Source: an uncultured Methanosarcinaceae archaeon (GTDB lineage Archaea; Halobacteriota; Methanosarcinia; Methanosarcinales; Methanosarcinaceae). Taken from it: a DNA stretch of 64,000 nucleotides. Made by a program: the position numbers and the translations under genes. The notes under the pieces were generated by a model, which ran no database searches, was not told the DNA's origin, and saw nothing but the letters and a program-made list of their open reading frames with translations. Position 1 is the first letter of the stretch; every line of letters starts with the position of its first letter. Location: assembly GCA_963733675.1 (NCBI GenBank), contig CAVTET010000006.1, positions 160,001 through 224,000 of the forward strand, given 5' to 3'. Shown here one piece after another: positions 1 through 64,000 of this stretch.

Positions 1-332
1 ATTGATTCTGTTCTCTTTAATGTTAATGATATTCGGACCTTTTATTGGACAGTGGGTCTGATAGAGATCGAAGCTGCTTAATCAACCATCAACCTACATG
101 AAGGGGGAGGGCTTTAGATTAGCTACCTTTCCAATTTTTTATTTAGCTAGTTAAATATTTTTAATTTTTACTTTTTAGGGGTTTTAGGCGTTAACTTAAG
201 TCACTGATCAAATCTGGAAAATTATTATACTTCCATTTTTAGGCAAGTGTAGAGAGGAAGTTTGGTGTATACTATTTTCAACAACTTATAGCCATGACCT
301 ATTCCTCATGTTCTTTTTTGCGTTACATTTTA

Positions 333-1204
333 GAGGCTATCCGAAAAGTCCTGCTGATCTGAATGTTATCAATGCGCACGCTAAATGTAGGATAGCAAGG
401 TAATTTTCAATTTTCTTTTCCCATCTTATAAGGAGTCTTCTGAATCTATTCAGCCAAGAATGTGTCCTTTCTACAACCCATCTTTTTGCCCTAAAACCAG
501 GTATGTCCCTTCTTATGTTTTCTTCCCCGCGACTTTTGATATGCGCAGTATAACCATATTCTTCAACCAATTTTCTGATATCGTTGAAATCATAACCCTT
601 ATCCATGCATATATTCTGAATTATGTCTTCTGCAGAAGGTCTTTCAAAGAATATGGCGTCTAAAGTCCTTTTTACAAGCTTTTTATCGTGACGATTAGCT
701 CCATCAACGACAACAGAAAGTGGTATGCCTTTACCATCAGTTAAAACACTCCTTTTTGTACCTTTTTTGCCACGATCAGTAGGATTGGCTCCTGTTCCAG
801 CTCCACCTAATGGTGCTTTTGTCATAGCACCATCAATTGATTGTCATTCCCATTCTTAATCCTTTTTCGAAATCATACTCAACAATACCAGCCAGCCACA
901 TGCTCTCAAATAAGCCTGATAGTTGCCATTCCTGAAATCGATCATGTACAGTGCTTGAGGCTCCATAAAATCGTGGCAATGCTTTCCATTGGTAACCAGT
1001 AACAAGGAGATAGAAAATGCCACTCATTATTTTCCTATCACCCTTTCTAGGTCTTCCAGACTTCTTTTTTGGCTGAGGTACAGGTAGTAAAGGTTCTATT
1101 TTTTCCAATAATCTTCAGAAATTTCGTAGTCCTGAACAATTTTCCATTTTGTCATTACCACAAATGATCTTAAATTGAAAGTATATTCTTTTTAGGATAG
1201 GCTC
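333..1204 (-). mobile_element. IS5-family insertion sequence (IS1031-like), transposase disrupted
   Basis: Imperfect TIRs GAGGCTATCCGAAAA / TTTTAGGATAGGCTC, TTA on both flanks (330-332, 1205-1207). DDE transposase split into 833..1108 and 337..825 (NPTDRGKKGTKRS, DKGYD, RWVVERT). Confidence 0.9.
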
Positions 1205-1205
1205 T

Positions 1206-1292
1206 TAGTGCGAGCGATACAATTCGAATACACGAACTCCTACGAGACTAAAAACTCAACTATCGCCTTTGACCTAATTGGGCAGCTCCAGC
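1206..1292 (-). pseudogene. decayed tRNA-Leu (GAG-type)
   Basis: Minus strand GCTGGAGCTGCCCAATTAGGTCAAAGGCGATAGTTGAG...CTCGTAGGAGTTCGTGTATTCGAATTGTATCGCTCGCACTA is colinear with an archaeal class II tRNA-Leu (GGTCAAAGGCG D-loop, long variable arm, TTCGAAT). Stems are broken. Confidence 0.75.
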
Positions 1293-1377
1293 ATGTCGAT
1301 ACAGAAAGGAACTTTGATAAACCTTTACAAAAAGAACCGGAGAGATAGCTGAAAACTTGAAGTTAAACGATCAAAAT

Positions 1378-1465
1378 TTGTGCGAGGGGTGAGATTCGAA
1401 CCTATGACAACCTTCATAAACGGATCTGAAGTCTGGTGCTTTTGACATAGCTGGATAACACTCGC
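1378..1465 (-). pseudogene. decayed tRNA-Leu (probably TAA-derived; loop now CTTCAGA)
   Basis: Minus strand GCGAGTG...CCAGACTTCAGATCCGT...GGTTCGAATCTCACCCCTCGCACAA. Acceptor stem 6/7 paired, canonical T-loop, other stems mismatched. TATA-like AT run ~25 nt upstream. Confidence 0.75.
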
Positions 1466-1759
1466 ACATTGAAGGGTAAATTTTTATATTTGTTTCTCTT
1501 ATATTTATTTGCTTTTACTTCCCACTAGATGTTCATTTAAATATATTTTTAGTCCAATATATTGTTTCAGGAGTCCAGTATCTTATGAATGATACCATTG
1601 GATCCAAATTCGGTGAATCTTACTCTACATAGGGGGTTTTCGCATCGTCACAATACAACATCCAGAGTTTTGTCAATTCAACATCAACTATAATATTAAT
1701 CCTGAAAGGATATATGGATTAATATCATATTGGACTTCTAAATATAAGGTAAGATCTTT

Positions 1760-3394
1760 ATGAAAGCTTCGGATCTTTTTGTCGCCCAACTTGAAGAAGA
1801 AGGCACATAGTATATTTTTGGAATTCCAGGAGAAGAAAACCTGGACTTTATAGAGTCATTGAGAATTTCAGGAATCAAACTAATCGTGACAAGGCATGAA
1901 CAGGCTGCAGCTTTTATGGCTACAACCTACGGAAGGCTGACAGGAAAACCAGGGGTTTGTTTTTCAACTCTGGGACCAGGAGCTACTAACCTAGTCACTG
2001 GCGTTGTCCAGGCACAGCTTATAGGAGCTCCTTTTATATCTATCTCCGGTCAAAAGGCACTGAATAACAACTGGCAGGGTCGTTTTCAGGTTGTAGACAT
2101 TGTCAGGATGATGGAGCCACTCTGCAAAAAGGCATTGACCATAACTGATCCAGGAATGATCCCTACAGTAATCCGAAACGCCTTCAAGCTTGCGGAAGCT
2201 GAAAGACCAGGAGCTGTGCATATCGAACTTCCAGAAGATGTGGCTGAGACAGAAACTGATGTAGTAGTACAAAAGAGAAGCGAAATGAGAATTCCTTATC
2301 CGAATTTAGAAGCTGTGAGAAAAGCTGCTTCTATGATCTGTGAAGCTAAAAGTCCCTTGATAATGGTTTCTTCAGGAGCTAATAGAAAAGGGATCCCTGA
2401 AGAGCTTGGGAACTTTGCCACAAAAACAGGCATTTATCTGGTACATACTCAAATGGGGAAAGGTGTTGTTCCTGATGATTGTATTTATAGTCTCTTTGCA
2501 ACCGGAATACATTCCAGAGATTATATAAACTGTGGAATCGATGGATCTGATCTGATAATCACTGTGGGCTACAACATTGCTGAATACCCTCCTTATCTGT
2601 GGAACGGGAAACTAGATAAAAGGATCATAAATATAGATTTCGTGGAATCCGTGCCTGACAGATACTTTAACCCTGCTGTAGAAATCATTGGAGATGTCAC
2701 CTCTTCAATCAGGGAACTTGCTGCAAGCATTCAGGAGAAACGGGAATTTCCTTTCTTTGAGAAAACCAGATATTTCATTGAGGGCAAAATAAATTCTAGC
2801 CCCCCTCCAAAATATCCTCCCTTGCCACAATCAGTAGTACAGAGTGTCAGAAAGGTGCTCGGAAGGGAAGATATAATCACATTGGACAATGGAATTTATA
2901 AGCTGTGGTTTTCTCGCCTTTACAAGACATATGCCCCCAACACTGTACTTCTTGATAATGCCCTTGCAGCTATGGGCGGCGGGCTCTCTGCAGGGATTAC
3001 TGCAAAACTTCTTCATCCTAAACGCCGAGTGCTAGCAATCTGTGGGGACGGGGGCTTTATGATAAACTGCCAGGAGCTGGAAACGGCAACACGTTATGAG
3101 ATTCCCGTAGTTGTTCTTATTCTTAATGATAATGCCTTTGGTTTTATCAAATGGGAGCAGAAAAAGATGAATTTTGAGGATTTCGGGTTGGATTATGGAA
3201 ATCCTGATTTTGCTCTTTTTGCGGAGAGTTTTGGAGCTGCAGGCTTTAAGGTTAGAGAAGGTGATGACCTTGCAGAAATTCTGGAGAGATCTTTTTCCCT
3301 AAATAAAGTAACTCTTGTCGAATGTCCTATAGATTATTCGACAAATTATGATAGCTTTTCGATAGAACTAAGAAGCCTTAAATGTGAATTCTAA
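1760..3394 (+). CDS. acetolactate synthase large subunit (ThDP-dependent) with one in-frame TAG at codon 17
   Basis: ATG 1760 MKASDLFVAQLEEEGT*YIFGIPGEENLD is in frame with ORF 1859..3394. RHEQAAAFMA, GPGATN and GDGGF...NDN motifs present. Confidence 0.85.
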
Positions 3395-3719
3395 TCCATT
3401 CTCCGCAGATGTACACAAAATGCCATAGTTCTTTACTCATCGTATAAAAAGGCGCAAAAAAAACGACACTTTAAGGGACTGTAAAAATATTCTTAATAGT
3501 TCTAAGCAAGTAATGATTCCAAACTATTGTTAATATTTATTGACAAAGTGCTAGCTGAAGCAAAAAGATGAGTTTTGATACAAAAGTGTTTAATTTAATA
3601 CAAATAATTCTTAAAATTAATAGTTAAAACTTTTGATAGTTACGATGTGGTGCAAATACGTCCAGATAACAAAAAAGTCTAATTCCAAAATATATACACT
3701 ATCCAACCTAACCTTAATT

Positions 3720-3922
3720 TTATGCTCCGTTAACTGTGAACGCTGCCCAATAATATGGATGGTGGAAATGCTTCTCTTCTGGAGATTATTTGGCCGTTTC
3801 AACATAGCATTTCCCGTATTGTTCTATTTTTTTCTTACTTTCGTCTTCTCATTCGCTTGAACAGTAGCATTTTTCCACATAATCCGCCACTTGGTGAGAA
3901 GTAAGGTCTCTAACCAAAGTTG
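3720..3922 (-). pseudogene. C-terminal relic of a CHAT (caspase-like) domain protein
   Basis: Minus strand reads QLW/RDLTSHQVADYVEKCY...EKHFHHPYYWAAFTVNGA* with stops and a frameshift. QLWLR and HPYYWAAFxxxG are typical CHAT C-terminal motifs. Confidence 0.65.
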
Positions 3923-4199
3923 AAAAACAAATCCCTGGTTTTCCGTATTTATTGTCTTTACGGTAAAAATCAATAATTCATAGATGAATAAAATACATTT
4001 ATGAAAAATATAAACATTTTTTTTCCATTGATTTTAAACTTAGAGGTAAATCACAGAAGGCAGGGAAAACACGCAAGAAAGTACACAAGTGAACAATTTT
4101 TCCAAGTTTTCCTTGGTCGTAGAATTTTGAGTGGCTTGAGTATAAGCAATTAATTTTGAATATACTTTATTCTTAAAAATACATTTAATTCGTAGCTTA

Positions 4200-5294
4200 C
4201 TACTTTTGAGTAATAATTGTGAGTATATCTTCATCCTGCATTTTATGGTCGAGTCCTACTCGCTGTCCGGGGTGTTTTGCGGAAGTACCCCATATCTGAG
4301 CATAACGGAATTTCCTGCGGAAATCTCGATGCAAGCGATCACAGATCTTACCTATATTGGTTCCGCTCATAACTATCAATGGTTCTTCAATATCTGCGAG
4401 CTGGCCCTGAGGTTTTAAATAGACTCGGATGAAACCGAGGCGATCATAAATTGCGTTTTTGAGGGTTTCGATGTTGATTCCTTCATGAGCCGAGATGAAA
4501 ATTGAGTTAGGGTACATAATTCTACATTCCTCAATCAGCTGAGGATAGCCCAAATCAACCTTGTTAATAACTATCAGCGACCTTACATAACTTCTATTGT
4601 TAAGGACGACATCAATAAGTTGGTCAACTGTGATATTTTCCCTTATAAGTACATTAGCATTATGTATCTTGTACTCATCCATTACAGCCTTGATAGTTTC
4701 CTCATCTAGGTCAAGGTCAATAGTTGAGTTGATCTCTATTCCTCCTCTATCTCTTTTCTTTAGAACCACATCCGGGATCTCTTCATCAACACGAATGCCG
4801 GCCTGATAGAGTTCGTCCATTAGTACTTCATAATGCTTGGGTTGGAATACATCGAGCAAAAATATAACCATATCTGAATTTCGGATAACAGAAATGACTT
4901 CTTTTCCTCGTCCACGTCCCGAAGATGCGCCTTTCACAAGCCCTGGGACATCGAGGAACTGGATTGTTGCTCCTTTATGCTCGAGAACTCCAGGAACAAC
5001 TGTAAGGGTGGTAAAGTCGTATGTTCCAACTTCTGACTTGGCATCCGTGAGTTTGTTAAGAAGCGTAGATTTTCCTACTGATGGAAAACCAACAAGGGTT
5101 ACAGTTCCATCTCCCGATTTTCTGATTGAATATCCATCCCCTCCCCCCTTTGAAGATGCTTTCTTTTCCACCTCGTCTCGCAAGCGAGCTATTTTAGCTT
5201 TCAACCTTCCTATGTGATGGGAAGTTGCCTTGTTGTACTGGGTCTTCCGAATTTCATCTTCTACTTCCTGTATTTGCTCCTGTATACTGCTCAT
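4200..5294 (-). CDS. DRG/OBG-family GTP-binding protein with TGS domain
   Basis: GFPSVGKST, FTTL, DVPG, NKVD G-motifs; C-terminal WGTSAKHPGQRVGLDH. Confidence 0.95.
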   Translation of the reverse strand: MSSIQEQIQEVEDEIRKTQYNKATSHHIGRLKAKIARLRDEVEKKASSKGGGDGYSIRKSGDGTVTLVGFPSVGKSTLLNKLTDAKSEVGTYDFTTLTVVPGVLEHKGATIQFLDVPGLVKGASSGRGRGKEVISVIRNSDMVIFLLDVFQPKHYEVLMDELYQAGIRVDEEIPDVVLKKRDRGGIEINSTIDLDLDEETIKAVMDEYKIHNANVLIRENITVDQLIDVVLNNRSYVRSLIVINKVDLGYPQLIEECRIMYPNSIFISAHEGINIETLKNAIYDRLGFIRVYLKPQGQLADIEEPLIVMSGTNIGKICDRLHRDFRRKFRYAQIWGTSAKHPGQRVGLDHKMQDEDILTIITQK

Positions 5295-6786
5295 CTGGAA
5301 CCTGCCGATTTATGGACTGAATAAATGATTCTCATATTGTCAGAAGAAAGAAACCACATAAAATGGTCTCTAAAAATCTATTTTGATCCAAAAACGATTC
5401 TTCATCTGATTATTTTATCCTGAATAGTTGAATTCAATATATATATCTATGGAATAATTTTATTTATTTATCCGAAAATGATATGAATATTCTGCCAAAT
5501 TTATATTTTTTAACAAGTATACTAATATTTGAAACTTATTGAAAAAGGAGCCTGAAGAAATATCATAGATAAAATTTATGTTATTGAACTTAAAAAAATC
5601 AATAACATTAAACCTTCTAACATCTGGTATTTGATTAGTTAATGTCCAAGGGATTTTCATGATAAATTACTGAGATAGTATAGGCTAGTATAATCATCAA
5701 GTAGATCGGAATTGTTATTTCCAATGCTCTAGATGTTGTGAAGGTTGGATACAAAATTAGGAGGAGACATGATTGAGACGCAAATCTAACAGCCTCTAGT
5801 ATGAGTCACAACTATCTTACAGGCTATGAGAAAGAGGAGTGTTGGAAGCTCCATGAGGAGAATGAAAGGAAAATAGTTATCGCTTTCTTGGTGAGCATAT
5901 AAGCTTAAGGAGAGGAATTTTCAATATAATCTCAGGCTCTAAGGATGATCTGTACCCAACAGTAGCCCAGGATATCATCAAAAATGAAGAAAATAAAAGC
6001 TAAAACTAAGGAGCATAGATAAATTTCAAAAATTTTCGATTCCAATATTTATCCGGCTCTCTACCCTCAGTTCTCACTTTTTATCCCGTTAGCTACCATT
6101 CATTTATATTAATTTATCATTCCAAAGTTTACTTATTCGATTTTACAATTCACTAATTTTTCAAGAATTTTTTTAACCTTAGTTTAGCAGTACAATTTCA
6201 ATTTGCTACGAGATCCAATCTTTTTGTCAAAAATCATTAAACAGCTTCTAAAATTTCATTAAAATTATCTATGAGTGTCAGTTTCCAATCATACACTCTT
6301 AACAAAAGTAAATATGTCTATCTTTTTTATCCCATTTTAACATTTTTACTATTCAATTTTGTAAACAAAATTTAATATTTTTATCCGTTATCCTGCAATC
6401 TATCAAATTCAATATCAAAAATTAGATCAAAGTTTAGGTATCAAATCTACTATATGCAATGGAGTATGTTTGGTCCACAGCTTTGTATACCACGGAATTA
6501 TCCGAAATCATATGTTTTCATTTAATGATACATAATTAGTACTATATTTACTTTGAAGGAAAGGAATGGTGACAGTTAGATAAGAGGAGTCCAAGTTCGA
6601 GAAGAATAGTATTCAAAAATGATCTGAACAAACATAATCAAAATATTTCCTTCTGAAATCGCGATAGGTAAATCTGTTAAGAAAAGCCTATTGAAAAGAT
6701 ATTGATCAAAAAATATTAGTTGGAAAAGCTCTACAAGATTTCATTTTCGTTCTATTTTCCGTGTTTATTCTTCTGTGCCTGGCCTT

Positions 6787-7665
6787 TTATTTGTTGATGA
6801 GTGTGCCTGTGCTCTGGGTTATTTTTTCAAAAGCTTCAGTCATCCTTTTTGTTAGAGGCCCTATTTTGCCTGTGCCTATTGATCTTCCATCAAGTTTGGT
6901 TAAGGGAGCAGCTTCCGCAGCTGTGCCAGTAACAAATATTTCATCTGCTGTGTAGAGGTCAAATAGGCCAAGATTTGTTTCGATGGTTTTGTATCCCATA
7001 TCGTCTAGAAGTTCAATCGCTGTTTCTCTGGTGATCCCTTTTAAGTTGCTGATTGTGAAGGGAGTGAATACTTTGTTGTTTTTGACAATAAAAATATTGT
7101 CTCCTGAGCCTTCGCACACAAAACCGTTTTGGTCCAGGAAGATTGCTTCCTCCCCTCCTTTCTCGTTGGCTTCTATCTTTGCCAGAATATTATTCAGATA
7201 GTTCAGAGATTTGATATTCGGAGATAAGGCATCAGGAGCATTTCTTCGGATACAGACGCTGACTCCTGTGAGCCCAATCTCATAAAGGTCACCATACATC
7301 GCGCCCCAGCCCTGGGCTATAACAATCACGCTTGGCTTTTCACATTTCCGGGGATCAAGCCCAAGATCTCCGACTCCTCTTGATACTATTGGGCGGATGT
7401 AAGCGTCTTTTAGATTGTTTTTCCTTAGGGTTTCAAGGATAATCTCAGTCATCTCATCCTTTGTGAGAGGGATATCCATTGCAATTGCTTTTGCTGAGTC
7501 ATAAAGCCTGTCAACATGCTCCTTTAACTTAAAGACACGCCCATTGTATGCCCTTATACCTTCAAACACACCATCACCATAGAGAAAACCATGGTCATAA
7601 ACCGAAACTTTAGCTTCGGATTTGGGAACAAATTTCCCATCCAAGTAAATCAGCAATTCAGTCAT
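6787..7665 (-). CDS. ilvE: branched-chain amino acid aminotransferase
   Basis: [21 protein letters not shown] (PLP lysine), [13 protein letters not shown]. Likely start [10 protein letters not shown] at 7665. Confidence 0.93.
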
Positions 7666-7944
7666 TTGCGAACAATCCTCTTCAATTTCACCAAATTTTA
7701 GATTGCATCTGTTTCTTGATATTTTCAATCTAACGTTATCTCTAACGTACAATTCTTACAGATAATTATTTTTTTCATTTATTCGCAGTACATAAGCTCT
7801 ATGTAGAATTTTTAACGGAATTCAAAGCTTTAGGGAATTTTCCATAACCAATAAATTCATACGTAACACACTGAATATGCGGATAGATACTAAATATATA
7901 TTACAATTTCGTTTCCACATAAATATTTTAACATCCTTTATACC

Positions 7945-8018
7945 CCACTTTCTGCAGATGTGAACAGAAATGTCATCTATTTTCTCAATATGACAGTAGC
8001 TTGAAAATTAATCCTTAT
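7945..8018. repeat. dispersed ~75-bp repeat, copy 1 (IS-end-like)
   Basis: CCACTTTCTGCAGATG...ATCTATTTTCTCAATATGACAGTAGCTT is near-identical to 58531..58602. Confidence 0.75.
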
Positions 8019-8191
8019 TAGTCATTAGCTTGGAATGGAAAAGGTACGGCTCTTATAGATTAAATAAATTCAACGAAGCACTAAAAGCAACACATTTCTT
8101 AACGATAATAGTTAACCTAATATATATAAATAATATTTTTTAACAAGTTAATTGAAAAAATTGATCATATATCCAAAAAAAAATTAAGTGA

Positions 8192-8767
8192 TTATATCGC
8201 GGTAGATATTTTATGAAAAAATAGCTTGATATATCCTAGATAGGGAATCCTGTACTGTGCAGTTCCTATAATCCATTTGTCTTTTACAGGCATATCATAG
8301 CTAATCTGGCCTTCCTGGTCAAAGCGTTTGTTGGTTACAGCATTATCTCCCTTTGTTATATAGCCGGAGTATGGAGCAGAAGGACCCCCTTCCCACATAT
8401 ATTCTCCAGCTTCTACCCTATGCATTGCCCTATGAATAATTGGGGTTACACCCTCCAGACCATATGGACGGTAAAGAATCACATCTCCATAATTTTTAAA
8501 TGATTCATATCCCGCTTTTTTTCCTTCTTCATTCGTGATAATGTTCACTCTATCAATACTTTTAACAAAAATAATATCTCCTATCTGCATATGAGGTTCC
8601 ATACTCCCTGACTCTACTACAACCATTGGAGTCCAGAGCCCGAATACCAGCTTAGAAAGGGCCATAAAAATAATCAGGAAAGCTATGACCGACAAAAAAT
8701 CCTTTCCAAAGGAAACCCAGGTATTTTCCTTCCCCTGGGTACTGTTTTCATTTTCATTCGTGTTCAT
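8192..8767 (-). CDS. signal peptidase I (archaeal Sec11-type)
   Basis: TM segment then VVESGSMEP (catalytic Ser), IIHR, ITKGDN. Confidence 0.92.
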   Translation of the reverse strand: MNTNENENSTQGKENTWVSFGKDFLSVIAFLIIFMALSKLVFGLWTPMVVVESGSMEPHMQIGDIIFVKSIDRVNIITNEEGKKAGYESFKNYGDVILYRPYGLEGVTPIIHRAMHRVEAGEYMWEGGPSAPYSGYITKGDNAVTNKRFDQEGQISYDMPVKDKWIIGTAQYRIPYLGYIKLFFHKISTAI

Positions 8768-9554
8768 AATCAGCCTTTATTTTTTTGATTCTATTCTTCT
8801 GTTGTTGCATCATTTTTCATTTGACCTTCGCAAATGAATATTTATTTGATCAAATTTATATGCTACAGCCTTTAGATTAATTGATACAAACTTCTGATTA
8901 TAGATGATTTCGATAAAGTTCAATTTTTGATTGGTTGTATATAACATATCTAAGTAATTTGTTCAAATCGGAGATTTATCAAAATTTTCTGTAATATATA
9001 TCATTTACACAGCTGAATCATATAATTAGTAGCTTAAGACATTAAATATTTAGAATTTATTACTTTTCACAAACTTGCATGTTCTTTATCTGATATCCAA
9101 TTGTATAAGTCCTATGAGTAATAAAATTAATTATTTATTACAGTACCTCAAGGATTTTTAATCGATAATTTTCAAAAGAATCTCCACTTTTTGTGTCTGA
9201 TTTAAAGATTTGAGTAACATATATGCATTATTCTCTGGATAAATATAGTAAAAGTAAAGAGAATTTTGATCAACCTCTGATTTTCAAGAGTCGTCTTATA
9301 CAAATCATTTATGAGCCTATGACAAAATTTAGGGGTTTATTGAAATCCTCTGGAAATTCGAAAGGAATGTGCTGATGAAAAATTGTATGAATATTAGGTT
9401 CAATAATTAAATTTTCATGAAAATAGCATTCCGGGAAAAAATAAAACCATGTCAGAAAAATTTTTGTATCGAAACTTACACAATCTGTCAGGAAATAATC
9501 ACAACATAGTTTTTCTTTCCCGCTAAACTTCAAAAATAAGTTGATAAATATTTT

Positions 9555-9785
9555 TTATCTTTTCAAAATTCCGACAACAGCAAAATTCGTAAAAATTTCA
9601 GGTCCATGGGGTGCTTCATCAATGGTTTCAGTGAGATCCTGTCCTGAATCATGGAGTCCCTGGTGGACGCCACCTTTCCATAAATAACTATCCGAGAGAT
9701 CATAAATTTGGCCTTTGTAAGCAACATAAACTTTTCCATTTTTCCCATTCATATCTGCAAGTTCTTCAAGTGTGTATTCATCCAT
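9555..9785 (-). CDS. cytochrome b5-like heme/steroid-binding protein
   Basis: YTLEEL...VYVAYKGQIYDLS...WKGGVHQGLH.GQDLT...APHG. Confidence 0.85.
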   Translation of the reverse strand: MDEYTLEELADMNGKNGKVYVAYKGQIYDLSDSYLWKGGVHQGLHDSGQDLTETIDEAPHGPEIFTNFAVVGILKR

Positions 9786-9850
9786 TTCTAGATCTCCATT
9801 TTAATTTTAATATTATTTTACTTTTTGTTTATCTGCAGTCTCAGATACTA

Positions 9851-11986
9851 TCACACATTCAACATTTTCAACATTTCATTGACTTTGGTGGTTGGAAGCT
9901 GACATTCATAGTTCCTGCATACGTATGCAGTAGCCTTTCCCTCTATTGGCATCTGCATTTTAGTATATTCCGCAAGAGTTATAATTTCTGGGTCTCTGCC
10001 TTCTGGTCTGAAAACTAGCACCTTGTTAGGGATGAAATAGGTCCAAAGCTCTTCAAGCATATGTCCCGTATCAGCAGCCTCGCGCTTTCCGGCAATTACC
10101 ACTTCATATGCAGGACCTAATCTGAAGTCAAGGGCTGACAGGAACTGGGTATATCCAGATGGTGTTTTTCGGATCAATTTTGAAAACGCGCGTTCTAGAG
10201 CTTCAACTGTATCTTCCAGTTCAAGATCCGCAGTTATTCTGGAAAGCCTAAGAAGATTCGACATTTCTATTGAATTCCCAGATGGTAGAGCTGTGTCCGC
10301 AAATTCTTTTGTTCTGAAAATGAGTGATTCGCTATCATCAGCAGTAAAAAAGAGTCCACTATGTATCGGATCCCAAAAATGCTCCAGTAGTTCCTTATTT
10401 AGACAAAGGGCTGCTTTAAGATAGCGCAGTTTGAATCCTGCCTCATAAAGTTCAAGGAGTCCATGAATAAGGAATGCGTAATCATCGACAGTTCCAGAAA
10501 TACCAGCTTCACCATCTCTATAGCGGTGAAGCAATCTTTTGCCGGGATTATAAAGGGTTTTGAGGATAAAATCAGCAGCTTTCTCAGCAACCTTCAAATA
10601 TTTTTCCTCACCAAAAGTCTGAAAACCTTTTGCAAGAGCTGCTATCATAAGCCCGTTCCAATCGGTAAGGATCTTATCATCTCTCAAAGGTCTTTTACGT
10701 TTGTTTCGGGCTTCCAAAAGTTTCTCTTTAGCTAATTTTACCCGCCGCTCGATTTCATCTGTTGAAACTTTGAGTTCGGCAGCGAGGACGCCAAAAGGTC
10801 GGATCATATAAAGGATATTAGTCCCAATCTTTTTATCACTAACTTCTTCTTCAAAATTACCTGCTTCTTTCAAATTGAACACGTTTTTGATTAGTTCGGA
10901 TTCCTCAATACCAAGGACACTCCTTATCTCTTCTAATGTCCAGAGGTAATAAATTCCTTCTTCCCCTTCAACATCTGCATCTTCACCACAGTAAAACCCG
11001 CCTTCAATGGACGTCAGGTCTCTTAGCACGTAATCCATAGTTCCCATTGCCGTTTCTTTATATTTTTTTTTTCTGGTAACCTGATAGGCTTCTGTATATG
11101 CAGCAGCAATAAGAGCTTGATCATATAACATTTTTTCAAAATGGGGGACAATCCACATGTTGTCTGTTGAGTAACGATGGAAACCCGAGCCCAAATGATC
11201 CTGGATACCTCCTCTATACATGTTATCCAGAGTAAATTCCACCATGTTTAGTGCCTCAAGGTTCCCCATGCGCCTCCAGTAACGGAGCAAAAAGAATATT
11301 TTGTGCGGAGTCGGAAATTTAGGTGCCCTCCCAAAGCTCCCGTATTCATTGTCAAACGACTTCAGCAGTTCATCGTAAGCCTTGTCCATTATTGCTTCAC
11401 CCATTTTCTCTCCTGAAGACTCTGAGATCATACTCTGTATCCTTATTTCCTCTCCTGAAGACTCTGAGATCATATTCTGTATTGTTAAAGTGATCTTTTC
11501 AGCCGAATCAATCACCTCTTCATTCTGCCTGGTCCACATCTCCTCTATATTAGGCACGAGTTCTAGCATCCCTATCTGACTTAAACGGGATTTTTTGGGA
11601 ATATAAGTTCCTGCAAAGAAAGGCTTCATTTTCGGTGTCATAATTACACTAAGTGGCCAGCCTCCTCTTCCAAGGAAAATTTGACAAATTGTCATGTATA
11701 AGTTATCGATATCCGGTCTCTCTTCTCTATCTACTTTTACACAAACAAAAGCCCTGTTCATAAGTTTTGCTACTTCTTCATCTTCGAAAGATTCATGTGC
11801 CATTACATGACACCAGTGACAGGTCGAGTAACCAATTGAAAGAAAAATAGGTTTATTTTCTCTCCTGGCTTTTTCAAAAGCTTCTTCTCCCCAAGGATAC
11901 CAATCTACAGGATTATATGCATGCTGCAGAAGGTATGGACTTTTTTCATTGACCAAGCAGTTAGCTTTTCTATTTTCTGTTCCCAA
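9851..11986 (-). CDS. YyaL/SSP411-family thioredoxin-domain protein
   Basis: [38 protein letters not shown]. In-frame 42-bp tandem duplication near 11408-11481. Confidence 0.92.
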
Positions 11987-12483
11987 TAAAATCCCTTCGG
12001 TTTTATTTCAGGTTTATATTCCTCGCAAGGTATACACTCTACCTACCAAGACTTCAAGTTATTAAGACATTCCTGGACAGGATTTTAACAGTTTATGAAT
12101 ATGAATTTTTACCCTTCGATTTTTCAGTAGGGTTAAGAAATTCTGAATCATATTATTTTCGAGATCTTGACTACAAGAAACTTTTCTATCTCTTACTTCT
12201 CCTCTTGAATATAGATACAGAATAGGTTTCTGTCCCGGCACATTTTCCTCTAGAGCTTCTCGTCTCAATCGAAATTCACTACCTTCCAGGCGATTAAATA
12301 TAAGTAAAATATATAACTTTTGTTTATGTATAAATTGATGGGAAAAAACATCAAGTATAGATAGAGTTTTTTCTTATTCATTGAATTGGAAAGCAGTTTC
12401 TGAATATGCAAGTATCATGAAAAACAGCGAAAAAACTAATCTAGCGGAATTTTAGCTGAAAGTTATTAATTTTTGTGGGGACT

Positions 12484-12925
12484 ATGGCAGAAGAACTTAA
12501 AGATAAGATCTACGAATAGCTTGCAAGTCATTATTATCTGAACCTTGCAACTGTGAGCCTGCAGGGTAGTCCAGTGGTCCATACAATGGCATACGTATCC
12601 AAAGATGCAAATCGTCTACATGGCAACCAATAAAGATGCCAGAAAAGTCCAGAATATTATGCTGAATCCACGTGTTGCGTATATAGTTGATGAGGACGAC
12701 CCAGATTGGTTTGGTATGCAAGTACTTCAGGTGGAAGGCAGAGCATCTATAAGTACTGATGAAAAGGAACTTCGTGAGGTTGGGAAACTGATGGCTGCCA
12801 AATTTCCAATTACTGCAGACATGCCTCCTGACCAGGATACTGTTATGATAAAAATTGATCCTGAAGTAATCTATTATCTGGATTACAGTATAGAGTTTGG
12901 CCACAGGGAAAAAGTAGATATCTGA
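12484..12925 (+). pseudogene. pyridoxamine 5'-phosphate oxidase-like (split barrel) protein, disrupted
   Basis: MAEELKDKIYE*LASHYYLNLATV... then a frameshift into ORF 12605..12925 (YMATNKDARKVQNIMLNPRVAY). Confidence 0.75.
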
Positions 12926-13119
12926 GACAAAAACAGAGTCTTTTTGCGATAACTGAGGAATTAAAAAGGAAAGGTAGATGAATATTATATAAATCTGGAT
13001 GTTCTTATTCAAGGATTGTTCTCTTAAGGTAAGAGTATTCTAATAAACTCCAAAGTTTGGTTTTTTGTTTGGAAAACATATATCTAAATTTTGCAAATTT
13101 TAGCGTTTATCTAAATATT

Positions 13120-13358
13120 CAATAGTAGGGTGGAAAATTAGTAAAAAACATATCATGAAATCAAAGATGAGAATATTCTAATGAGGCAATTAAATAGAAA
13201 AGACAATTCTATCTATTGCCAAAAAGAATTTTGGAGAAGTACTTCGGGCAAGAAATTTCCGTAATCAAGTCAAAGAAGTAAAACTTAAGCTAAAAGTCAA
13301 TCACGTAAATAAAAAAAATAGAACTAATTCGCATTGAATTAAGGATTTCTAAAGAGCC
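13120..13358 (+). mobile_element. IS5-like transposase C-terminal relic with right end
   Basis: Reads KKNFGEVLRARNFRNQVKEVKLK...LRISKEP and ends GATTTCTAAAGAGCC. Confidence 0.55.
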
Positions 13359-13573
13359 TTACAATTAAAGAGCAATGAACTAGAAAAGGAGAAAGGGCTA
13401 AATACAGAAACCGAGAGAAAGCTATGGGCTGGATCCCCTCTAAAAAAATAGAGGGATATCAGAACCCTCAAGATCTTCCAACTGATTTTTGTCAAATTAC
13501 ATAGTTATCTTAAGTCGACTTTATTTCTAAGACTTTTAAAAGCAATGACCATAAGTCTCAAGCACCTTTTTTG

Positions 13574-14929
13574 TTATCTTCTGTCCACAAGCCTTTTAGG
13601 CCTACCCTTAATTTTGTTTAAATCGAGCCCTTTTGAACCTTGGAAATTAAATAAAATCTTGAAAGTACCTGCTTCGTAAGCTCTGGAAAGTGGAGACTGG
13701 GACCTGAAGAAAGTACGAATAAAGTTTTCTTTTATAAGGTCTCTGTCACAAGTATCAGGGTTTTCACATTCCATGCTGACTCTCAGTATAGTTTCTCCAT
13801 CTTCTTCCCCATAAAGAAAGGCTTCGTATTCTCCGGTTAGATAATTCATGTTTTCGCGTTGGAATATCCCCCTTTCCACATCTACGCGGTTAAAGGGAGT
13901 ACTCTCAACCCAAACAGTTTCTGCCTCACGTTGTGGGGTCATGATTTTCATATGAGTCCTCCCACATGGACATTTTTTGCGAGTAAGCACTAAAGTGGTA
14001 TCCTCAGTATCATAATTTAGCAGTAGGTTTCCTGTTCTTGCCCCAGCAGGCAAAAGTGTGCTGAGGACTATTCTTCCACATTCTCCATCAGGTACAAAAT
14101 TTTCTATATTGGGATCGTAAATGTCAATGTGGACAAAATCTTCTGGCACATGCAGGCCAGAAATCTCATTACACTCTCCACACATTGTTCCTTCCGTGCT
14201 CCCATAAATATTATACACAGGGCAATCCCATATTTCAGAAAGATAGTTTCTTGATTCATCAGCAAAAGCTTCTCCTCCTACAACCAATTTATCTATGCCT
14301 GAATCTCGAGGATCACTGCCTTCTGCCCGCATCCTTCTGGCAAGATTAAGAAGTTTGAATACGCTACCCACTATGCCTGTTGGCCTATAAATTTCAATGA
14401 TACGAAGGGGAAAAGTGCATTTGCCCTCAGGGATAATAGTCATTCCAAGCTGCTTAGCTGCAAAGGTCATTGTATTAGCTCCCACATTCATTCCATAAGA
14501 AGCACAGACAACAACCCTGTCTCCATGCCCGAAGCCCTGCGACATGAAGATACGAGAGTATTTTTCGGCATAGTTTACCCAGTCTTCCCAAGTAAGGAAA
14601 AAGCTCTTCGGAGGTCCGCTAGTGCCACTGGTCTCATGGATCGTGAAAACGTCTTCCCATCCTACACTCCGAAACATAAATTCATTAGTCTTAGGAGGCT
14701 GGTTTTCTTGGATAGTTCTCCCTGAGATCACTGGAAGATTCAGAAGATCTTCATGAGTCTTAATTTCTGTAGGGTTTATTCCATGCTTTTCAAACCATTT
14801 TCTGTAAAAAGGAGAATTTTCTATTGCATATCTTATGGTGTACCTCACACGTTCCTCTATGAGTGCATCAAGTTCACCCCTGTCCAAGGTTTCAATTTCC
14901 GTGTTGAAATAAGATCTTGAGATATCCAT
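13574..14929 (-). CDS. ftsA: coenzyme F390 synthetase (phenylacetate-CoA ligase family)
   Basis: HETSGTSGPPK AMP-binding loop, YGSTEG, LLNYDTED, KGRPKRLVDRR. Confidence 0.75.
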   Translation of the reverse strand: MDISRSYFNTEIETLDRGELDALIEERVRYTIRYAIENSPFYRKWFEKHGINPTEIKTHEDLLNLPVISGRTIQENQPPKTNEFMFRSVGWEDVFTIHETSGTSGPPKSFFLTWEDWVNYAEKYSRIFMSQGFGHGDRVVVCASYGMNVGANTMTFAAKQLGMTIIPEGKCTFPLRIIEIYRPTGIVGSVFKLLNLARRMRAEGSDPRDSGIDKLVVGGEAFADESRNYLSEIWDCPVYNIYGSTEGTMCGECNEISGLHVPEDFVHIDIYDPNIENFVPDGECGRIVLSTLLPAGARTGNLLLNYDTEDTTLVLTRKKCPCGRTHMKIMTPQREAETVWVESTPFNRVDVERGIFQRENMNYLTGEYEAFLYGEEDGETILRVSMECENPDTCDRDLIKENFIRTFFRSQSPLSRAYEAGTFKILFNFQGSKGLDLNKIKGRPKRLVDRR

Positions 14930-15243
14930 TATAGAACACCGTCGCAGAAATATTTAGCCGCATCAATAACCTTGTTGTTTATTGCTCTCATAACTTGAAA
15001 GGTTTACTTAACCGCTGCTTTATCAAGAAACGATAGCATAGTTCCAACTTCTATTAAGTTATTTCCGGTAAAAAATATATTTTCGCCTAACATTTCTAGG
15101 GGTGATATAGTTTTACTGAAAATTAATAGCTTTAAGCATGCAACTGTACTAAATGAGAATTTAAGTAACAATTTTTATTGTAATTGGTTTATATACCTCA
15201 AGTGCGTATTTTTTTCACATGCTTTTACCATCCCAGGATCAGT

Positions 15244-15383
15244 GGTTCCGTTGCAAAAAATCTGGCTTTTTCACAAAAACATCACAATTCGGGAAGGTAA
15301 TCATTTTAATTCGGGAGAAAATGACACATAAAGGTGAAAATTATAGTGTCAAATTGCAGAAATATTATTTTTGCAACGGAACC
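15244..15383. mobile_element. 140-bp IS6-derived MITE
   Basis: Perfect TIRs GGTTCCGTTGCAAAAA / TTTTTGCAACGGAACC identical to the IS6 copies; no ORF; no TSD. Confidence 0.9.
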
Positions 15384-16610
15384 CTAAAAATTTTGTTCGC
15401 TGGGTTCAAGAATGAAGCTATACTACGCTCTGCACTACGTAGGCTTTTCCGCTGGCTTAATACGAAGGGCGTGACGGCTATAGTCACCGGTGAACGGGGA
15501 GATCCCCCTCTCACTAGATACGGACTCGAAGAGTGCGTCGCAGACTGCGTTATCCTTTTCGATAACAGGATGGAGGAGCAAATAGCCACCAGACGCCTGA
15601 GGATAATTAAGTACAGGGGGTCCAAACATGGCACTAACGAGTATCCTTTCCTGATAGAGGATATCTGTTCTACTAATTACATCACTAGGGCTTGCGCATG
15701 AAGTATCTGCAGGAGGGAGGATCTCAACGGGCATAAAGCGCCTGGATACGATGCTGGGAAGCCAGGGCTACTATCGTGGCAATACAATACTAATTTCCGG
15801 AACAGCCGGTACTGGCAAGACTAGTTTTGGAGCCGAATTCGCCAAAGCTACCTGAGAGCGGGGAGAACGCTGCCTATACTTCGCTTTCGAGGAATCTCCA
15901 AGCCAGGTAATCAGAAACATGAGATCTATAGGTATAGACACTTCCAGCCCTACGTTGATACCGGTTTAATGCAAATAAGTGCCTCACGGCCCATGGCCTA
16001 TGGCTTGGAAATGCATCTGGTAGCCATGCACAGGCTGATAGATAAGTTCAAGCCAGCCGTCGTGATCATAGATCCTATATCAAACATGATCAACGTAGGC
16101 GTTGAGGCCAATGTCAAGTTCACGCTCACGAGACTCGTAGATTACTTGAAGCTCAAGAATATCACTGCAGTATGCACTAGTCTGGTAGAACACGAAAGTA
16201 TCGAGGGCGTAAATGCTCAGGGTATATCTTCTCTCATGGATACTTGGATCAATCTCCGTTTCTTTGAAAATGATGGCGAGCGCAATCGTGGAGTTACTTT
16301 GATAAAGTCAAGAGGCATGGAGTACTCCAATCAGATCAGGGAATATATGATGACTGATAATGAGCATAAAAATCCAATATGTATACCTCTTGGACCTTCA
16401 AGAGGCCTACTTATGGGATCTTCCAGATTTGCTCAGGAAGCGAAGGAGATGGCTGAGGCTGTCACTAAAAGTAAAAACGTGAGGAAGAGGGAAAGAGAAC
16501 TGGAAAATAAGCTAAAATTCCTGGATGCTCAGATAACATAATTAAGCTCCGAGTTTGAGGTGCAGAAAGAGGAGCTTGATAAGCTCACATCCGAAGATGT
16601 GCTCAGAAGT
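15384..16610 (+). pseudogene. kaiC: KaiC-like ATPase, 5'-truncated and frameshifted
   Basis: RRLRIIKYRGSKHGTNEYPF; RISTGIKRLDTMLG; SGTAGTGKT; FEES; GISSLMDTW; KSRGM. Frameshifts and an in-frame TGA; higher GC than flanks. Confidence 0.85.
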
Positions 16611-17193
16611 TACCGTTATAGTCGATTGGTTACTTCTTGAAGACATAAACAACAGATCCTGGACTGAGTTCAAATATAATCTTACATATGTTGACGAGTA
16701 GAAGAAGCGAGTATACATTGATAAAGTATAGAAACAAACACTCCCTAATTTTGAGCAACTTCGTTAAGGCAATTCTATTAGCAAGCGTTTATTGACTCAG
16801 TTGTAGACTTGGCTATAATTAATTATAAGTGCCTGGAGAAAAAAAATCATTTTAGCTAATATAGCGCTAACCCCCTATTTTGGCGGAATATGCAAAAATA
16901 CCCATATTGAAATTTAAACCTTGATACATTAAAGTGGTTTCGAAGAAAATTTATGAATTGGATAGTATGTAAATCCACAAAAATTGCCAAAATATTTTAG
17001 ATCATGCAGAAATGTATTTGTACAGGACGATACGTGGTTTAAGTGAAGGATCAAATACATGGTATTCAAAATTGTGCATGAAGATTATTAAAAGATAACA
17101 AATTAGGCATAATTATATTCCAGTTATTCATGATTTAGTCCGGGATCTGGATAAGATAGATGAATTTATGTAACAAGGATTAGAGGTGGAACA

Positions 17194-17517
17194 ATGTCTG
17201 AAGAATTAAAAGCCAAGACACTCAAGGTAGAAGATTTGATTGAATACCAGGAAGGAGCCGTTGTTAGCAAAGAAATTATCCGTAAAGGCACGGGAACTGT
17301 GACTATATTTGCCTTCGATAAAGGAGAAGGATTGAGTGAACATACAGCTCCTTTCGATGTCATGATTCAGGTAATAGACGGCAAGGCAGAAATTACTATT
17401 TCTGGCAATAAAAATATCCTTGAGAAAGGGGATCTGATTATAATGCCTGCAAACGAATCTCATGCACTCCATGCTAATGAAAAATTCAAAATGATCCTTA
17501 CCATGATTCGTTCTTAA
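17194..17517 (+). CDS. cupin domain protein
   Basis: FAFDKGEGLSEHTAPFD...IIMPANESHAL. Confidence 0.88.
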   Translation: MSEELKAKTLKVEDLIEYQEGAVVSKEIIRKGTGTVTIFAFDKGEGLSEHTAPFDVMIQVIDGKAEITISGNKNILEKGDLIIMPANESHALHANEKFKMILTMIRS

Positions 17518-18091
17518 TATTGTTAAGCTCTACTTTAGGTCTTCCTCTATTAAAGGAAAATCTACACAATTCTGAATTAACATTTTTGATAGAAGCTGAT
17601 AGTGAGCGATAAAACTGAAATCGGAGCTTTAATCCCTCTTATTTAATCTTTTGATGAATGTTCTAACTATGTGTGCCAGAACAGTATTGATATAGGGTCC
17701 TTACAAATTGGTTCACTTTTTAAGGAATAATAAGCCTTATTTTCCAGATTTGATTCTATTTATAGTTCCAAAAATAAAAATACGGGTGGGGGATAATTTC
17801 TTTTGATTTAAAGGAATATTGCTCTCAATTTCCTTTCTAAAAGCATATTAATCCTTTTTGATATTGGATTTAGTATAAAGGAAAAATGTAGCAATTATCC
17901 GATTTTTTTGGTATTCTCTTACCCTTAATAAATCTATATCTTTATTAATTAAATTCGAAATATGAGATATTCGATTTTGGTTTCTTATGAGTTTCCATGA
18001 TTTGAAATAAAAACTAAACATCGAAGATTGAATACAAGAAAGGAAGAAAAATAAAGATCTACAAATTACTACTGATTACAGGAAAAAGAGT

Positions 18092-18179
18092 TAGTGCGAG
18101 GGGTATGATTAGAAAGCACGAGTTCCTACTAAAATAGGCCCTCAATCTATCGTTTTTGACCTTGCTGTGCAACTCTAGT
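18092..18179 (-). pseudogene. decayed tRNA-Leu (GAG)
   Basis: Minus strand ACTAGAGTTGCACAGCAAGGTCAAAAACGATAGATTGAGGGCCTATTTTAGTAGGAACTCGTGCTTTCTAATCATACCCCTCGCACTA, 88 nt, colinear with tRNA-Leu; anticodon loop TTGAGGG. Confidence 0.75.
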
Positions 18180-18809
18180 ATATTTACGGACAGATTTAAG
18201 AAATCGCCGGAGGGTCAACTATAACACAAGCACAGGCTTTAAGATAAGCTCAACATTCAATTTGGTTTATTGAGCGCATGGTTTTACTTTAGGGCAGTTG
18301 AAAAATTGGCTGTAATAAGCTTAAAAAGATAGTATCCCTTCAAAGTCAGGCCCTATGTCCTGCGAAACTCTTTACTCACTTTTCAACATCCTATTTTTCC
18401 TGTGCAGCATATCCGTTGTGTACCTAAACATCAATTCTTTACTGGAGTTTATTTCTTCGTATTCGCCATTCTTACCAATGTCACAACCAATATCACAGGT
18501 CTCTTTTAGGCAGCTTGTTACTAAAATATAAGAACGAGCCTAATTCAAAGCATATAATTACAATTGGATATGTGTATTATTACATATCCACCACAGTTAA
18601 TATTATATCTTTATGTTTATAAGCTGGCAAAAGTTTGCTGCGTAATACTGCTTCAAGGGTGTAAGGCAACCAAAGAGCCACATTGTCAACTATTCACTGT
18701 TATTACATTACCCTATCGAAATGGTACTCATTTATAACTGAAAAAATATTAACTATTGACGTTGCACTTTTTTTGTTGTGAAAGAAAAAGGATACAAAAT
18801 TAATAAGAT

Positions 18810-19040
18810 TTTACATAACTTTCGATACACTGTCGATTTCCCTGAAGGCATCTAGGACTTCTGAGCCCATTATATCCTTTCGGTCTTTGAACTTTTCAGC
18901 CTGAAGGTCAAGAATGGAAGAGATAACCTGAAGATTATTCTTGATCCTATGGTGAATTTACCTTTTACGGACATATTCAATATTTGTCAGAGTTTCTTTG
19001 CCTTTTTCCTCTTCTTAATATTCTAAAACTGTTGCTTCCA
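18810..19040 (-). pseudogene. HisKA_2-type histidine kinase fragment
   Basis: Minus strand NIEYVRKR*IHHRIKNNLQVISSILDLQAEKF (H-box). Confidence 0.75.
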
Positions 19041-19213
19041 TTCGAATAGGAATTTTTATTTCATAAAAATAAATTCACTTTGGCCATTGACTACACGTCC
19101 TTTTCCAGTGGCTAAAATAATACTATGATCAATGTTATAGAGCTTTCTTTTTAAAGTTCTCTTAGCGGCATAAACCCAGTAGTGAGGTAAAAAATAAAAT
19201 GAGGTAAAAATAA

Positions 19214-19357
19214 ATGAAGTTTAAAAAGACAGTGACCATTTTGTTAGTAGCCTTCGTTGCAGCTTCATTGGCGGTTACAGCAGTAAGCACAAACTACAAC
19301 GACGGTAAAAGTATCGATGGTAAAAGTAGCGCCAGTAACAGTGGCCAGAGCTGTTAG
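19214..19357 (+). CDS. small secreted peptide (signal peptide plus short polar tail), possibly a relic
   Basis: GAGGT RBS; MKFKKTVTILLVAFVAASLAVTAVST-NYNDGKSIDGKSSASNSGQSC*. Leader resembles that of 54425..54832. Confidence 0.5.
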   Translation: MKFKKTVTILLVAFVAASLAVTAVSTNYNDGKSIDGKSSASNSGQSC

Positions 19358-19577
19358 AGCCAATCCTGGCGGCAGCTTCTACGTTTTACCATATTATTTC
19401 ACATTCGTTTTCCAATTTCTGATACACCAACCAAATATCACATAATCCGTAATTGATTTATACTTACTTGGCATCAAATTATACTAAATATATTTCTGTA
19501 TCGTTAAGAAATATGCATTGAATAATCTATGAAGTTATGACAGGGATTTTAAAAATAAAGTAAATAGGTGTAAAAAA

Positions 19578-21524
19578 ATGAACACGGTTAACAAGGAGAA
19601 CAAAAACACTCCTGAAAATCTTACAAAATTTGAAAATCTAGAAATGGAGGACATAAAGGCTATAAGGGGAAAACTTTCCAAAATGCACAATGATATCAAA
19701 AAAGTGATGGAATATTCCAAAAGGCTGTGTTTCGAAACTGCTCTCGAAAGTCCAAGGCAGAAATATTCACACTCTATTCCAAATAACCTTTTTGAAGATA
19801 TAGAGACAGGACTTAAACAAAACATGGTGAGAAAATGTCCTGAAAAGGAAAATTGCACTTCTAAGTTTACAGTCATTCCACAACACAATAGAGAGCTTAT
19901 AAAAAATATTAACGTAGATGAAGCCCTTATTTCAGACAACTTAAATAAGCTGGATGAACTGAGATGTGGAGTCCCTTATAGGGAATGTGAGCAGTGCTTT
20001 TCCGAAGTTTCGGATCTCTTCATAAAACAAATAAACCTCATGCATTCTATGAAGATTTATAAAAATAATCCTGGACAGAAGTCAGATATTTCAGCCCCCA
20101 AAACTAGCGTTGGTATGAGCAAAATCCTTGAGCTGGTCTCAAATAAACAGCGCCTGAAAATTCTAAAAGCAGTCGCCTTAGAACCGAAAAGTTTCTCTGC
20201 TTTTTCCAAACTTACTGGTCTTATAGCAGGAAATTTACTTTTTCATCTCCAGAAACTCATGGACTGCGATCTGATTCTGCAGCAACATGACAGAGGAAAT
20301 TATCTGATTACTGAAAAAGGATCCCAAATCCTGCAGAGTTTGAACGAGATGTATTCTTCACTCCAATATTTCCCACAGCAGAGATCTAATTTTAATTTAC
20401 TTGAGAAATCGAAAAAAGAAGAATTAACCGAAGAATCGAGGATAGTAAAACTGACCGAAGCCCTAACAGAAATGGCTCTGACCCGTGGGGCCTCCAAAGT
20501 AGGCATTGCAACGATCAAAACACTTTTAGGCGGTCCTCCTTCTGCCGACCTGACTTATGTGCTACCCGATGCAAAATCAGCTGTCTGTTTTGCCTTAGCT
20601 CTTGACCATAACCTTATATATCCTTTTTTCAGAAAAGTTGATAATGAATTCCTTGAAACTAATAAGGTACGGACCCAAGCTCTTGCCGATGGAATAGCAC
20701 TCGAAATAGCAGCTTTCTTGCAACAGGCTGGATACAAAGCTGTCCCTCAACCTACGAATTTCGTTTATTGTAGGGAAGCAGAAGATCAGCTGCTTTATAT
20801 GCATCCTCCTATCTCGCATAGGTATCTGGCAGTACGCTCTGGGATAGGGCATTTCGGATATTCAGGGAATATCATTACAAAGGAATATGGATCCGCGATT
20901 GTCTTGGTCTCAGTAGTTACGGATGCGGAACTTATCCCAACGGACTATTTGCCAGAAGAAGAAAACTATTGTGACGAATGCAAGCTTTGCCTTTCAGTAT
21001 GTTTATCTGGATACGTGAACCCTGTTGAAAAGGTCACTGTAACTCTTGGTGGGAAGGAGTTTAGTTATGGGAAGCGAAGAAACAATAGTCGCTGTTTACT
21101 TGTATATAGGACTTACAGGTCTGGATGTCTCAGGAAAATGGTCCACCTGGTCTCCTGGGCGCTTTAAAATCCCCGAAAATGATGAAGATTTCGTTGCTAC
21201 AATACCTGCTGTCACACAAACATATCTAGGAAGGCCGGAGTTCAAAGGTGGATTTTTTATACCTATAATGGCCGGATCCATGATGGAATATCCCTGTTTT
21301 AACTGTCAAATAGTCTGTCACCTTGAAAAAGAAGTTTGAACTGCAAGATACAAGATGCTTATAGAAAGTGGAGTGGTTATACAGGAACCTGATGGAATCC
21401 GCAGGGTCGTATCTCCGGGAGAAGCAAAAGAGTATCTCAATTCCATGCCTCTGGAAAGAAGAAAACTGTATGAATCTATTCCAGAGGGAAAAAGCGATCT
21501 AAAAACAGGGAGTTATTTCACGTA
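19578..21524 (+). pseudogene. ArsR-like winged-helix regulator fused to a QueG/reductive-dehalogenase-like 4Fe-4S domain; 3' frameshift and stop
   Basis: Cys-rich N-term, HTH (RLKILKAV...GNLLFHLQKL), then ISHRYLAVRSGIGHFGYSG, CDECKLCLSVC, CFNCQIVC. Frameshift ~21105, TGA at 21337, reading continues to ~21524. Confidence 0.75.
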
Positions 21525-22396
21525 GAACAAAATTTGGATTATCCTTTAAAGATAATCAAAATTTTAAGGTTAAATCCTTTAGGATTTATGCGGTTGAACT
21601 GAAAAATGGCATTTAGCCCTTAATTATCTAAATTGAAAATATAGATCACAGTTTTTATTGTACTTGATTTTGTACCTCAAGTGTGTAAGTCCCAACCTTA
21701 TGAATAATAGTGGGCAAATATGCTAACAAATTTTACATGTGTATACATCTGCAGAATATCTGTTATGTCGGTCATAAGGTCAATAAGTTCTATAACATCA
21801 CGAACGTATGTTTCAATGTATTCCTTCAAAAAACCTACTGAAGGCTGAGATGAAGGCATTTATTGACGAGTAGGGAAAGGCTTACGTCTTTTATAATTCA
21901 TATCTCAGGATCGTTTAATGTTAATACTAATTAGTTTAAGTCAGGGATATATATGCAAAAGGATATAATAAATTAAATCTAATTATAAATTATATATTTT
22001 ACCTATATCTTCAAGTAGATATTCGATAGACAGATTGGTATTTCCCCCAGCTGTAACTTACAAGATCAAGTTTTCTACATATAAGATCGGCCTTTACCCA
22101 AGATTTCCTCAATTTATTGGTAATCTCCATGTGAATTTTAATTTAATTTCTATATCTTTGAGGAGTCCTAAAGGTTTTGTTTAAAAGCGGGTAGCTCTGA
22201 GGGTAAAAATCGTTATTCATGTTTTTGTCCATTTTTATGAGTAAGACTTATATTATTTGATCGTATAATAAGAGCATTAAAAATAAAGAGGCGTATAATC
22301 TGTTATTAAAAACTAATTTTTGTTTTTAACCAAATAGTTATATAAGTCTTGTTTTTAAACTATTGACTATCCGCTGTGAGCGGAGGTGAAAAGAAT

Positions 22397-22600
22397 ATGG
22401 CCTTTAATGACAGAGGGAATTCCTCTAGGGGTAGAGACCGAAATCGCGGAGGTTTCGGCGGTCCAAAGGAAATGCACAATGCAACTTGTTCTGATTGTGG
22501 TGTTGAAACACAGGTACCTTTCAAACCTGATCCTGAAAGACCGATCTATTGCAGAGAGTGTCTCCCCAATCACAGGAAACCCAGAGAGGAAAGGTACTAA
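22397..22600 (+). CDS. CxxC-x17-CxxC zinc-ribbon protein
   Basis: GGAGGTGA RBS; MHNATCSDCG...VPFKPDPERPIYCREC. Confidence 0.9.
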   Translation: MAFNDRGNSSRGRDRNRGGFGGPKEMHNATCSDCGVETQVPFKPDPERPIYCRECLPNHRKPREERY

Positions 22601-23184
22601 GCTCATAGAGAACCACACTTAATAATTCAGTCTGAAAATCCCACTTGCAGATTATGCCCGTTTTGCTTAGCTTGAGAAGGTTAAACGGACTACTTCCTTT
22701 TTATTGAATTATTCACTTCTACGTTTTACTATTGTATGTTATTTAATTATAGAGAGTTCCGATTTATCTTATTTTTTTGGATTATTAACTGTAAGTTGTT
22801 TTTGGTAGGAAGTTTGTTTCAATTTTTGCTTCCAAAAAAGTCTGAAAACGAATTCGTGAATTTACATAAAGGGGTTAAATACTACCTTGATTACATGCCA
22901 ATTTTTTGAGGCAATTCCTTTGTCTGAATATATCTGGGAATCTAATTTGTCGAGAGTGGTAACTAACTCTTGTAATTTAGACATTAAAAGATGTTTATTC
23001 ATTGCTTTCCTTCTCATTATATGCGCTAGAAAAAGCAGCAGAGTTTCTATAGATATGAAAACAAAATTTAAAAATCTTAAAAACTGGTTTATACCTCAAA
23101 AATGTAATGTTGTTTTATGTGAATCAACGAATGATTTTCGGGTTCTTATTTGAGATTTATTGATAAAGTATCTAATTGTTCTAG

Positions 23185-23940
23185 TTTGAAATACCTTAGG
23201 TCTGAAGGCGCTTATGCATAAAGACTGATAATTAGATCCAGAATTCATGGCAGAATCTTCACTTAATAAAATGATTTAGCCATTAAGAGTTATCACACAG
23301 CGCTGATTCAGGCTTCAGGCATTCTTGAATCTTATAAAATATCTTTGCAACTAACCTGAATTATGGGGAAAAAAACTTTTTAATTAGGTGTATGGAAAGT
23401 ATAAAAATGAGATTTAAATTCTAACTTCTTTTCCTGGTATTGGTAAATTAGTGAAGCAACTCTAATTGCTAAAATAACCAAGTTCTAGATTTTTTCTTTA
23501 GGAGATCAGCTTGATTCATAGCTTGGAATAGTTACGAATGTATACCAATTTGCGGATGAATCTTACACGACAGAATAACAAAAATAAGATCAAAGATAAT
23601 AATGTGGATTCTAACGCTAATTACTCTGGCAGCAGCAAGGAAAAAATATAGCAAAATAAAAGGTTCTTTTAACCCAAATAAGAAATCAATTTGACATCCA
23701 AATGCAATTATTGCACTAGCGCGGAAAATTGCCACAATTACCTTGCATATGTTCGCAAATAATTAGATATATGAAGATGAACAAGGGCAACAAGTAGGAA
23801 AAATTCAAAAGAGACAGATTTTTGAGATTGAGACATTCTCTGTTGATGCACAAATAAAACTTATTATTAGAATAAACGTAATTATGAAAAAAAGATCCAA
23901 AAGCAAGTGAGAAACTATTTTAGTCAAGTACTTTCATGTC
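23185..23940 (+). mobile_element. IS110-family relic (internally deleted)
   Basis: Broken frames read FPGIG...TLIA...GDQLDS*LGIVTNVYQ...AAARKK...AIIALARKIATI (IS110 C-terminal domain). Non-coding block at ~23185-23340. Confidence 0.65.
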
Positions 23941-24736
23941 AAATTTGATCATAAAAATCTCAATCATTTAATGATGGTCGACAAATTTATCTAAAAATTT
24001 TAACAAATTTTTTTTCGGATATCTTGATAAATTTGAGATAACTCCCTTCAGGTTCGATCCAAGTTTCTCTTCCAGTGATTATATTCTGGTTCTATTTTTT
24101 TAGTTTATTTGTTAAGACCTTTGTAGTCCCTTAGAAATTGCTTCATTCCATGAGAAGTTCTTTTTCAGTTATTCACTTTTGCTCACAGTTTTCACAAGTT
24201 AAGGATCAACATCAATGTCAGATATGGGACTTGAATACAGGTTGTCTCCGCCGGCAGTGTTATTAAAAGCAGTTGTTTTCCAAAATAAATGAATAGGTGC
24301 TTTTCAAATTATTGAGCATAGTATCCCCGTTCTCGGCTACAAGACTAGCCTGTGCATTAATTATTAAGTTGGTTCTTTAAATAGTTGTATACCTAAACCT
24401 GGAGCTGAAAATTTGTCAGTGTCCTCTTTGTTGGCAAGAGCTACACAATAACATCAGTCTAAAATATTCTATTTTATTAAGGCATTTTGAAAAACATTGA
24501 GTACTATACTTCCTGTCCAATCAGCATTAGGGTAGGTACCAATTTTCTAAAAGTCATTATGATTTGTGCATAAATCTTTTGCATGATCTTTGGAACAAGG
24601 GTATGAAAAAATAATCTAGATATAATATATAAATGAAAAGATAATTCAAGGTCAGAATCAAAAATAGGATGCAGGTTAAATAACCTGCAAGAAAATTGAA
24701 GAATTTCATAATACAAATTCTGTTTTACGTTATTAA

Positions 24737-25594
24737 TTAAACTAAACCCGATCTTTGAAGAGTCATCAGGTCTTCAGTAGTGAGTTTCGCTCCACCCTTA
24801 AACTTTTCGAAGATGGACTTGGCATCTTTCTGAAGTTCGGATTTGACGACACGAGACTTTCCATCTTTGTCTTTCTTTTTGAGTTTAAAAATTTCTTTAT
24901 CAAGATCCCTAATTTCCTTCTGTGCATTTATGAAAATTTTATGCTGTTCGTCAGCTGCTTCTTGTGCTTTTACGAATTCTCTGTGAGCAATGTCAGATTC
25001 TGCCCTAATCCTATCCGCTTCCTTAAAAGCTGCAATCATCTTTTCATGGTGTTCTTGAGCTTGCCTAGCATACTCAGCCAACTCGGTATGAAATTTTGAA
25101 GCTTCATCTCTGATCTGCTGAGCTTCATCGAGAATAATCTTGAGTTCTAGATTACCCTCGAGCTGGACTTTTTTAACCTGATACTGCTTTTGAAGCTGAG
25201 TAATCTTCCCAACGAGCTCTCTTTCCTTGCTTGTGCTCAGGACTTCGGTTTGCTGAGTAAATTCAAGTCGATCTATATCTTTCCGAAGAGCTTTTATAGA
25301 CGGTCCAGCTAAATTATTTTGTTTTCGGATGGAGTCTGCCTCTGCAAAGAGTTCATTCGCCTTTGCGTTGGTATCATCGCGCTTATTCTTATATTCACTG
25401 ACCTTCTCATTAATTTCATCCCTGAGGATCTTTAATTCCTGAGCTTCGTTGATAAGATCCTTTGTCCTTTTATTCAGTTCATTGCGCTTTGCAGCAAAAG
25501 CACTGGCTTCTGTGTTCAAAACGTTTCTTTTGTCCTTGGATTCTTCAGAAATGTCCTTCAGATCTGATTTTTTTTTCTGCAATTCTTTTAGCAT
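24737..25594 (-). CDS. archaeal coiled-coil protein (COG1340-like)
   Basis: Heptad-rich; LEFTQQTEVLSTSKERELV; C-terminal FKGGAKLTTEDLMTLQ. Confidence 0.85.
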   Translation of the reverse strand: MLKELQKKKSDLKDISEESKDKRNVLNTEASAFAAKRNELNKRTKDLINEAQELKILRDEINEKVSEYKNKRDDTNAKANELFAEADSIRKQNNLAGPSIKALRKDIDRLEFTQQTEVLSTSKERELVGKITQLQKQYQVKKVQLEGNLELKIILDEAQQIRDEASKFHTELAEYARQAQEHHEKMIAAFKEADRIRAESDIAHREFVKAQEAADEQHKIFINAQKEIRDLDKEIFKLKKKDKDGKSRVVKSELQKDAKSIFEKFKGGAKLTTEDLMTLQRSGLV

Positions 25595-25698
25595 CTTTTA
25601 TTGTGCCTCCAGATCCAGCAAAAAAGCTGGCATTTTGGTAGTTCTACTGTTAGATATCGACATTCTGTGCCTGATTACAAAATTGATAAGAAAGAGAT

Positions 25699-26343
25699 TT
25701 AAGAACAGAGATAATGAATTTGAGATCTTTTCATAATGACCACAGCCGCATATTCCATTATGATGTACTTGGTATTGAAAGCTCTGGCAGAAACTGCTCT
25801 CTCAAAGATATGTGCATCATTTGCGCTTTCTCCGACAACTACACCTCGCTCTGGCCGAACCCTGCTAAATAGGATTAGTCCCTCAAATACCCCTCTAGGG
25901 TTGCTTTGTGTGACGGAGCCAACAACTTTGCTTTTTAGGCAGCCATCTTCAACAAGCAATTCATTGGTAACAACTAAATTATTATTAAGTGCCTTACCTG
26001 CTTCCGTGGTAGAAATTGTAAATCCATCGAAAATCATTGTATCTTTATAACCTCTACTTTTAAAGTGAAGGATAAGTTCTGCTACTACCGGCATAATATG
26101 AATCTTGTGTACCGCATAAGGGGTTTTTTCAAGGGAAAGTTCAATGATAATTTTGACCCATTCGGCAAGAGCTTGCTCAAAATCAAGGTTTTTACCTATC
26201 TCTCTCTTCGTAATCTCCTCTACTTTGCCTATAATACCTGCAGCCCTGGTGAACTCATCTATGGTCTCAGCATCTATAAGGTTACTATCCATATCAAAAG
26301 CAATCATTTTGTAGTCATTTGAATCATATATTGGACAGTTCAC
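25699..26343 (-). pseudogene. serB: phosphoserine phosphatase, open frame but catalytic motifs degenerate
   Basis: FDMDSNLIDAETIDE motif I. Expected SGGF reads FDGF, GDGAND reads GESAND, motif III Lys not evident, C-terminus aberrant. Confidence 0.75.
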
Positions 26344-26401
26344 TCAATCAAAACCTGGACTGTAATAGTTATTGATAGAACGGAATATTCTTCCTAAAAA
26401 G

Positions 26402-26482
26402 GGTATGCTTCTAGGCGTTCCTGTCTCCGTGGTATGACAGTAACCCTGTATAACATACTTGCCCTGACATTAGAAGCTCACC
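26402..26482 (-). ncRNA. candidate structured small RNA or leader
   Basis: Minus strand GGTGAGCTTCTA...TAGAAGCATACC closing stem (11/12 pairs incl. G-U), inner hairpins GTAT/ATAC and CTGTC/GACAG. TATA-like TTATTATATTT ~20-25 nt upstream, TTTTT immediately downstream. Confidence 0.5.
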
Positions 26483-26745
26483 AAAGGATCATGTTTCCAA
26501 ATATAATAAGGGTTCTACAAAAAGAAACCACAAAACATAGCATCGATGTCAACGTTTTTGATTGAAATAAATCACATTCCTTTTAAGCTTTTCGGAAGGT
26601 CAATCAAACATACAGAATAAAAACTACATATGAAATATCAATTTATTTGATCTGCATATCTGTGGATTAATATTGCCAAAAGGGATATACTCTTTTTGGA
26701 AGTTCCATTATTAAAGAAAGAAATCAACGCATGATTTTTGGAAAA

Positions 26746-27185
26746 GTGGTTCACATAAACTTTATAACCATGGATAACCTTGGCCGATTCAGATTATCAG
26801 TCTGATCCAAGATGAAATTGTAGCACGAGAAAGAATAACTGTATGAGTATTTGGAATTGGTTCCAATACGAGTCTATCCGAAGCCTTGGACACTGGAAGT
26901 TTCAAGAAGTGAAGAGCAGACTTTTGGTAATTATCAACCCTAGCGCAAAAGCTTTAGTTCACTGGAGTCCTTGTTTTATCAAAAAATGTGCTATACATTG
27001 TGATTTTAGACGGACCAAAAAAGAAAGAAGCCAGAGAGGCTTTGGAGCAGGAAGGCTTTAGATATATTATTCTCCCTACAGATTCGCTCATCAGGGCAAA
27101 AAGATATCCTTTTGATTCAGTGTAAATGGCAACCTTCAATTTCGATGCAATGAAAATATTCTCTGTTTGTAGTTTATTAAAGGGG
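26746..27185 (+). pseudogene. mtd: F420-dependent methylene-H4MPT dehydrogenase relic (N-terminal half only)
   Basis: Broken frames read VVHINFITMDNLG/QIISLIQDEIVARERITV*VFGIGS...ADF/VIINPSA/IVILDGPKKKEAREALEQEGFRYIILPTDSLIRAKRYPFDSV*MATFNFDAMKIFSVC, matching the Mtd N-terminal pattern as recalled; divergent from serB. Confidence 0.8.
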
Positions 27186-27210
27186 TATGATATCGAAACT
27201 TTGATTAATT

Positions 27211-27594
27211 CTACTTCTTCGCATCCTCGACTTCTTCTAACACATGAATGTATTCCTGAAAAACGGAGGGTATATCAATTGTAGCTAGCAGGTCTACAAT
27301 CCCCAGAGCTCCAATAATTTTCCCTTCCTTTGAGCGAATAGGAGCAACAACCACATTTTTCCCTTTGTATGTACCTGCAATGGGGACCTCATGAACAATT
27401 TTGTTGGTCTTCAATACTTTTTCTAGAACAGGTCCTGTGTAGTCTCTATCAAGAATTTTCCCTTTTTCAAGGCGAAGCCCTTTTTGTTTAAGGCTACGCA
27501 TGGTTGTAGGAAGTCCGACTAGAGAGTGTACTGCTAATGCTATTGATTCAAGGTCTTCAGGTCCTGAGTTCTCTGATATACATAGGGAACTAAT
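27211..27594 (-). CDS. DUF2111-family protein (apparent ATT start)
   Basis: GLPTTMRSL...GLRLEKGKILDRDYTGPVLE...IGALGIVD. RBS AGAGGTGG precedes ATT at 27594. Confidence 0.75.
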   Translation of the reverse strand: MSSLCISENSGPEDLESIALAVHSLVGLPTTMRSLKQKGLRLEKGKILDRDYTGPVLEKVLKTNKIVHEVPIAGTYKGKNVVVAPIRSKEGKIIGALGIVDLLATIDIPSVFQEYIHVLEEVEDAKK

Positions 27595-27714
27595 GTTTCC
27601 ACCTCTGTAAATACTGAAGATCAGCGTTATCAAGAATTCACAGATTTTCAGAAATGAACAACTTGATCTCACCTTCAGCTATATTTAGAATATGTTTTTT
27701 CAAAGAATATATAT

Positions 27715-28377
27715 TCACTCCTTATTTTCAAGAGCTTTTATAAAAGCTTGTTTATGAAGCTCTCCTGATTCATGGATCCCTCCAAAATCGCCACGTGCCG
27801 CTCTACAAGGATAATGCTGAATCAGCAGACCGGCTTTAGGGGGAGCGTCTTTTAGAGGAACTCCAATGATTTCTTTTGCCATATACCAAGTACTTCCGCA
27901 GGGCGCGCCTTTTAGAACCTTAACATCTACAATTTTCTCGTTCTTTGTCTTAACTTCCAGACTAGGTGATCCAAATATATCCGTGAAAGGCCTGTTGAAG
28001 TCATTGGGCTCAAGTGTACAGCAAATCTCATGTACCTCGATATCCATTCCAGACGCTTCAGAAATCTGGTTGAGTTCAGGAATTGAAGCTCTGGATGGTC
28101 CACCTGGAACAATTAGGGAACGCACACCTGCACTTGAAGCAAGTTTTGCAATTGCAGATGTCAGGTCCGGATGCAGAGAATATGTAATTACTATTTCAGC
28201 AGAAAAAACTCGCTTGTCGAAATTAAGAGTTTCTAGATATTGATCTGGATCTTCAATGAATAAGGGTACTAACTCAGGCAAGTCAGAAGTGACGACTGAA
28301 AAATCACTGTGTTCCTTAACAGTATCAATCAAACGATGGCCATATTTGCCTCTCGTGATAACTCCTATTAATGTCAT
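27715..28377 (-). CDS. DUF166-family protein
   Basis: RGKYGHR, YSLHPDL, EICCTL, GAPCGSTW, HYPCRA. Confidence 0.8.
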   Translation of the reverse strand: MTLIGVITRGKYGHRLIDTVKEHSDFSVVTSDLPELVPLFIEDPDQYLETLNFDKRVFSAEIVITYSLHPDLTSAIAKLASSAGVRSLIVPGGPSRASIPELNQISEASGMDIEVHEICCTLEPNDFNRPFTDIFGSPSLEVKTKNEKIVDVKVLKGAPCGSTWYMAKEIIGVPLKDAPPKAGLLIQHYPCRAARGDFGGIHESGELHKQAFIKALENKE

Positions 28378-28531
28378 TATTCTAAGCTATTTTTTAATAT
28401 TGCATAAATATGTGCTTATTTTGTTTGCGACTGTTGGCCTGAATCTCCAGCTATATGGCAACTCTCTATAGAGTATAAATACACATAGTGCGTTTAGTAA
28501 AAACTGTTAAAGAAAAAAAAAGACGGTTCTT

Positions 28532-29149
28532 ATGAGAGGCAAACTGATTACACTCGAAGGTATAGACGGTTCAGGTAAAAGTATGGTTGCAAATAAACTT
28601 CAGGAAAATCTTGAAATTAGCGCATTTGATCCTGTATTTACCAGGGAGCCAACAAGAGGTACACTTACTGGGACTGCTGTGGAGAAAGCCATTAAGTTGG
28701 ATACAGACCAACTTGCTGAGCTCTTTCTTTTTACAGCTGACCATGCTGAACATCTGGCAAAGATTGTTAAACCTGCACTTGGATGTGGAAAATCAGTTAT
28801 TTCTGATCGCTATTCCGACAGCTGCTATGCTTATCAGGGTGTAACCTTACAAAATCATTTGAAGAATTCGTTAGAATGGATAAAAAATCTCCATAGAGAT
28901 TGGACCATTGTCCCTGACCTGACTTTTCTATTTGATATCAGCCCCGAAATATCAGTTGAACGCTGTTTGATGCGAGGAAATCAAAGCAAGTTCGAAAAAC
29001 TAGAGTTTTTGAGAAAAGTCCGAGAGCTTTTCCTCAGTCTCGCATGCGAAGACCCTGAGCGCTTCATCATAATCGATGCTTCTTGTTTTCCTGAACGCGT
29101 AGAAACGGAAGTCACAGAGAAAGTTCTGGAGTTTCTGCATAGAAAGTGA
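28532..29149 (+). CDS. tmk: thymidylate kinase
   Basis: LEGIDGSGKS, TREP, ISDRYSDS.YAYQG. Confidence 0.95.
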   Translation: MRGKLITLEGIDGSGKSMVANKLQENLEISAFDPVFTREPTRGTLTGTAVEKAIKLDTDQLAELFLFTADHAEHLAKIVKPALGCGKSVISDRYSDSCYAYQGVTLQNHLKNSLEWIKNLHRDWTIVPDLTFLFDISPEISVERCLMRGNQSKFEKLEFLRKVRELFLSLACEDPERFIIIDASCFPERVETEVTEKVLEFLHRK

Positions 29150-29209
29150 ATCAGAAATATGGCTCAAATAGGAAAATTAAGCCGAAAAAGAAAAAAGATA
29201 GATCTCCTG

Positions 29210-29470
29210 TTAAAGTCCATTATTGTCTGCAAATTTAATCAGGGCTTCCCCAAGCAGCCTGACATGTGTGGGATTGAGATTGAACCTGGCCTTCTTTACA
29301 CCACCACGTTCTTTCGCAAGCTCCACATATTCCTTTTCAAAACGGTCGCTGTGTGTAAGGGATAAAGTCATGTACCAGCCCCCTCCCATCTTGATCTCCG
29401 TATATCTATCCCCACTCTCCTCCTCAGCTTTTTCCTCAACATTCTCTTCAGATATGCTTTCATCTACCAT
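29210..29470 (-). CDS. conserved small hypothetical protein
   Basis: AGAGGT RBS, acidic N-terminus, compact globular-looking C-terminal domain. Confidence 0.7.
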   Translation of the reverse strand: MVDESISEENVEEKAEEESGDRYTEIKMGGGWYMTLSLTHSDRFEKEYVELAKERGGVKKARFNLNPTHVRLLGEALIKFADNNGL

Positions 29471-29694
29471 ATTGTAAACCTCTTTAAATTTTAAAGAATT
29501 TTTATAAATCTCTAATTTTCAAGAATCACTTATAAACAATTTATAATCATATGACTAAATTTAGGAGTTTATCATTTTTTTATTAAAAATGAACCTTTTG
29601 CTTGAAATAAAGATACTCAATATATTTAATACCAGACATATAAAGACAGAAGAAAAAAACCTTTTTTGATATGGATGAATTGTTATTAGTTATC

Positions 29695-30414
29695 CTATCT
29701 AATCCCTGAATTCAACACTTCCGAAAGAATCTGACCGGAATGAACCGCAGTTGCAACTAGGGCGCCTTTTATCCCAAGATTTTCAAGGGTTAAGAGATCT
29801 TCCATGTTCCGTACCCCTCCTGCAAGTAGCACAATATGTCTTGAGTGTTCAACTAGTCTGTAAAGGAGAACGGGATCAAAGCCTGAGGTAGTTCCAACCC
29901 TGTCAAGGTCAAGAAAAATTAGATCCTTTAGGGGGAAATAATTCAGTATCTTAACGATTCCAAAAAGATCGTCTGGAATCTCTTGATCCTTTTTCAGAAC
30001 TTTTCCATGCTTCATATCAATGCTTACACTGATCCTTCCAGGATTTCCGAAAGATGCATCCTTGATTGCTGAAAGAATGCCAGTCTCTGTGCCTATTACT
30101 GCAGTGCTTGCAATAGACAGGGCTTTATCTACTTCTTCCTGAGACGAGATGCCGAAATCAAGCATTGTGTTTGTCCTTAGACTCACTTCCCGGATAATCT
30201 CAACATTCATTTCGATAGGGCCTTTTTGCTGCAGTACATTAAGATCAGCGATATAGACTTCTTGGGGTCTCAATAACTCAACTATGTTTAGAGGATCAGC
30301 GTTGCTACAGATAATACTCGAATCAGAAGCCGGAGAGTAATTTTCTCTGAGACCTCCTTTTGCAAGAACCACTCCACGATTAAATATATCCATTACAAGA
30401 ATTACTCTGAACAT
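29695..30414 (-). CDS. HisA/HisF-related TIM-barrel protein (H4MPT/methanofuran-linked family)
   Basis: VMDIFNRGVVLAKGGLRENY, YIADL, GTET, LDLDRVGT, LAGGVR, LVATAVHSG. Confidence 0.8.
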   Translation of the reverse strand: MFRVILVMDIFNRGVVLAKGGLRENYSPASDSSIICSNADPLNIVELLRPQEVYIADLNVLQQKGPIEMNVEIIREVSLRTNTMLDFGISSQEEVDKALSIASTAVIGTETGILSAIKDASFGNPGRISVSIDMKHGKVLKKDQEIPDDLFGIVKILNYFPLKDLIFLDLDRVGTTSGFDPVLLYRLVEHSRHIVLLAGGVRNMEDLLTLENLGIKGALVATAVHSGQILSEVLNSGIR

Positions 30415-30829
30415 ATTTATCCCATAGATACATCATCTTATAAAAAATATCAAATAGGATCTATGCACTTGAGGTATAAAATGAAACATAAAATATATTT
30501 TTAATAAGTATCATGATTCTGATTGCTTGAAATCTTTTACTGCTTTTTTCAGTTTCGCTGCTTAAGTACTACAACTAATCAGTTAATTTCCATATAAGGC
30601 TTAAAAATATGATTTTGATCACGGATACAAAATTGACCTTGGGATAATTCCACTACCCAAATAGATTTGGGGATCCGAATTGTCAAAGATAGCAATCAAT
30701 TCTTGTGGTTTATATATTTCAAAACTTTTCCCGTTGCTCTTTCTTCAGTATATCAAATAAAACAAAAGCAAAGTTTCAATAGATATAATTATTTAATTTT
30801 TAGTTTTCTATAATGTTTATGTACCTATC

Positions 30830-30907
30830 ATTATTAAGTCATAATGTGTAGAATAACTAAGTTAGGTGTTTTAGGAGATGATTAGTTTCCTTATTTGGCT
30901 TACACTA
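30830..30907. repeat. ~78-bp dispersed repeat, copy 1 (IS-end-like; TAGTGTAAGCCAAAT on minus strand)
   Basis: Similar to 39423..39500 (AGAATAAyTAAGTTArGTG...ATGATTAGTTTCCT.ATTTGGCTTACACTA). Confidence 0.75.
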
Positions 30908-30998
30908 ATGCATCAGTTTGCTGAATGAGTTAAGTTGAAGATTATTGGAAAAAGAAATGAAGAAAATGGAGAAGAACATGAAATGGAGAATAAAAACT

Positions 30999-32285
30999 TC
31001 ACTCTTCCTTCTCCTTTTCACCTAAGACTTCCTTTACGATTTTTAAAGCACATAGGTCCCCGCACATAGAGCAGGCATCACTTTCCGTCTTCCTGGAATC
31101 TCGGATTTTACGGGCTCTAGAGCCATCTATTGCTAGTTCAAACTGCTTTTCCCAGTCCAGACCCCTACGGGCGTAGGCCATGGCTGTATCCTTTTTCCAA
31201 GCTCTCTCACTCTGGCCTTCTCTTATAAGATCTATTGCGTGGGCTGCAACCTTTGTTACGAGCAGGCCTTCTTTGATATCTTCAAGAGTTGGAAGGGCCA
31301 GGTGTTCAGATGGGGTCACCATACAGAGAAAATCCATTCCGTACATACCAGCAATTGCTCCTCCTATTGCCCCGGTGATGTGGTCAAATCCAGGGGCGAT
31401 ATCAGTTACAATTGGACCAAGAAGGTATAGTGGAGCGTAATTGCTAAGTTCTTTCATACCTTTCACGCTGAGTTCTATTTCGTTCATGGGAACGTGTCCT
31501 GGGCCTTCAACAAAAGTTTGGACATTGAAAGCTCTTGCTCTTTTTACGAGCTCTCCAAGTGTAATGAATTCCATAAACTTCGGGCGGTCGGAAGCATCGG
31601 CAATGCAGCCCGGGCGCATGCCATCGCCAAGACTCAGGGTCATATCATATTCTTTCGCGATCTCAAGGAGATAATCATATTCGGCATAAAAGGGATTGTC
31701 TTCCTCATTATGTAGCATCCAAGCAAGGGTAAAAGAGCCTCCACGACTGACTACATTCATTATCCTGTCACTCTGGCGCAGGCGCTCAAGGGAGTTTAAG
31801 TTGACTCCGGCGTGTACGGTTACAAAGTCCACTCCTTGTTGAGCATGTTTCCTGACAGCATTGAACATATCGTCAGATGTCATTTCCACAACTATCTTCC
31901 TGGAAGCTGCAGCCTGGTAGATTGGAACCGTTCCTACTGGAATTTTCACGGCTTTGAGGATAAGGTTTCGGATTTCGTCAAGATCCCCGCCTGTGGAAAG
32001 ATCCATTATTGAATGAGTGCCGAAAGCTTCTGCAGTCTTCGCTTTTTCGATTTCATCATCAATGTCGATACAATCTCTCGAGGTCCCTACATTGACATTG
32101 ATCTTTATGCTCATAGATTTGCCAATCCCGATAGGAATGGCTTGTCGCCTATTATTTCTGGGGATGGTTATTAGGCCTTTTGCTACGCAGGAGCGGACAG
32201 TTTTTGGATCTATTCCTTCAGCTTTTGCCACAGTTTCTATTGTAGGGGTGATGATTCCCTTTTTTGCGTCTTTCATCAGTGTCAT
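30999..32285 (-). CDS. thiC: phosphomethylpyrimidine synthase ThiC (archaeal short form) or close paralog
   Basis: [39 protein letters not shown]. Confidence 0.88.
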
Positions 32286-32878
32286 TGTTACTCCATATCG
32301 TGAAGTTGATGAGGTAATTACCATTTCTTTTTGGGAGATATTGATAAAAATATGTCAATATATGTCAATAATACTAGCTAAATGTGCAGCTCAACAAGAG
32401 TAATTGATCATAAAGATAGATCAAGATATTTCTGTCTTAAGAGTAGAACAGAAAGCAAACTGATATATAGATTCTGATATAGGAAAACCACTCAATCTGA
32501 GTAATTGATTTTAGCTATTTCGTTTAATGCTTTTCTTGCCTTTACTGGACATGTAATCGGTCACAAGTAGCATATTACTAAATGTAATGGAATGATTGAG
32601 TTAACAGACACATAGGCAAAAATTCTGAGATTTTCATTTTGCAGTGGAATTTTTGTATCAATTAAAAATTTAAAAAAGTAGTAAAAAATCCATAATAGGT
32701 ACTGAATTACACTTTTCAAGTAAAAATCAAACACTTTAGATATTGTAGTGTAATCAAAAAAGGAGATTAAGGAACATATAGTCGATTTTACAGAAAATTA
32801 TACACACCGCTGTTTTTAATTAAGCTTCTGATCTTTTTTTGGTGGTAATGTTACCGCTTTAAGCAGAAGTTCTATAGA

Positions 32879-33271
32879 TCAAATTACTTTCATGAACTCA
32901 TCAAAGTCAATAAGTTTAACGATATAATTATTGGCATTAAGATCATAAGCTCTGAATATGTCCTTTTCAGCACTGGAAGTAGTTAAAATGATTATAGGTA
33001 TGTTTTTAAGGTTGCTATTCTCTTTTATTTTTTTAAAAACTTTATACCAACTTTTTTTCGCTAAATTCCAATCCAAAAAAATTATATCTGGGCTTGACGA
33101 ACCTAGAAACTTATCTGCATCCCATAAAAAACGCACTGTTTCTTCTCTATCTTCTGCAACATGAAGATTGATTTGAATTTTTGCATCTTCGAAGAATTCT
33201 TCAATTAATCCAATGTCTCCGTTATTGTCTCCAATTAAACAAATTTCTAAAGGCTTGCCTAACAATTTCAT
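32879..33271 (-). pseudogene. Rcp1-type single-domain response regulator, degenerate
   Basis: PDIIFLDWNL, IPIIILTTSSAEKDI. Acidic pocket reads LIGDN; TGA truncates the SIE...VTLPPK tail. Confidence 0.7.
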
Positions 33272-33535
33272 GTACTACATATTTCCTAATATATCTATAT
33301 ATATTTTAATTAAATATATGTATGTTTTATATTTAAAAATGTCAAGGAATCTTTGATGACTAATTGAATACAAAGTCGTAAAAATATCAACTTAGAATAG
33401 AACAATTGCTAAACAAAAAAGATCAAGAAAATTTAGTTCCAATTTAGTGATAGAAGTAAAGTTAAAAATAATTAACTTATGAATATACACCTGTATACAT
33501 CTGCAGAATGTTGATTAAAGCAGAATTGAGGGATT

Positions 33536-36500
33536 GTGACTATTTTTGATCGTTGGAGTGCCGATAAACTGGAGATCAGAGTCCAAGAACTGACAGCTGA
33601 GCTGGAAAAAGCCAATCAGGCATTAATACCGAGAATGAGCTGATTAAACTTAAGGATAAATTCGAAGCCGAAATAACGCTCAGATACAACCGTATTCTTG
33701 ATGGAATCAACCGGATCTTCAGCATTGTAATGCAGGACAAAACAGAAGAAGAGTTGAGAAATGAGTGTCTGTCCATAGCTCTGGAAGTGATCGGCAGCAA
33801 ACTAGGTTTCGTTGGCTTAATTGGTGATAACTGGCTACTGCATGATATTGCAATCAGCGACATGGGATGGGGGCAGTGTCTGATGTATGACAAGACTGGG
33901 CATCGCCGTCCCCCAGGAAATTTTGTTGTGCATGGCTTGTACTGCAATATCATTAACAGAGAATAAAGCTTCTTTACTAACTATCCGCTGTCACATCCAG
34001 ACAGTATCGGCCTGCCACACGGTCATCCCTTGATCAAGTCGTTTCTTGGAGTGCCCCTAGTCTTAGATGGTAAAATAAAGGGCTTGCTTGCGGTTGCAAA
34101 TCGTGAAAGTGGGTATAACTGCGAACAGCAGAAGGATCTCTAAGCTATCGCGCCAGCGATTGTGCAGGCACTTTATAGAAAAAGGTCGGAAAATGAGCGT
34201 GAGTTGGCAGAAAAAACGTTGCGTTTGTCTGAGGAAAAATTTGCCAAGGCTTTTGCAGACAATCCAGCCGCCATCGCGCTTACCAATCTCGAAGACGGGA
34301 TTTTTCTGGGCGTGAATGATACATGGGTGTCTCTGAGCGGTTACAGCCGGGATGAGGTAATTGGCCATTCTGCCAGAACAATGTACATTTGGCCGCCTGC
34401 CGAGGCTGCGGACCGCTTCGTGCTAGAGTTGCGAAAAAAAGGCTACCTATACGGATGGGAGCAGGAGTTCTACAAAAAATCCGGCGAAGTTTACATTACG
34501 CAGTTGTCGGCGAAGATCCTGACAGTACACGGAAAAAACAAATCATTTCGACGTTGTTGGACATCACAGAGCGAAAGCAGGCTGATAAGGAACGAACGCG
34601 ACTGTTAAAGAGTATTCAACAAAAGAATGACCTACTATCCGCATTGATCAACAGTATTACCGATGAAATTTGGTTTGCATACACAAATAGAAAATATACA
34701 TTTATTAATTCTACCGGACTCTGCGAGTTCGACATCAACAACGGGGGTGATACCGAGGTGGAACAACTCGCTAAGAGTCTGAAAATCTATCGTCCTGATG
34801 GCAGTCTTCGCCCAGTAGAGGACTTTCCTCCCCTACGTGCCCTGCAGGGTGAAATCGTGAAGAGTTATGAACTAATCATTCGCATCTGAGTTGGCTGATT
34901 GCTATAAGATGCGTATAGTAAAATTTTAGAAACTGAGGTGTCAGAACAACTAGAAGAAGTCTCATACCTAGTTGATGGATGGCATACCTTCCTTGCCAAC
35001 AAATTTCCACTTTATGACTCACACGGTAAACCCTATGCGATATGTGGCATATCTACTTACATCACAGAGCGCAAGCAGACACAGTTTCGTCTGAAGGCCG
35101 ACCTAGAGGCTCTGACCAGAATGCATGAGTTGAGCGGGAAACTTCTAGGAACTGGTGGCATCCAGCCGCTGTTGGATGAAATCATGTACTCGGCGGTTGT
35201 CATCGTGGGTGCTCAGCTAGGTACTCTTCAACTTTTAGAAGATGATCCGCTGCGAATTGTCTCCCAGTATGGTCATAAGCAGCCCTTCCGGGAGTTTTTT
35301 TGCATATGCTGAGAACCGGGGGCTTCAGAATGCAGGGAATCGATGCAACGCGGAGGGCGTGTGATTGTTGAGGACATTGAGACGAGTTCCCTATTTGCCG
35401 GAACGCCTTCTTTGGATGTGACGGGGTGCGAGCGGTGCAATCCATGCCAATGGTAAGCCGTCCTGGCGAGCTGCTGGGTATTCTCACGACCCAATGGAAT
35501 GTTCCGTATTCCCCCGACGATCACGATCTCTGGCGGATCGACCTGCTGGCACGGCAGGCAGCCGACATGCTAGAACAAGTTAAGTCAGTATGGAAGCTCT
35601 CAAGGAGAGTGAAGAACGTTTCTGTGTGATGGCTAATGCGATTTCACAGTTGGCCTGGATTGCTTATCCAGATGGCTATATCTATTAGTATAACGAACGC
35701 TGGTACTCTTCACCGCACCTGAGCAGATGGAAGGGTGGGGTTGACAGAGTGTTCACGACCCAGAAGTGCTGCCAAAAGTACTGGAGCAGTGGAAGGCTTC
35801 GCTTGCTATGGGGCAGATGTTTGATATGGAGTTTCCCTGCGCGGCGCGGATGGTATTTTCCGCCCGTTCCTTACTCGTGTTTTGCCTCTGAAAGATGTTG
35901 CAGGAAATATCCTTCAGTGGTTTGGGACAAATACTGATGTCACAGAACGAAAGAGAGCCGAGCAGGAACGTGAGATGACGGTGAAGTTCTTACAACTCAT
36001 GAACAAGTGTAAGGGGACAGTAGACTTGGTTCATTCTGCCGTTAATTTCTTCCGCGAGCGCTCCGGCTTCGAAGTCGTTGGCATCCGGCTCAAAGATGGT
36101 GACGATTATCCATACTTCGAATCAAGCGGGTTCCCCGCAGAATTCGTGAAGTTGGCGAACAGTCTCTTCTTGCGAGATGCTTCAGATCAGCTTATCCGCG
36201 ATAGTGACTGTTACCCTATTAATGAATACATGTGTGGCAACGTTATATGTGGAAGGTTCGATCCATATAAGCCATTTTTCACGACGCTGGGGAGTTTCTG
36301 GACCAACTGCACCACGCGGGAACTGCTGGCCACTACGACTGATGCCGACCGCCAGGCTCGCACGCGTAACAGATGTAATGGTGAAGGGTATGAATCCGTG
36401 TGGCTCTGATAGCTCTGCGCGTGGGTGAGAGAGGCTAGGTCTTCTCCAGTTGAACGGCAGACGTAAAGGGCAATTTCCCCCGGAAACTATCTCGATGTGG

Positions 36501-39155
36501 GAACGGTTGACGGACTATCTGGCCGTGGTTATAGCCAAAGCACAAGCTGAGGAATTTTTGGAGAAAGCACACGAGAATCTCCAAACGCAATCCGAGGAGT
36601 TACAGGCTCAGTCCGACGAGATCCAAATACAAAATTAGGAGTTACAGACTCAGTCAGAAGAGCTTCATGCAGCATATAAAACTCTGCAGGAGAGCGAGAT
36701 CAAGTACCTCGACCTGTTCGAGACAGTGCAGGAGGTCTTCTTCATCGATCGACTCATCTACGATGAACAGGGTAATTTTATCGACTGGATTTTCGAGGAT
36801 CTCAACCCAGCTGGATTTGAGCTCCTCGATCTGAAAGGCCCGGCTTTCGAGCAAGGCTGTTATGTTCCAGTACCACAGTCCTTACGTGGATAAGGAATTG
36901 TTGTTAACGGTGATCGTCTGATCTCCGCCCAAATGGACATCACAAAACAAAAAAAGCACAAGCGAAGTTAAAAGAAATACTTGACAATTTAGAAATGTTA
37001 GTTAAAGAACGTACAAATGAACTTGAAACAGCTTTTAATTTATTGAAGGGAATCGAAAAAGGTCTTGCTGAAGCTCAAAGAATATCTCACATTGGAAGCT
37101 GGGATTGGAATATTGTAACTGATGAAACATCTTGGTCTGATGAGACATATCGCATTTTTGAGCTTGATCCTCAAGAATTTAGCGAAACTTGCAACTCATT
37201 TTTAAGTAATGTGTACCCAGAAGGTCGAGATTATGTGGATGATGCCGTCAAAAAAGCTTTGAACGGAGAACCCTTGATTATTGACTATCGGATCATCTTA
37301 TCCAATGGAAAAGAGCGGGACGTCTATGTCGAATCCGAACTTATTTTCGATGAAAAAAAATATCCATATTAAAATTAAAGGAACGGTGCAGGATATTACA
37401 GAACGCAAGCTATTAAAGGCAGAACTAGATTCTATAGCATGTCTGCCTCAGAAAACCCCCAATCATGTGGTACGTCTGAGCAAAGGCCTTATCATAAACT
37501 ATGCCAATCCTGCTGCTCAAGTGTTGTTGACAAATTGGGGTAGTGGTATCAATCAAAAAGCTCCTACAACAATAACAGATATGGCCGTTGCAGCCTTGGA
37601 TGATGGTGTCCAGCGTAAGTTTGAGTGCAACTACGCCAATAACGCATACCTTATAAATATCACTCCGTTCCCTAAATCTGGCTACGTCAATCTTTATGCC
37701 TGTGACATCACAGAGCGAATAAGAGGGGACGAAATGTTAAAGTTGAAATTAGAAGAACTTAGTCGCTCAAATGAAGAATTGGAACAATTTGCTTATTTTT
37801 CGTCTCACGATTTACAGGAACCCCTGCGGATGATAACAAGTTATTTGCAGCTTTTACAAAGAAGATATCAGGGTAATCTTGATGATAAGGCTGATAAATA
37901 CATACACTTTGCTGCTGATGGGGCTTCACGTATGCAAAATTTGATAAACGATCTTTTAGAGTTCTCTCGAGTAACTAGAAGTGATAGAGAGCCTAAAATT
38001 ACAAATTGTGAATTTATTTTGAATCAGGCACTTTCCAATTTAAAATTGATGATAAAAGATAATAAAGTTACGTTTCTGTTGCAAAAAATCCTACTATTTA
38101 AGTAAAAACTTTAGTTTCACAGCAAAAAACATAAAAATGCAAAATACTTCTCAGATAACATTTGTTTGCGTTTTTAGGTAATACTTTGTCATTTTTGAGT
38201 TCACTTATTGCAGATAGGTAAGCTAAATTTCTATCTACAGTTATTACATTTGGAATTTGATTATGATTAGAACTCAAAGCTTTCTTAAAAAACGTTTCGC
38301 AGCATTTCTATCACGCTTTGCACTCAGCATAAAATCAACTGTGCTTCCAGTTGAATCAACTGCTCTGTAAAGATATTTACCTTTTACTTTGATATAGGTT
38401 TCATCAACTCTTTACAAATAGTTAGTTAGTATTAAATGCCTTCTTATCCTCTTTTCCATCTCAGGTGAATATTGATGTACTCATCTCATGATTGTTGTAT
38501 TGTCGACTTTTATTCCTCTTTCTGCCATCATTTCCTTTAAATTTTTATAGCTCAATGGATATTTTCAGTACCATCTTACTGTTTGCAGAATGATCTCACC
38601 TACAAAGTGTTTTCATTTAAAGGGATTAGGTAGCATATTATATACTCTTAAATTCCTATTTATTTCATAGTATCGATCTCATATTTTTTGCAACGGAACC
38701 CTTTTTATTCTATTGTATCATTAGAAAGGATTTTTTGCAACGGAACCAAAGTTACTATATCTCATGATCCTTTACCTTATGTAATGGCAGATCCTACCCA
38801 GCTGATTCAGGTATTTCAAAATCTGATATTCAATGGAATAAAATTCAAGAGTGAAGAAGCACCCAAAATTCACGCTTCTGCAGAGAAAAAAGCTAGTGAA
38901 TGGGTATTTTCAGTGCAAGATAACGGAATTGGAATTGATTCGCAATATTCGGGAAGAATCTTTGAAATATTTAAAAGACTGAATAGTAGGGAAAAGTATT
39001 CTGAAACAGGAATAGGGCTTGCAATTTGTAAAAGAATTGTAGACAGACATGGTGGCCGCATATGGGTAGAATCTAAACTAGGCAAAGGTTCGACTTTTTA
39101 TTTCACTTTACCAATCAATCCCATCGAATTTCAAAAACTAAGTTTTAACACATAA
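33536..39155 (+). pseudogene. large multi-sensor (GAF/PAS) histidine kinase, fragmented and IS6-interrupted
   Basis: GAF and PAS/PAC fragments (DITERK), SHDLQEPLR H-box, HATPase ([28 protein letters not shown]). Many frameshifts and stops. Confidence 0.9.
38072..38747 (-). mobile_element. composite IS6 relic with 8-bp target duplication
   Basis: AAAGTTAC at 38064-38071 and 38748-38755. Deleted IS6 transposase; internal TIR ending at ~38699 followed by ~47 bp of a second IS6 end. Confidence 0.9.
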
Positions 39156-39422
39156 TAAATGATCATTGCTGTAGATAAAGAGTGCTCTCAAAGCCTATTG
39201 GCAGTCCTGAAATAATATTAGTTGCAACCCCGGTTTCAGAGAAGTCTGCCATGCCTTCCACATGCCTATACTTTTAGAAGCTCCTTTGAAATACATATAA
39301 TTCTACAATAAATATTCCTCAGAAAGTAATATTATGATGTTTTCACTAAAAACCATTTGGTTTTAAATTTACTATATATTTTCTATTAATTTTTAGCTTC
39401 ATATAATATTTGTGCACATATA

Positions 39423-39500
39423 ATTATTAACTTATAATATGCAGAATAATTAAGTTAAGTGGTTTATAAGATGATTAGTTTCCTGATTTGGCTTACACTA
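39423..39500. repeat. ~78-bp dispersed repeat, copy 2
   Basis: Matches 30830..30907. Confidence 0.75.
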
Positions 39501-39589
39501 TCCACATAAATTCCCGTACATATTTCCTCGCTTATACTATACTATACTATATCCCAATGCATTTTCAATAGCAATGTCAAGGTATTCAC

Positions 39590-41953
39590 ATGACAGTCGT
39601 CGCATTTGCAGAAAAAAACAGGGCTGCAGCCCAAATTGCCAATATCTTGGGCGATGGAGATACGAAGAAAATTGAAGTAGAAGGACTTCCTGTATATGAA
39701 TTTAAATGGAAGGGTAAAGATTGGCTGGTAATGGGACTATCCGGACACATTATGAATTATGATTTCCCAGAGCAGTATAATAAATGGAACCAAGTTAATC
39801 CGGGAGTACTCCTTGGAGTTGATCCTATAAAATTCGTTACAAGAGCAAATTATGCTTCTGCAGTAAAAAATCTTGCAAAACAGGCGGAAAAGATAATTCT
39901 TGCCTGTGATTTTGATAGAGAAGGAGAAAATATAGGGTTTGAAGCCAAAGCCCTTGCTGAAGAAGTCACAAATGTGCAGATCGCAAGGGCACGTTTTTCA
40001 GCCCTTTCTCCGAAAGATGTAAAGAAAGCCTTCGAGAGCCTGGTGGAACCAGATTATAACATGGCAATGGCTGCAGAAGCCAGGCAGATTCTAGATCTGA
40101 AGATGGGCGCGGCATTTACTCGTTTTGTCACACTTTCAGTCAGGGAAAAGGCAAGGACAAAAGATATTCTTTCAATAGGCCCGTGCCAAACTCCGACATG
40201 TGGGTTTGTTTACGAACGAGAAAAAGCAATTCGGGCTTTTAAGGCAAAGGACTTCTGGAAAATTACAGCAATTTTCTCTGCAGAAGGAGGGGAATTCGAA
40301 GGTTCCCATAGGGCAGGAAATATTCATGAAAAAGAAAAAGCTGCTGAGATCTTCAAGAAGCTGAAAGGTACAAAAGAAGGACGGATTGCAAAAAAGACCG
40401 TAAAGGAAACAAAAACAAGCCCTCCGAACCCTTTGAATACCACTGAATTCCTAAAAAGGGCCTCTAAATTTCTTGGAATCAGCCCGGAAATCGCACTTGA
40501 GGTTGCAGAACAGCTTTATCTTGCAGGATTCACCAGCTACCCTCGAACAGAGACAAATAAATATGCAGATGATTTCGATTTCCAGTCCATTGTCCTTGAT
40601 TTTGCGCGGCAAAATGAGTACAGACCTTTTGCCGAATCTATCCTTATAGCTCCGATAGTTCCGAAAAATGGAAATAGAGATGGCCATGACCACCCTCCTA
40701 TCCATCCTATCAGAGCTGCATCGCGAGGAGAGGTAAGTTCTGCAGTAAACATCCCTCAAGCACCAGATGTTTATGACCTTATAGTAAGGCACTTTCTGGC
40801 TAATCTCATGCTTGCAGCGATTTTTGAGAAGACCCACCTACACTTGCTCGTGCAGGAAGATACATTTGACTCAACAGGAACAGTACTCAAAAATTCAGGC
40901 TGGCTTGAAGTCTATCCCTTTGAGAACAGAAAAGATAAGCTTCTCCCTTTTGTAGAGGAGGGACAAAAAGTTGGGATAAAAAAGCTCAGCAACATAAAGG
41001 CCAAGACCAACCCTCCAAAAAAACTGACCGAAGCCGAACTTCTGACACTTATGGATAAACATGGAATTGGAACAAAGGCCACAGCTCCAACTCATATCGA
41101 AACAAACAAAAAACGAGGGTACTTTGAAACCAATGGAAAAACGATTTCGATTTTGGATACAGGTTTTACCCTTATGGAAGGGCTTTTTCTCACTGTTCCC
41201 ATTCTCGTGAGGCCAGATATTAGGGCAAAGATCGAAGCGCTGATCCAGGAAGTAGAAGATGGGAAAAAAAAGTTTGAAGTTGCTCTTGAAGAGGGTACTG
41301 CCTTGGTCAGGGAGATGTACGCCCAGCTTGAAGCAAATAAAAAGGAGCTGACTTTTAGCATAGCAGGTACTATTAAAGATGAGGCTGCTCTTGAGGACAA
41401 AAAAAACTATATCGGGACCTGTAAGACTTGTGGACATATACTAAGGATCGTACAGACAGATTCAGGACGCTTTGTTGGTTGTACAGGTTATCCAGACTGT
41501 AGAAAGGCTTATCCTTTGCCGAAAACTGGAGCTTTGACCCTGCTCCGGAGCAAGGAATGTAAAAAGGAAGGGGCAGCTGTTCTGAAGGTAGGAAATAAAT
41601 ACAACTGGGCTTTAGGCATAGGGCCCTGCTTTAAATGCGATCTTGAAAAGGAATGTCACCCTCCGGAAACTGTCGGACCCTGCCCGGAATGTGACGGAAG
41701 GATGTTCCTTATCACTTACAAAGACAACCGTTTCCTGGCATGTACAAAGCGTTGTGGGTACACGCATTCAGTACCCAAAACAGGAAAAATGGCTATGCTT
41801 AACGAAACCTGTGAAATATGCGGTTGGGCAATCTTCAGGTTAAAAGAAGACGGCAAAAACTCTGAAGAAGATTTCTGTTTAAACAAACGCTGTAAAGGAG
41901 GCAGAAAATACTGGAAAAAACAGGCTATGGAATTGAAGATCAAATTTCGATAA
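39590..41953 (+). CDS. topA: type IA DNA topoisomerase with C-terminal zinc ribbons
   Basis: TOPRIM AEK...DFDREGE, GPCQTPT, SYPRTE (catalytic Tyr), GIGTKAT, Cys-rich C-terminus. Confidence 0.92.
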   Translation: MTVVAFAEKNRAAAQIANILGDGDTKKIEVEGLPVYEFKWKGKDWLVMGLSGHIMNYDFPEQYNKWNQVNPGVLLGVDPIKFVTRANYASAVKNLAKQAEKIILACDFDREGENIGFEAKALAEEVTNVQIARARFSALSPKDVKKAFESLVEPDYNMAMAAEARQILDLKMGAAFTRFVTLSVREKARTKDILSIGPCQTPTCGFVYEREKAIRAFKAKDFWKITAIFSAEGGEFEGSHRAGNIHEKEKAAEIFKKLKGTKEGRIAKKTVKETKTSPPNPLNTTEFLKRASKFLGISPEIALEVAEQLYLAGFTSYPRTETNKYADDFDFQSIVLDFARQNEYRPFAESILIAPIVPKNGNRDGHDHPPIHPIRAASRGEVSSAVNIPQAPDVYDLIVRHFLANLMLAAIFEKTHLHLLVQEDTFDSTGTVLKNSGWLEVYPFENRKDKLLPFVEEGQKVGIKKLSNIKAKTNPPKKLTEAELLTLMDKHGIGTKATAPTHIETNKKRGYFETNGKTISILDTGFTLMEGLFLTVPILVRPDIRAKIEALIQEVEDGKKKFEVALEEGTALVREMYAQLEANKKELTFSIAGTIKDEAALEDKKNYIGTCKTCGHILRIVQTDSGRFVGCTGYPDCRKAYPLPKTGALTLLRSKECKKEGAAVLKVGNKYNWALGIGPCFKCDLEKECHPPETVGPCPECDGRMFLITYKDNRFLACTKRCGYTHSVPKTGKMAMLNETCEICGWAIFRLKEDGKNSEEDFCLNKRCKGGRKYWKKQAMELKIKFR

Positions 41954-42529
41954 AATTTTCTGCAAGCACGCTAGTAAACTCAGCAACAAGCATCATAATA
42001 AGGAAGATTTCGAAATTATCTGTTGTAGGCTGGAAAAAATCATAGGTGACTACTCATAAAAAGAGTATTAATTAAAATAGCATAGCTATCTTTGAAATCA
42101 AAGAATAATGAACCCGAAAAGAAAAAATCGGATCAAATACAGAAATTGGTGAGAAAGATTTGGATAGGATTCCCGCAATGAAAAAAATAAGAGGTATATA
42201 TGCATATCTCAAATTATGATTCTGTCAAATTCAGGACATAATTCAAGGATACGGACAATAAACAAAATGTGTACATACTAGAAGTGGAGTCATTTTTATT
42301 GTCATAATCAACGATTCCATCACTTTCAATAATTTTTATGTTTCTATTTTGATTTGTAGAAATATTTTTGGAACTGACAATATTCGGAATTACTTACAGC
42401 AAAAAGTTAAATATATCTTGAATTCAATTTCTCTGTATTCGGTTTAATTAAACACTATATCAAATTAAATTATATATGTAATTATATTAAAATTTATTAG
42501 ATACTAATATCTACATACTGGAGTATCTT

Positions 42530-42769
42530 ATGAATGAATTAGTAGGTTTTGTGAACGGAAATAATGTAAGACAAAAAGTGCTCTCCTTACTTTCCTCAAA
42601 AGGAAAAATGGAAGAAAAAAGAATATCTAAAACTCTAAGAGTTGTATCTCCAATTATTGCAAAGACCCTACAGGAGCTTGAGGAGAAAGAATTAATTGCA
42701 AAAAAGGACGAAATGTACTTCCTGACCGAAACCGGAGCAAAAGTGGAAAAAATGATTCAGCAAATATAA
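42530..42769 (+). CDS. small winged-helix DNA-binding protein
   Basis: RQKVLSLL...ISKTLRV...KTLQELEEKELI...YFLTETG. Confidence 0.8.
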   Translation: MNELVGFVNGNNVRQKVLSLLSSKGKMEEKRISKTLRVVSPIIAKTLQELEEKELIAKKDEMYFLTETGAKVEKMIQQI

Positions 42770-42959
42770 CATTGTATTCACTTTATTTTTATCATATCTA
42801 CTTTTTTGTTTTACTCACTCCTTTTCATCACATTCGATACTTGGTCTGTCCCCGAGTCTTGATCTAATCTGAAAAACTAGTGAATTCACATTTATGGGGA
42901 AAATTTAGAGAGATTCTGATGTTATGAGTTCCAATAGCTACAGGTATTATACAATATCA

Positions 42960-43813
42960 GGTTCCGTTGCAAAAACTTCAAAAAAATATGTAAATCTATA
43001 AGTGATTAATAAAAATCAAAACATTCAAGGAAAATGTACTAACATTATAAAACTATACCAAATAATTGATTAATGTATTTGACTTCATTAAGAACAGAGT
43101 AATTTAGATCGATTACTTGTCCTTTTTTGATCATATTCATAGCTTCAATTCTTTTTAAAGTTTTATTAGCAGATCGAAAAAACTGAAATCCTAACATTGG
43201 ATTAACGATTCGCTTTATAGATCTATGATCTTGTTCTATAATGTTATTCAAATACTTGATTTGTCGAATGCCTACGTTTTTAGGTAGTATTTTATCAATT
43301 TTTAGTTTATCTATAGCAGGTGGATAAGCTGGATTCTTATCAACGGTTATTAATCTTGGAATTTGATTATGATTAGAACTTAAAGCTTTCTTAAAGAATC
43401 TCTTCGCTGCCTTTCTATCTCGTTTTGCACTTAACATGAAATCAATTGTATCTCCATTTGAGTCAACTGCTCGGTAAAAATATTTCCATTTACCTTTTAC
43501 TTTGATATAGGTTTCATCAACTCTCCACGAATCATTTGCTGGTCTTAAATGTCTTCTTATCTTCTTTTCTATTTCAGGGGAATATTGATGTACCCATCTC
43601 ATTCTAGTACTGTGATCAACTTGAATTCCTCTTTCTATCATCATTCCCTTTAAATTTCTATAGCTCAATGGATATTTTAAGTACCATCTTACATTCAATA
43701 GGATAATTTCTCCTTCATAATGCTTCCATTTAAAGGAATTAGATAGCATATTACTATCTTTGGTTTTCTTTTTATTCTATTGTATCATTAGAAAGGATTT
43801 TTGCAACGGAACC
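42960..43813 (-). mobile_element. IS6-family element, intact
   Basis: TIRs GGTTCCGTTGCAAAAA; 854 bp; no TSD. Confidence 0.95.
43045..43749 (-). CDS. IS6-family DDE transposase
   Basis: [34 protein letters not shown]. Confidence 0.95.
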   Translation of the reverse strand: MLSNSFKWKHYEGEIILLNVRWYLKYPLSYRNLKGMMIERGIQVDHSTRMRWVHQYSPEIEKKIRRHLRPANDSWRVDETYIKVKGKWKYFYRAVDSNGDTIDFMLSAKRDRKAAKRFFKKALSSNHNQIPRLITVDKNPAYPPAIDKLKIDKILPKNVGIRQIKYLNNIIEQDHRSIKRIVNPMLGFQFFRSANKTLKRIEAMNMIKKGQVIDLNYSVLNEVKYINQLFGIVL

Positions 43814-43964
43814 CTTCTTGTGCTCTCAGTGCCTCTTTTTATAGCGGGACAATGAAGGTCGATAGAATACCTCAGGATCCACTATGTGAACTTTTATGAA
43901 AGTCTGAAAAACCAGGAAAATCAGAAGCAATTAATAAATATAAAAAAAGGAGAAAGGTATAGAA

Positions 43965-44939
43965 ATGAATGCGAAAGTTATAGGCCTTGATATTGGAGGA
44001 GCGAATACTAAGCTGGCATCATCAGATGGAACTCTAGTAGAACTGCACTACCAGCCTCTATGGAAAAATAGCAAAATCTCTGAAGTTTTGAAGGATATAG
44101 CATATAGATTACAACCAGAAAAAGTTGCCGTTGTTATGACAGGGGAACTTGCAGACTGTTTTGAAACTAAAGGTCAAGGTATTCTCTTTATAAAGGAAGC
44201 AGTTGATTCTGCATTTGGATCACCAAAAGTCTCGTATATAAATTGCATGGGTAGATTTCAGAGTGAAACTGACAAACTAACAGACCTTGCTGCTGCTAAC
44301 TGGGTGGCTTCAGTCATGCTAGTAGGAGCAGAGCTTGGAGACTGTATTTTTGTGGACGTAGGCAGTACCACAACTGACATTATTCCGATAATTTTCAGGG
44401 AACACAAAGCAGGGATAACTGACTTTGAACGCTTAATGCGGAGTGAACTTGTATATTCAGGTGTACTCAGAACAAACATTGCTACTCTTCTTGAAAAAAT
44501 AAAAATTGAACAGAGATCGTGCAGAATCGCTTCAGAGTTCTTTGCAATAACCGCAGATGTGTATATATTGCTTGGGAAAATCAATGAAAATATTTACACA
44601 TGCGAGACTGCAGATGGAGCTGGAAGGAGCAAAACTGATGCTATGCGTAGGATTGCAAGGCTTGTCTGTGCCGATCTTTCAGAAATCCGAGTAAAGGATA
44701 TATATGAAATAGCAAGTCAAGTGCATGAAAAACAGATATCTACCCTAACTGAAGTGATTTATGAAGTTGCGAAAAGGAATGAGCTCAAGAGAATAGTAGC
44801 TGCAGGACTTGGGGAGTTTCTCATAAAAGAAGCTACAGAAAGACTCGGTTTTGAATGCATTTCGGTTTCTGGACACTGGGGAGAAAAAATATCAAGAATT
44901 TTCCCAGCATACGCTGCTGCTCGACTACTTGATAAATGA
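43965..44939 (+). CDS. mfnF: H4MPT-linked C1-pathway hydantoinase-like protein (MfnF-like, methanofuran biosynthesis)
   Basis: GLDIGGANTK, VMTGELADCF, AAANW, DVGSTTTDIIPI, ELVYSGVLRT, RIARLVCAD. Confidence 0.75.
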   Translation: MNAKVIGLDIGGANTKLASSDGTLVELHYQPLWKNSKISEVLKDIAYRLQPEKVAVVMTGELADCFETKGQGILFIKEAVDSAFGSPKVSYINCMGRFQSETDKLTDLAAANWVASVMLVGAELGDCIFVDVGSTTTDIIPIIFREHKAGITDFERLMRSELVYSGVLRTNIATLLEKIKIEQRSCRIASEFFAITADVYILLGKINENIYTCETADGAGRSKTDAMRRIARLVCADLSEIRVKDIYEIASQVHEKQISTLTEVIYEVAKRNELKRIVAAGLGEFLIKEATERLGFECISVSGHWGEKISRIFPAYAAARLLDK

Positions 44940-44973
44940 AATATCAACTCCAAGATAAGCAAAAGGAATACCA

Positions 44974-45450
44974 AAGAGGATCTCGATAAATCCCATTCAT
45001 TTGAATATTGGAGAATTTAAATCTCCTAACAATAATTTTTATTCATGAAAACTTTTAATTATTTGGCTCTTTATAGAGAATACAATCATTTTTAGTCAGT
45101 TGGAGACAAACTTGATGAAATTGATTCCTTAATTGATTGGAAATCTTTTAGTACCATTTTCGAAGCCATATATTTTAACAAAACATTTTTATGAGGTATA
45201 TCTGAAGCTGATGTAATCATTATGTCAAAAATATTTGTTTGACAGAAATTGCATGGCCTTTCAAACTTTGAACTTGAGAAACAATGTATTGATCTAATTC
45301 CTTTCAGAAAATTTCTTGGTTTTCCTTAGCACATACAAGACAGTACTATAGCCTAATAATTCAGAAAAAAAATATTGATAACTGAAAAGAAGAAGAAATA
45401 GAGGGATAGTTGCAAAGCCAACTTAATCACCTTGGTTTGAAAATATAAAG
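44974..45450 (+). mobile_element. IS5-subgroup relic (left end plus eroded transposase N-terminus)
   Basis: Reads SVGDKL.EIDSLIDWK...EADVIIM...HGLS.FELEKQCID.IPFRKFLGF with stops; homologous to 63607..63930. Confidence 0.75.
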
Positions 45451-45603
45451 CTTATTTATCCTCCGGAACTTTTTAAGGGTTCGGATAAGATTTTTCAGGT
45501 GAAAAGTTTTCTTGGATAACTCTGCCGCAAAGATACTGATAAGGAAATGATACAAGAAAATCAACTATTGATAAGTCCTGGAAAAATAATCTATCAACAT
45601 TTA

Positions 45604-46113
45604 TCAACGGTTATTCTTGTTGTGAATGATCTCATAGCTTACTTTTCCTCTGTCTACACACTCCCTAATAAGCTTTTCCCGTTTAGATAAAGTGTCGGTT
45701 TTTCCTGATTTGACCTCAATAAAGATCACTTTTTTCATTTCTCCCTCGGAAAGGCCGTCAAAGACTATGAAATCCACTGGTGTACCAAGAAAGCGTGCAT
45801 CCTTAGGATTGTACTCGAAGTCAGGGAAATAAGGGATCAGGTGTTCAGTTACCTTGCCCCTAGTGACAGCTTCGCTTTTCTTTACTGCATCCTGGCGAAT
45901 TTTTTTTTCCTCATCCAGTTTCCAGGTCCTAAAGAGGGTATCGGCTTTTTCAGAGACCTGGCGATCCATTTCCCTATTCTGCCAAGATTCATACAAATCT
46001 CTGGCACGGGACTCGACCAAGCCCCTTAGCTGGATATATTTCAGGAGCAGGTAAGCTGCAAAAAGGGCAAGAAAAAGAATAAGCGTCGAATTCACCCAGT
46101 TGTTCATGGCCAT
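45604..46113 (-). CDS. membrane-anchored Holliday-junction-resolvase-like endonuclease (COG4741-like)
   Basis: N-terminal TM; IRQDAVKKSEAVTRGKVTEHLIP, DARFLGTPVDFIVFDG, FIEVKSG. Confidence 0.85.
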   Translation of the reverse strand: MAMNNWVNSTLILFLALFAAYLLLKYIQLRGLVESRARDLYESWQNREMDRQVSEKADTLFRTWKLDEEKKIRQDAVKKSEAVTRGKVTEHLIPYFPDFEYNPKDARFLGTPVDFIVFDGLSEGEMKKVIFIEVKSGKTDTLSKREKLIRECVDRGKVSYEIIHNKNNR

Positions 46114-46429
46114 TCTCAGAAAAAGATTAAATTTACTATATTTTGGGAAGGAATTCCCAGTAGTTAATATTAGTTGTAGTTCAGAATGACTATACTTATT
46201 CTTTTCTTATTTTTAATCAATAGTTCATAGGATAAAAACTTCATCCCAAAATCTCAGAAATACTTCTAAAACCCCCTGAATTTCGTCATATGCTTATTTA
46301 ATGTATATAAATGATTTGTGAAAATCAGAAATTTATCGAAAGATTCTTTGATTCGATTTTTTGCAATTCCCCTAGAAAATTAAACGTTATAAATTTTTGA
46401 GGTAGAAATTTTTCATGAGATAGGCTTCC

Positions 46430-46835
46430 TTCATTGAGTGGAGTTGTTCTGAATGGATATTAATATACGGATGAATTTCCCAGAGAGTGAATCAAAAAAT
46501 TAGGGGAACAAGGCAAATTCTAATGCAGATTGCTCAGGCAGCTGCAAGAAAAAAAATAGTATGTTAAAAAAGTTATCTAACTAGGAGAAGGCTCACTTGA
46601 ATATGCAAAAGCAAGTATTGCTCCATAAAGAAAAGTTACCACAATTATATGATATCTGGTTACAATGAGGAAATACTCGAAAATGGAACCGTATATCAAA
46701 AGAGAAAAATTCAAAAGATAAAGGTTGTTGAGGTATAAACATTCTTGTTTATTAAATATTTTAAAATACTTGTTAAAATAATTACAATTCAGGAAAAGAG
46801 AGTGAAGATATTACTTGAGGAACCCGTTTCATGTA
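46430..46835 (+). mobile_element. IS110-family C-terminal relic
   Basis: ILMQIAQAAARKK...RKVTTII; colinear with the 23400-23940 relic. Confidence 0.6.
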
Positions 46836-46854
46836 CTTTCATTTTAAATTAACG

Positions 46855-48715
46855 GTGAACTCCCCCTCTCTGTCAGGTTTATATCCTTCGATGAAGGGGC
46901 TTCCTTCGAGTAATTCCTTCACGTGTTCTCAAGTTTGAGATCCATCGGGAATTCTGTATTGTCGAAGATATCAACAATTTGTTGATAGCCCGTCCACAAG
47001 ACATTTTGTTATAGGAAATGTAACATAATACTGATAGAACTATTTAGATCCCTATCAATATTGTTCCCGCCACCACAAATCATAACTCACTTCCAAGAAG
47101 GCATATCATGAAGTTTTCACAGAACAATATTTCTAGTTGTTGTTCTTCGTCAATTCTTATTCACTTTTACCAATAAGTTTTGCTTATCGGTCATGAATTG
47201 AACAAATTTACATACTTTACCTAGAACCTCAATCGAATGATTTTGCCCTTTATTTTGTTTAGTTTTCTTTTCCTTTTTACCGTCTTTTACTTTAGGTTGA
47301 GCCATTTATGCACACTAAGGTCATCTACTATGATAGTTTTAGCTTTAGTGTTTTCAACCATAGTTTTGGAAAGTTTTTGTTGAAAATCTTTAACTTGATT
47401 TACTTTCTTTTGACTCATTTTAGTAACTGGTTTAGCTATTCTTAGATATGTCTTACTTTTTGTAGGACCTTTTAACGCCAATACAATGATCCTTGATTTA
47501 GCTTTATCAATCTTAGGATCCCAATAATTATCAGGTCTAGATGATTTTACTTCGAAAAATTTACCATAAGTATTGATAGCAGTAATTATCTTCGTGATAC
47601 CTAAATCAATAGCTTAATATATTCAGTTATCAAAATAAAAATCTTCATATCCAATTCATAAGCAACGCAAATAAAAAATTTACCTCTTGCTTTGTAAGGA
47701 TTATCGTTTAAAATTTCAACATGTTTGATTTTCAACCATTAACTAAATTACCTACATCAAAGGATATAGAAACATCATTCACATTACGTGAAAATGTAAT
47801 TATATTATTTTTAACTTTGAAGCCGCTTTGATTGTAGGTTAGAGTCATAAGATAATTCCTACCTTTGAAGCTAGGTGGTCATGCTTTCAAATCTCCAGTT
47901 TTAATATGGCCAAAAAAGGAATGATAACTACCATCAAGTTTTTTCAAGATACCTTGAAGTGTTTTGGAATATACTATGTTGAATTCAGTACTCCATTTTT
48001 TTGAAATCATGAAGTTTATTTTGTTTTTCAGCGTATTTTACACTACGCATTTCTTTATCATAAGCATCCTTTCTATTCGCAAGAGCGAAGTTATAGACAA
48101 TCCTACATTTGTCAGACCGTTCCCAATGCACATTAGTCTGTTCTTCAGTTGCATAAATCTGTATTTTCTTTGCTAGTTGCATGTTTGCTCTGACTCTCAA
48201 CATATTTTTTTAAAATATCAAATGTCAATTGTCTTTTTGTTGCTATGAAATATGATCTTAACCAGAATGTGTCTTACCACAACATTGTTTTAACATCAGA
48301 AAAATTTCTTCTGATTTCTCTTGAAGAGATTGTTTTGATAGTGTTGATATATTTTGGAATATCCAATGTTGGTTTTGAGGTTAAAATCATGTGAAAATAA
48401 TCTATATCACACCCACCATTTAGAAATTTTACATCAAAAGTTTTGCTTATATCATTGATTTTGGATTTTAGTGAATACACTATCTTTTGACTATGAAGAG
48501 TTTTTCTTCGGCATTTTACGCATTGTATAAAAGGATAGTTGATTGTATAAACAGAATAATTCTATTGATCGAGGTTATACTTTATAGTTTTAATTTTAAA
48601 GTAAAAACTATAACTATCTATATCTTTTCCATCTTAAAAAGGATCGAAAGTTGATGGCTTTTATCCCATACGTGCCACTCTGATGCGTGTTGAAGAAGGG
48701 GACTTCTCGCCTTAG
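46855..48715 (-). mobile_element. IS200/IS605 element (tnpA plus tnpB), both pseudogenized
   Basis: tnpA relic ~48240-48586 (DYFHMIL..KP...INTIKTISSREI); tnpB relic ~47000-48182 (CRIVYNFAL, AIDLGI, IIVDDL, DRDLN); GAAGGGG hairpin-type ends at both sides. Confidence 0.8.
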
Positions 48716-49343
48716 AGTTAAAAGACTTAAACTCCACTATGCTAAACTGCATATAAGCTTGTCTAAATTCTCTACAGTATGCGACTATGTAAAGTTCTAG
48801 AAGCACGACTTATTTAATTTATTTTTGCTGAAAAATATAAATATTCAGAGAATATATTAAAACTGACAACAATATTTTTTTGGTAGATATCTCTGGAAGA
48901 TCGTGGAAATAATGCATAAATTTGCAAAGTGCTCTCTAAAAAATGAATATTTAGCCAGATAGCATTTCGAAAAATTTCCAAATCGAAGAAAATCTAAATG
49001 GAAATTGGAAAAATTAAATTCTATGTTTTTTTGCCTCTAAATACACTACTTTGCCACTTTTAGCCCCTACCTAAAGTTTAATAAATTTGTTTTAGTCTGA
49101 AAATCGAAGACAAGAGAAACTTTGAATATATGAACTTTTACTAGAGAAAGTGAAATAGATAAGGTATTCAATACTAACCTCAGATTTCAGTACAATTGAA
49201 TGAACGAAAAAGAGTGAAAAAACTGAATGCTTCTGAAACATAATTCGGGGCGTATTACAGAGCACAACTCTTCAAAGATAAAATTGATTAATGATCGTGT
49301 TTTTACTTAGCTAAACAGATTCGAATCTTGCAAAATAGGTAGG

Positions 49344-50207
49344 TTGAACATGGAAAAGAACGTTATGGATGCTCTCCTGGAGATTATCGAGATACGAGCT
49401 TTGACGAACAGAGCAAGAGTTGCTATGGGAATACGGGATCCAAATTTTAAGGTTCTCGAAAGTGCGTGGAAAGCCCAGGAAAAAGGGTATGCACAGGTCA
49501 TCCTGGTAGGTAGCAAAAAGGAAATCGATAAAATTGGAACAGAGCTTGAGGTAGTAGATACCGAGGATCCAGAAAAAGTTATTGTGGAACTCTTGATATC
49601 GAGAAAAATCGATGCAGCTATAAGGGGAACTGCAAAGTCATCTGGAACCCTTGCACATCTCAAAGAAGCACTTGGAAAGAAAAGCGTCTGCAGACTTGCA
49701 CTACTTCTGACAGCTGCTGGGAAGCCATTCTTTCTTGCCCCTGTAGGGATCGATGAAGGTAATACCATTGCAGATAAGATTCACATGATTACTCTGGGTT
49801 CCGAATATATCAGTAGATTAGGAATCAACCCTGTAATAGGTGTGCTCTCAGGTGGTAGAATTGAAGATATTGGTCGGAACACAATTGTGGACAGAACCCT
49901 CGCAGATGGTGAATTAGTTGCAAATATGGCTAGGAAACTTGGGATGAATGCTAAACATTACACCATTCTTATTGAAGATGCCATAAAAGAATCTAACTTT
50001 ATCGTTGCCCCAAACGGGATCTCAGGAAATCTTATCTTTCGGACTGTTGCTTTCCTTGGTGGAGGTGACGGACTTGGAGCTCCTGTGCTAATGGATGATT
50101 ACGTTTTTGTGGATACTTCAAGGGCAGGAGGGCATTTTACTAAAGCCATAATGCTTGCGAGTGCATTATCTCACTTGAATAAGGAACGAAAAAAGAAGAC
50201 TCAATGA
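49344..50207 (+). CDS. mtxX: methanogen marker protein 4 (MtxX)
   Basis: DAAIRGT, FFLAPVGIDEG, VLSGGRIED.GR, ILIEDA, GISGNLIFR, FVDTSR. Confidence 0.85.
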   Translation: MNMEKNVMDALLEIIEIRALTNRARVAMGIRDPNFKVLESAWKAQEKGYAQVILVGSKKEIDKIGTELEVVDTEDPEKVIVELLISRKIDAAIRGTAKSSGTLAHLKEALGKKSVCRLALLLTAAGKPFFLAPVGIDEGNTIADKIHMITLGSEYISRLGINPVIGVLSGGRIEDIGRNTIVDRTLADGELVANMARKLGMNAKHYTILIEDAIKESNFIVAPNGISGNLIFRTVAFLGGGDGLGAPVLMDDYVFVDTSRAGGHFTKAIMLASALSHLNKERKKKTQ

Positions 50208-50410
50208 AAGCTATTGAGACACATGTCTTGTCGTAAAACGTGACTACAAGACAGAAAACAAAAAGCCCAATATCGCAATCCAACCCTTGAAAGATATGCC
50301 TAAGAAAAAGAATTAATGTCCAGCTGTGGAAACTGCATATACTGAAGAACAAAAAGGATTTATTTCCTTTAGTATCTTTAGATAAGAAGATGCACAAACT
50401 GTAGATGGAT
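50204..50410 (+). pseudogene. mtxA: probable MtxA (MtrA-like) relic
   Basis: ATG overlaps the mtxX stop; shifted frame reads CLVVKRDYKTENKKPNIAIQPL, resembling the MtrA/MtxA start WPxVxGDYxxGNPxSxIAVxTL; then degenerates. Confidence 0.45.
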
Positions 50411-50417
50411 TTGAGAA

Positions 50418-50852
50418 AATGAAAGCTCATGAAATCACACAGCAGGATTTCGCTGGGGAGAAAAATAGATTGCTTAAGGAAAGGAACACCGAAGTAAGTT
50501 CGATTGATGTTTGACTGAAGCTATATGATTAGGTTCTTCTAAGGACGACAGATCTACCCATTCTTAAGATGCTCCATTATGAGAGAGCTCTCTTTCTCTA
50601 TTATACAAACAAGGATTTTTTCAAAGAACTTCGAAATGTACGCAAAATGGAATTGATGGCTCATCAACAAATCAGAACTAAAAGAGTGTCATATTTGCCT
50701 TTGAAGACTCCTATCAACAATATAAGAAACTTTCCGGCAGAATGTACACAAATGATGAGACTTTAAGAGCAAAACCATTCCCTGCAAAGCATTCCATTTC
50801 AGATTATAATATTGCAGGGAAGATGGGTGCAGGTGCTCATATTCACCTTATA
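50418..50852 (+). pseudogene. eroded hypothetical protein
   Basis: Continuous protein-like reading MKAHEITQQDF...LHYERALF...MELMAHQQ...AKPFPAK broken by stops and frameshifts. Confidence 0.4.
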
Positions 50853-51548
50853 AATGAACTGTTAATATTTTAAAATTTTTCAAACAGAAAAATTAACAGA
50901 AATAATATATTACAGCTGAAAATAATAACAGATCTATAGATAGTGCTCTATTCTAAAATTATGGAACTTGAAGATTATATCTAACTCTTTAAAGAAAAGA
51001 TAAAAAGGGATTTTTTGGAATTTAATGAATTAGGAAACGAGATCTATACTGGATTTTTGATTATGAACCTGAAAAATAGCTTATGGCTTACTATTACAGG
51101 GTTCGGAGAGTCATCAGGGGAGCTAAGATAATTTTCAACAACCTAAGTCAACCGGTATAAAAACTGAAGAATACATAGAACCTCAAACTAGACTTAACAG
51201 AATTTTGTATTAATGGAGTCGGTGGGTAATTAATTACATTCAGTACTTTGTGTATCAGAACTCACAAGAAACTAAAATTGATATCTCAAACATATAATTT
51301 ACTTAATACCGATAAAAATTTATTTATGGGTCAGAACATACCCAAAAAGTTGAATACTAGCTAAATTCTTCCATTATATTTCTGAATATTTATATTTCAG
51401 CCATTAAGTTTCTTGAAATAGGATCAGGGGTAAATTGCTTAATAATATTTCCCATAATGTCCTAGTTGCAGCAAGAATTTAAGTCAAAGGCAGTAGGTTC
51501 AGAGTAAAACAAGAGGACTATATTTTATTGAGAAGTAATAATCAATGT

Positions 51549-51635
51549 GCGAGAGTTCAAAGCCATGCCAGAAATGCCAGTTTCAGAGCCTGGTCTTTTA
51601 GAAATTCGGGGGTTTAAATCGCACACCTCACACCA
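51549..51635 (+). pseudogene. decayed tRNA-Leu (CAG)
   Basis: GCGAGAGTT...CCAGT-TTCAGAG-CCTGG...TTCGGGGGTTTAAATC...CCTCACACCA; anticodon CAG, long variable region, CCA end. Confidence 0.7.
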
Positions 51636-52171
51636 AATTTATAAATTATTCTTATTTCTGCTCAATTCTACCTCTTTAAATCCTTTTGAGATACGGAAAA
51701 TCAAGGTTTAGATTGCAAAAGGGGCATATGGTGGCTTGTTTAGTCATATACTGGTATCTAAGACATCTTTTAAGGGAAAGTGAAAATTAGTGAACTACTG
51801 AATGTACTCTTCCAGGTCTGGAATTTGGCTATTTGTATTTTGTGGGTTAAAATAATTATTCAGTTGAAAAGTAATTACATCTTAAGAGAGACCTCGATTC
51901 TGAATTTGATTTTCATAGATAATAGTTTCCAAGTATTATATATGTAGATATATATTTCGAGAATGATTATGAATTACCTACTCGAAATAGCAAAGATTCT
52001 TAATGATTTGAGAAAAGATGCTCTGAGGAAATGCAGAAAATTTTTGGCTACACTCTGTTGTATAAAGCAAAGATAAAAATAAATTAAATCATAAAAAGAA
52101 GTATTTTCCTAAAATTATTAAATATATTTTCATATCATTGAGTGATTAAATTTATGTAAAGGTGTAATTCC

Positions 52172-53017
52172 GTGGTATCAGGAAAGAACTCCATTAAAAT
52201 GACAGCAAAAAAAGGATTGGTTTTCCTCCTCCCTAAAATAGACAGTACCTTTGCGTTAGAACCTGCAGTGCTCCGAATTGATGCTGATCCAATAATGCTT
52301 GTTGGAGATATTCATGGAGACTTGCAAGCTCTTAATTTCATAATAGGAATGAGAGAAGAAATAAATTGCATAAACATTCTCTTTCTTGGTGACTATGTAG
52401 ATAGAGGATTGCAGAGTACTGAGGTACTTTTAAAACTGTTCCAGTTAAAAATTGAGGATCCTAAACATGTTTTTCTTCTTAGAGGTAATCATGAAAGTGT
52501 AGAAATGAACTTTTACGATGGTTTTTATAAGGAAATAGGTTGTGATAAGGAGTTTCTCTTAAGGGTCAGCCAAACATATGATAAGATGCCGGTAGCTGCT
52601 GTACTTTCGGGCCACACTTTCTGTGTACATGGAGGGATTAACGGAACCGGAAGTATTAATGCTATTAATAAGGAAGAATGTTTTCCCTATCTATGGAATG
52701 ATCCCTCAGAAAATTTAGGCTTTACCCCTTCAAACAGAGGGCCTGCGGTAAAGGAATTTGGGGCTAACATTGTAGACGGTTTTTTAATGACAAATAATCT
52801 GAAAAGAATAGTAAGAGGGCACGAATTCTATGAAGAAGGATATAAATGGTGGTTCAACGGAAAATTACTCTCGATCTTTTCCTGCCCTAGATACGTGGGT
52901 CAAAAAAATGATGGTGCTTTTGTCTTATTTGAGAAAGGACAGCTAAAACTGTTTGTTTTCGGGATCAAAAGGAGTAAAGAGAAAATAACTCTTAAGGTTT
53001 GTTACGAAATAACTTAG
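52172..53017 (+). CDS. PPP-family Ser/Thr protein phosphatase
   Basis: GDIHG, GDYVDRG, LRGNHE, HGG, LWNDP, RGHE, IFSCPRY. Confidence 0.92.
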   Translation: MVSGKNSIKMTAKKGLVFLLPKIDSTFALEPAVLRIDADPIMLVGDIHGDLQALNFIIGMREEINCINILFLGDYVDRGLQSTEVLLKLFQLKIEDPKHVFLLRGNHESVEMNFYDGFYKEIGCDKEFLLRVSQTYDKMPVAAVLSGHTFCVHGGINGTGSINAINKEECFPYLWNDPSENLGFTPSNRGPAVKEFGANIVDGFLMTNNLKRIVRGHEFYEEGYKWWFNGKLLSIFSCPRYVGQKNDGAFVLFEKGQLKLFVFGIKRSKEKITLKVCYEIT

Positions 53018-53322
53018 GTAACCCATAATTATTTTGGAATTTAATAGATTATACTGTTTGTTAAAACGGTTTTGTATTGTATAAAAATATACCTAAGTTG
53101 ATTAGCGGGGGTTCTGATTAGTGTCTGTACACAAATTTTACCTAGATCTAAATTCTAAACATTAAGTTTGTGACACACTTTTGAACCGAAGCCCTAGCAT
53201 TACAACTCAACGTTATTTTTGACGAATTATTAGTCAATATCTATAATTTATGGTATCTTCTAATTTTTTTCAATAAATAACATCTCTAAAAAGGAGAATA
53301 ATACATGTGAGTAAACAAAGGT

Positions 53323-54176
53323 GGTTCCGTTGCAAAAAATCCTTTCTAATGATACAATAGAATAAAAAGAAAACCAAAGATAGTAACATGCTATCTAATT
53401 CCTTTAAATGGAAGCATTATGAAGGGGAAATTATCTTATTGAATGTAAGATGGTACTTAAAATATCCATTGAGCTATAGAAATTTAAAGGAAATGATGGC
53501 AGAAAGGGGAGTAAAAGTCGACAATACAACAATCATGAGATGGGTACATCAATATTCCCCTGAAATAGAAAAGAAGATAAGAAGACATTTAAGACCAGCA
53601 AATGATTCGTGGAGAGTTGATGAAACCTATATCAAAGTAAAAGGTAAATGGAAATATTTTTACCGAGCAGTTGACTCAAATGGAGATACAATTGATTTCA
53701 TGTTAAGTGCAAAACGAGATAGAAAGGCAGCGAAGAGATTCTTTAAGAAAGCTTTAAGTTCTAATCATAATCAAATTCCAAGATTAATAACCGTTGATAA
53801 GAATCCAGCTTATCCACCTGCTATAGATAAACTAAAAATTGATAAAATACTACCTAAAAACGTAGGCATTCGACAAATCAAGTATTTGAATAACATTATA
53901 GAACAAGATCATAGATCTATAAAGCGAATCGTTAATCCAATGTTAGGATTTCAGTTTTTTCGATCTGCTAATAAAACTTTAAAAAGAATTGAAGCTATGA
54001 ATATGATCAAAAAAGGACAAGTAATCGATCTAAATTACTCTGTTCTTAATGAAGTCAAATACATTAATCAATTATTTGGTATAGTTTTATAATGTTAGTA
54101 CATTTTTCTTGAATATTTTGATTTTATTCATTACTTATAAATTTACATATTTTGTTGAAGTTTTTGCAACGGAACC
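53323..54176 (+). mobile_element. IS6-family element, intact
   Basis: TIRs GGTTCCGTTGCAAAAA; 854 bp; near-identical to 42960..43813 in opposite orientation; no TSD. Confidence 0.95.
53388..54092 (+). CDS. IS6-family DDE transposase
   Basis: Same motifs as 43045..43749. Confidence 0.95.
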   Translation: MLSNSFKWKHYEGEIILLNVRWYLKYPLSYRNLKEMMAERGVKVDNTTIMRWVHQYSPEIEKKIRRHLRPANDSWRVDETYIKVKGKWKYFYRAVDSNGDTIDFMLSAKRDRKAAKRFFKKALSSNHNQIPRLITVDKNPAYPPAIDKLKIDKILPKNVGIRQIKYLNNIIEQDHRSIKRIVNPMLGFQFFRSANKTLKRIEAMNMIKKGQVIDLNYSVLNEVKYINQLFGIVL

Positions 54177-54424
54177 AATTTTCCCATCCTATTTAGCATT
54201 TTTATAATCGAATTACATGTTAACTATTTGTGATAAGAAAGTAAATAACTTTTTTATAAACTTTTATGATAATCTGGGGATAAATTTCTACTATATCTAG
54301 TTTTGAGAGTACCATCTGCACCCAGGTAGCAGTCCTAAAAAGAAATTAGCATAGAACAAAAATCACTCAAATAAAAAAGTAGAAAAAATAGTTGATGATG
54401 AGGAATGCTCATCATATTATATTT

Positions 54425-54832
54425 TTAACGGTGTCCGTGTCCGTGTCCGTGTCCGTGTCCGCCACGTCCCCAGCCGCCGTAGCCGCCGTAGCCGCCCCAG
54501 CCGCCGTAGCCGCCCCAGCCGCCGTAGCCGCCCCAGCCAGGGTACCCACCGTAAAGACCCATACCGTATGCAGGAACTGCTTCAACTCCACCTACGCCAA
54601 CACCACATGCACCGTATCCAACGCCGCATGCTCCGAGGCCATAGCCACCGTAGAAAGGATATGCTCCGAGGCCATAGCCCCAGCCGCCGCCCCAGCCGCC
54701 CCAGCCGCCGCCCCAGCCGCCGCGACCACCATGGCCACCGCCGCGTGCACTAGCTGCAACTGCTGTCAAAGATGTCACAAATAGAACTGCCAATAAAATG
54801 GCAAGTACCTTTTTCATTCCAAGTTTCAACAT
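54425..54832 (-). CDS. secreted Gly/Trp/Tyr/His-rich low-complexity protein
   Basis: GGAGTGA RBS; Sec signal ending AVAASA; GGW/GGY repeats and a (GH)5-like tail; frame intact across repeats. Confidence 0.8.
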   Translation of the reverse strand: MLKLGMKKVLAILLAVLFVTSLTAVAASARGGGHGGRGGWGGGWGGWGGGWGYGLGAYPFYGGYGLGACGVGYGACGVGVGGVEAVPAYGMGLYGGYPGWGGYGGWGGYGGWGGYGGYGGWGRGGHGHGHGHGHR

Positions 54833-54979
54833 TTGGTTTCACTCCTTTTATTTTTATTTGTTTTGAGGGGTTTGTTTTTAGCTCTTCAGAGGTCAGATGG
54901 TTGATAACCGTTTTATCAATATCAACAATTTCGATATTGCTTCTGACTAGCTCATTATTACCCTTCTAAATTTTTTACA

Positions 54980-55350
54980 CTTTAGAGGATTTCTATAAAC
55001 CTCGATTTCCACGAGTTATCTATACTATATTATATTTATAGGCAGCTGGCAAAATTTAGGTGCTTATTGAAATCCTCTTTAAATTCAATACTTTAATGAA
55101 TTAAATTTTTTATACTTACATCATGAACTACAAATACGTAGTATAGTTTCGGAGTTATTTTAATGTTTTCTCTCTAACATTATCAAAATTTGATTATTGA
55201 TTACTATTTAGTTTATTGTCTCACGTCTAACATTTGTTCGCTTTAGAGAATTTATAAAGTCTTTAATTTTTACGAGTTTTCGATATGGGTTTATGTCAGC
55301 AACTGACAAATTTAGGTGTTTATTGAAATCCTCTTTAAATTACTAATACA
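54980..55350. repeat. two degenerate ~110-bp direct repeats upstream of the Gly-rich gene
   Basis: Core GCArCTGrCAAA(A)TTTAGGTGyTTATTGAAATCCTCTTTAAATT at ~55042-55085 and ~55299-55341. Confidence 0.7.
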
Positions 55351-56399
55351 TCACAAACTGAATATATCTACTAACATCAGTGAAATGCAATATATACTTA
55401 ACTTCTTAGTCATTTTTATTAATTGTACACAAAATTGTTTCTGAATAAAACTGACTTTCCAACAAAGTGTTTTAAAACCGAACAACAATTTAATATTAAT
55501 TATGTATCTATTATTCCAGGAGTTATTTACAAATTTAGAATTGAGCTTTTCCTAAAAAAGCATTGAATATTACTTTATATCAAATTCTTGATTAAGTAGT
55601 GCCAATTAGCTGGTTGACATTTTCACCTTAGAATGCACTTTGCTCCAAATGAATTATTTTTCTAAGCTCAACTGCATGCAGAGAATCAATAACTACATCA
55701 CGCAGAAAATTTAATGCTGAGAGAAAGAATATAAATTTTCTAGAAAAAATTAACATTTTATTAATTAACTATACTTTTTTGAAATTGTGCCTTAACCCGA
55801 ATTAGACAGAATCAGAACTGATATTAATGCATAAATTGTCTTTATGCTTCTATTTACTTCCTACTTACTTTCCACAGATGTACACAAGCATACCATCCAC
55901 TTTTTTCAATCTGAAAGTAGCTTAATAATTAATCGAATTTTCAATGAATAATGCTCAGATGATTTCTGGTTATGAATTTAGAGTTGATTTATGAATTTAG
56001 AGTTGATATTGCGTTATTGCTTAAAATGCCGGATTTAGTGATCCTTTAAATCCCTTAAACATTCTAATTGATATTTCAACGTCTCATTTACGTTCAGCTG
56101 ATTTTGATATAATAATGTTAATAATTAATATCTAATAGGCTATCTTAAACTTCAAACAATTGTTACAATTGGATAATGTGTAACGCCAACTTCAAATAGA
56201 TTGTAAATTGTTCCGAAATTCAGGTACGCATTGACCTTATAGGACAGTACTTTATTCCAAGAGATTATGCGCGAGAGGTAAAAATCAAGTCCAATAATCA
56301 TCACGGTTTAAATTTACTAAACATTTAACAGTTTAATAATACCTTTTTTTAAGTTCAAATATATAAGTTCCATCTCAATTGCAGAATCAAAATTGCGCT

Positions 56400-56990
56400 T
56401 GTGCACCCCACTGCAAGCAACTGGGTATGTTCACACCAGCGCTCCTGGTATAGTTTTTTTCACTAAAAATCGATTATTTTCATTTGCTCATATGCTTACT
56501 TTTCTTCCTGATTCTGAACATATTTTTTTATAATATCGGAAGTAGTTCCGTCTCCGACTGTACCAATGTATCCTCCCTCACTCCATAGTTCTCCAGCCCA
56601 AAGCTGTTTTTTAATTTCAGGGTATTCTTTGAAGATTTTTCTGGCTGTTATGCTTTTAATAATCTGCATTACTCTTGAAGGAGAATACTTTGGCTCAGCC
56701 TCAACAAAAAATATATATGCTCAACATTGCAGCCGATTGCATAAAATTCAAAAGAGTATCTTTAACCAATCTCAGAGCATACGTGTTTTAAAAAGTGCAC
56801 TGTGCAATAATTTAAAAGATCTTTATAGTATTTCTACGAAAAGCCATGTGATATCTAATTTTATAGACACAATAGTTTGCATGTCTTGATTCCATCTACA
56901 GCAAAAAGTGATTAAGGATATAAATCAGTTCTTTAACAAAAGTTACCTTGGAAGTTTCCATCCCCGTAACAAGCTGCTGGGCATTCGAAT
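56400..56990 (-). mobile_element. IS200-type element, tnpA pseudogene
   Basis: Minus strand KQLWAGELWSEGGYIGTVGDGTTSDIIKKYVQNQ; subterminal hairpins CCCCACTGCAAGCAACTGGG and CCCCGTAACAAGCTGCTGGG. Confidence 0.8.
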
Positions 56991-57109
56991 GAGAATGAAA
57001 TTTAATTTTAAGACAGGCTTTGGAAAATGGATTCACACCAAAAGATTTGACAGCTCCATCAAGTCACAAATACTAAGTACAAGTTATTCAAATAGAAAAT
57101 TGGAGATTA

Positions 57110-57708
57110 TTGGAATTGGTTTTGTTTATACTTATCCTTGTTTTTTTGCTGGTGGCATTCGCAGCTATTCACAGTCTTATGACAAGTCTGTTCTTCAAAC
57201 GTTGTGTCACTGAAATCTTGGGTTCCAGGGCAAAATTGTTGTATATACCAGTATTCAACCTCATAGCATTGCTAACTATATTGCTGCTTGCATACCTGCT
57301 CTACAAAAACCCAGGACCGTTTCTCTACATAATACCTTTACCCTGGTGCTGGCTAATGATCGGTGGACAATTTATTGCTGCTACCATGCTCCTAGAGCTT
57401 TGCTGGATGCACCCAATAGATTCAAGATCGCTTTATCTGCACCAAATACTCCTGAAACAAGTTCCCTAAATATTCGAGGTATTTACCGATGGGTAAGAGA
57501 TCCCTTTCTGCTATCAGGACTGATCATAATTTGGCTCACTCCCTTTATGACCATCAATCTGTTTGTCATATACCTTTTGGCCACTATATACTTCTATATA
57601 GGGTCTCTTCACTGGGAAAGGAGACTTGTATCACAGTTTGGTGATGAATACCTGGAGTACCAAAAACGGGTTCACAGGATAATTCCACAATTTTTGGGCC
57701 ATCGTTAG
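57110..57708 (+). pseudogene. ICMT/PEMT-family membrane methyltransferase (MddA/nurim-like), frameshifted
   Basis: FAAIHSLM; frameshift ~57390; GIYRWVRDP...WERRLVSQFGDEYLEYQKRV. Confidence 0.7.
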
Positions 57709-58106
57709 GAAAACATAGATACAGTTATTTTCTAGTATGGGATATACGGTATGATTAATAGAGACGGTATAAATGACAATCTAGAATTTCTGGACAATCA
57801 AAACCATATAAATAACTATCCTTTACACTCAAGCAAACAGAACACTCGAATTTTTGTATTTTTTTGAATATATCATTTAGTCTATTCTAAAACCTAACTA
57901 TGGCAGTTTGTATTTTTTTGGTAAAATTTTCCTAATTTTTTCAACTTTTTTTCAGAAAAGTAATTTGATAGTTTAAATTAATTTACTCGAATTCTGAAGA
58001 TTTACTTCGAAAAGGAGAAATATTTAGCGAATGATCAATTTATATTTCGAAAATGTTTAATTTATATTTAGCGAATGATTAATTTATATGTAAAGGGGGT
58101 TTGTGA

Positions 58107-58517
58107 CTGACACAAAACAAAATTGAGACGTCTGAAGAAGAATGGAAAAAGGTTCTGACTCTTGAACAGTATAATGTGTTGAGGCAAAGAGGCACAGAAA
58201 GGCCTTTTTCCGGTAAATTATATTATAAGAAGGAAAAAGGGATTTATACATGTGCTGCCTGTGGCCAAGAGCTCTTTTCCTCCGATGACAAATTTGAGTC
58301 AGGGACCGGCTGGCCAAGTTTTTATGAAGTGATTTCCAGTGGTAATGTTCAGCTTTTGAAGGACAACAGTCATTCCATAGACAGGATTGAGGTAGTCTGC
58401 TCCAGCTGTGGAAGCCATCTTGGACATGTTTTTGAAGACAGCACCACCTCAACAAGACAACGTTATTGTATCAACTCTCTTTCTCTTGACTTTAAGAAAA
58501 AAGGAGAAAAGAAGTAG
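58107..58517 (+). CDS. msrB: peptide-methionine (R)-S-oxide reductase (apparent CTG start)
   Basis: EEEWKKVLT.EQY.VLRQRGTERPF, CAAC, SGTGWPSF, CSSCGSHLGHVF, RYCINS. Frame is open back to CTG 58107 after GGGGGT. Confidence 0.88.
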   Translation: MTQNKIETSEEEWKKVLTLEQYNVLRQRGTERPFSGKLYYKKEKGIYTCAACGQELFSSDDKFESGTGWPSFYEVISSGNVQLLKDNSHSIDRIEVVCSSCGSHLGHVFEDSTTSTRQRYCINSLSLDFKKKGEKK

Positions 58518-58530
58518 ACAAGTGAAAAAT

Positions 58531-58602
58531 CCACTTTCTGCAAATGCACGCAAGAATGCGATCTATTTTCTCAATATGACAGTAGCTTAAATATTAATCT
58601 TA
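58531..58602. repeat. dispersed ~75-bp repeat, copy 2
   Basis: Matches 7945..8018. Confidence 0.75.
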
Positions 58603-59861
58603 CTTTGAATGAATAATAATAGGCAAATGGACTAATAAATTGTGTATCTGTGCGCATTTGTATTGTAGCTTGCAGTTTAATAGTTTAGCTAGAGTGAATA
58701 TTGTCATGTGAATAAAATCTCAAACCTCGACTATATTTGTTACACGCTCTACTAGTATAGAAGAATATAATCATAGAGTACGTTCACTGAAAACATTATA
58801 GAAACGAGTACTCTTGAAGGATAGAGATCTTGGAAAAAGACTTATTTGCTTTCTAAGGATCACCTTGAACTTCATGTTAATGGATCCAAATTCTCTGAAC
58901 TTCTAGTACAATCTTCAAACAAATAAATTTTGAAGATAGTCACCGTTTATTAGTTTTTTCCCTTCATTCGGAGCTACAAGCAGGAAGCATGAATATATCA
59001 AAAAGTTTGTAATGGTTCATCCTAATCAAAAAATATCAAGACCCATCTTTTCTCAATTCAATAGTAAATTTATATTAAGCGATTTTTTTAATAATATCCC
59101 ATGTATCATTTATGGATACGATCTAGAAAATAATTTATGGATACGCTCTAGAGAATATGCAATCATAAGAGACTCAATTAAGTATTAACTTTGTAAAAGA
59201 CGAGAACAACTAATATATATTAATCTATCTATCATTATTTTTGTATATTAAAAGCAAAATTTGAATCGGGGTATACAATTGGATCAAAAAGGACCAGTAA
59301 AAATAACATTAAATGGAATGATTCGCTGGATATTTGGATTGACGCTTTATAGTAATCGCTTTAGGAATGATTATATTACATGAATATTTATCAGCAGTAT
59401 TCATGTTGATGGTAGTTTTTGTTGCGTTTCCGCCTATTTCAAACTTGATCGAATCTGAGTTGAATATTTCAGTATCAGGAACAGTGCGATTTTTGTTGGC
59501 AATAATCCCTTGAGTAGGATCGTTCACTGTAGAACCTAATTGTTCATCTTCGGTGATAACTAACGCCCATATTTTGTTAGGATTTCATAGCATTACTTAG
59601 ATGACAATGTTAATCATTGAGACTGGAAATGGTATACCTCCATCTCATTACATCGAAATGAGTATCAATTAACTTTTTTGTAGGCTGAGAGCTACAAAAA
59701 TTTCTGAAATAAAATTGAATTGACTATTCTAATGTGAAGTTCTATTTCTCAAATGTTTTTCCAAGAAACCTTTTATACAAACAGATTTGAAGCTAAAGAC
59801 TTCGGTTCTTTGATCATTAAATAAGCTCCTAATATCGGGCTCATCTCTCCAATCCCTCTTC

Positions 59862-61145
59862 TTACCAACAAAGCCCTTCATAATCGATACTTTTTGCTTT
59901 AATTACCCTTCTTCCATCAATTACAATTTTGTTTTTCATTACTTCAAACTCTGAATCCAATTTCTTAAATTCTTCCCACTCGGTTATAACGAGGCAGGCA
60001 TCTGTACCTTCTAAAGCTTCTTTTGCGCTTTTATGATATCTAACTGTTGGAAAGACTCTTCTCATATTTTCAGCAGCGAGCGGGTCGTATGCAGATACTT
60101 TAGCTCCGAGTCTCAGGAGTTCGGTTATCAATGGAATAGCCCTTGATTCTCGGATATCATCGGTATCATTCTTAAAAGCAAGGCCTAAAACTGCGATTTT
60201 TTTGTCTTTAAATTCCCCGATTTTTTTTTGAAGGAGTTCAGCCATCATTAGTGGCTGATTTTCGTTAACTGCAAGCACAGATTCAAGAATGGTAGGTGAA
60301 TACCCGATTTCTTTTGCTTTGCTTATTAGAGCCCGAATATCTTTTGGAAAGCAAGAACCTCCGAATCCGGCACCTGAATTTAGAAACAAAGGAGAAATAC
60401 GGCTGTCTTTACCCACGGCTTTCATGACATCATAGGTATCAATTCCCATTTTCTTGCAGATATTTCCAATTTCGTTTGAAAGAGAAATTTTGGTTGCCAA
60501 AAAGGAATTATTTGCATATTTGATCATTTCAGCAGTCTTTAGGTTGGTACGGGTTATTTCGCATTCAAAATTCAGGTACAGTTCCGAGACAAGATCTCCA
60601 GAACTTGCATCAATTGATCCGACTACTATTTTGTCCGGGTGCATAAAATCATAGATAGCTTTTCCTTCCCGCAAGAACTCAGGATTCATCGCAATCCCAA
60701 AATCTTTGCCTGCAACTTTTCCTGATTTCTCTTCCAGAATAGGCAGAACAAATTTTTCGGTAGTCTCTGGAATCACCGTACTTTTAACTACTACCACATG
60801 GTAACCATTCTTTTTTGCAAGGGCAGAGCCAATGCTTTCGACCGCTGACCGTACTATTGAGAGGTTTATGCTTCCACCTACCTCAGAAGGGGTTCCAACG
60901 CAAATGAAAGAGATATCGGTGTTAAAAACTGCGAATTCATTGTCTGTGGTTGCAATTAATCTTTTCCCTACATATTTCTTAAGCAGTTTTTCCAGACCTT
61001 CCTCATAGATCGATGGAATTCCAGCATTGATCTGCTGCACTTTTTTTTCATCTATATCCACACAAATAACTTCATGTCCAACATCAGCAAAACATATAGC
61101 TGTAACCGCTCCAACATATCCAGAGCCTATAATAGAAATTTTCAT
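59862..61145 (-). CDS. UDP-glucose/GDP-mannose family nucleotide-sugar dehydrogenase
   Basis: GSGYVG, CVGTP, NPEFLREG, GFGGSCFPKD, GLAFKNDTDDIRES. Confidence 0.93.
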   Translation of the reverse strand: MKISIIGSGYVGAVTAICFADVGHEVICVDIDEKKVQQINAGIPSIYEEGLEKLLKKYVGKRLIATTDNEFAVFNTDISFICVGTPSEVGGSINLSIVRSAVESIGSALAKKNGYHVVVVKSTVIPETTEKFVLPILEEKSGKVAGKDFGIAMNPEFLREGKAIYDFMHPDKIVVGSIDASSGDLVSELYLNFECEITRTNLKTAEMIKYANNSFLATKISLSNEIGNICKKMGIDTYDVMKAVGKDSRISPLFLNSGAGFGGSCFPKDIRALISKAKEIGYSPTILESVLAVNENQPLMMAELLQKKIGEFKDKKIAVLGLAFKNDTDDIRESRAIPLITELLRLGAKVSAYDPLAAENMRRVFPTVRYHKSAKEALEGTDACLVITEWEEFKKLDSEFEVMKNKIVIDGRRVIKAKSIDYEGLCW

Positions 61146-61594
61146 TTAGATACCTTTTTAAAGAAGATATAAAGTATGTTTATGAACTATATTCGTAGGT
61201 GCATATAATTTTAGCTTCACCGCATTTACAGAATTCCAATGGGATGATCCATTCCACGAGATTTCCATATTGGTAATATAGATATTTCCTATTATCATAT
61301 ACCGACCAGATTTCAAGCAGATAGAGCGAAAATTTCACCCTTTCCTGTACTTATATTGGGACATTTTGTAGGAATGTTTTTTTTGCGATATGTCATTTTA
61401 TCTTGAAGGTAGATAGTTTCAAAGAAACCATCTAAGCATTAGTAAGGTACCAAAACAATGATCATAGAAGCGAGAAAAAAGCCAAAAGAATGTAAACTTT
61501 AGCTTAGATGTGTAGAAAAATTTAGGAAAACATCATAATATTTAAAGAATGACCCAGGTTACTAGAACCTCGGGCAATCTTTTAGAGAAATGGA

Positions 61595-61864
61595 CTAAGA
61601 AAGTATTTTATCTAATTCCATTGCCAATACATTACCCTGGGTCACTCCCATAAAACGCTTTACTTCAACCTCATCTTTCTGGATTATCAATGTAGGAACA
61701 GCATGTATGCCATATTTTGAGGCAAGTTGCTGGTTTTCATCCACATCGATAACTCTGAATTCAACCTTATCCTTGTACTTTTTCTCGAGCTCTTCAAGAA
61801 TAGGTTTTTGCATCCTACAAGGTCCACACCAAGTTGCGGAAAAGTCCATTAAGATCGGTTTCAT
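61595..61864 (-). CDS. thioredoxin
   Basis: DFSATWCGPC, AVPT. Confidence 0.93.
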   Translation of the reverse strand: MKPILMDFSATWCGPCRMQKPILEELEKKYKDKVEFRVIDVDENQQLASKYGIHAVPTLIIQKDEVEVKRFMGVTQGNVLAMELDKILS

Positions 61865-62444
61865 AAAATCACCTTTAGTACTTTAAAATGTTTGAGCTAT
61901 TCTCTGTTCTCATTCGATATACTCCGGAAAGCATACTATGGGTCAATAATTGTCTGACGACAAAGCTACCGGAATCCAGACATGAATGATAGACGACCTG
62001 GAAATGAAAGAACCAAATACAGGTCACGATTCAATTTATTGTATGTATTATCTTCGAGTATATATAATGCTTATCTCAATCTTATGGACTTGTTTCAGTC
62101 GAATACCCAGCAGTGAGATGAGGGATATTTGACTGGAATAAACTTCAGTACTTGAAAATAGGCAACTAAAGTACTTCAATAACTTGCTCAGATGCTCAGT
62201 AAAATTTCATCCATTTTTTACGAATTTTACAAAAAAGTAAGGTTGGATATTGATTTTTTTCAATCACAGTATTTATCACAAGTTCAAGTATAATATAGAA
62301 ATGAAAATATCTCCATTTGAAATTGCTCTGAAAAACATATAATCAGCTTATTTTTAAATGGAAAGAAAATAAAATGATACTATGCCTTATATGTCTATTT
62401 GGTTTTGTCTCCCGAGCTAAACTACGCTGAATTTTTTGCATTTA

Positions 62445-63316
62445 GAGACTAATCCGAAAAGTCCTGCTGATCTTAATGTTATCAATGCGCACTCTAAATG
62501 TAGCATAGCAAGGTAATTTTCAATTTTCTTTTCCCATCTTATAAGGAGTCTTCTGAATCTATTCAGCCAAGAATGGGTCCTTTCTACAACCCATCTTCTT
62601 GCCCTAAAACCAGGTATGTCTCTTCCTATGTTTTCTTCTCCACGACTTTTGATATGCGCAGTATAACCATATTCTTCAACCAATTTTCTGATATCGGTGA
62701 AATCATAACCCTTATCCATGCATATATTCTGAATTATGTTTTCTGGAGAAGGTCTTTCAAAGAATATGGCGTCTAAAGTCCTTTTTACAAGCTTTTTATC
62801 GTGACGATTGGCTCCATCCACGACAACAGAAAGTGGTATGCCTTTACCATCAGTTAAAACAATCCTTTTTGTACCTTTTTGCCACGATCAGTAGGATTAA
62901 CTCCTGTTCCAGCTCCATCTAATGATGCTTTTGTCATAGCACCATCAATCGATTGTCATTCCCATTCTAATCCTTTTTCGAAATTATACTCAACAAGACC
63001 AGCCAGCCACATGCTCTCAAATAACCCTGATAGTTGCCATTCCTGAAATCGATTATGTACAGTGCTTGGAGCTCCATAAAATCGTGGCAATGCTTTCCAT
63101 TGTCAACCAGTAAAAAGGAGATAGAAAATGCCACTCATTATTTTCCTATCACCCTTTCTAGGTCTTCCAGACTTCTTTTTTGGCTTAGGTACAGGTAGTA
63201 AAGGTTCTATTTTTTTCCAATAATCTTCAGAAAGTTAGTAGTCCTGAACAATTTTCCGTTTTGTCATTACCACATATGATCTTAAATTGAAAGTAGATTA
63301 TTTTTCGGATAGGCTC
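62445..63316 (-). mobile_element. second IS5 (IS1031-like) copy, more degraded
   Basis: TIRs GAGACTAATCCGAAAA / TTTTCGGATAGGCTC, TTA on both flanks; near-identical to 333..1204. Confidence 0.9.
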
Positions 63317-63606
63317 TTAGTCGTATATTAAAGAGCATAGAGCAATCACTACATTTGAAATTCAAAATAAATTTCTTAAGTTGTCCCATAAAATCGATTC
63401 AAATTCATGAAAGAGAAATTTATTCTTGTCAATGTTTTGTAGACCTGTTTGTCTCTTTGCAAAAAAGCTCTCTTGAAATATGACCCAGAAAATTTGAATT
63501 AAAAACTATATTACCGTATAAAGGGAGCAAATCTGTTGTCTTTGTTTCCTGACATTCTAGTTGGAATATATTGCATATTCGGTAAGAAGATTCGATTGAA
63601 ATCTTC

Positions 63607-63930
63607 AGAGAATTTCAATAAATCCCATTCATTTGAATATTGGAGAATTTAAATCCCTTAACAATAATTTTTACTCATGAAAACTCTTATTGATTTTGCT
63701 TTTAAAGGAGAATATAAATGTCTTCAGTCAGTTGGGGACAAATTTGCTGAAATTTATTCGTTAATTGATTGAAATTTTATCATATTATTTTGAGTCCATA
63801 TGTTTTAACAAAATATTTTTCTGAGGCCGACGTGAAGCTGAAGTATCATTCTGTTGAAACTGCTTTTTTCCATAACAATTGCATAGTCTTTCAGAGTTTA
63901 AGCCTGAGAAACAATGTGGTGATCGAATTA
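63607..63930 (+). mobile_element. IS5-subgroup relic (left end)
   Basis: AAATCCCATTCATTTGAATATTGGAGAATTTAAATC shared with ~44988; MKTLIDFAFK...SVGDKFAEI. Confidence 0.7.
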
Positions 63931-64000
63931 CAGATTATAAGAAAGAAAATCACACATATTAAGGATCTAATCACAAAAAGTATGGAAAAATTTAGCTCTG

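Follow-up and report, generated by a model that had tools for sequence, protein, structure and literature searches.

The four tRNA-Leu-like sequences described here, relics A to D, are whole-gene tRNA pseudogenes and DNA-level duplicates, colinear with complete tRNA-Leu genes and accompanied between them by leader, flank and trailer sequence of native type. They are probably dead tRNA-Leu modules that were duplicated or relocated whole, as DNA, among the ancestors of one small clade of Methanosarcina and thereafter drifted neutrally, the bias towards Leu having arisen via an integration hot spot. The window (the whole 64 kb stretch that was analysed, C6:160001-224000) is part of a 3.92 Mb Methanosarcina genome, here G000, whose assembly comprises 15 contigs and is rated 92% complete, so that all relic counts are lower bounds. 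In content the window is ordinary chromosome: Pfam searches turned up housekeeping genes, several insertion sequences (IS) and broken KaiC and sensor-kinase genes, and, IS elements apart, nothing recognisable as mobile or defence cargo. The relics are as follows.

1208..1292, minus strand: relic A, a full-length tRNA-Leu(GAG)-like pseudogene, the downstream member of a tandem pair
1378..1465, minus strand: relic B, a full-length tRNA-Leu(TAA)-like pseudogene, the upstream member of the pair
18092..18179, minus strand: relic C, a full-length tRNA-Leu(GAG)-like pseudogene
51549..51635, plus strand: relic D, a full-length tRNA-Leu(CAG)-like pseudogene; its CAG sequence is of the type usually seen in this genus

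When the five native tRNA-Leu genes were used as a profile nhmmer query against the whole 3.92 Mb genome, matches were returned at 1208-1289(-) for relic A (model positions 4-86, E = 1.3e-11, 46.6 bits), 1380-1465(-) for relic B (1-86, E = 5.9e-12, 47.7 bits), 18094-18176(-) for relic C (4-86, E = 1.5e-13, 52.8 bits) and 51549-51632(+) for relic D (1-85, E = 4e-5, 25.8 bits). The preliminary description had reported four tRNA-Leu-colinear sequences of whole length with broken stems, of the GAG (twice), TAA-like and CAG types, and this was borne out: E values range from 4e-5 to 1.5e-13, coverage of model positions 1-86 or 4-86 (1-85 in relic D) supports whole-gene copies, and the nearest native type is GAG for relics A and C, TAA for relic B (65/84 positions, with TCA now at the anticodon position) and CAG for relic D (64/84 positions shared with the CAG gene of G013). 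Scored with a tRNA-Leu covariance model built for this analysis (R1), relics A to D reach 57.2, 45.5, 47.7 and 36.6 bits and retain 19, 15, 14 and 13 of the 23 cloverleaf stem pairs tallied per tRNA-Leu, respectively. The native genes score 70-90 bits with nhmmer and 89-110 bits with R1, and keep 22-23 of the 23 pairs. ARAGORN called no tRNA gene in the window, and Rfam gave no match to the window at the gathering score and no tRNA (RF00005) match even at E≤10. The four relics, rejected by these finders and with broken stems, are not functional tRNA-Leu genes. The window thus holds no intact tRNA, as had been noted, and no non-Leu relic either, as a search with all 48 tRNAs called by ARAGORN matched only these four sequences inside it.

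The relics were copied together with their surroundings. The leader of the native CAG gene, CTCAATGT, matches the TCAATGT-GCGAG leader of relics B and D, so the TCAATGT previously seen before GCGAG in two copies is confirmed and equals the native leader; the leader of relic B, CTTCAATGT, is of native type. The upstream flank of B-type copies matches that of the native TAA gene from position -103, and the trailer of relic D resembles the native GAG trailer. Relic C has 225 bp of downstream flank in common with the GAG locus of G007 and 420 bp of upstream flank in common with a relic in G017, while approximately 65 bp upstream of relic D recur upstream of the CAG gene in both G004 and G013. These comparisons identify the copies as duplicates, made at the DNA level, of whole gene modules comprising leader, gene and trailer.

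As sequence on both sides of the gene was copied too, with native 5' leader and upstream flank on one side and 3' trailer on the other, SINE-like retroposition is argued against. Such spread, in which tRNA-Leu transcripts would be reverse-transcribed and then inserted, had been proposed at the outset and agrees with the full length of the copies. A CACCA end is also present on relic D and on copies of F1, a related unit found six times elsewhere in the genome that consists of a leader, a tRNA-Leu-like sequence and a 49-aa zinc-ribbon ORF, but CCA is likewise encoded by two native genes, GAG and CAA, and this end is therefore non-discriminating. Eukaryotic SINEs of tRNA origin spread via RNA; their copies start where the transcript does and carry target-site duplications. 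Like them, the relics form a dispersed, decayed family from one tRNA type; unlike them, they include untranscribed flanks, and target-site duplications are absent at both inserts that were examined. With a native 3' trailer, 65-420 bp of upstream flank and a leader that RNase P removes from mature tRNA all co-copied, RNA-mediated spread is already contradicted and we consider it extremely improbable.

DNA-level duplication of modules can be followed further in the segments around the relics, compared here with four close relatives, G031, G095, G096 and G097.

330..1209, minus strand: IS5-type insertion sequence with DUF4096 and DDE_Tnp_1 ORFs (Pfam), inserted at TTA directly 3' of relic A
1466..1566, minus strand: upstream leader of the A/B pair unit, about 100 bp, with an outer edge, GAACAAYATATTGG, that is identical in three copies of the unit
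17527..18408, no strand assigned: relic-C segment, 882 bp, present in G000 and G095 and absent at this locus in G031 and G096 (BLAST)
50297..51808, no strand assigned: relic-D segment, 1.5 kb and intergenic, with an unrelated 1.1 kb segment here in G031 and G096

The A/B pair unit shares 81% identity over 367 bp with a second location in the same genome (C3:279761-280119) and 84% with a location in G096 (C24). The DNA to the right of its junction, from 1567 onwards, abuts a homologue of C1:352.6 kb instead in 4/4 close relatives. As all four have another neighbour there, the junction beside the pair is derived in this genome; it contains an 8 bp microhomology, which is typical of illegitimate recombination. 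The IS5-type copy on the other side has boundaries at 329-332 and 1205-1209 in 48 BLAST matches and termini GAGGCTATCC; where the pair unit occurs in other copies, this position is taken by a miniature element (MITE) with the same termini.

G095 has a better preserved orthologue of relic C at the same locus (68.5 bits), G096 has a copy at a different place (65 bits), and changes in the 5' acceptor strand are common to all three. In G096 the module lies within an insert of approximately 830 bp, at a site where G000 is uninterrupted, and the two relic-C inserts have only a module of approximately 250 bp in common. No target-site duplication or terminal repeat was found at the edges of the relic-C segment. 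Relic D has orthologues at the same locus in 2/4 close relatives (L094, 34.4 bits; L097, 19.8 bits). From this distribution, relics C and D predate the split from the sister species, and recent proliferation is not supported. In the relatives examined, no functional tRNA-Leu gene occupies any of the four loci, in agreement with the expectation that these are not ordinary tRNA-Leu sites.

Several of these features would suit small, non-autonomous DNA cassettes, made up of a tRNA-Leu module and adjoining DNA, that some recombinase copied or moved, which would make the relics a true DNA-spreading, tRNA-Leu-derived family. The same sharp 5' edge of the A/B unit occurs in three contexts (window position 1566, C3:280121 and G096:C24), the window junction differs from that in all four relatives, the 882 bp segment and the approximately 830 bp insert are each missing at the corresponding site elsewhere, and two of the six F1 copies retain just the final 28 nt of the tRNA, the remnant to be expected of a T-arm crossover. 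However, both relic-C inserts lack target-site duplications and terminal inverted repeats and have only the approximately 250 bp module in common, flank homology stops at varying distances so that the ends are not fixed, the copies are 70-86% identical and thus not recent, no outgroup polarises insertion versus deletion, and there is no recombinase nearby. We regard cassettes as unlikely. A MITE or IS-type DNA transposon was rejected on the same identities, variable flanks and lack of inverted repeats; the neighbouring IS and its MITE do show the features of such transposons. A more specific proposal, that the clade's tRNA-Leu modules were moved as discrete DNA cassettes by casposases, or by integrases acting in trans, that recognise the tRNA-Leu 3' end, and that the relic 3' ends still work as secondary landing sites, is rather improbable. 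If cassette movement did occur, the relics would be fossils of a non-autonomous mobile family derived from tRNA genes, a prokaryotic, DNA-level counterpart of SINEs.

Links between tRNA-Leu genes and mobile elements are evident elsewhere in the genus. In M. mazei, casposons and two integrase elements target the tRNA-Leu 3' end (PMC4779613), and 'tLEU2', a site with partial tRNA-Leu similarity, is used in vivo (PMC10359463). In G004 (C1:160-180 kb) and G007 (C1:1611-1631 kb), 10/10 relic matches are 3' fragments that start at model positions 15-35, and an integrase lies approximately 50-400 bp from the nearest fragment in each stretch; the native CAG gene is inside the G007 stretch and approximately 12 kb outside the G004 stretch. 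Cas1 genes of casposase size lie between a native tRNA-Leu gene and a relic in G013 and G007, and defence cargo is found between relics in G035 and G013.

Archaeal integrating elements leave tRNA gene fragments by duplicating part of the gene at their att sites (van der Gulik et al. 2023, PMC9897764). The four relics resemble fragments of this kind, as described there, in being non-functional, scored low or rejected by gene finders and tied to tRNA genes as integration targets, and the canonical pattern is present in the genus in the 3' fragment arrays beside integrases in G004 and G007. However, relics A to D are full-length, have their own upstream leader and flank no recognisable element, so classical att duplication is not their direct source. 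The attL/attR duplicate of an integrase was rejected as a candidate, the relics being full-length and bracketing no tyrosine-recombinase element. Among the 14 integrase matches in the genome (PF00589), none is within 5 kb of any relic or native tRNA-Leu gene, and tblastn with nine of the genome's own integrases found nothing within 5 kb of any relic.

With the M. mazei casposon targets (PMC4779613, PMC6977970 and PMC10359463) the relics share genus and isotype, a CGCA end followed by AT-rich DNA in relics A, B and C, and the occurrence of a tRNA-Leu-homologous region that is not a gene. They differ in that this genome and its four closest relatives lack casposons and have no Cas1 (PF01867) match, so that the Cas1-solo casposase expected with a casposon insertion site is absent. 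Homology among relic-C copies ends 14 bp past CGCA, and no duplicated 14-mer was seen. The relics may have been carried by mobile DNA, as suggested earlier, in that some relic segments have changed place and fragments adjoin integrases and casposases in relatives, but the four relics themselves have no target-site duplication, terminal repeat or recombinase.

Whole-module duplication followed by neutral drift accounts for the state of the relics. Over 17 relics, 251 stem pairs survive compared with 252.9 expected under random substitution (P = 0.62); tested singly, relic A has P = 0.056 and each of the other three P>0.6. The GC content of the four (0.43-0.48) has fallen from that of the native genes (0.56-0.59) towards that of the genome (0.36). 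Between species, relic D changes faster than its own flanks, with 79/87 positions identical to L094 versus 693/740 in the flank, and 44/87 versus 559/724 for L097. The random loss of stems, the fall in GC and the faster change of relic D together show that the relics drift neutrally, like unconstrained DNA, towards the AT-rich composition of the genome.

Selection for tRNA-like regulatory RNAs, or for sites serving as spares or decoys in the attachment of casposons and integrases, is accordingly not supported, and we judge it highly improbable. The TCGCAC followed by AT-rich DNA that is kept at the 3' end of relics A, B and C does resemble the CGCA-led 14 bp casposon target (PMC4779613 and PMC6977970), at exactly the length where relic-C homology stops, and contigs from RNA libraries cover the A/B region (1178-1785) in 4/4 runs of one study at a depth of 6-18, compared with 0-3 for a neighbouring gene. 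However, those contigs reveal no strand, ends or processing and the library may contain DNA; the 3' part is no better kept than the rest in 13 relics (0.73-0.75 versus 0.72 in the D arm), relic D has been lost from 2/4 relatives, and the clade has no casposon to decoy.

An isotype census, in which the same 48 tRNAs were run against the genome, supports the Leu-specific excess that had been suspected, the isotypes not being represented at similar frequency genome-wide. At E<1e-3, the non-native loci were 12 Leu, three Cys and none of any other isotype, and ARAGORN called two further degenerate Leu copies. Overall there are at least 17 extra Leu-like copies for five working tRNA-Leu genes, and approximately five Cys-like ones. 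tRNA-Ser, with four genes of equal length, has left no relic. The excess thus concerns Leu specifically, Cys showing a smaller one, and the Cys relics are not known to be linked to mobile elements.

Ordinary segmental or tandem duplication with relaxed selection, in a genome rich in pseudogenes and IS and with Leu merely the largest and most duplicated family, would need no mobile elements. Tandem tRNA-Leu(GAG) pairs occur in relatives, the second copy has been lost at the native GAG locus here, full-length extra copies lie beside the TAA gene in G097, and the broken genes, IS elements and junction microhomology of the window are in keeping with it. However, families of 3-4 genes (Ala, Arg, Gly, Pro, Ser, Thr and Val) have no relic at E<1e-3 compared with 14 for the five Leu genes, and in relatives integrases and casposases are physically associated with tRNA-Leu fragments; this explanation is improbable.

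We infer instead that both the Leu bias and the whole-gene copies stem from the status of tRNA-Leu genes as an integration hot spot. These genes would be the main site of integration and recombination in the genus, used by casposons and tyrosine-integrase elements, and repeated integration, excision and recombination there would generate fragments as well as additional copies. The mobile genes may since have been lost from this lineage, and rearrangement may have scattered the leftovers. The outcome is similar to birth-and-death turnover of tRNA genes, in which whole-gene DNA duplicates lose function and drift, as in the GAG pairs that have lost one member here, but 17 extra copies per five working genes and the restriction to Leu with few Cys are unusual for such turnover.

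The four sequences in the window are full-length tRNA-Leu-like copies, here called relics A to D. ARAGORN found no tRNA in the 64 kb window; Rfam returned no match at the gathering score and, with the cutoff relaxed to E ≤ 10, still no tRNA. The five native tRNA-Leu genes, the working genes of this genome (G000; other G numbers are related Methanosarcina genomes, C numbers contigs), were made into a profile and searched against the whole 3.92 Mb genome with nhmmer; the window matches were as follows.

Window 1208–1289, (−) strand: relic A, model positions 4–86, E = 1.3e-11
Window 1380–1465, (−) strand: relic B, model positions 1–86, E = 5.9e-12
Window 18094–18176, (−) strand: relic C, model positions 4–86, E = 1.5e-13
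Window 51549–51632, (+) strand: relic D, model positions 1–85, E = 4e-5

A tRNA-Leu covariance model trained on 18 native genes of the genus (model R1) scored the relics at 36.6–57.2 bits, compared with 89–110 bits for the natives. Cloverleaf pairs are kept at 19/23 in A, 15/23 in B, 14/23 in C and 13/23 in D. The nearest isoacceptor is GAG for A and C, TAA for B, which has TCA at the anticodon position at present, and CAG for D. The leader TCAATGT preceding B and D is of native type, and the working CAG gene has CTCAATGT. Profile, covariance model, pair counts and leader all bear out the preliminary description of these sequences.

The window (C6:160001–224000) belongs to an assembly of 15 contigs with 36% GC, rated 92% complete, in which ARAGORN called 48 tRNAs. 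Eight are tRNA-Leu, including five good isoacceptors and two odd, AT-rich calls at C1:314268 and C1:338637. The general Rfam tRNA model scored 150 of 283 candidates genome-wide, missed some natives and gave five sub-threshold matches, four of them Leu-like. As it was too insensitive for decayed copies, the census was made with nhmmer, using each of the 48 tRNAs as a query. Of 25 non-native loci, 15 were Leu-like (12 at E < 1e-3) and 6 Cys-like (3 at E < 1e-3), and the remaining 4 were weak matches to other isotypes (E 0.6–4.4), one of them a real tRNA with an intron. Adding the two odd calls of ARAGORN gives 17 extra Leu-like copies versus five working genes, and Cys is the only other isotype with relics. 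The four tRNA-Ser genes, which are as long as tRNA-Leu, have no relics, so the bias is not due to gene length. The restriction to Leu that had been noticed in the window is thus real, and relics of all isotypes at similar frequency were not found. Prokaryotic tRNA gene sets are usually lean, with few pseudogenes, and what integrating elements are known to leave behind are short 3′ pieces; in this genome, the dead whole-gene copies of a single isotype outnumber its working genes by more than three to one.

In the related genomes, model R1 also matches tRNA-Ser and class I tRNAs at 30–56 bits, so its scores alone give no relic counts there and it was used only to locate candidates. Several full-length copies of intermediate score (57–87 bits) are present in each of G095, G096 and G097. 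Whole-gene copies are therefore a feature of the clade, and the set in G000 is its most decayed. The tRNA-Cys-like relics at C1:178181, C1:179141, C3:561096, C4:736176 and C4:736688 are all outside the window, and three of them share the orientation of a native tRNA-Cys gene that follows 0.5–1.5 kb downstream.

Both the 5′ leaders and the 3′ trailers of the tRNA-Leu relics are of native type, and sequence farther out also matches native genes or other relics. The tandem A/B pair, of which B is the upstream member, shows 81% identity across 367 bp with a second pair at C3:279761–280119, and the TAA-like copies align to the native TAA gene from about position −103. For relic C, 225 bp of downstream sequence recur at the GAG locus of G007 and 420 bp of upstream sequence beside a relic in G017, and approximately 65 bp upstream of relic D is common to the CAG genes of G004 and G013. 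As a copy of a mature tRNA would have none of these flanks, leaders or trailers, retroposition is very unlikely, and the suggestion of an RNA-mediated or SINE-like family is not upheld. We conclude that the relics were made at the DNA level, as whole-gene pseudogenes.

The sharp 5′ edge that the A/B pair unit has in the window recurs unchanged at C3:280121 and in G096:C24; both members of the G096 pair are better preserved (59.8 and 58.4 bits). The sequence from window 1567 onwards, which lies upstream of the TPP-enzyme gene, has a different neighbour in all four close relatives, namely the homologue of G000 C1:352.6 kb. The junction at window 1566, which has 8 bp of microhomology, is therefore derived. 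On the other side of the pair is an insertion sequence.

Window 330–1209: IS5-type element, TTA target, directly 3′ of relic A, termini GAGGCTATCC

This IS has 48 BLAST hits in G000. A MITE of approximately 290 bp with the same termini, present in nine copies (including C1:987338, C3:402176 and C4:120785), takes its position in other A/B-type pair copies, and in several genomes the IS and the MITE both lie immediately 3′ of tRNA-Leu relics.

Relic D was found in the same position at two of the four orthologous loci in close relatives (L094–L097), and L095 and L096 (G031) carry an unrelated 1.1 kb segment there. No tRNA was detectable at this locus in any of the four. Relic C lies in an 882 bp segment that is at the same locus in G095, where the relic is better preserved (68.5 versus 52.8 bits), and is missing there in G031 and G096. 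The G096 homologue (65 bits) sits elsewhere, within an insert of approximately 830 bp that shares only about 250 bp with the 882 bp segment. The corresponding point in G000, C4:488331, is contiguous, which fits insertion or deletion alike, and orthologous flanks that could polarise the event were recovered neither in G031, G095 and G097 for this point nor in G097 for the cupin locus of relic C. In five more distant relatives, only the neighbouring cupin gene is conserved and no tRNA-Leu adjoins it. As the relic-C copies of G000, G095 and G096 share changes in the 5′ acceptor strand, the pseudogene predates these species. None of the loci examined is syntenic with a working tRNA-Leu gene in relatives.

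The sharp common edge of the A/B unit and the reciprocal presence and absence of the relic-C module between genomes are what would be expected had the relics moved as DNA cassettes. However, no transposon hallmarks were found: the 882 bp segment has no target-site duplication at its edges, and the G096 insert has no duplication or inverted repeat. We consider such mobility improbable. The flanks of the G096 insert (G096:C11:297832–299823) are 94–96% identical to G000 C4:487848–489424, and other loci common to these genomes are well below this, at 88–92%. Window 17690–17890 and 18837–19154 contain short repeats that are found many times over in genomes of the genus.

The closest native gene was randomly mutated, with the number of substitutions matched to each relic, and surviving stem pairs were counted. 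Over 17 relics, 251 pairs were observed versus 252.9 expected (P = 0.62); individually, P exceeded 0.6 for each of B, C and D and was 0.056 for A. Among 13 relics, the 3′ part was not conserved above the rest, as selection for att or casposon use would have left it. The GC content of the four relics is 0.43–0.48, between that of the natives (0.56–0.59) and the genome (0.36). Relic D is identical to its counterpart in L094 at 79/87 positions, compared with 693/740 in the intergenic flank, and to the more distant L097 at 44/87 compared with 559/724. This faster change is expected of GC-rich sequence freed from constraint in an AT-rich genome. The relics are old and decaying neutrally, and the stem decay, the drop in GC and the rate at relic D speak against the idea that they are conserved RNAs.

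In four RNA libraries from a single study, contigs 95–99% identical to the window cover 1178–1785, a stretch that takes in the derived junction, the A/B leader and both relics, at a depth of 6–18 versus 0–3 over the adjacent gene. At relic C, one RNA contig spans the upstream flank and the 5′-most 34 nt. These contigs carry no information on strand, ends or processing, the libraries may include DNA, and parts of the window lacking contigs are uninformative. The A/B region is thus only not demonstrably silent.

The window consists of housekeeping chromosome, IS elements and broken genes.

Window 43045–43749, 53388–54092 and 62417–62821: two IS6/IS240-type transposase genes and an IS4/5-type fragment

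The apparent broken genes (window 15219–16541 and 34389–39155) are two KaiC fragments and a PAS/HisKA/HATPase sensor kinase spread over several ORFs. PADLOC, applied to 19 window ORFs, returned only a weak Csa3-like helix-turn-helix match. A single weak match to a CRISPR repeat model at window 28870–28906 (27 bits, E = 0.94, below the gathering score of 45) is inside a thymidylate kinase ORF and probably due to chance. G000 itself offers no direct hint as to the source of the Leu bias: no Cas1 was found in it, and none of its 14 integrase matches is near a relic. A 72 aa ORF near the relic at C4:21489, taken by eye for an integrase N-terminus, had no Pfam hit and no tblastn support and was discarded.

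In other Methanosarcina, tRNA-Leu and mobile elements are linked. In G004:C1:160–180 kb and G007:C1:1611–1631 kb, all 10 relic matches are 3′ fragments in direct orientation that begin at model positions 15–35, with an integrase gene approximately 50–400 bp from the nearest. The native CAG gene is inside the G007 stretch and about 12 kb outside that of G004. G013 and G007 each have a casposase-sized Cas1 gene with a native tRNA-Leu on one side and a relic on the other, the relic in G007 being full-length, and defence-type cargo (BREX, SIR2, CHAT, nucleotidyltransferase) is found between relics in G013 and G035. In published work, casposons and two integrase elements of M. mazei use the tRNA-Leu 3′ end (PMC4779613, PMC6977970), casposons also use in vivo a region called ‘tLEU2’ that resembles part of tRNA-Leu (PMC10359463), and partial tRNA fragments from integration are well known in archaea (PMC9897764). 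Given this link and the published casposon targeting, we infer that an integration hot spot of the genus at tRNA-Leu would have produced the Leu bias of the relics; the inference concerns the bias, not the passage to full-length copies. Apart from the ‘tLEU2’ remark, full-text literature searches turned up no account of full-length tRNA-Leu relics as a family in Methanosarcina.

The relics suggest that the tRNA-Leu integration hot spot of Methanosarcina casts a genomic shadow that outlasts the elements themselves. For an archaeon, they amount to a dated record of neutral decay, and they mark old rearrangement points. Annotation pipelines and island finders based on tRNA similarity will stumble over them, and their 3′ ends are testable candidates for secondary casposon targets. 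Should they be no more than neutral debris, which is the reading favoured by the evidence, their biological consequence is small.

A repeated unit of G000, F1, comprises a conserved leader, a tRNA-Leu-like sequence, a Shine–Dalgarno site and, directly downstream, a 49 aa four-cysteine zinc-ribbon ORF. Copies are located at C1:314268, C1:338637, which still passes as tRNA-Leu(UAG), C3:109303 and C7:49685, and also in G031:C51; 3′-only copies at C5:322336 and C6:10857 retain just the final 28 nt of the tRNA. Of the six F1 copies, three have an intact ORF, and the ORF was not found in 60 other genomes of the family. Only chromosomal genes and IS elements, and no element genes, were found around the six copies (Pfam, 33 ORFs). 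An apparent surplus of kept stem pairs in F1 copies mostly disappeared once a CAG gene of the genus type was allowed as ancestor. Among the natives, GAG is a single gene at C5:73289 and a tandem pair in G004, G006, G007, G013 and G015; the upstream gene order at C5:73289 is that of the pairs in G004, G006 and G007 (three loci compared). The native CAG gene at C3:104822 is syntenic with those of G004 and G013. In G000, the usual CAG sequence type of the genus is represented only by relic D and the F1 copies. The anticodon stem of the C3:104822 gene (ATAGG/CCTAT) is that of the GAG gene, which may reflect gene conversion or an anticodon switch.

Follow-up and report, generated by a model that had tools for sequence, protein, structure and literature searches.

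The 64,000-nt stretch of archaeal DNA that was analysed here, referred to below as the window, carries a broken mtd-like sequence that is flanked by recognisable genes on both sides (Table 1). Upstream lie the genes for a DUF7121 coiled-coil protein and for a conserved protein of 214 aa, and downstream those for a DUF2111 and a DUF166 protein. A DUF2111 protein search of species-representative genomes returned six loci: those of the MAGs fen_51 (L001) and bog_70 (L003), of three uncultured Methanosarcinaceae MAGs (L002, L004 and L005), and of Methanosarcina sp. Ant1 (L006). Nucleotide identity to the window amounts to 95.5% for L001, 89-93% for L002-L005 and 80% for Ant1, and the DUF2111 protein of the window is 91-92% identical in amino acid sequence to those of L001-L005 and 71% identical to that of Ant1. 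In a published table, fen_51 belongs to the GTDB species Methanosarcina sp003157235 and bog_70 to Methanosarcina sp003164755.

In Ant1, an intact mtd of 276 codons sits between DUF2111 and the conserved ORF, which adjoins mtd in that genome as well and is followed by DUF7121. This is the slot of the remnant, in the same orientation, and by its flanking genes the remnant corresponds to the ancestral Methanosarcina mtd locus. The stretch immediately 5′ of the remnant resembles both the sequence upstream of Ant1 mtd and the N-terminal ORF extension of two intact Mtd proteins, P0020 and P0170, of the type referred to below as type A, a likeness that was judged by eye and is unscored. Beside the mtd slot, DUF166 and a thymidylate kinase gene (tmk; 28532-29149, +) are divergently oriented in all seven genomes compared.

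Table 1. Position, strand and supporting evidence of the features in and around the mtd slot of the window
Feature	Coordinates	Strand	Basis
DUF7121 coiled-coil gene, intact; synteny anchor and selection control	24737-25594	-	PF23435, E 7e-61
Conserved ORF, 214 aa; upstream synteny anchor	25699-26343	-	no Pfam match at 1e-5
Conserved 5′ flank of the ancestral mtd locus	26680-26745	+	translation compared by eye
mtd remnant	26746-27182	+	PF01993 profile match, tblastn with Ant1 Mtd, codon-register alignment
Deletion junction	27175-27178	.	blastn breakpoints and alignment
DUF2111 gene, intact; downstream synteny anchor	27211-27672	-	PF09884, E 2e-35
DUF166 gene, intact; synteny anchor and selection control	27715-28377	-	PF02593, E 1e-55

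The mtd remnant and its surroundings

Translated in frame 26562 with stop codons read as X, the remnant matches the PF01993 (MTD) profile with a score of 71.9 bits, the cut-off being 25, and an E-value of 7.3e-20. This match spans residues 77-207, corresponding to nucleotides 26790-27182, and extends over profile positions 15-148 of 274 only; the two remaining forward frames have no Pfam match. When the window was searched by tblastn with the 276-aa Mtd that is encoded intact in Methanosarcina sp. Ant1 (L006), the same nucleotides aligned over 132 aa, of which 55.3% are identical (E 3e-36). The initial ~14 codons are in a different frame from the rest and begin with a GTG at 26746 that aligns to the ATG of Ant1, so that the start codon of the remnant has changed from ATG to GTG.

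In the codon register of Ant1, the remnant contains three in-register stops, at codons 34 (TGA), 56 (TGA) and 128 (TAA), as well as four single-base deletions, at codons 14, 61, 70 and 71. Read as one continuous frame, the segment from 26790 to 27182 includes five stops, and all three kinds (TGA, TAA and TAG) are present. Homology to Ant1 Mtd stops near codon 147-152, which leaves codons 1 to ~147 of 276, and the C-terminal half of mtd is missing from the window. Alignments by blastn to L002, L003 and L004 break at window positions 27175/27178 and skip between 418 and ~1200 nt that are kept in these loci. No uninterrupted ORF of ~276 codons with a start codon is present, and no ORF of at least 60 aa covers the remnant in the mtd frame.

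The original prediction, made from the letters of the sequence, had placed at 26746-27185 an Mtd-like N-terminal half with at least three stops and several frameshifts, its C-terminal half missing before DUF2111, and had called it invisible in the ORF track. These coordinates are accurate, and the description is borne out by the profile and tblastn matches, by the three in-register stops and four 1-nt deletions, by the position of the blastn break just ahead of the PF09884 gene, and by the lack of an ORF in the mtd frame. Judged by its sequence, the mtd segment given in Table 1 is a non-functional relic of the ancestral mtd at its original locus.

The wider window has a G+C content of 36%, ORFs of at least 100 aa cover just 50% of it, and it bears split genes as well as insertion sequences in several copies. 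Two IS240-type DDE transposase elements of 791 nt, at 43012-43802 and 53335-54125, are inverted relative to each other, 97% complementary and 9.5 kb apart, and a partial IS240-type copy of 266 nt (38375-38640) lies between the HisKA (37281-38105) and HATPase_c (38688-39155) parts of a split histidine kinase. Two IS4/5-family elements (DDE_Tnp_1 and DUF4096; 339-1104 and 62452-63215), one close to either end of the window, occur in direct orientation and are 96% identical over their repeated blocks. A decayed IS200/IS605 element at 47290-48561 (-) is left as separate short open stretches encoding Y1_Tnp, HTH_OrfB_IS605 and OrfB_IS605. A KaiC-family ATPase is represented by two partial ORFs only (15219-15701 and 15969-16541, +), and the ORF of a TPP enzyme (1859-3394, +) begins at position 39 of its N-terminal domain profile and may be truncated. 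The partial KaiC and TPP ORFs, together with the low ORF coverage and G+C content, suggest a genome rich in broken genes.

Among 147 stop-to-stop segments of at least 45 aa (translation table 11) from the 15 ORF-poor gaps of the window, none matches a C1-pathway family; Pfam matches were obtained for ten, to IS4/5, IS200/IS605, HisKA_2, thioredoxin, a zinc finger, an HTH domain and cytochrome b5. Scanning the window against Rfam and for tRNAs gave no matches. A repeat of ~0.5 kb without a Pfam match occurs in the window at 56466-57005, in L002 at 6803-7339 and in L004 at 10576-11069. In L002 and L004, a copy of ~69% identity separates DUF2111 from the 3′ end of the remnant; at its own remnant the window is without a copy, which is gone together with the 3′ half of the remnant.

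Common lesions and the age of decay

Remnants occupy the same slot in four of the five related loci (L001-L004); L005 is rearranged at the mtd slot, and no remnant match was found there. All five copies, that of the window and those of L001-L004, have 1-nt deletions at codons 14, 61 and 71 and a TAA at codon 128. The TGA at codon 34 is present in four of the five remnants, a stop at codon 80 likewise in four of five, and the 3′ deletion is common to the window and L001 (fen_51).

Pairwise comparison of the five remnants (ten pairs, Nei-Gojobori) yields dN/dS values of 0.82-1.86, without a sign of purifying selection. The corresponding values of the flanking genes between the same genomes are 0.21-0.29 for DUF166, which spans 0.09-0.29 in all, 0.31-0.69 for the thymidylate kinase, which is rather high inside this clade, and 0.03-0.06 for DUF7121. 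Relative to Ant1, the remnants have a dN of 0.25-0.38 at a dS of 0.65-0.73, compared with a dN of 0.035-0.106 for the flanking genes. The remnants in these related peat or soil Methanosarcina drift neutrally.

The recurrence of the lesions bears on the possibility that cells have an intact gene, the apparent breaks being due to errors in sequencing or assembly or else bypassed by recoding, with pyrrolysine at TAG and programmed frameshifts. Some of the related MAGs derive from error-prone long reads, and the protein set does include frameshifted Mtd fragments with 90% identity or more to intact genes; however, the same lesions recur in five assemblies that are independent of one another and stem from different projects. 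A sequence in which TGA, TAA and TAG are all present is beyond the reach of any one recoding rule, and neither error nor recoding fits a gene of which half is deleted and whose dN/dS is ~1. Since the lesions recur, three kinds of stop are present, half of the gene is missing and selection is absent, sequencing error and recoding were rejected, and we assign them next to no probability.

The lesions common to the remnants and their neutral dN/dS mark a decay that is old and runs through the clade, and this mtd copy appears to have died well before the lineages split. The ancestral mtd would have been inactivated before a group of Methanosarcina lineages from peat or soil, five or more of them, radiated; neutral drift would have followed, with lineage-specific stops and deletions accruing, and the branch leading to the window and fen_51 would then have lost the 3′ half of the remnant.

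Mtd paralogues and the second locus

Searched with the Ant1 Mtd protein, a set of 6142 candidates gave 823 proteins with an E-value no higher than 1e-30. Identity to Ant1 Mtd is 58-100% for the 120 intact homologues listed out of these 823, as against 55% for the remnant, and named Methanococcoides Mtd proteins among the matches listed are 74-76% identical to the Ant1 protein. Among the proteins nearest to the remnant, two types of intact Mtd can be told apart: the ORFs of type A (P0020, P0170, P0171 and P0179) reach upstream into sequence that is homologous to the 5′ flank of the Ant1 gene and of the remnant, and type B (P0023, P0185, P0188, P0189 and P0026) has an upstream sequence that differs from that of type A. 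P0193 is an apparent mosaic of the two. Types A and B are both listed on contigs of 1162445, 220452, 184391 and 51717 nt, four cases that we read as both copies residing on one contig, and in relatives with both types the two can be less than 52 kb apart.

The remnant and types A and B have seven derived residues in common (positions 44, 77, 82, 88, 182, 202 and 264). At four further positions (6, 25, 130 and 220) the remnant is ancestral where A and B have a common derived state, and site analysis revealed no consistent A-only or B-only state in it. A maximum-likelihood tree with 45 rows, in which the non-Methanosarcina rows served as root, has the five remnants as sister to the A+B group, which is itself supported at 98/91. 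As far as these alignments go, the data connect the remnant with the lineage in which mtd is duplicated. Because the remnant is ancestral at the four positions derived in A and B, duplication before death is not what the tree gives, unless A and B have exchanged sequence; tree and sites together give no order of duplication and death, and exchange between A and B would blur it. A literature search found no paper on an mtd pseudogene or on mtd duplication in Methanosarcina.

A second mtd locus is documented in one of the species that bear the remnant. File 2 of the supplement of PMC10805028 includes 11 Stordalen Methanosarcina MAGs, which represent three species, those of fen_51 and bog_70 and a further one. 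According to this file, contig c_000000099171 of MAG 20120700_S1D_59 (bog_70 species) carries fmdD (_2), fmdC (_3), fmdA (_4), fmdF (_5), a K00319 gene with PF01993, that is mtd (_6), one further gene, and ftr (_8); in Ant1, mtd lies elsewhere, adjoining DUF2111. All six annotated genes have non-zero values in the same expression column (PMC10805028). In the same tables, fmdC, fmdA, fmdF, ftr and mch of 20120700_S1D_59 are of DRAM rank A and transcribed, with mch placed elsewhere than the fmd-ftr cluster and non-zero in 6 of 27 columns, and two more Methanosarcina MAGs, one from the fen_51 species and that of the further species, have a transcribed mer that is likewise of rank A (PMC10805028). 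Since no fmd gene is found within 4 kb of the remnant locus of the bog_70 species (L003), the K00319 gene in the fmd-ftr cluster represents a second mtd locus.

Because the clade, or at least one species of it, has a second mtd locus, duplication or relocation followed by decay is the simplest account of the relic. In the proposed course of events, mtd would have been duplicated or relocated, giving rise to a second locus inside the C1 cluster (fmdDCAF, mtd, one gene, ftr), and the original mtd, now redundant, would have been left to decay. On balance we consider it probable that the remnant is such a redundant ancestral copy, which decayed after mtd had been duplicated or relocated into the fmd-ftr cluster. 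The second locus would then encode a type B Mtd, the duplication would have preceded the death of the remnant copy, and the genome from which the window derives would itself be expected to have the second locus. No sequence links type B to the fmd-ftr locus. Types A and B can be within 52 kb of each other in relatives, and it also speaks against redundancy that no mtd is found in the 26.7 kb upstream or the 36.8 kb downstream of the remnant; tblastn and Pfam searches of the 64-kb window detected neither a second mtd nor an fmd gene, nor any other gene of the C1 pathway, whole or broken.

It is important to point out that the relic does not show a loss of the pathway, since both a second mtd locus and working neighbour genes are present in a related species. 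The original prediction had gone from the mtd ruin to a Methanosarcina that may have lost its C1 oxidation/reduction branch. The ruin itself stands, as does the assignment to Methanosarcina, fen_51 being the closest named record, and the view that the lesion load marks an old inactivation agrees with the common lesions and the neutral dN/dS. The leap to a lost branch is unsupported as stated, given the second mtd locus and the transcribed fmd, ftr and mch genes tabulated for the bog_70-species MAG.

Alternatively, no functional Mtd may be left in the source genome, the second copy being absent or broken too. Such an organism would be capable neither of CO2 reduction to methane nor of methyl oxidation and would live on acetate and/or by H2-dependent methyl reduction. 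Welander and Metcalf reportedly found in 2008 that M. barkeri pathway mutants grow neither on methanol alone nor on H2/CO2 and do grow on methanol plus H2, which is the phenotype that a loss of Mtd would predict. We regard this alternative as unlikely, though it merits serious attention. The 64-kb window fits it, with no second mtd inside, and so do aspects of the gene complement tabulated for the Stordalen Methanosarcina MAGs: these encode 0.40-0.73 of a list of 15 KOs for the 'Wood-Ljungdahl' pathway, at most 11 of 15, compared with 13 of 15 reached by Methanoregula and Methanothrix, and they have ack and pta in 11 of 11, complete HdrDE in 10 of 11 and complete MtrA-H in 7 of 11 cases (PMC10805028). 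The same study classes these species as acetoclastic and hydrogenotrophic, some of them as methylotrophic as well.

A loss of Mtd would also be in keeping with the annotation of the second copy. In the tables of PMC10805028, the fmd-ftr-linked mtd gene of 20120700_S1D_59 is of DRAM rank C. As described in PMC7498326, rank A denotes a reciprocal best hit of more than 350 bits, and rank C a hit that is below 350 bits or is not a reciprocal best hit. Full-length mtd is of rank A in the Methanoregula rows, in the Methanothrix/Fen-7 rows and in seven of the nine Methanobacterium rows; the two exceptions constitute one mtd that is split into two adjacent genes, both of rank C (PMC10805028). The rank-C gene of 20120700_S1D_59 is internal to its contig, since gene _8 comes after it (PMC10805028), and its recorded Pfam match implies more than 35% coverage of the model (PMC7498326). 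Because it is of rank C while full-length mtd elsewhere in the table is of rank A, the second-locus gene may be a fragment of ~100-200 aa, although rank C has other causes too.

In public data, a type B ORF that ends after 80 aa is common: P0249 is listed on 28 contigs and P0251 on 19, as against three contigs for P0024, the intact form closest to this ORF, which reads on past that point. This could reflect the loss of Mtd, but the cut allele is not tied to any particular genome, and intact type B is listed on many long contigs, among them contigs of 983491, 492441 and 355583 nt, without type A being listed for a contig of equal length. A short-fragment search with P0024 gave 25 matches among 108 candidates and no new link to remnant-bearing genomes. 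The remaining pathway contrasts with a loss of Mtd: fmdC, fmdA, fmdF, ftr, mch and mer of rank A, transcribed in the tabulated MAGs of relatives, count against it because one would not expect them in a branch that had served no purpose since the old death of the remnant copy. In Methanimicrococcus blatticola, by contrast, those genes are gone, as reported in PMC9723798.

A related possibility, which we likewise hold to be unlikely, is that both mtd copies are dead, the ancestral one for a long time and the fmd-ftr-linked one more recently. These free-living peat Methanosarcina would then have been caught while CO2 reduction and methyl oxidation are being lost, mtd going first and fmd, ftr, mch and mer still intact; this would constitute a second, independent and non-gut case beside Methanimicrococcus, and the field labels 'hydrogenotrophic' or 'all modes' for these MAGs would be wrong. 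Some lineages may have lost Mtd completely.

Finally, a non-homologous or distant enzyme could supply the Mtd activity, so that the pathway would run without a PF01993 gene. The kept and transcribed pathway genes tabulated for the MAGs of related species would be accommodated by such a substitute; however, no candidate was seen, and the homologous second mtd locus is a simpler answer, which makes a substitute highly improbable. Methanosarcina is not known to have Hmd.

Pathway assignment and comparison with known systems

Peat and fen Methanosarcina have been given their methane pathways from KO presence tables. Because the ancestral mtd is a ruin, pathway calls for these abundant wetland methanogens hinge on the second copy. 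If that copy is whole, the remnant is an ordinary relic and a tidy case of a pathway gene that has moved beside its partners. A broken copy would mean that methane models of thawing permafrost credit CO2 reduction and methanol disproportionation to organisms that are incapable of either.

Compared with the intact Mtd (PF01993) of Ant1, the remnant is alike in homology, neighbours, orientation and 5′ flank, but it differs in being reduced to codons 1 to ~147, in its stops and frameshifts, in the lack of an ATG and in its neutral evolution. The redundant-copy account that we favour for this remnant likens it to the pseudogenisation of duplicated genes: two paralogue types exist in relatives, a second locus is present in a remnant-bearing species, and the relic drifts neutrally. 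It departs from that pattern in that the tree does not give the order of duplication before death.

The closest counterpart for a loss of the branch as a whole is Methanimicrococcus blatticola, which PMC9723798 presents as the one described member of the Methanosarcinaceae without the C1 branch, with fwd/fmd, ftr, mch and mtd gone. The resemblance lies in a member of the Methanosarcinaceae whose mtd is dead or missing at the ancestral position, with mer and mtr kept in the related MAGs for which tables are available. The two differ in several respects: M. blatticola is gut-associated and, in the published account, its whole gene set is gone, whereas the relatives of the remnant are free-living peat and soil lineages, and their MAGs, as tabulated, have transcribed fmd, ftr, mch and mer genes of rank A together with a second mtd locus. 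Because these four are kept and transcribed in such relatives, unlike in M. blatticola, the data lend no support to the idea that this clade lost the entire branch long ago.
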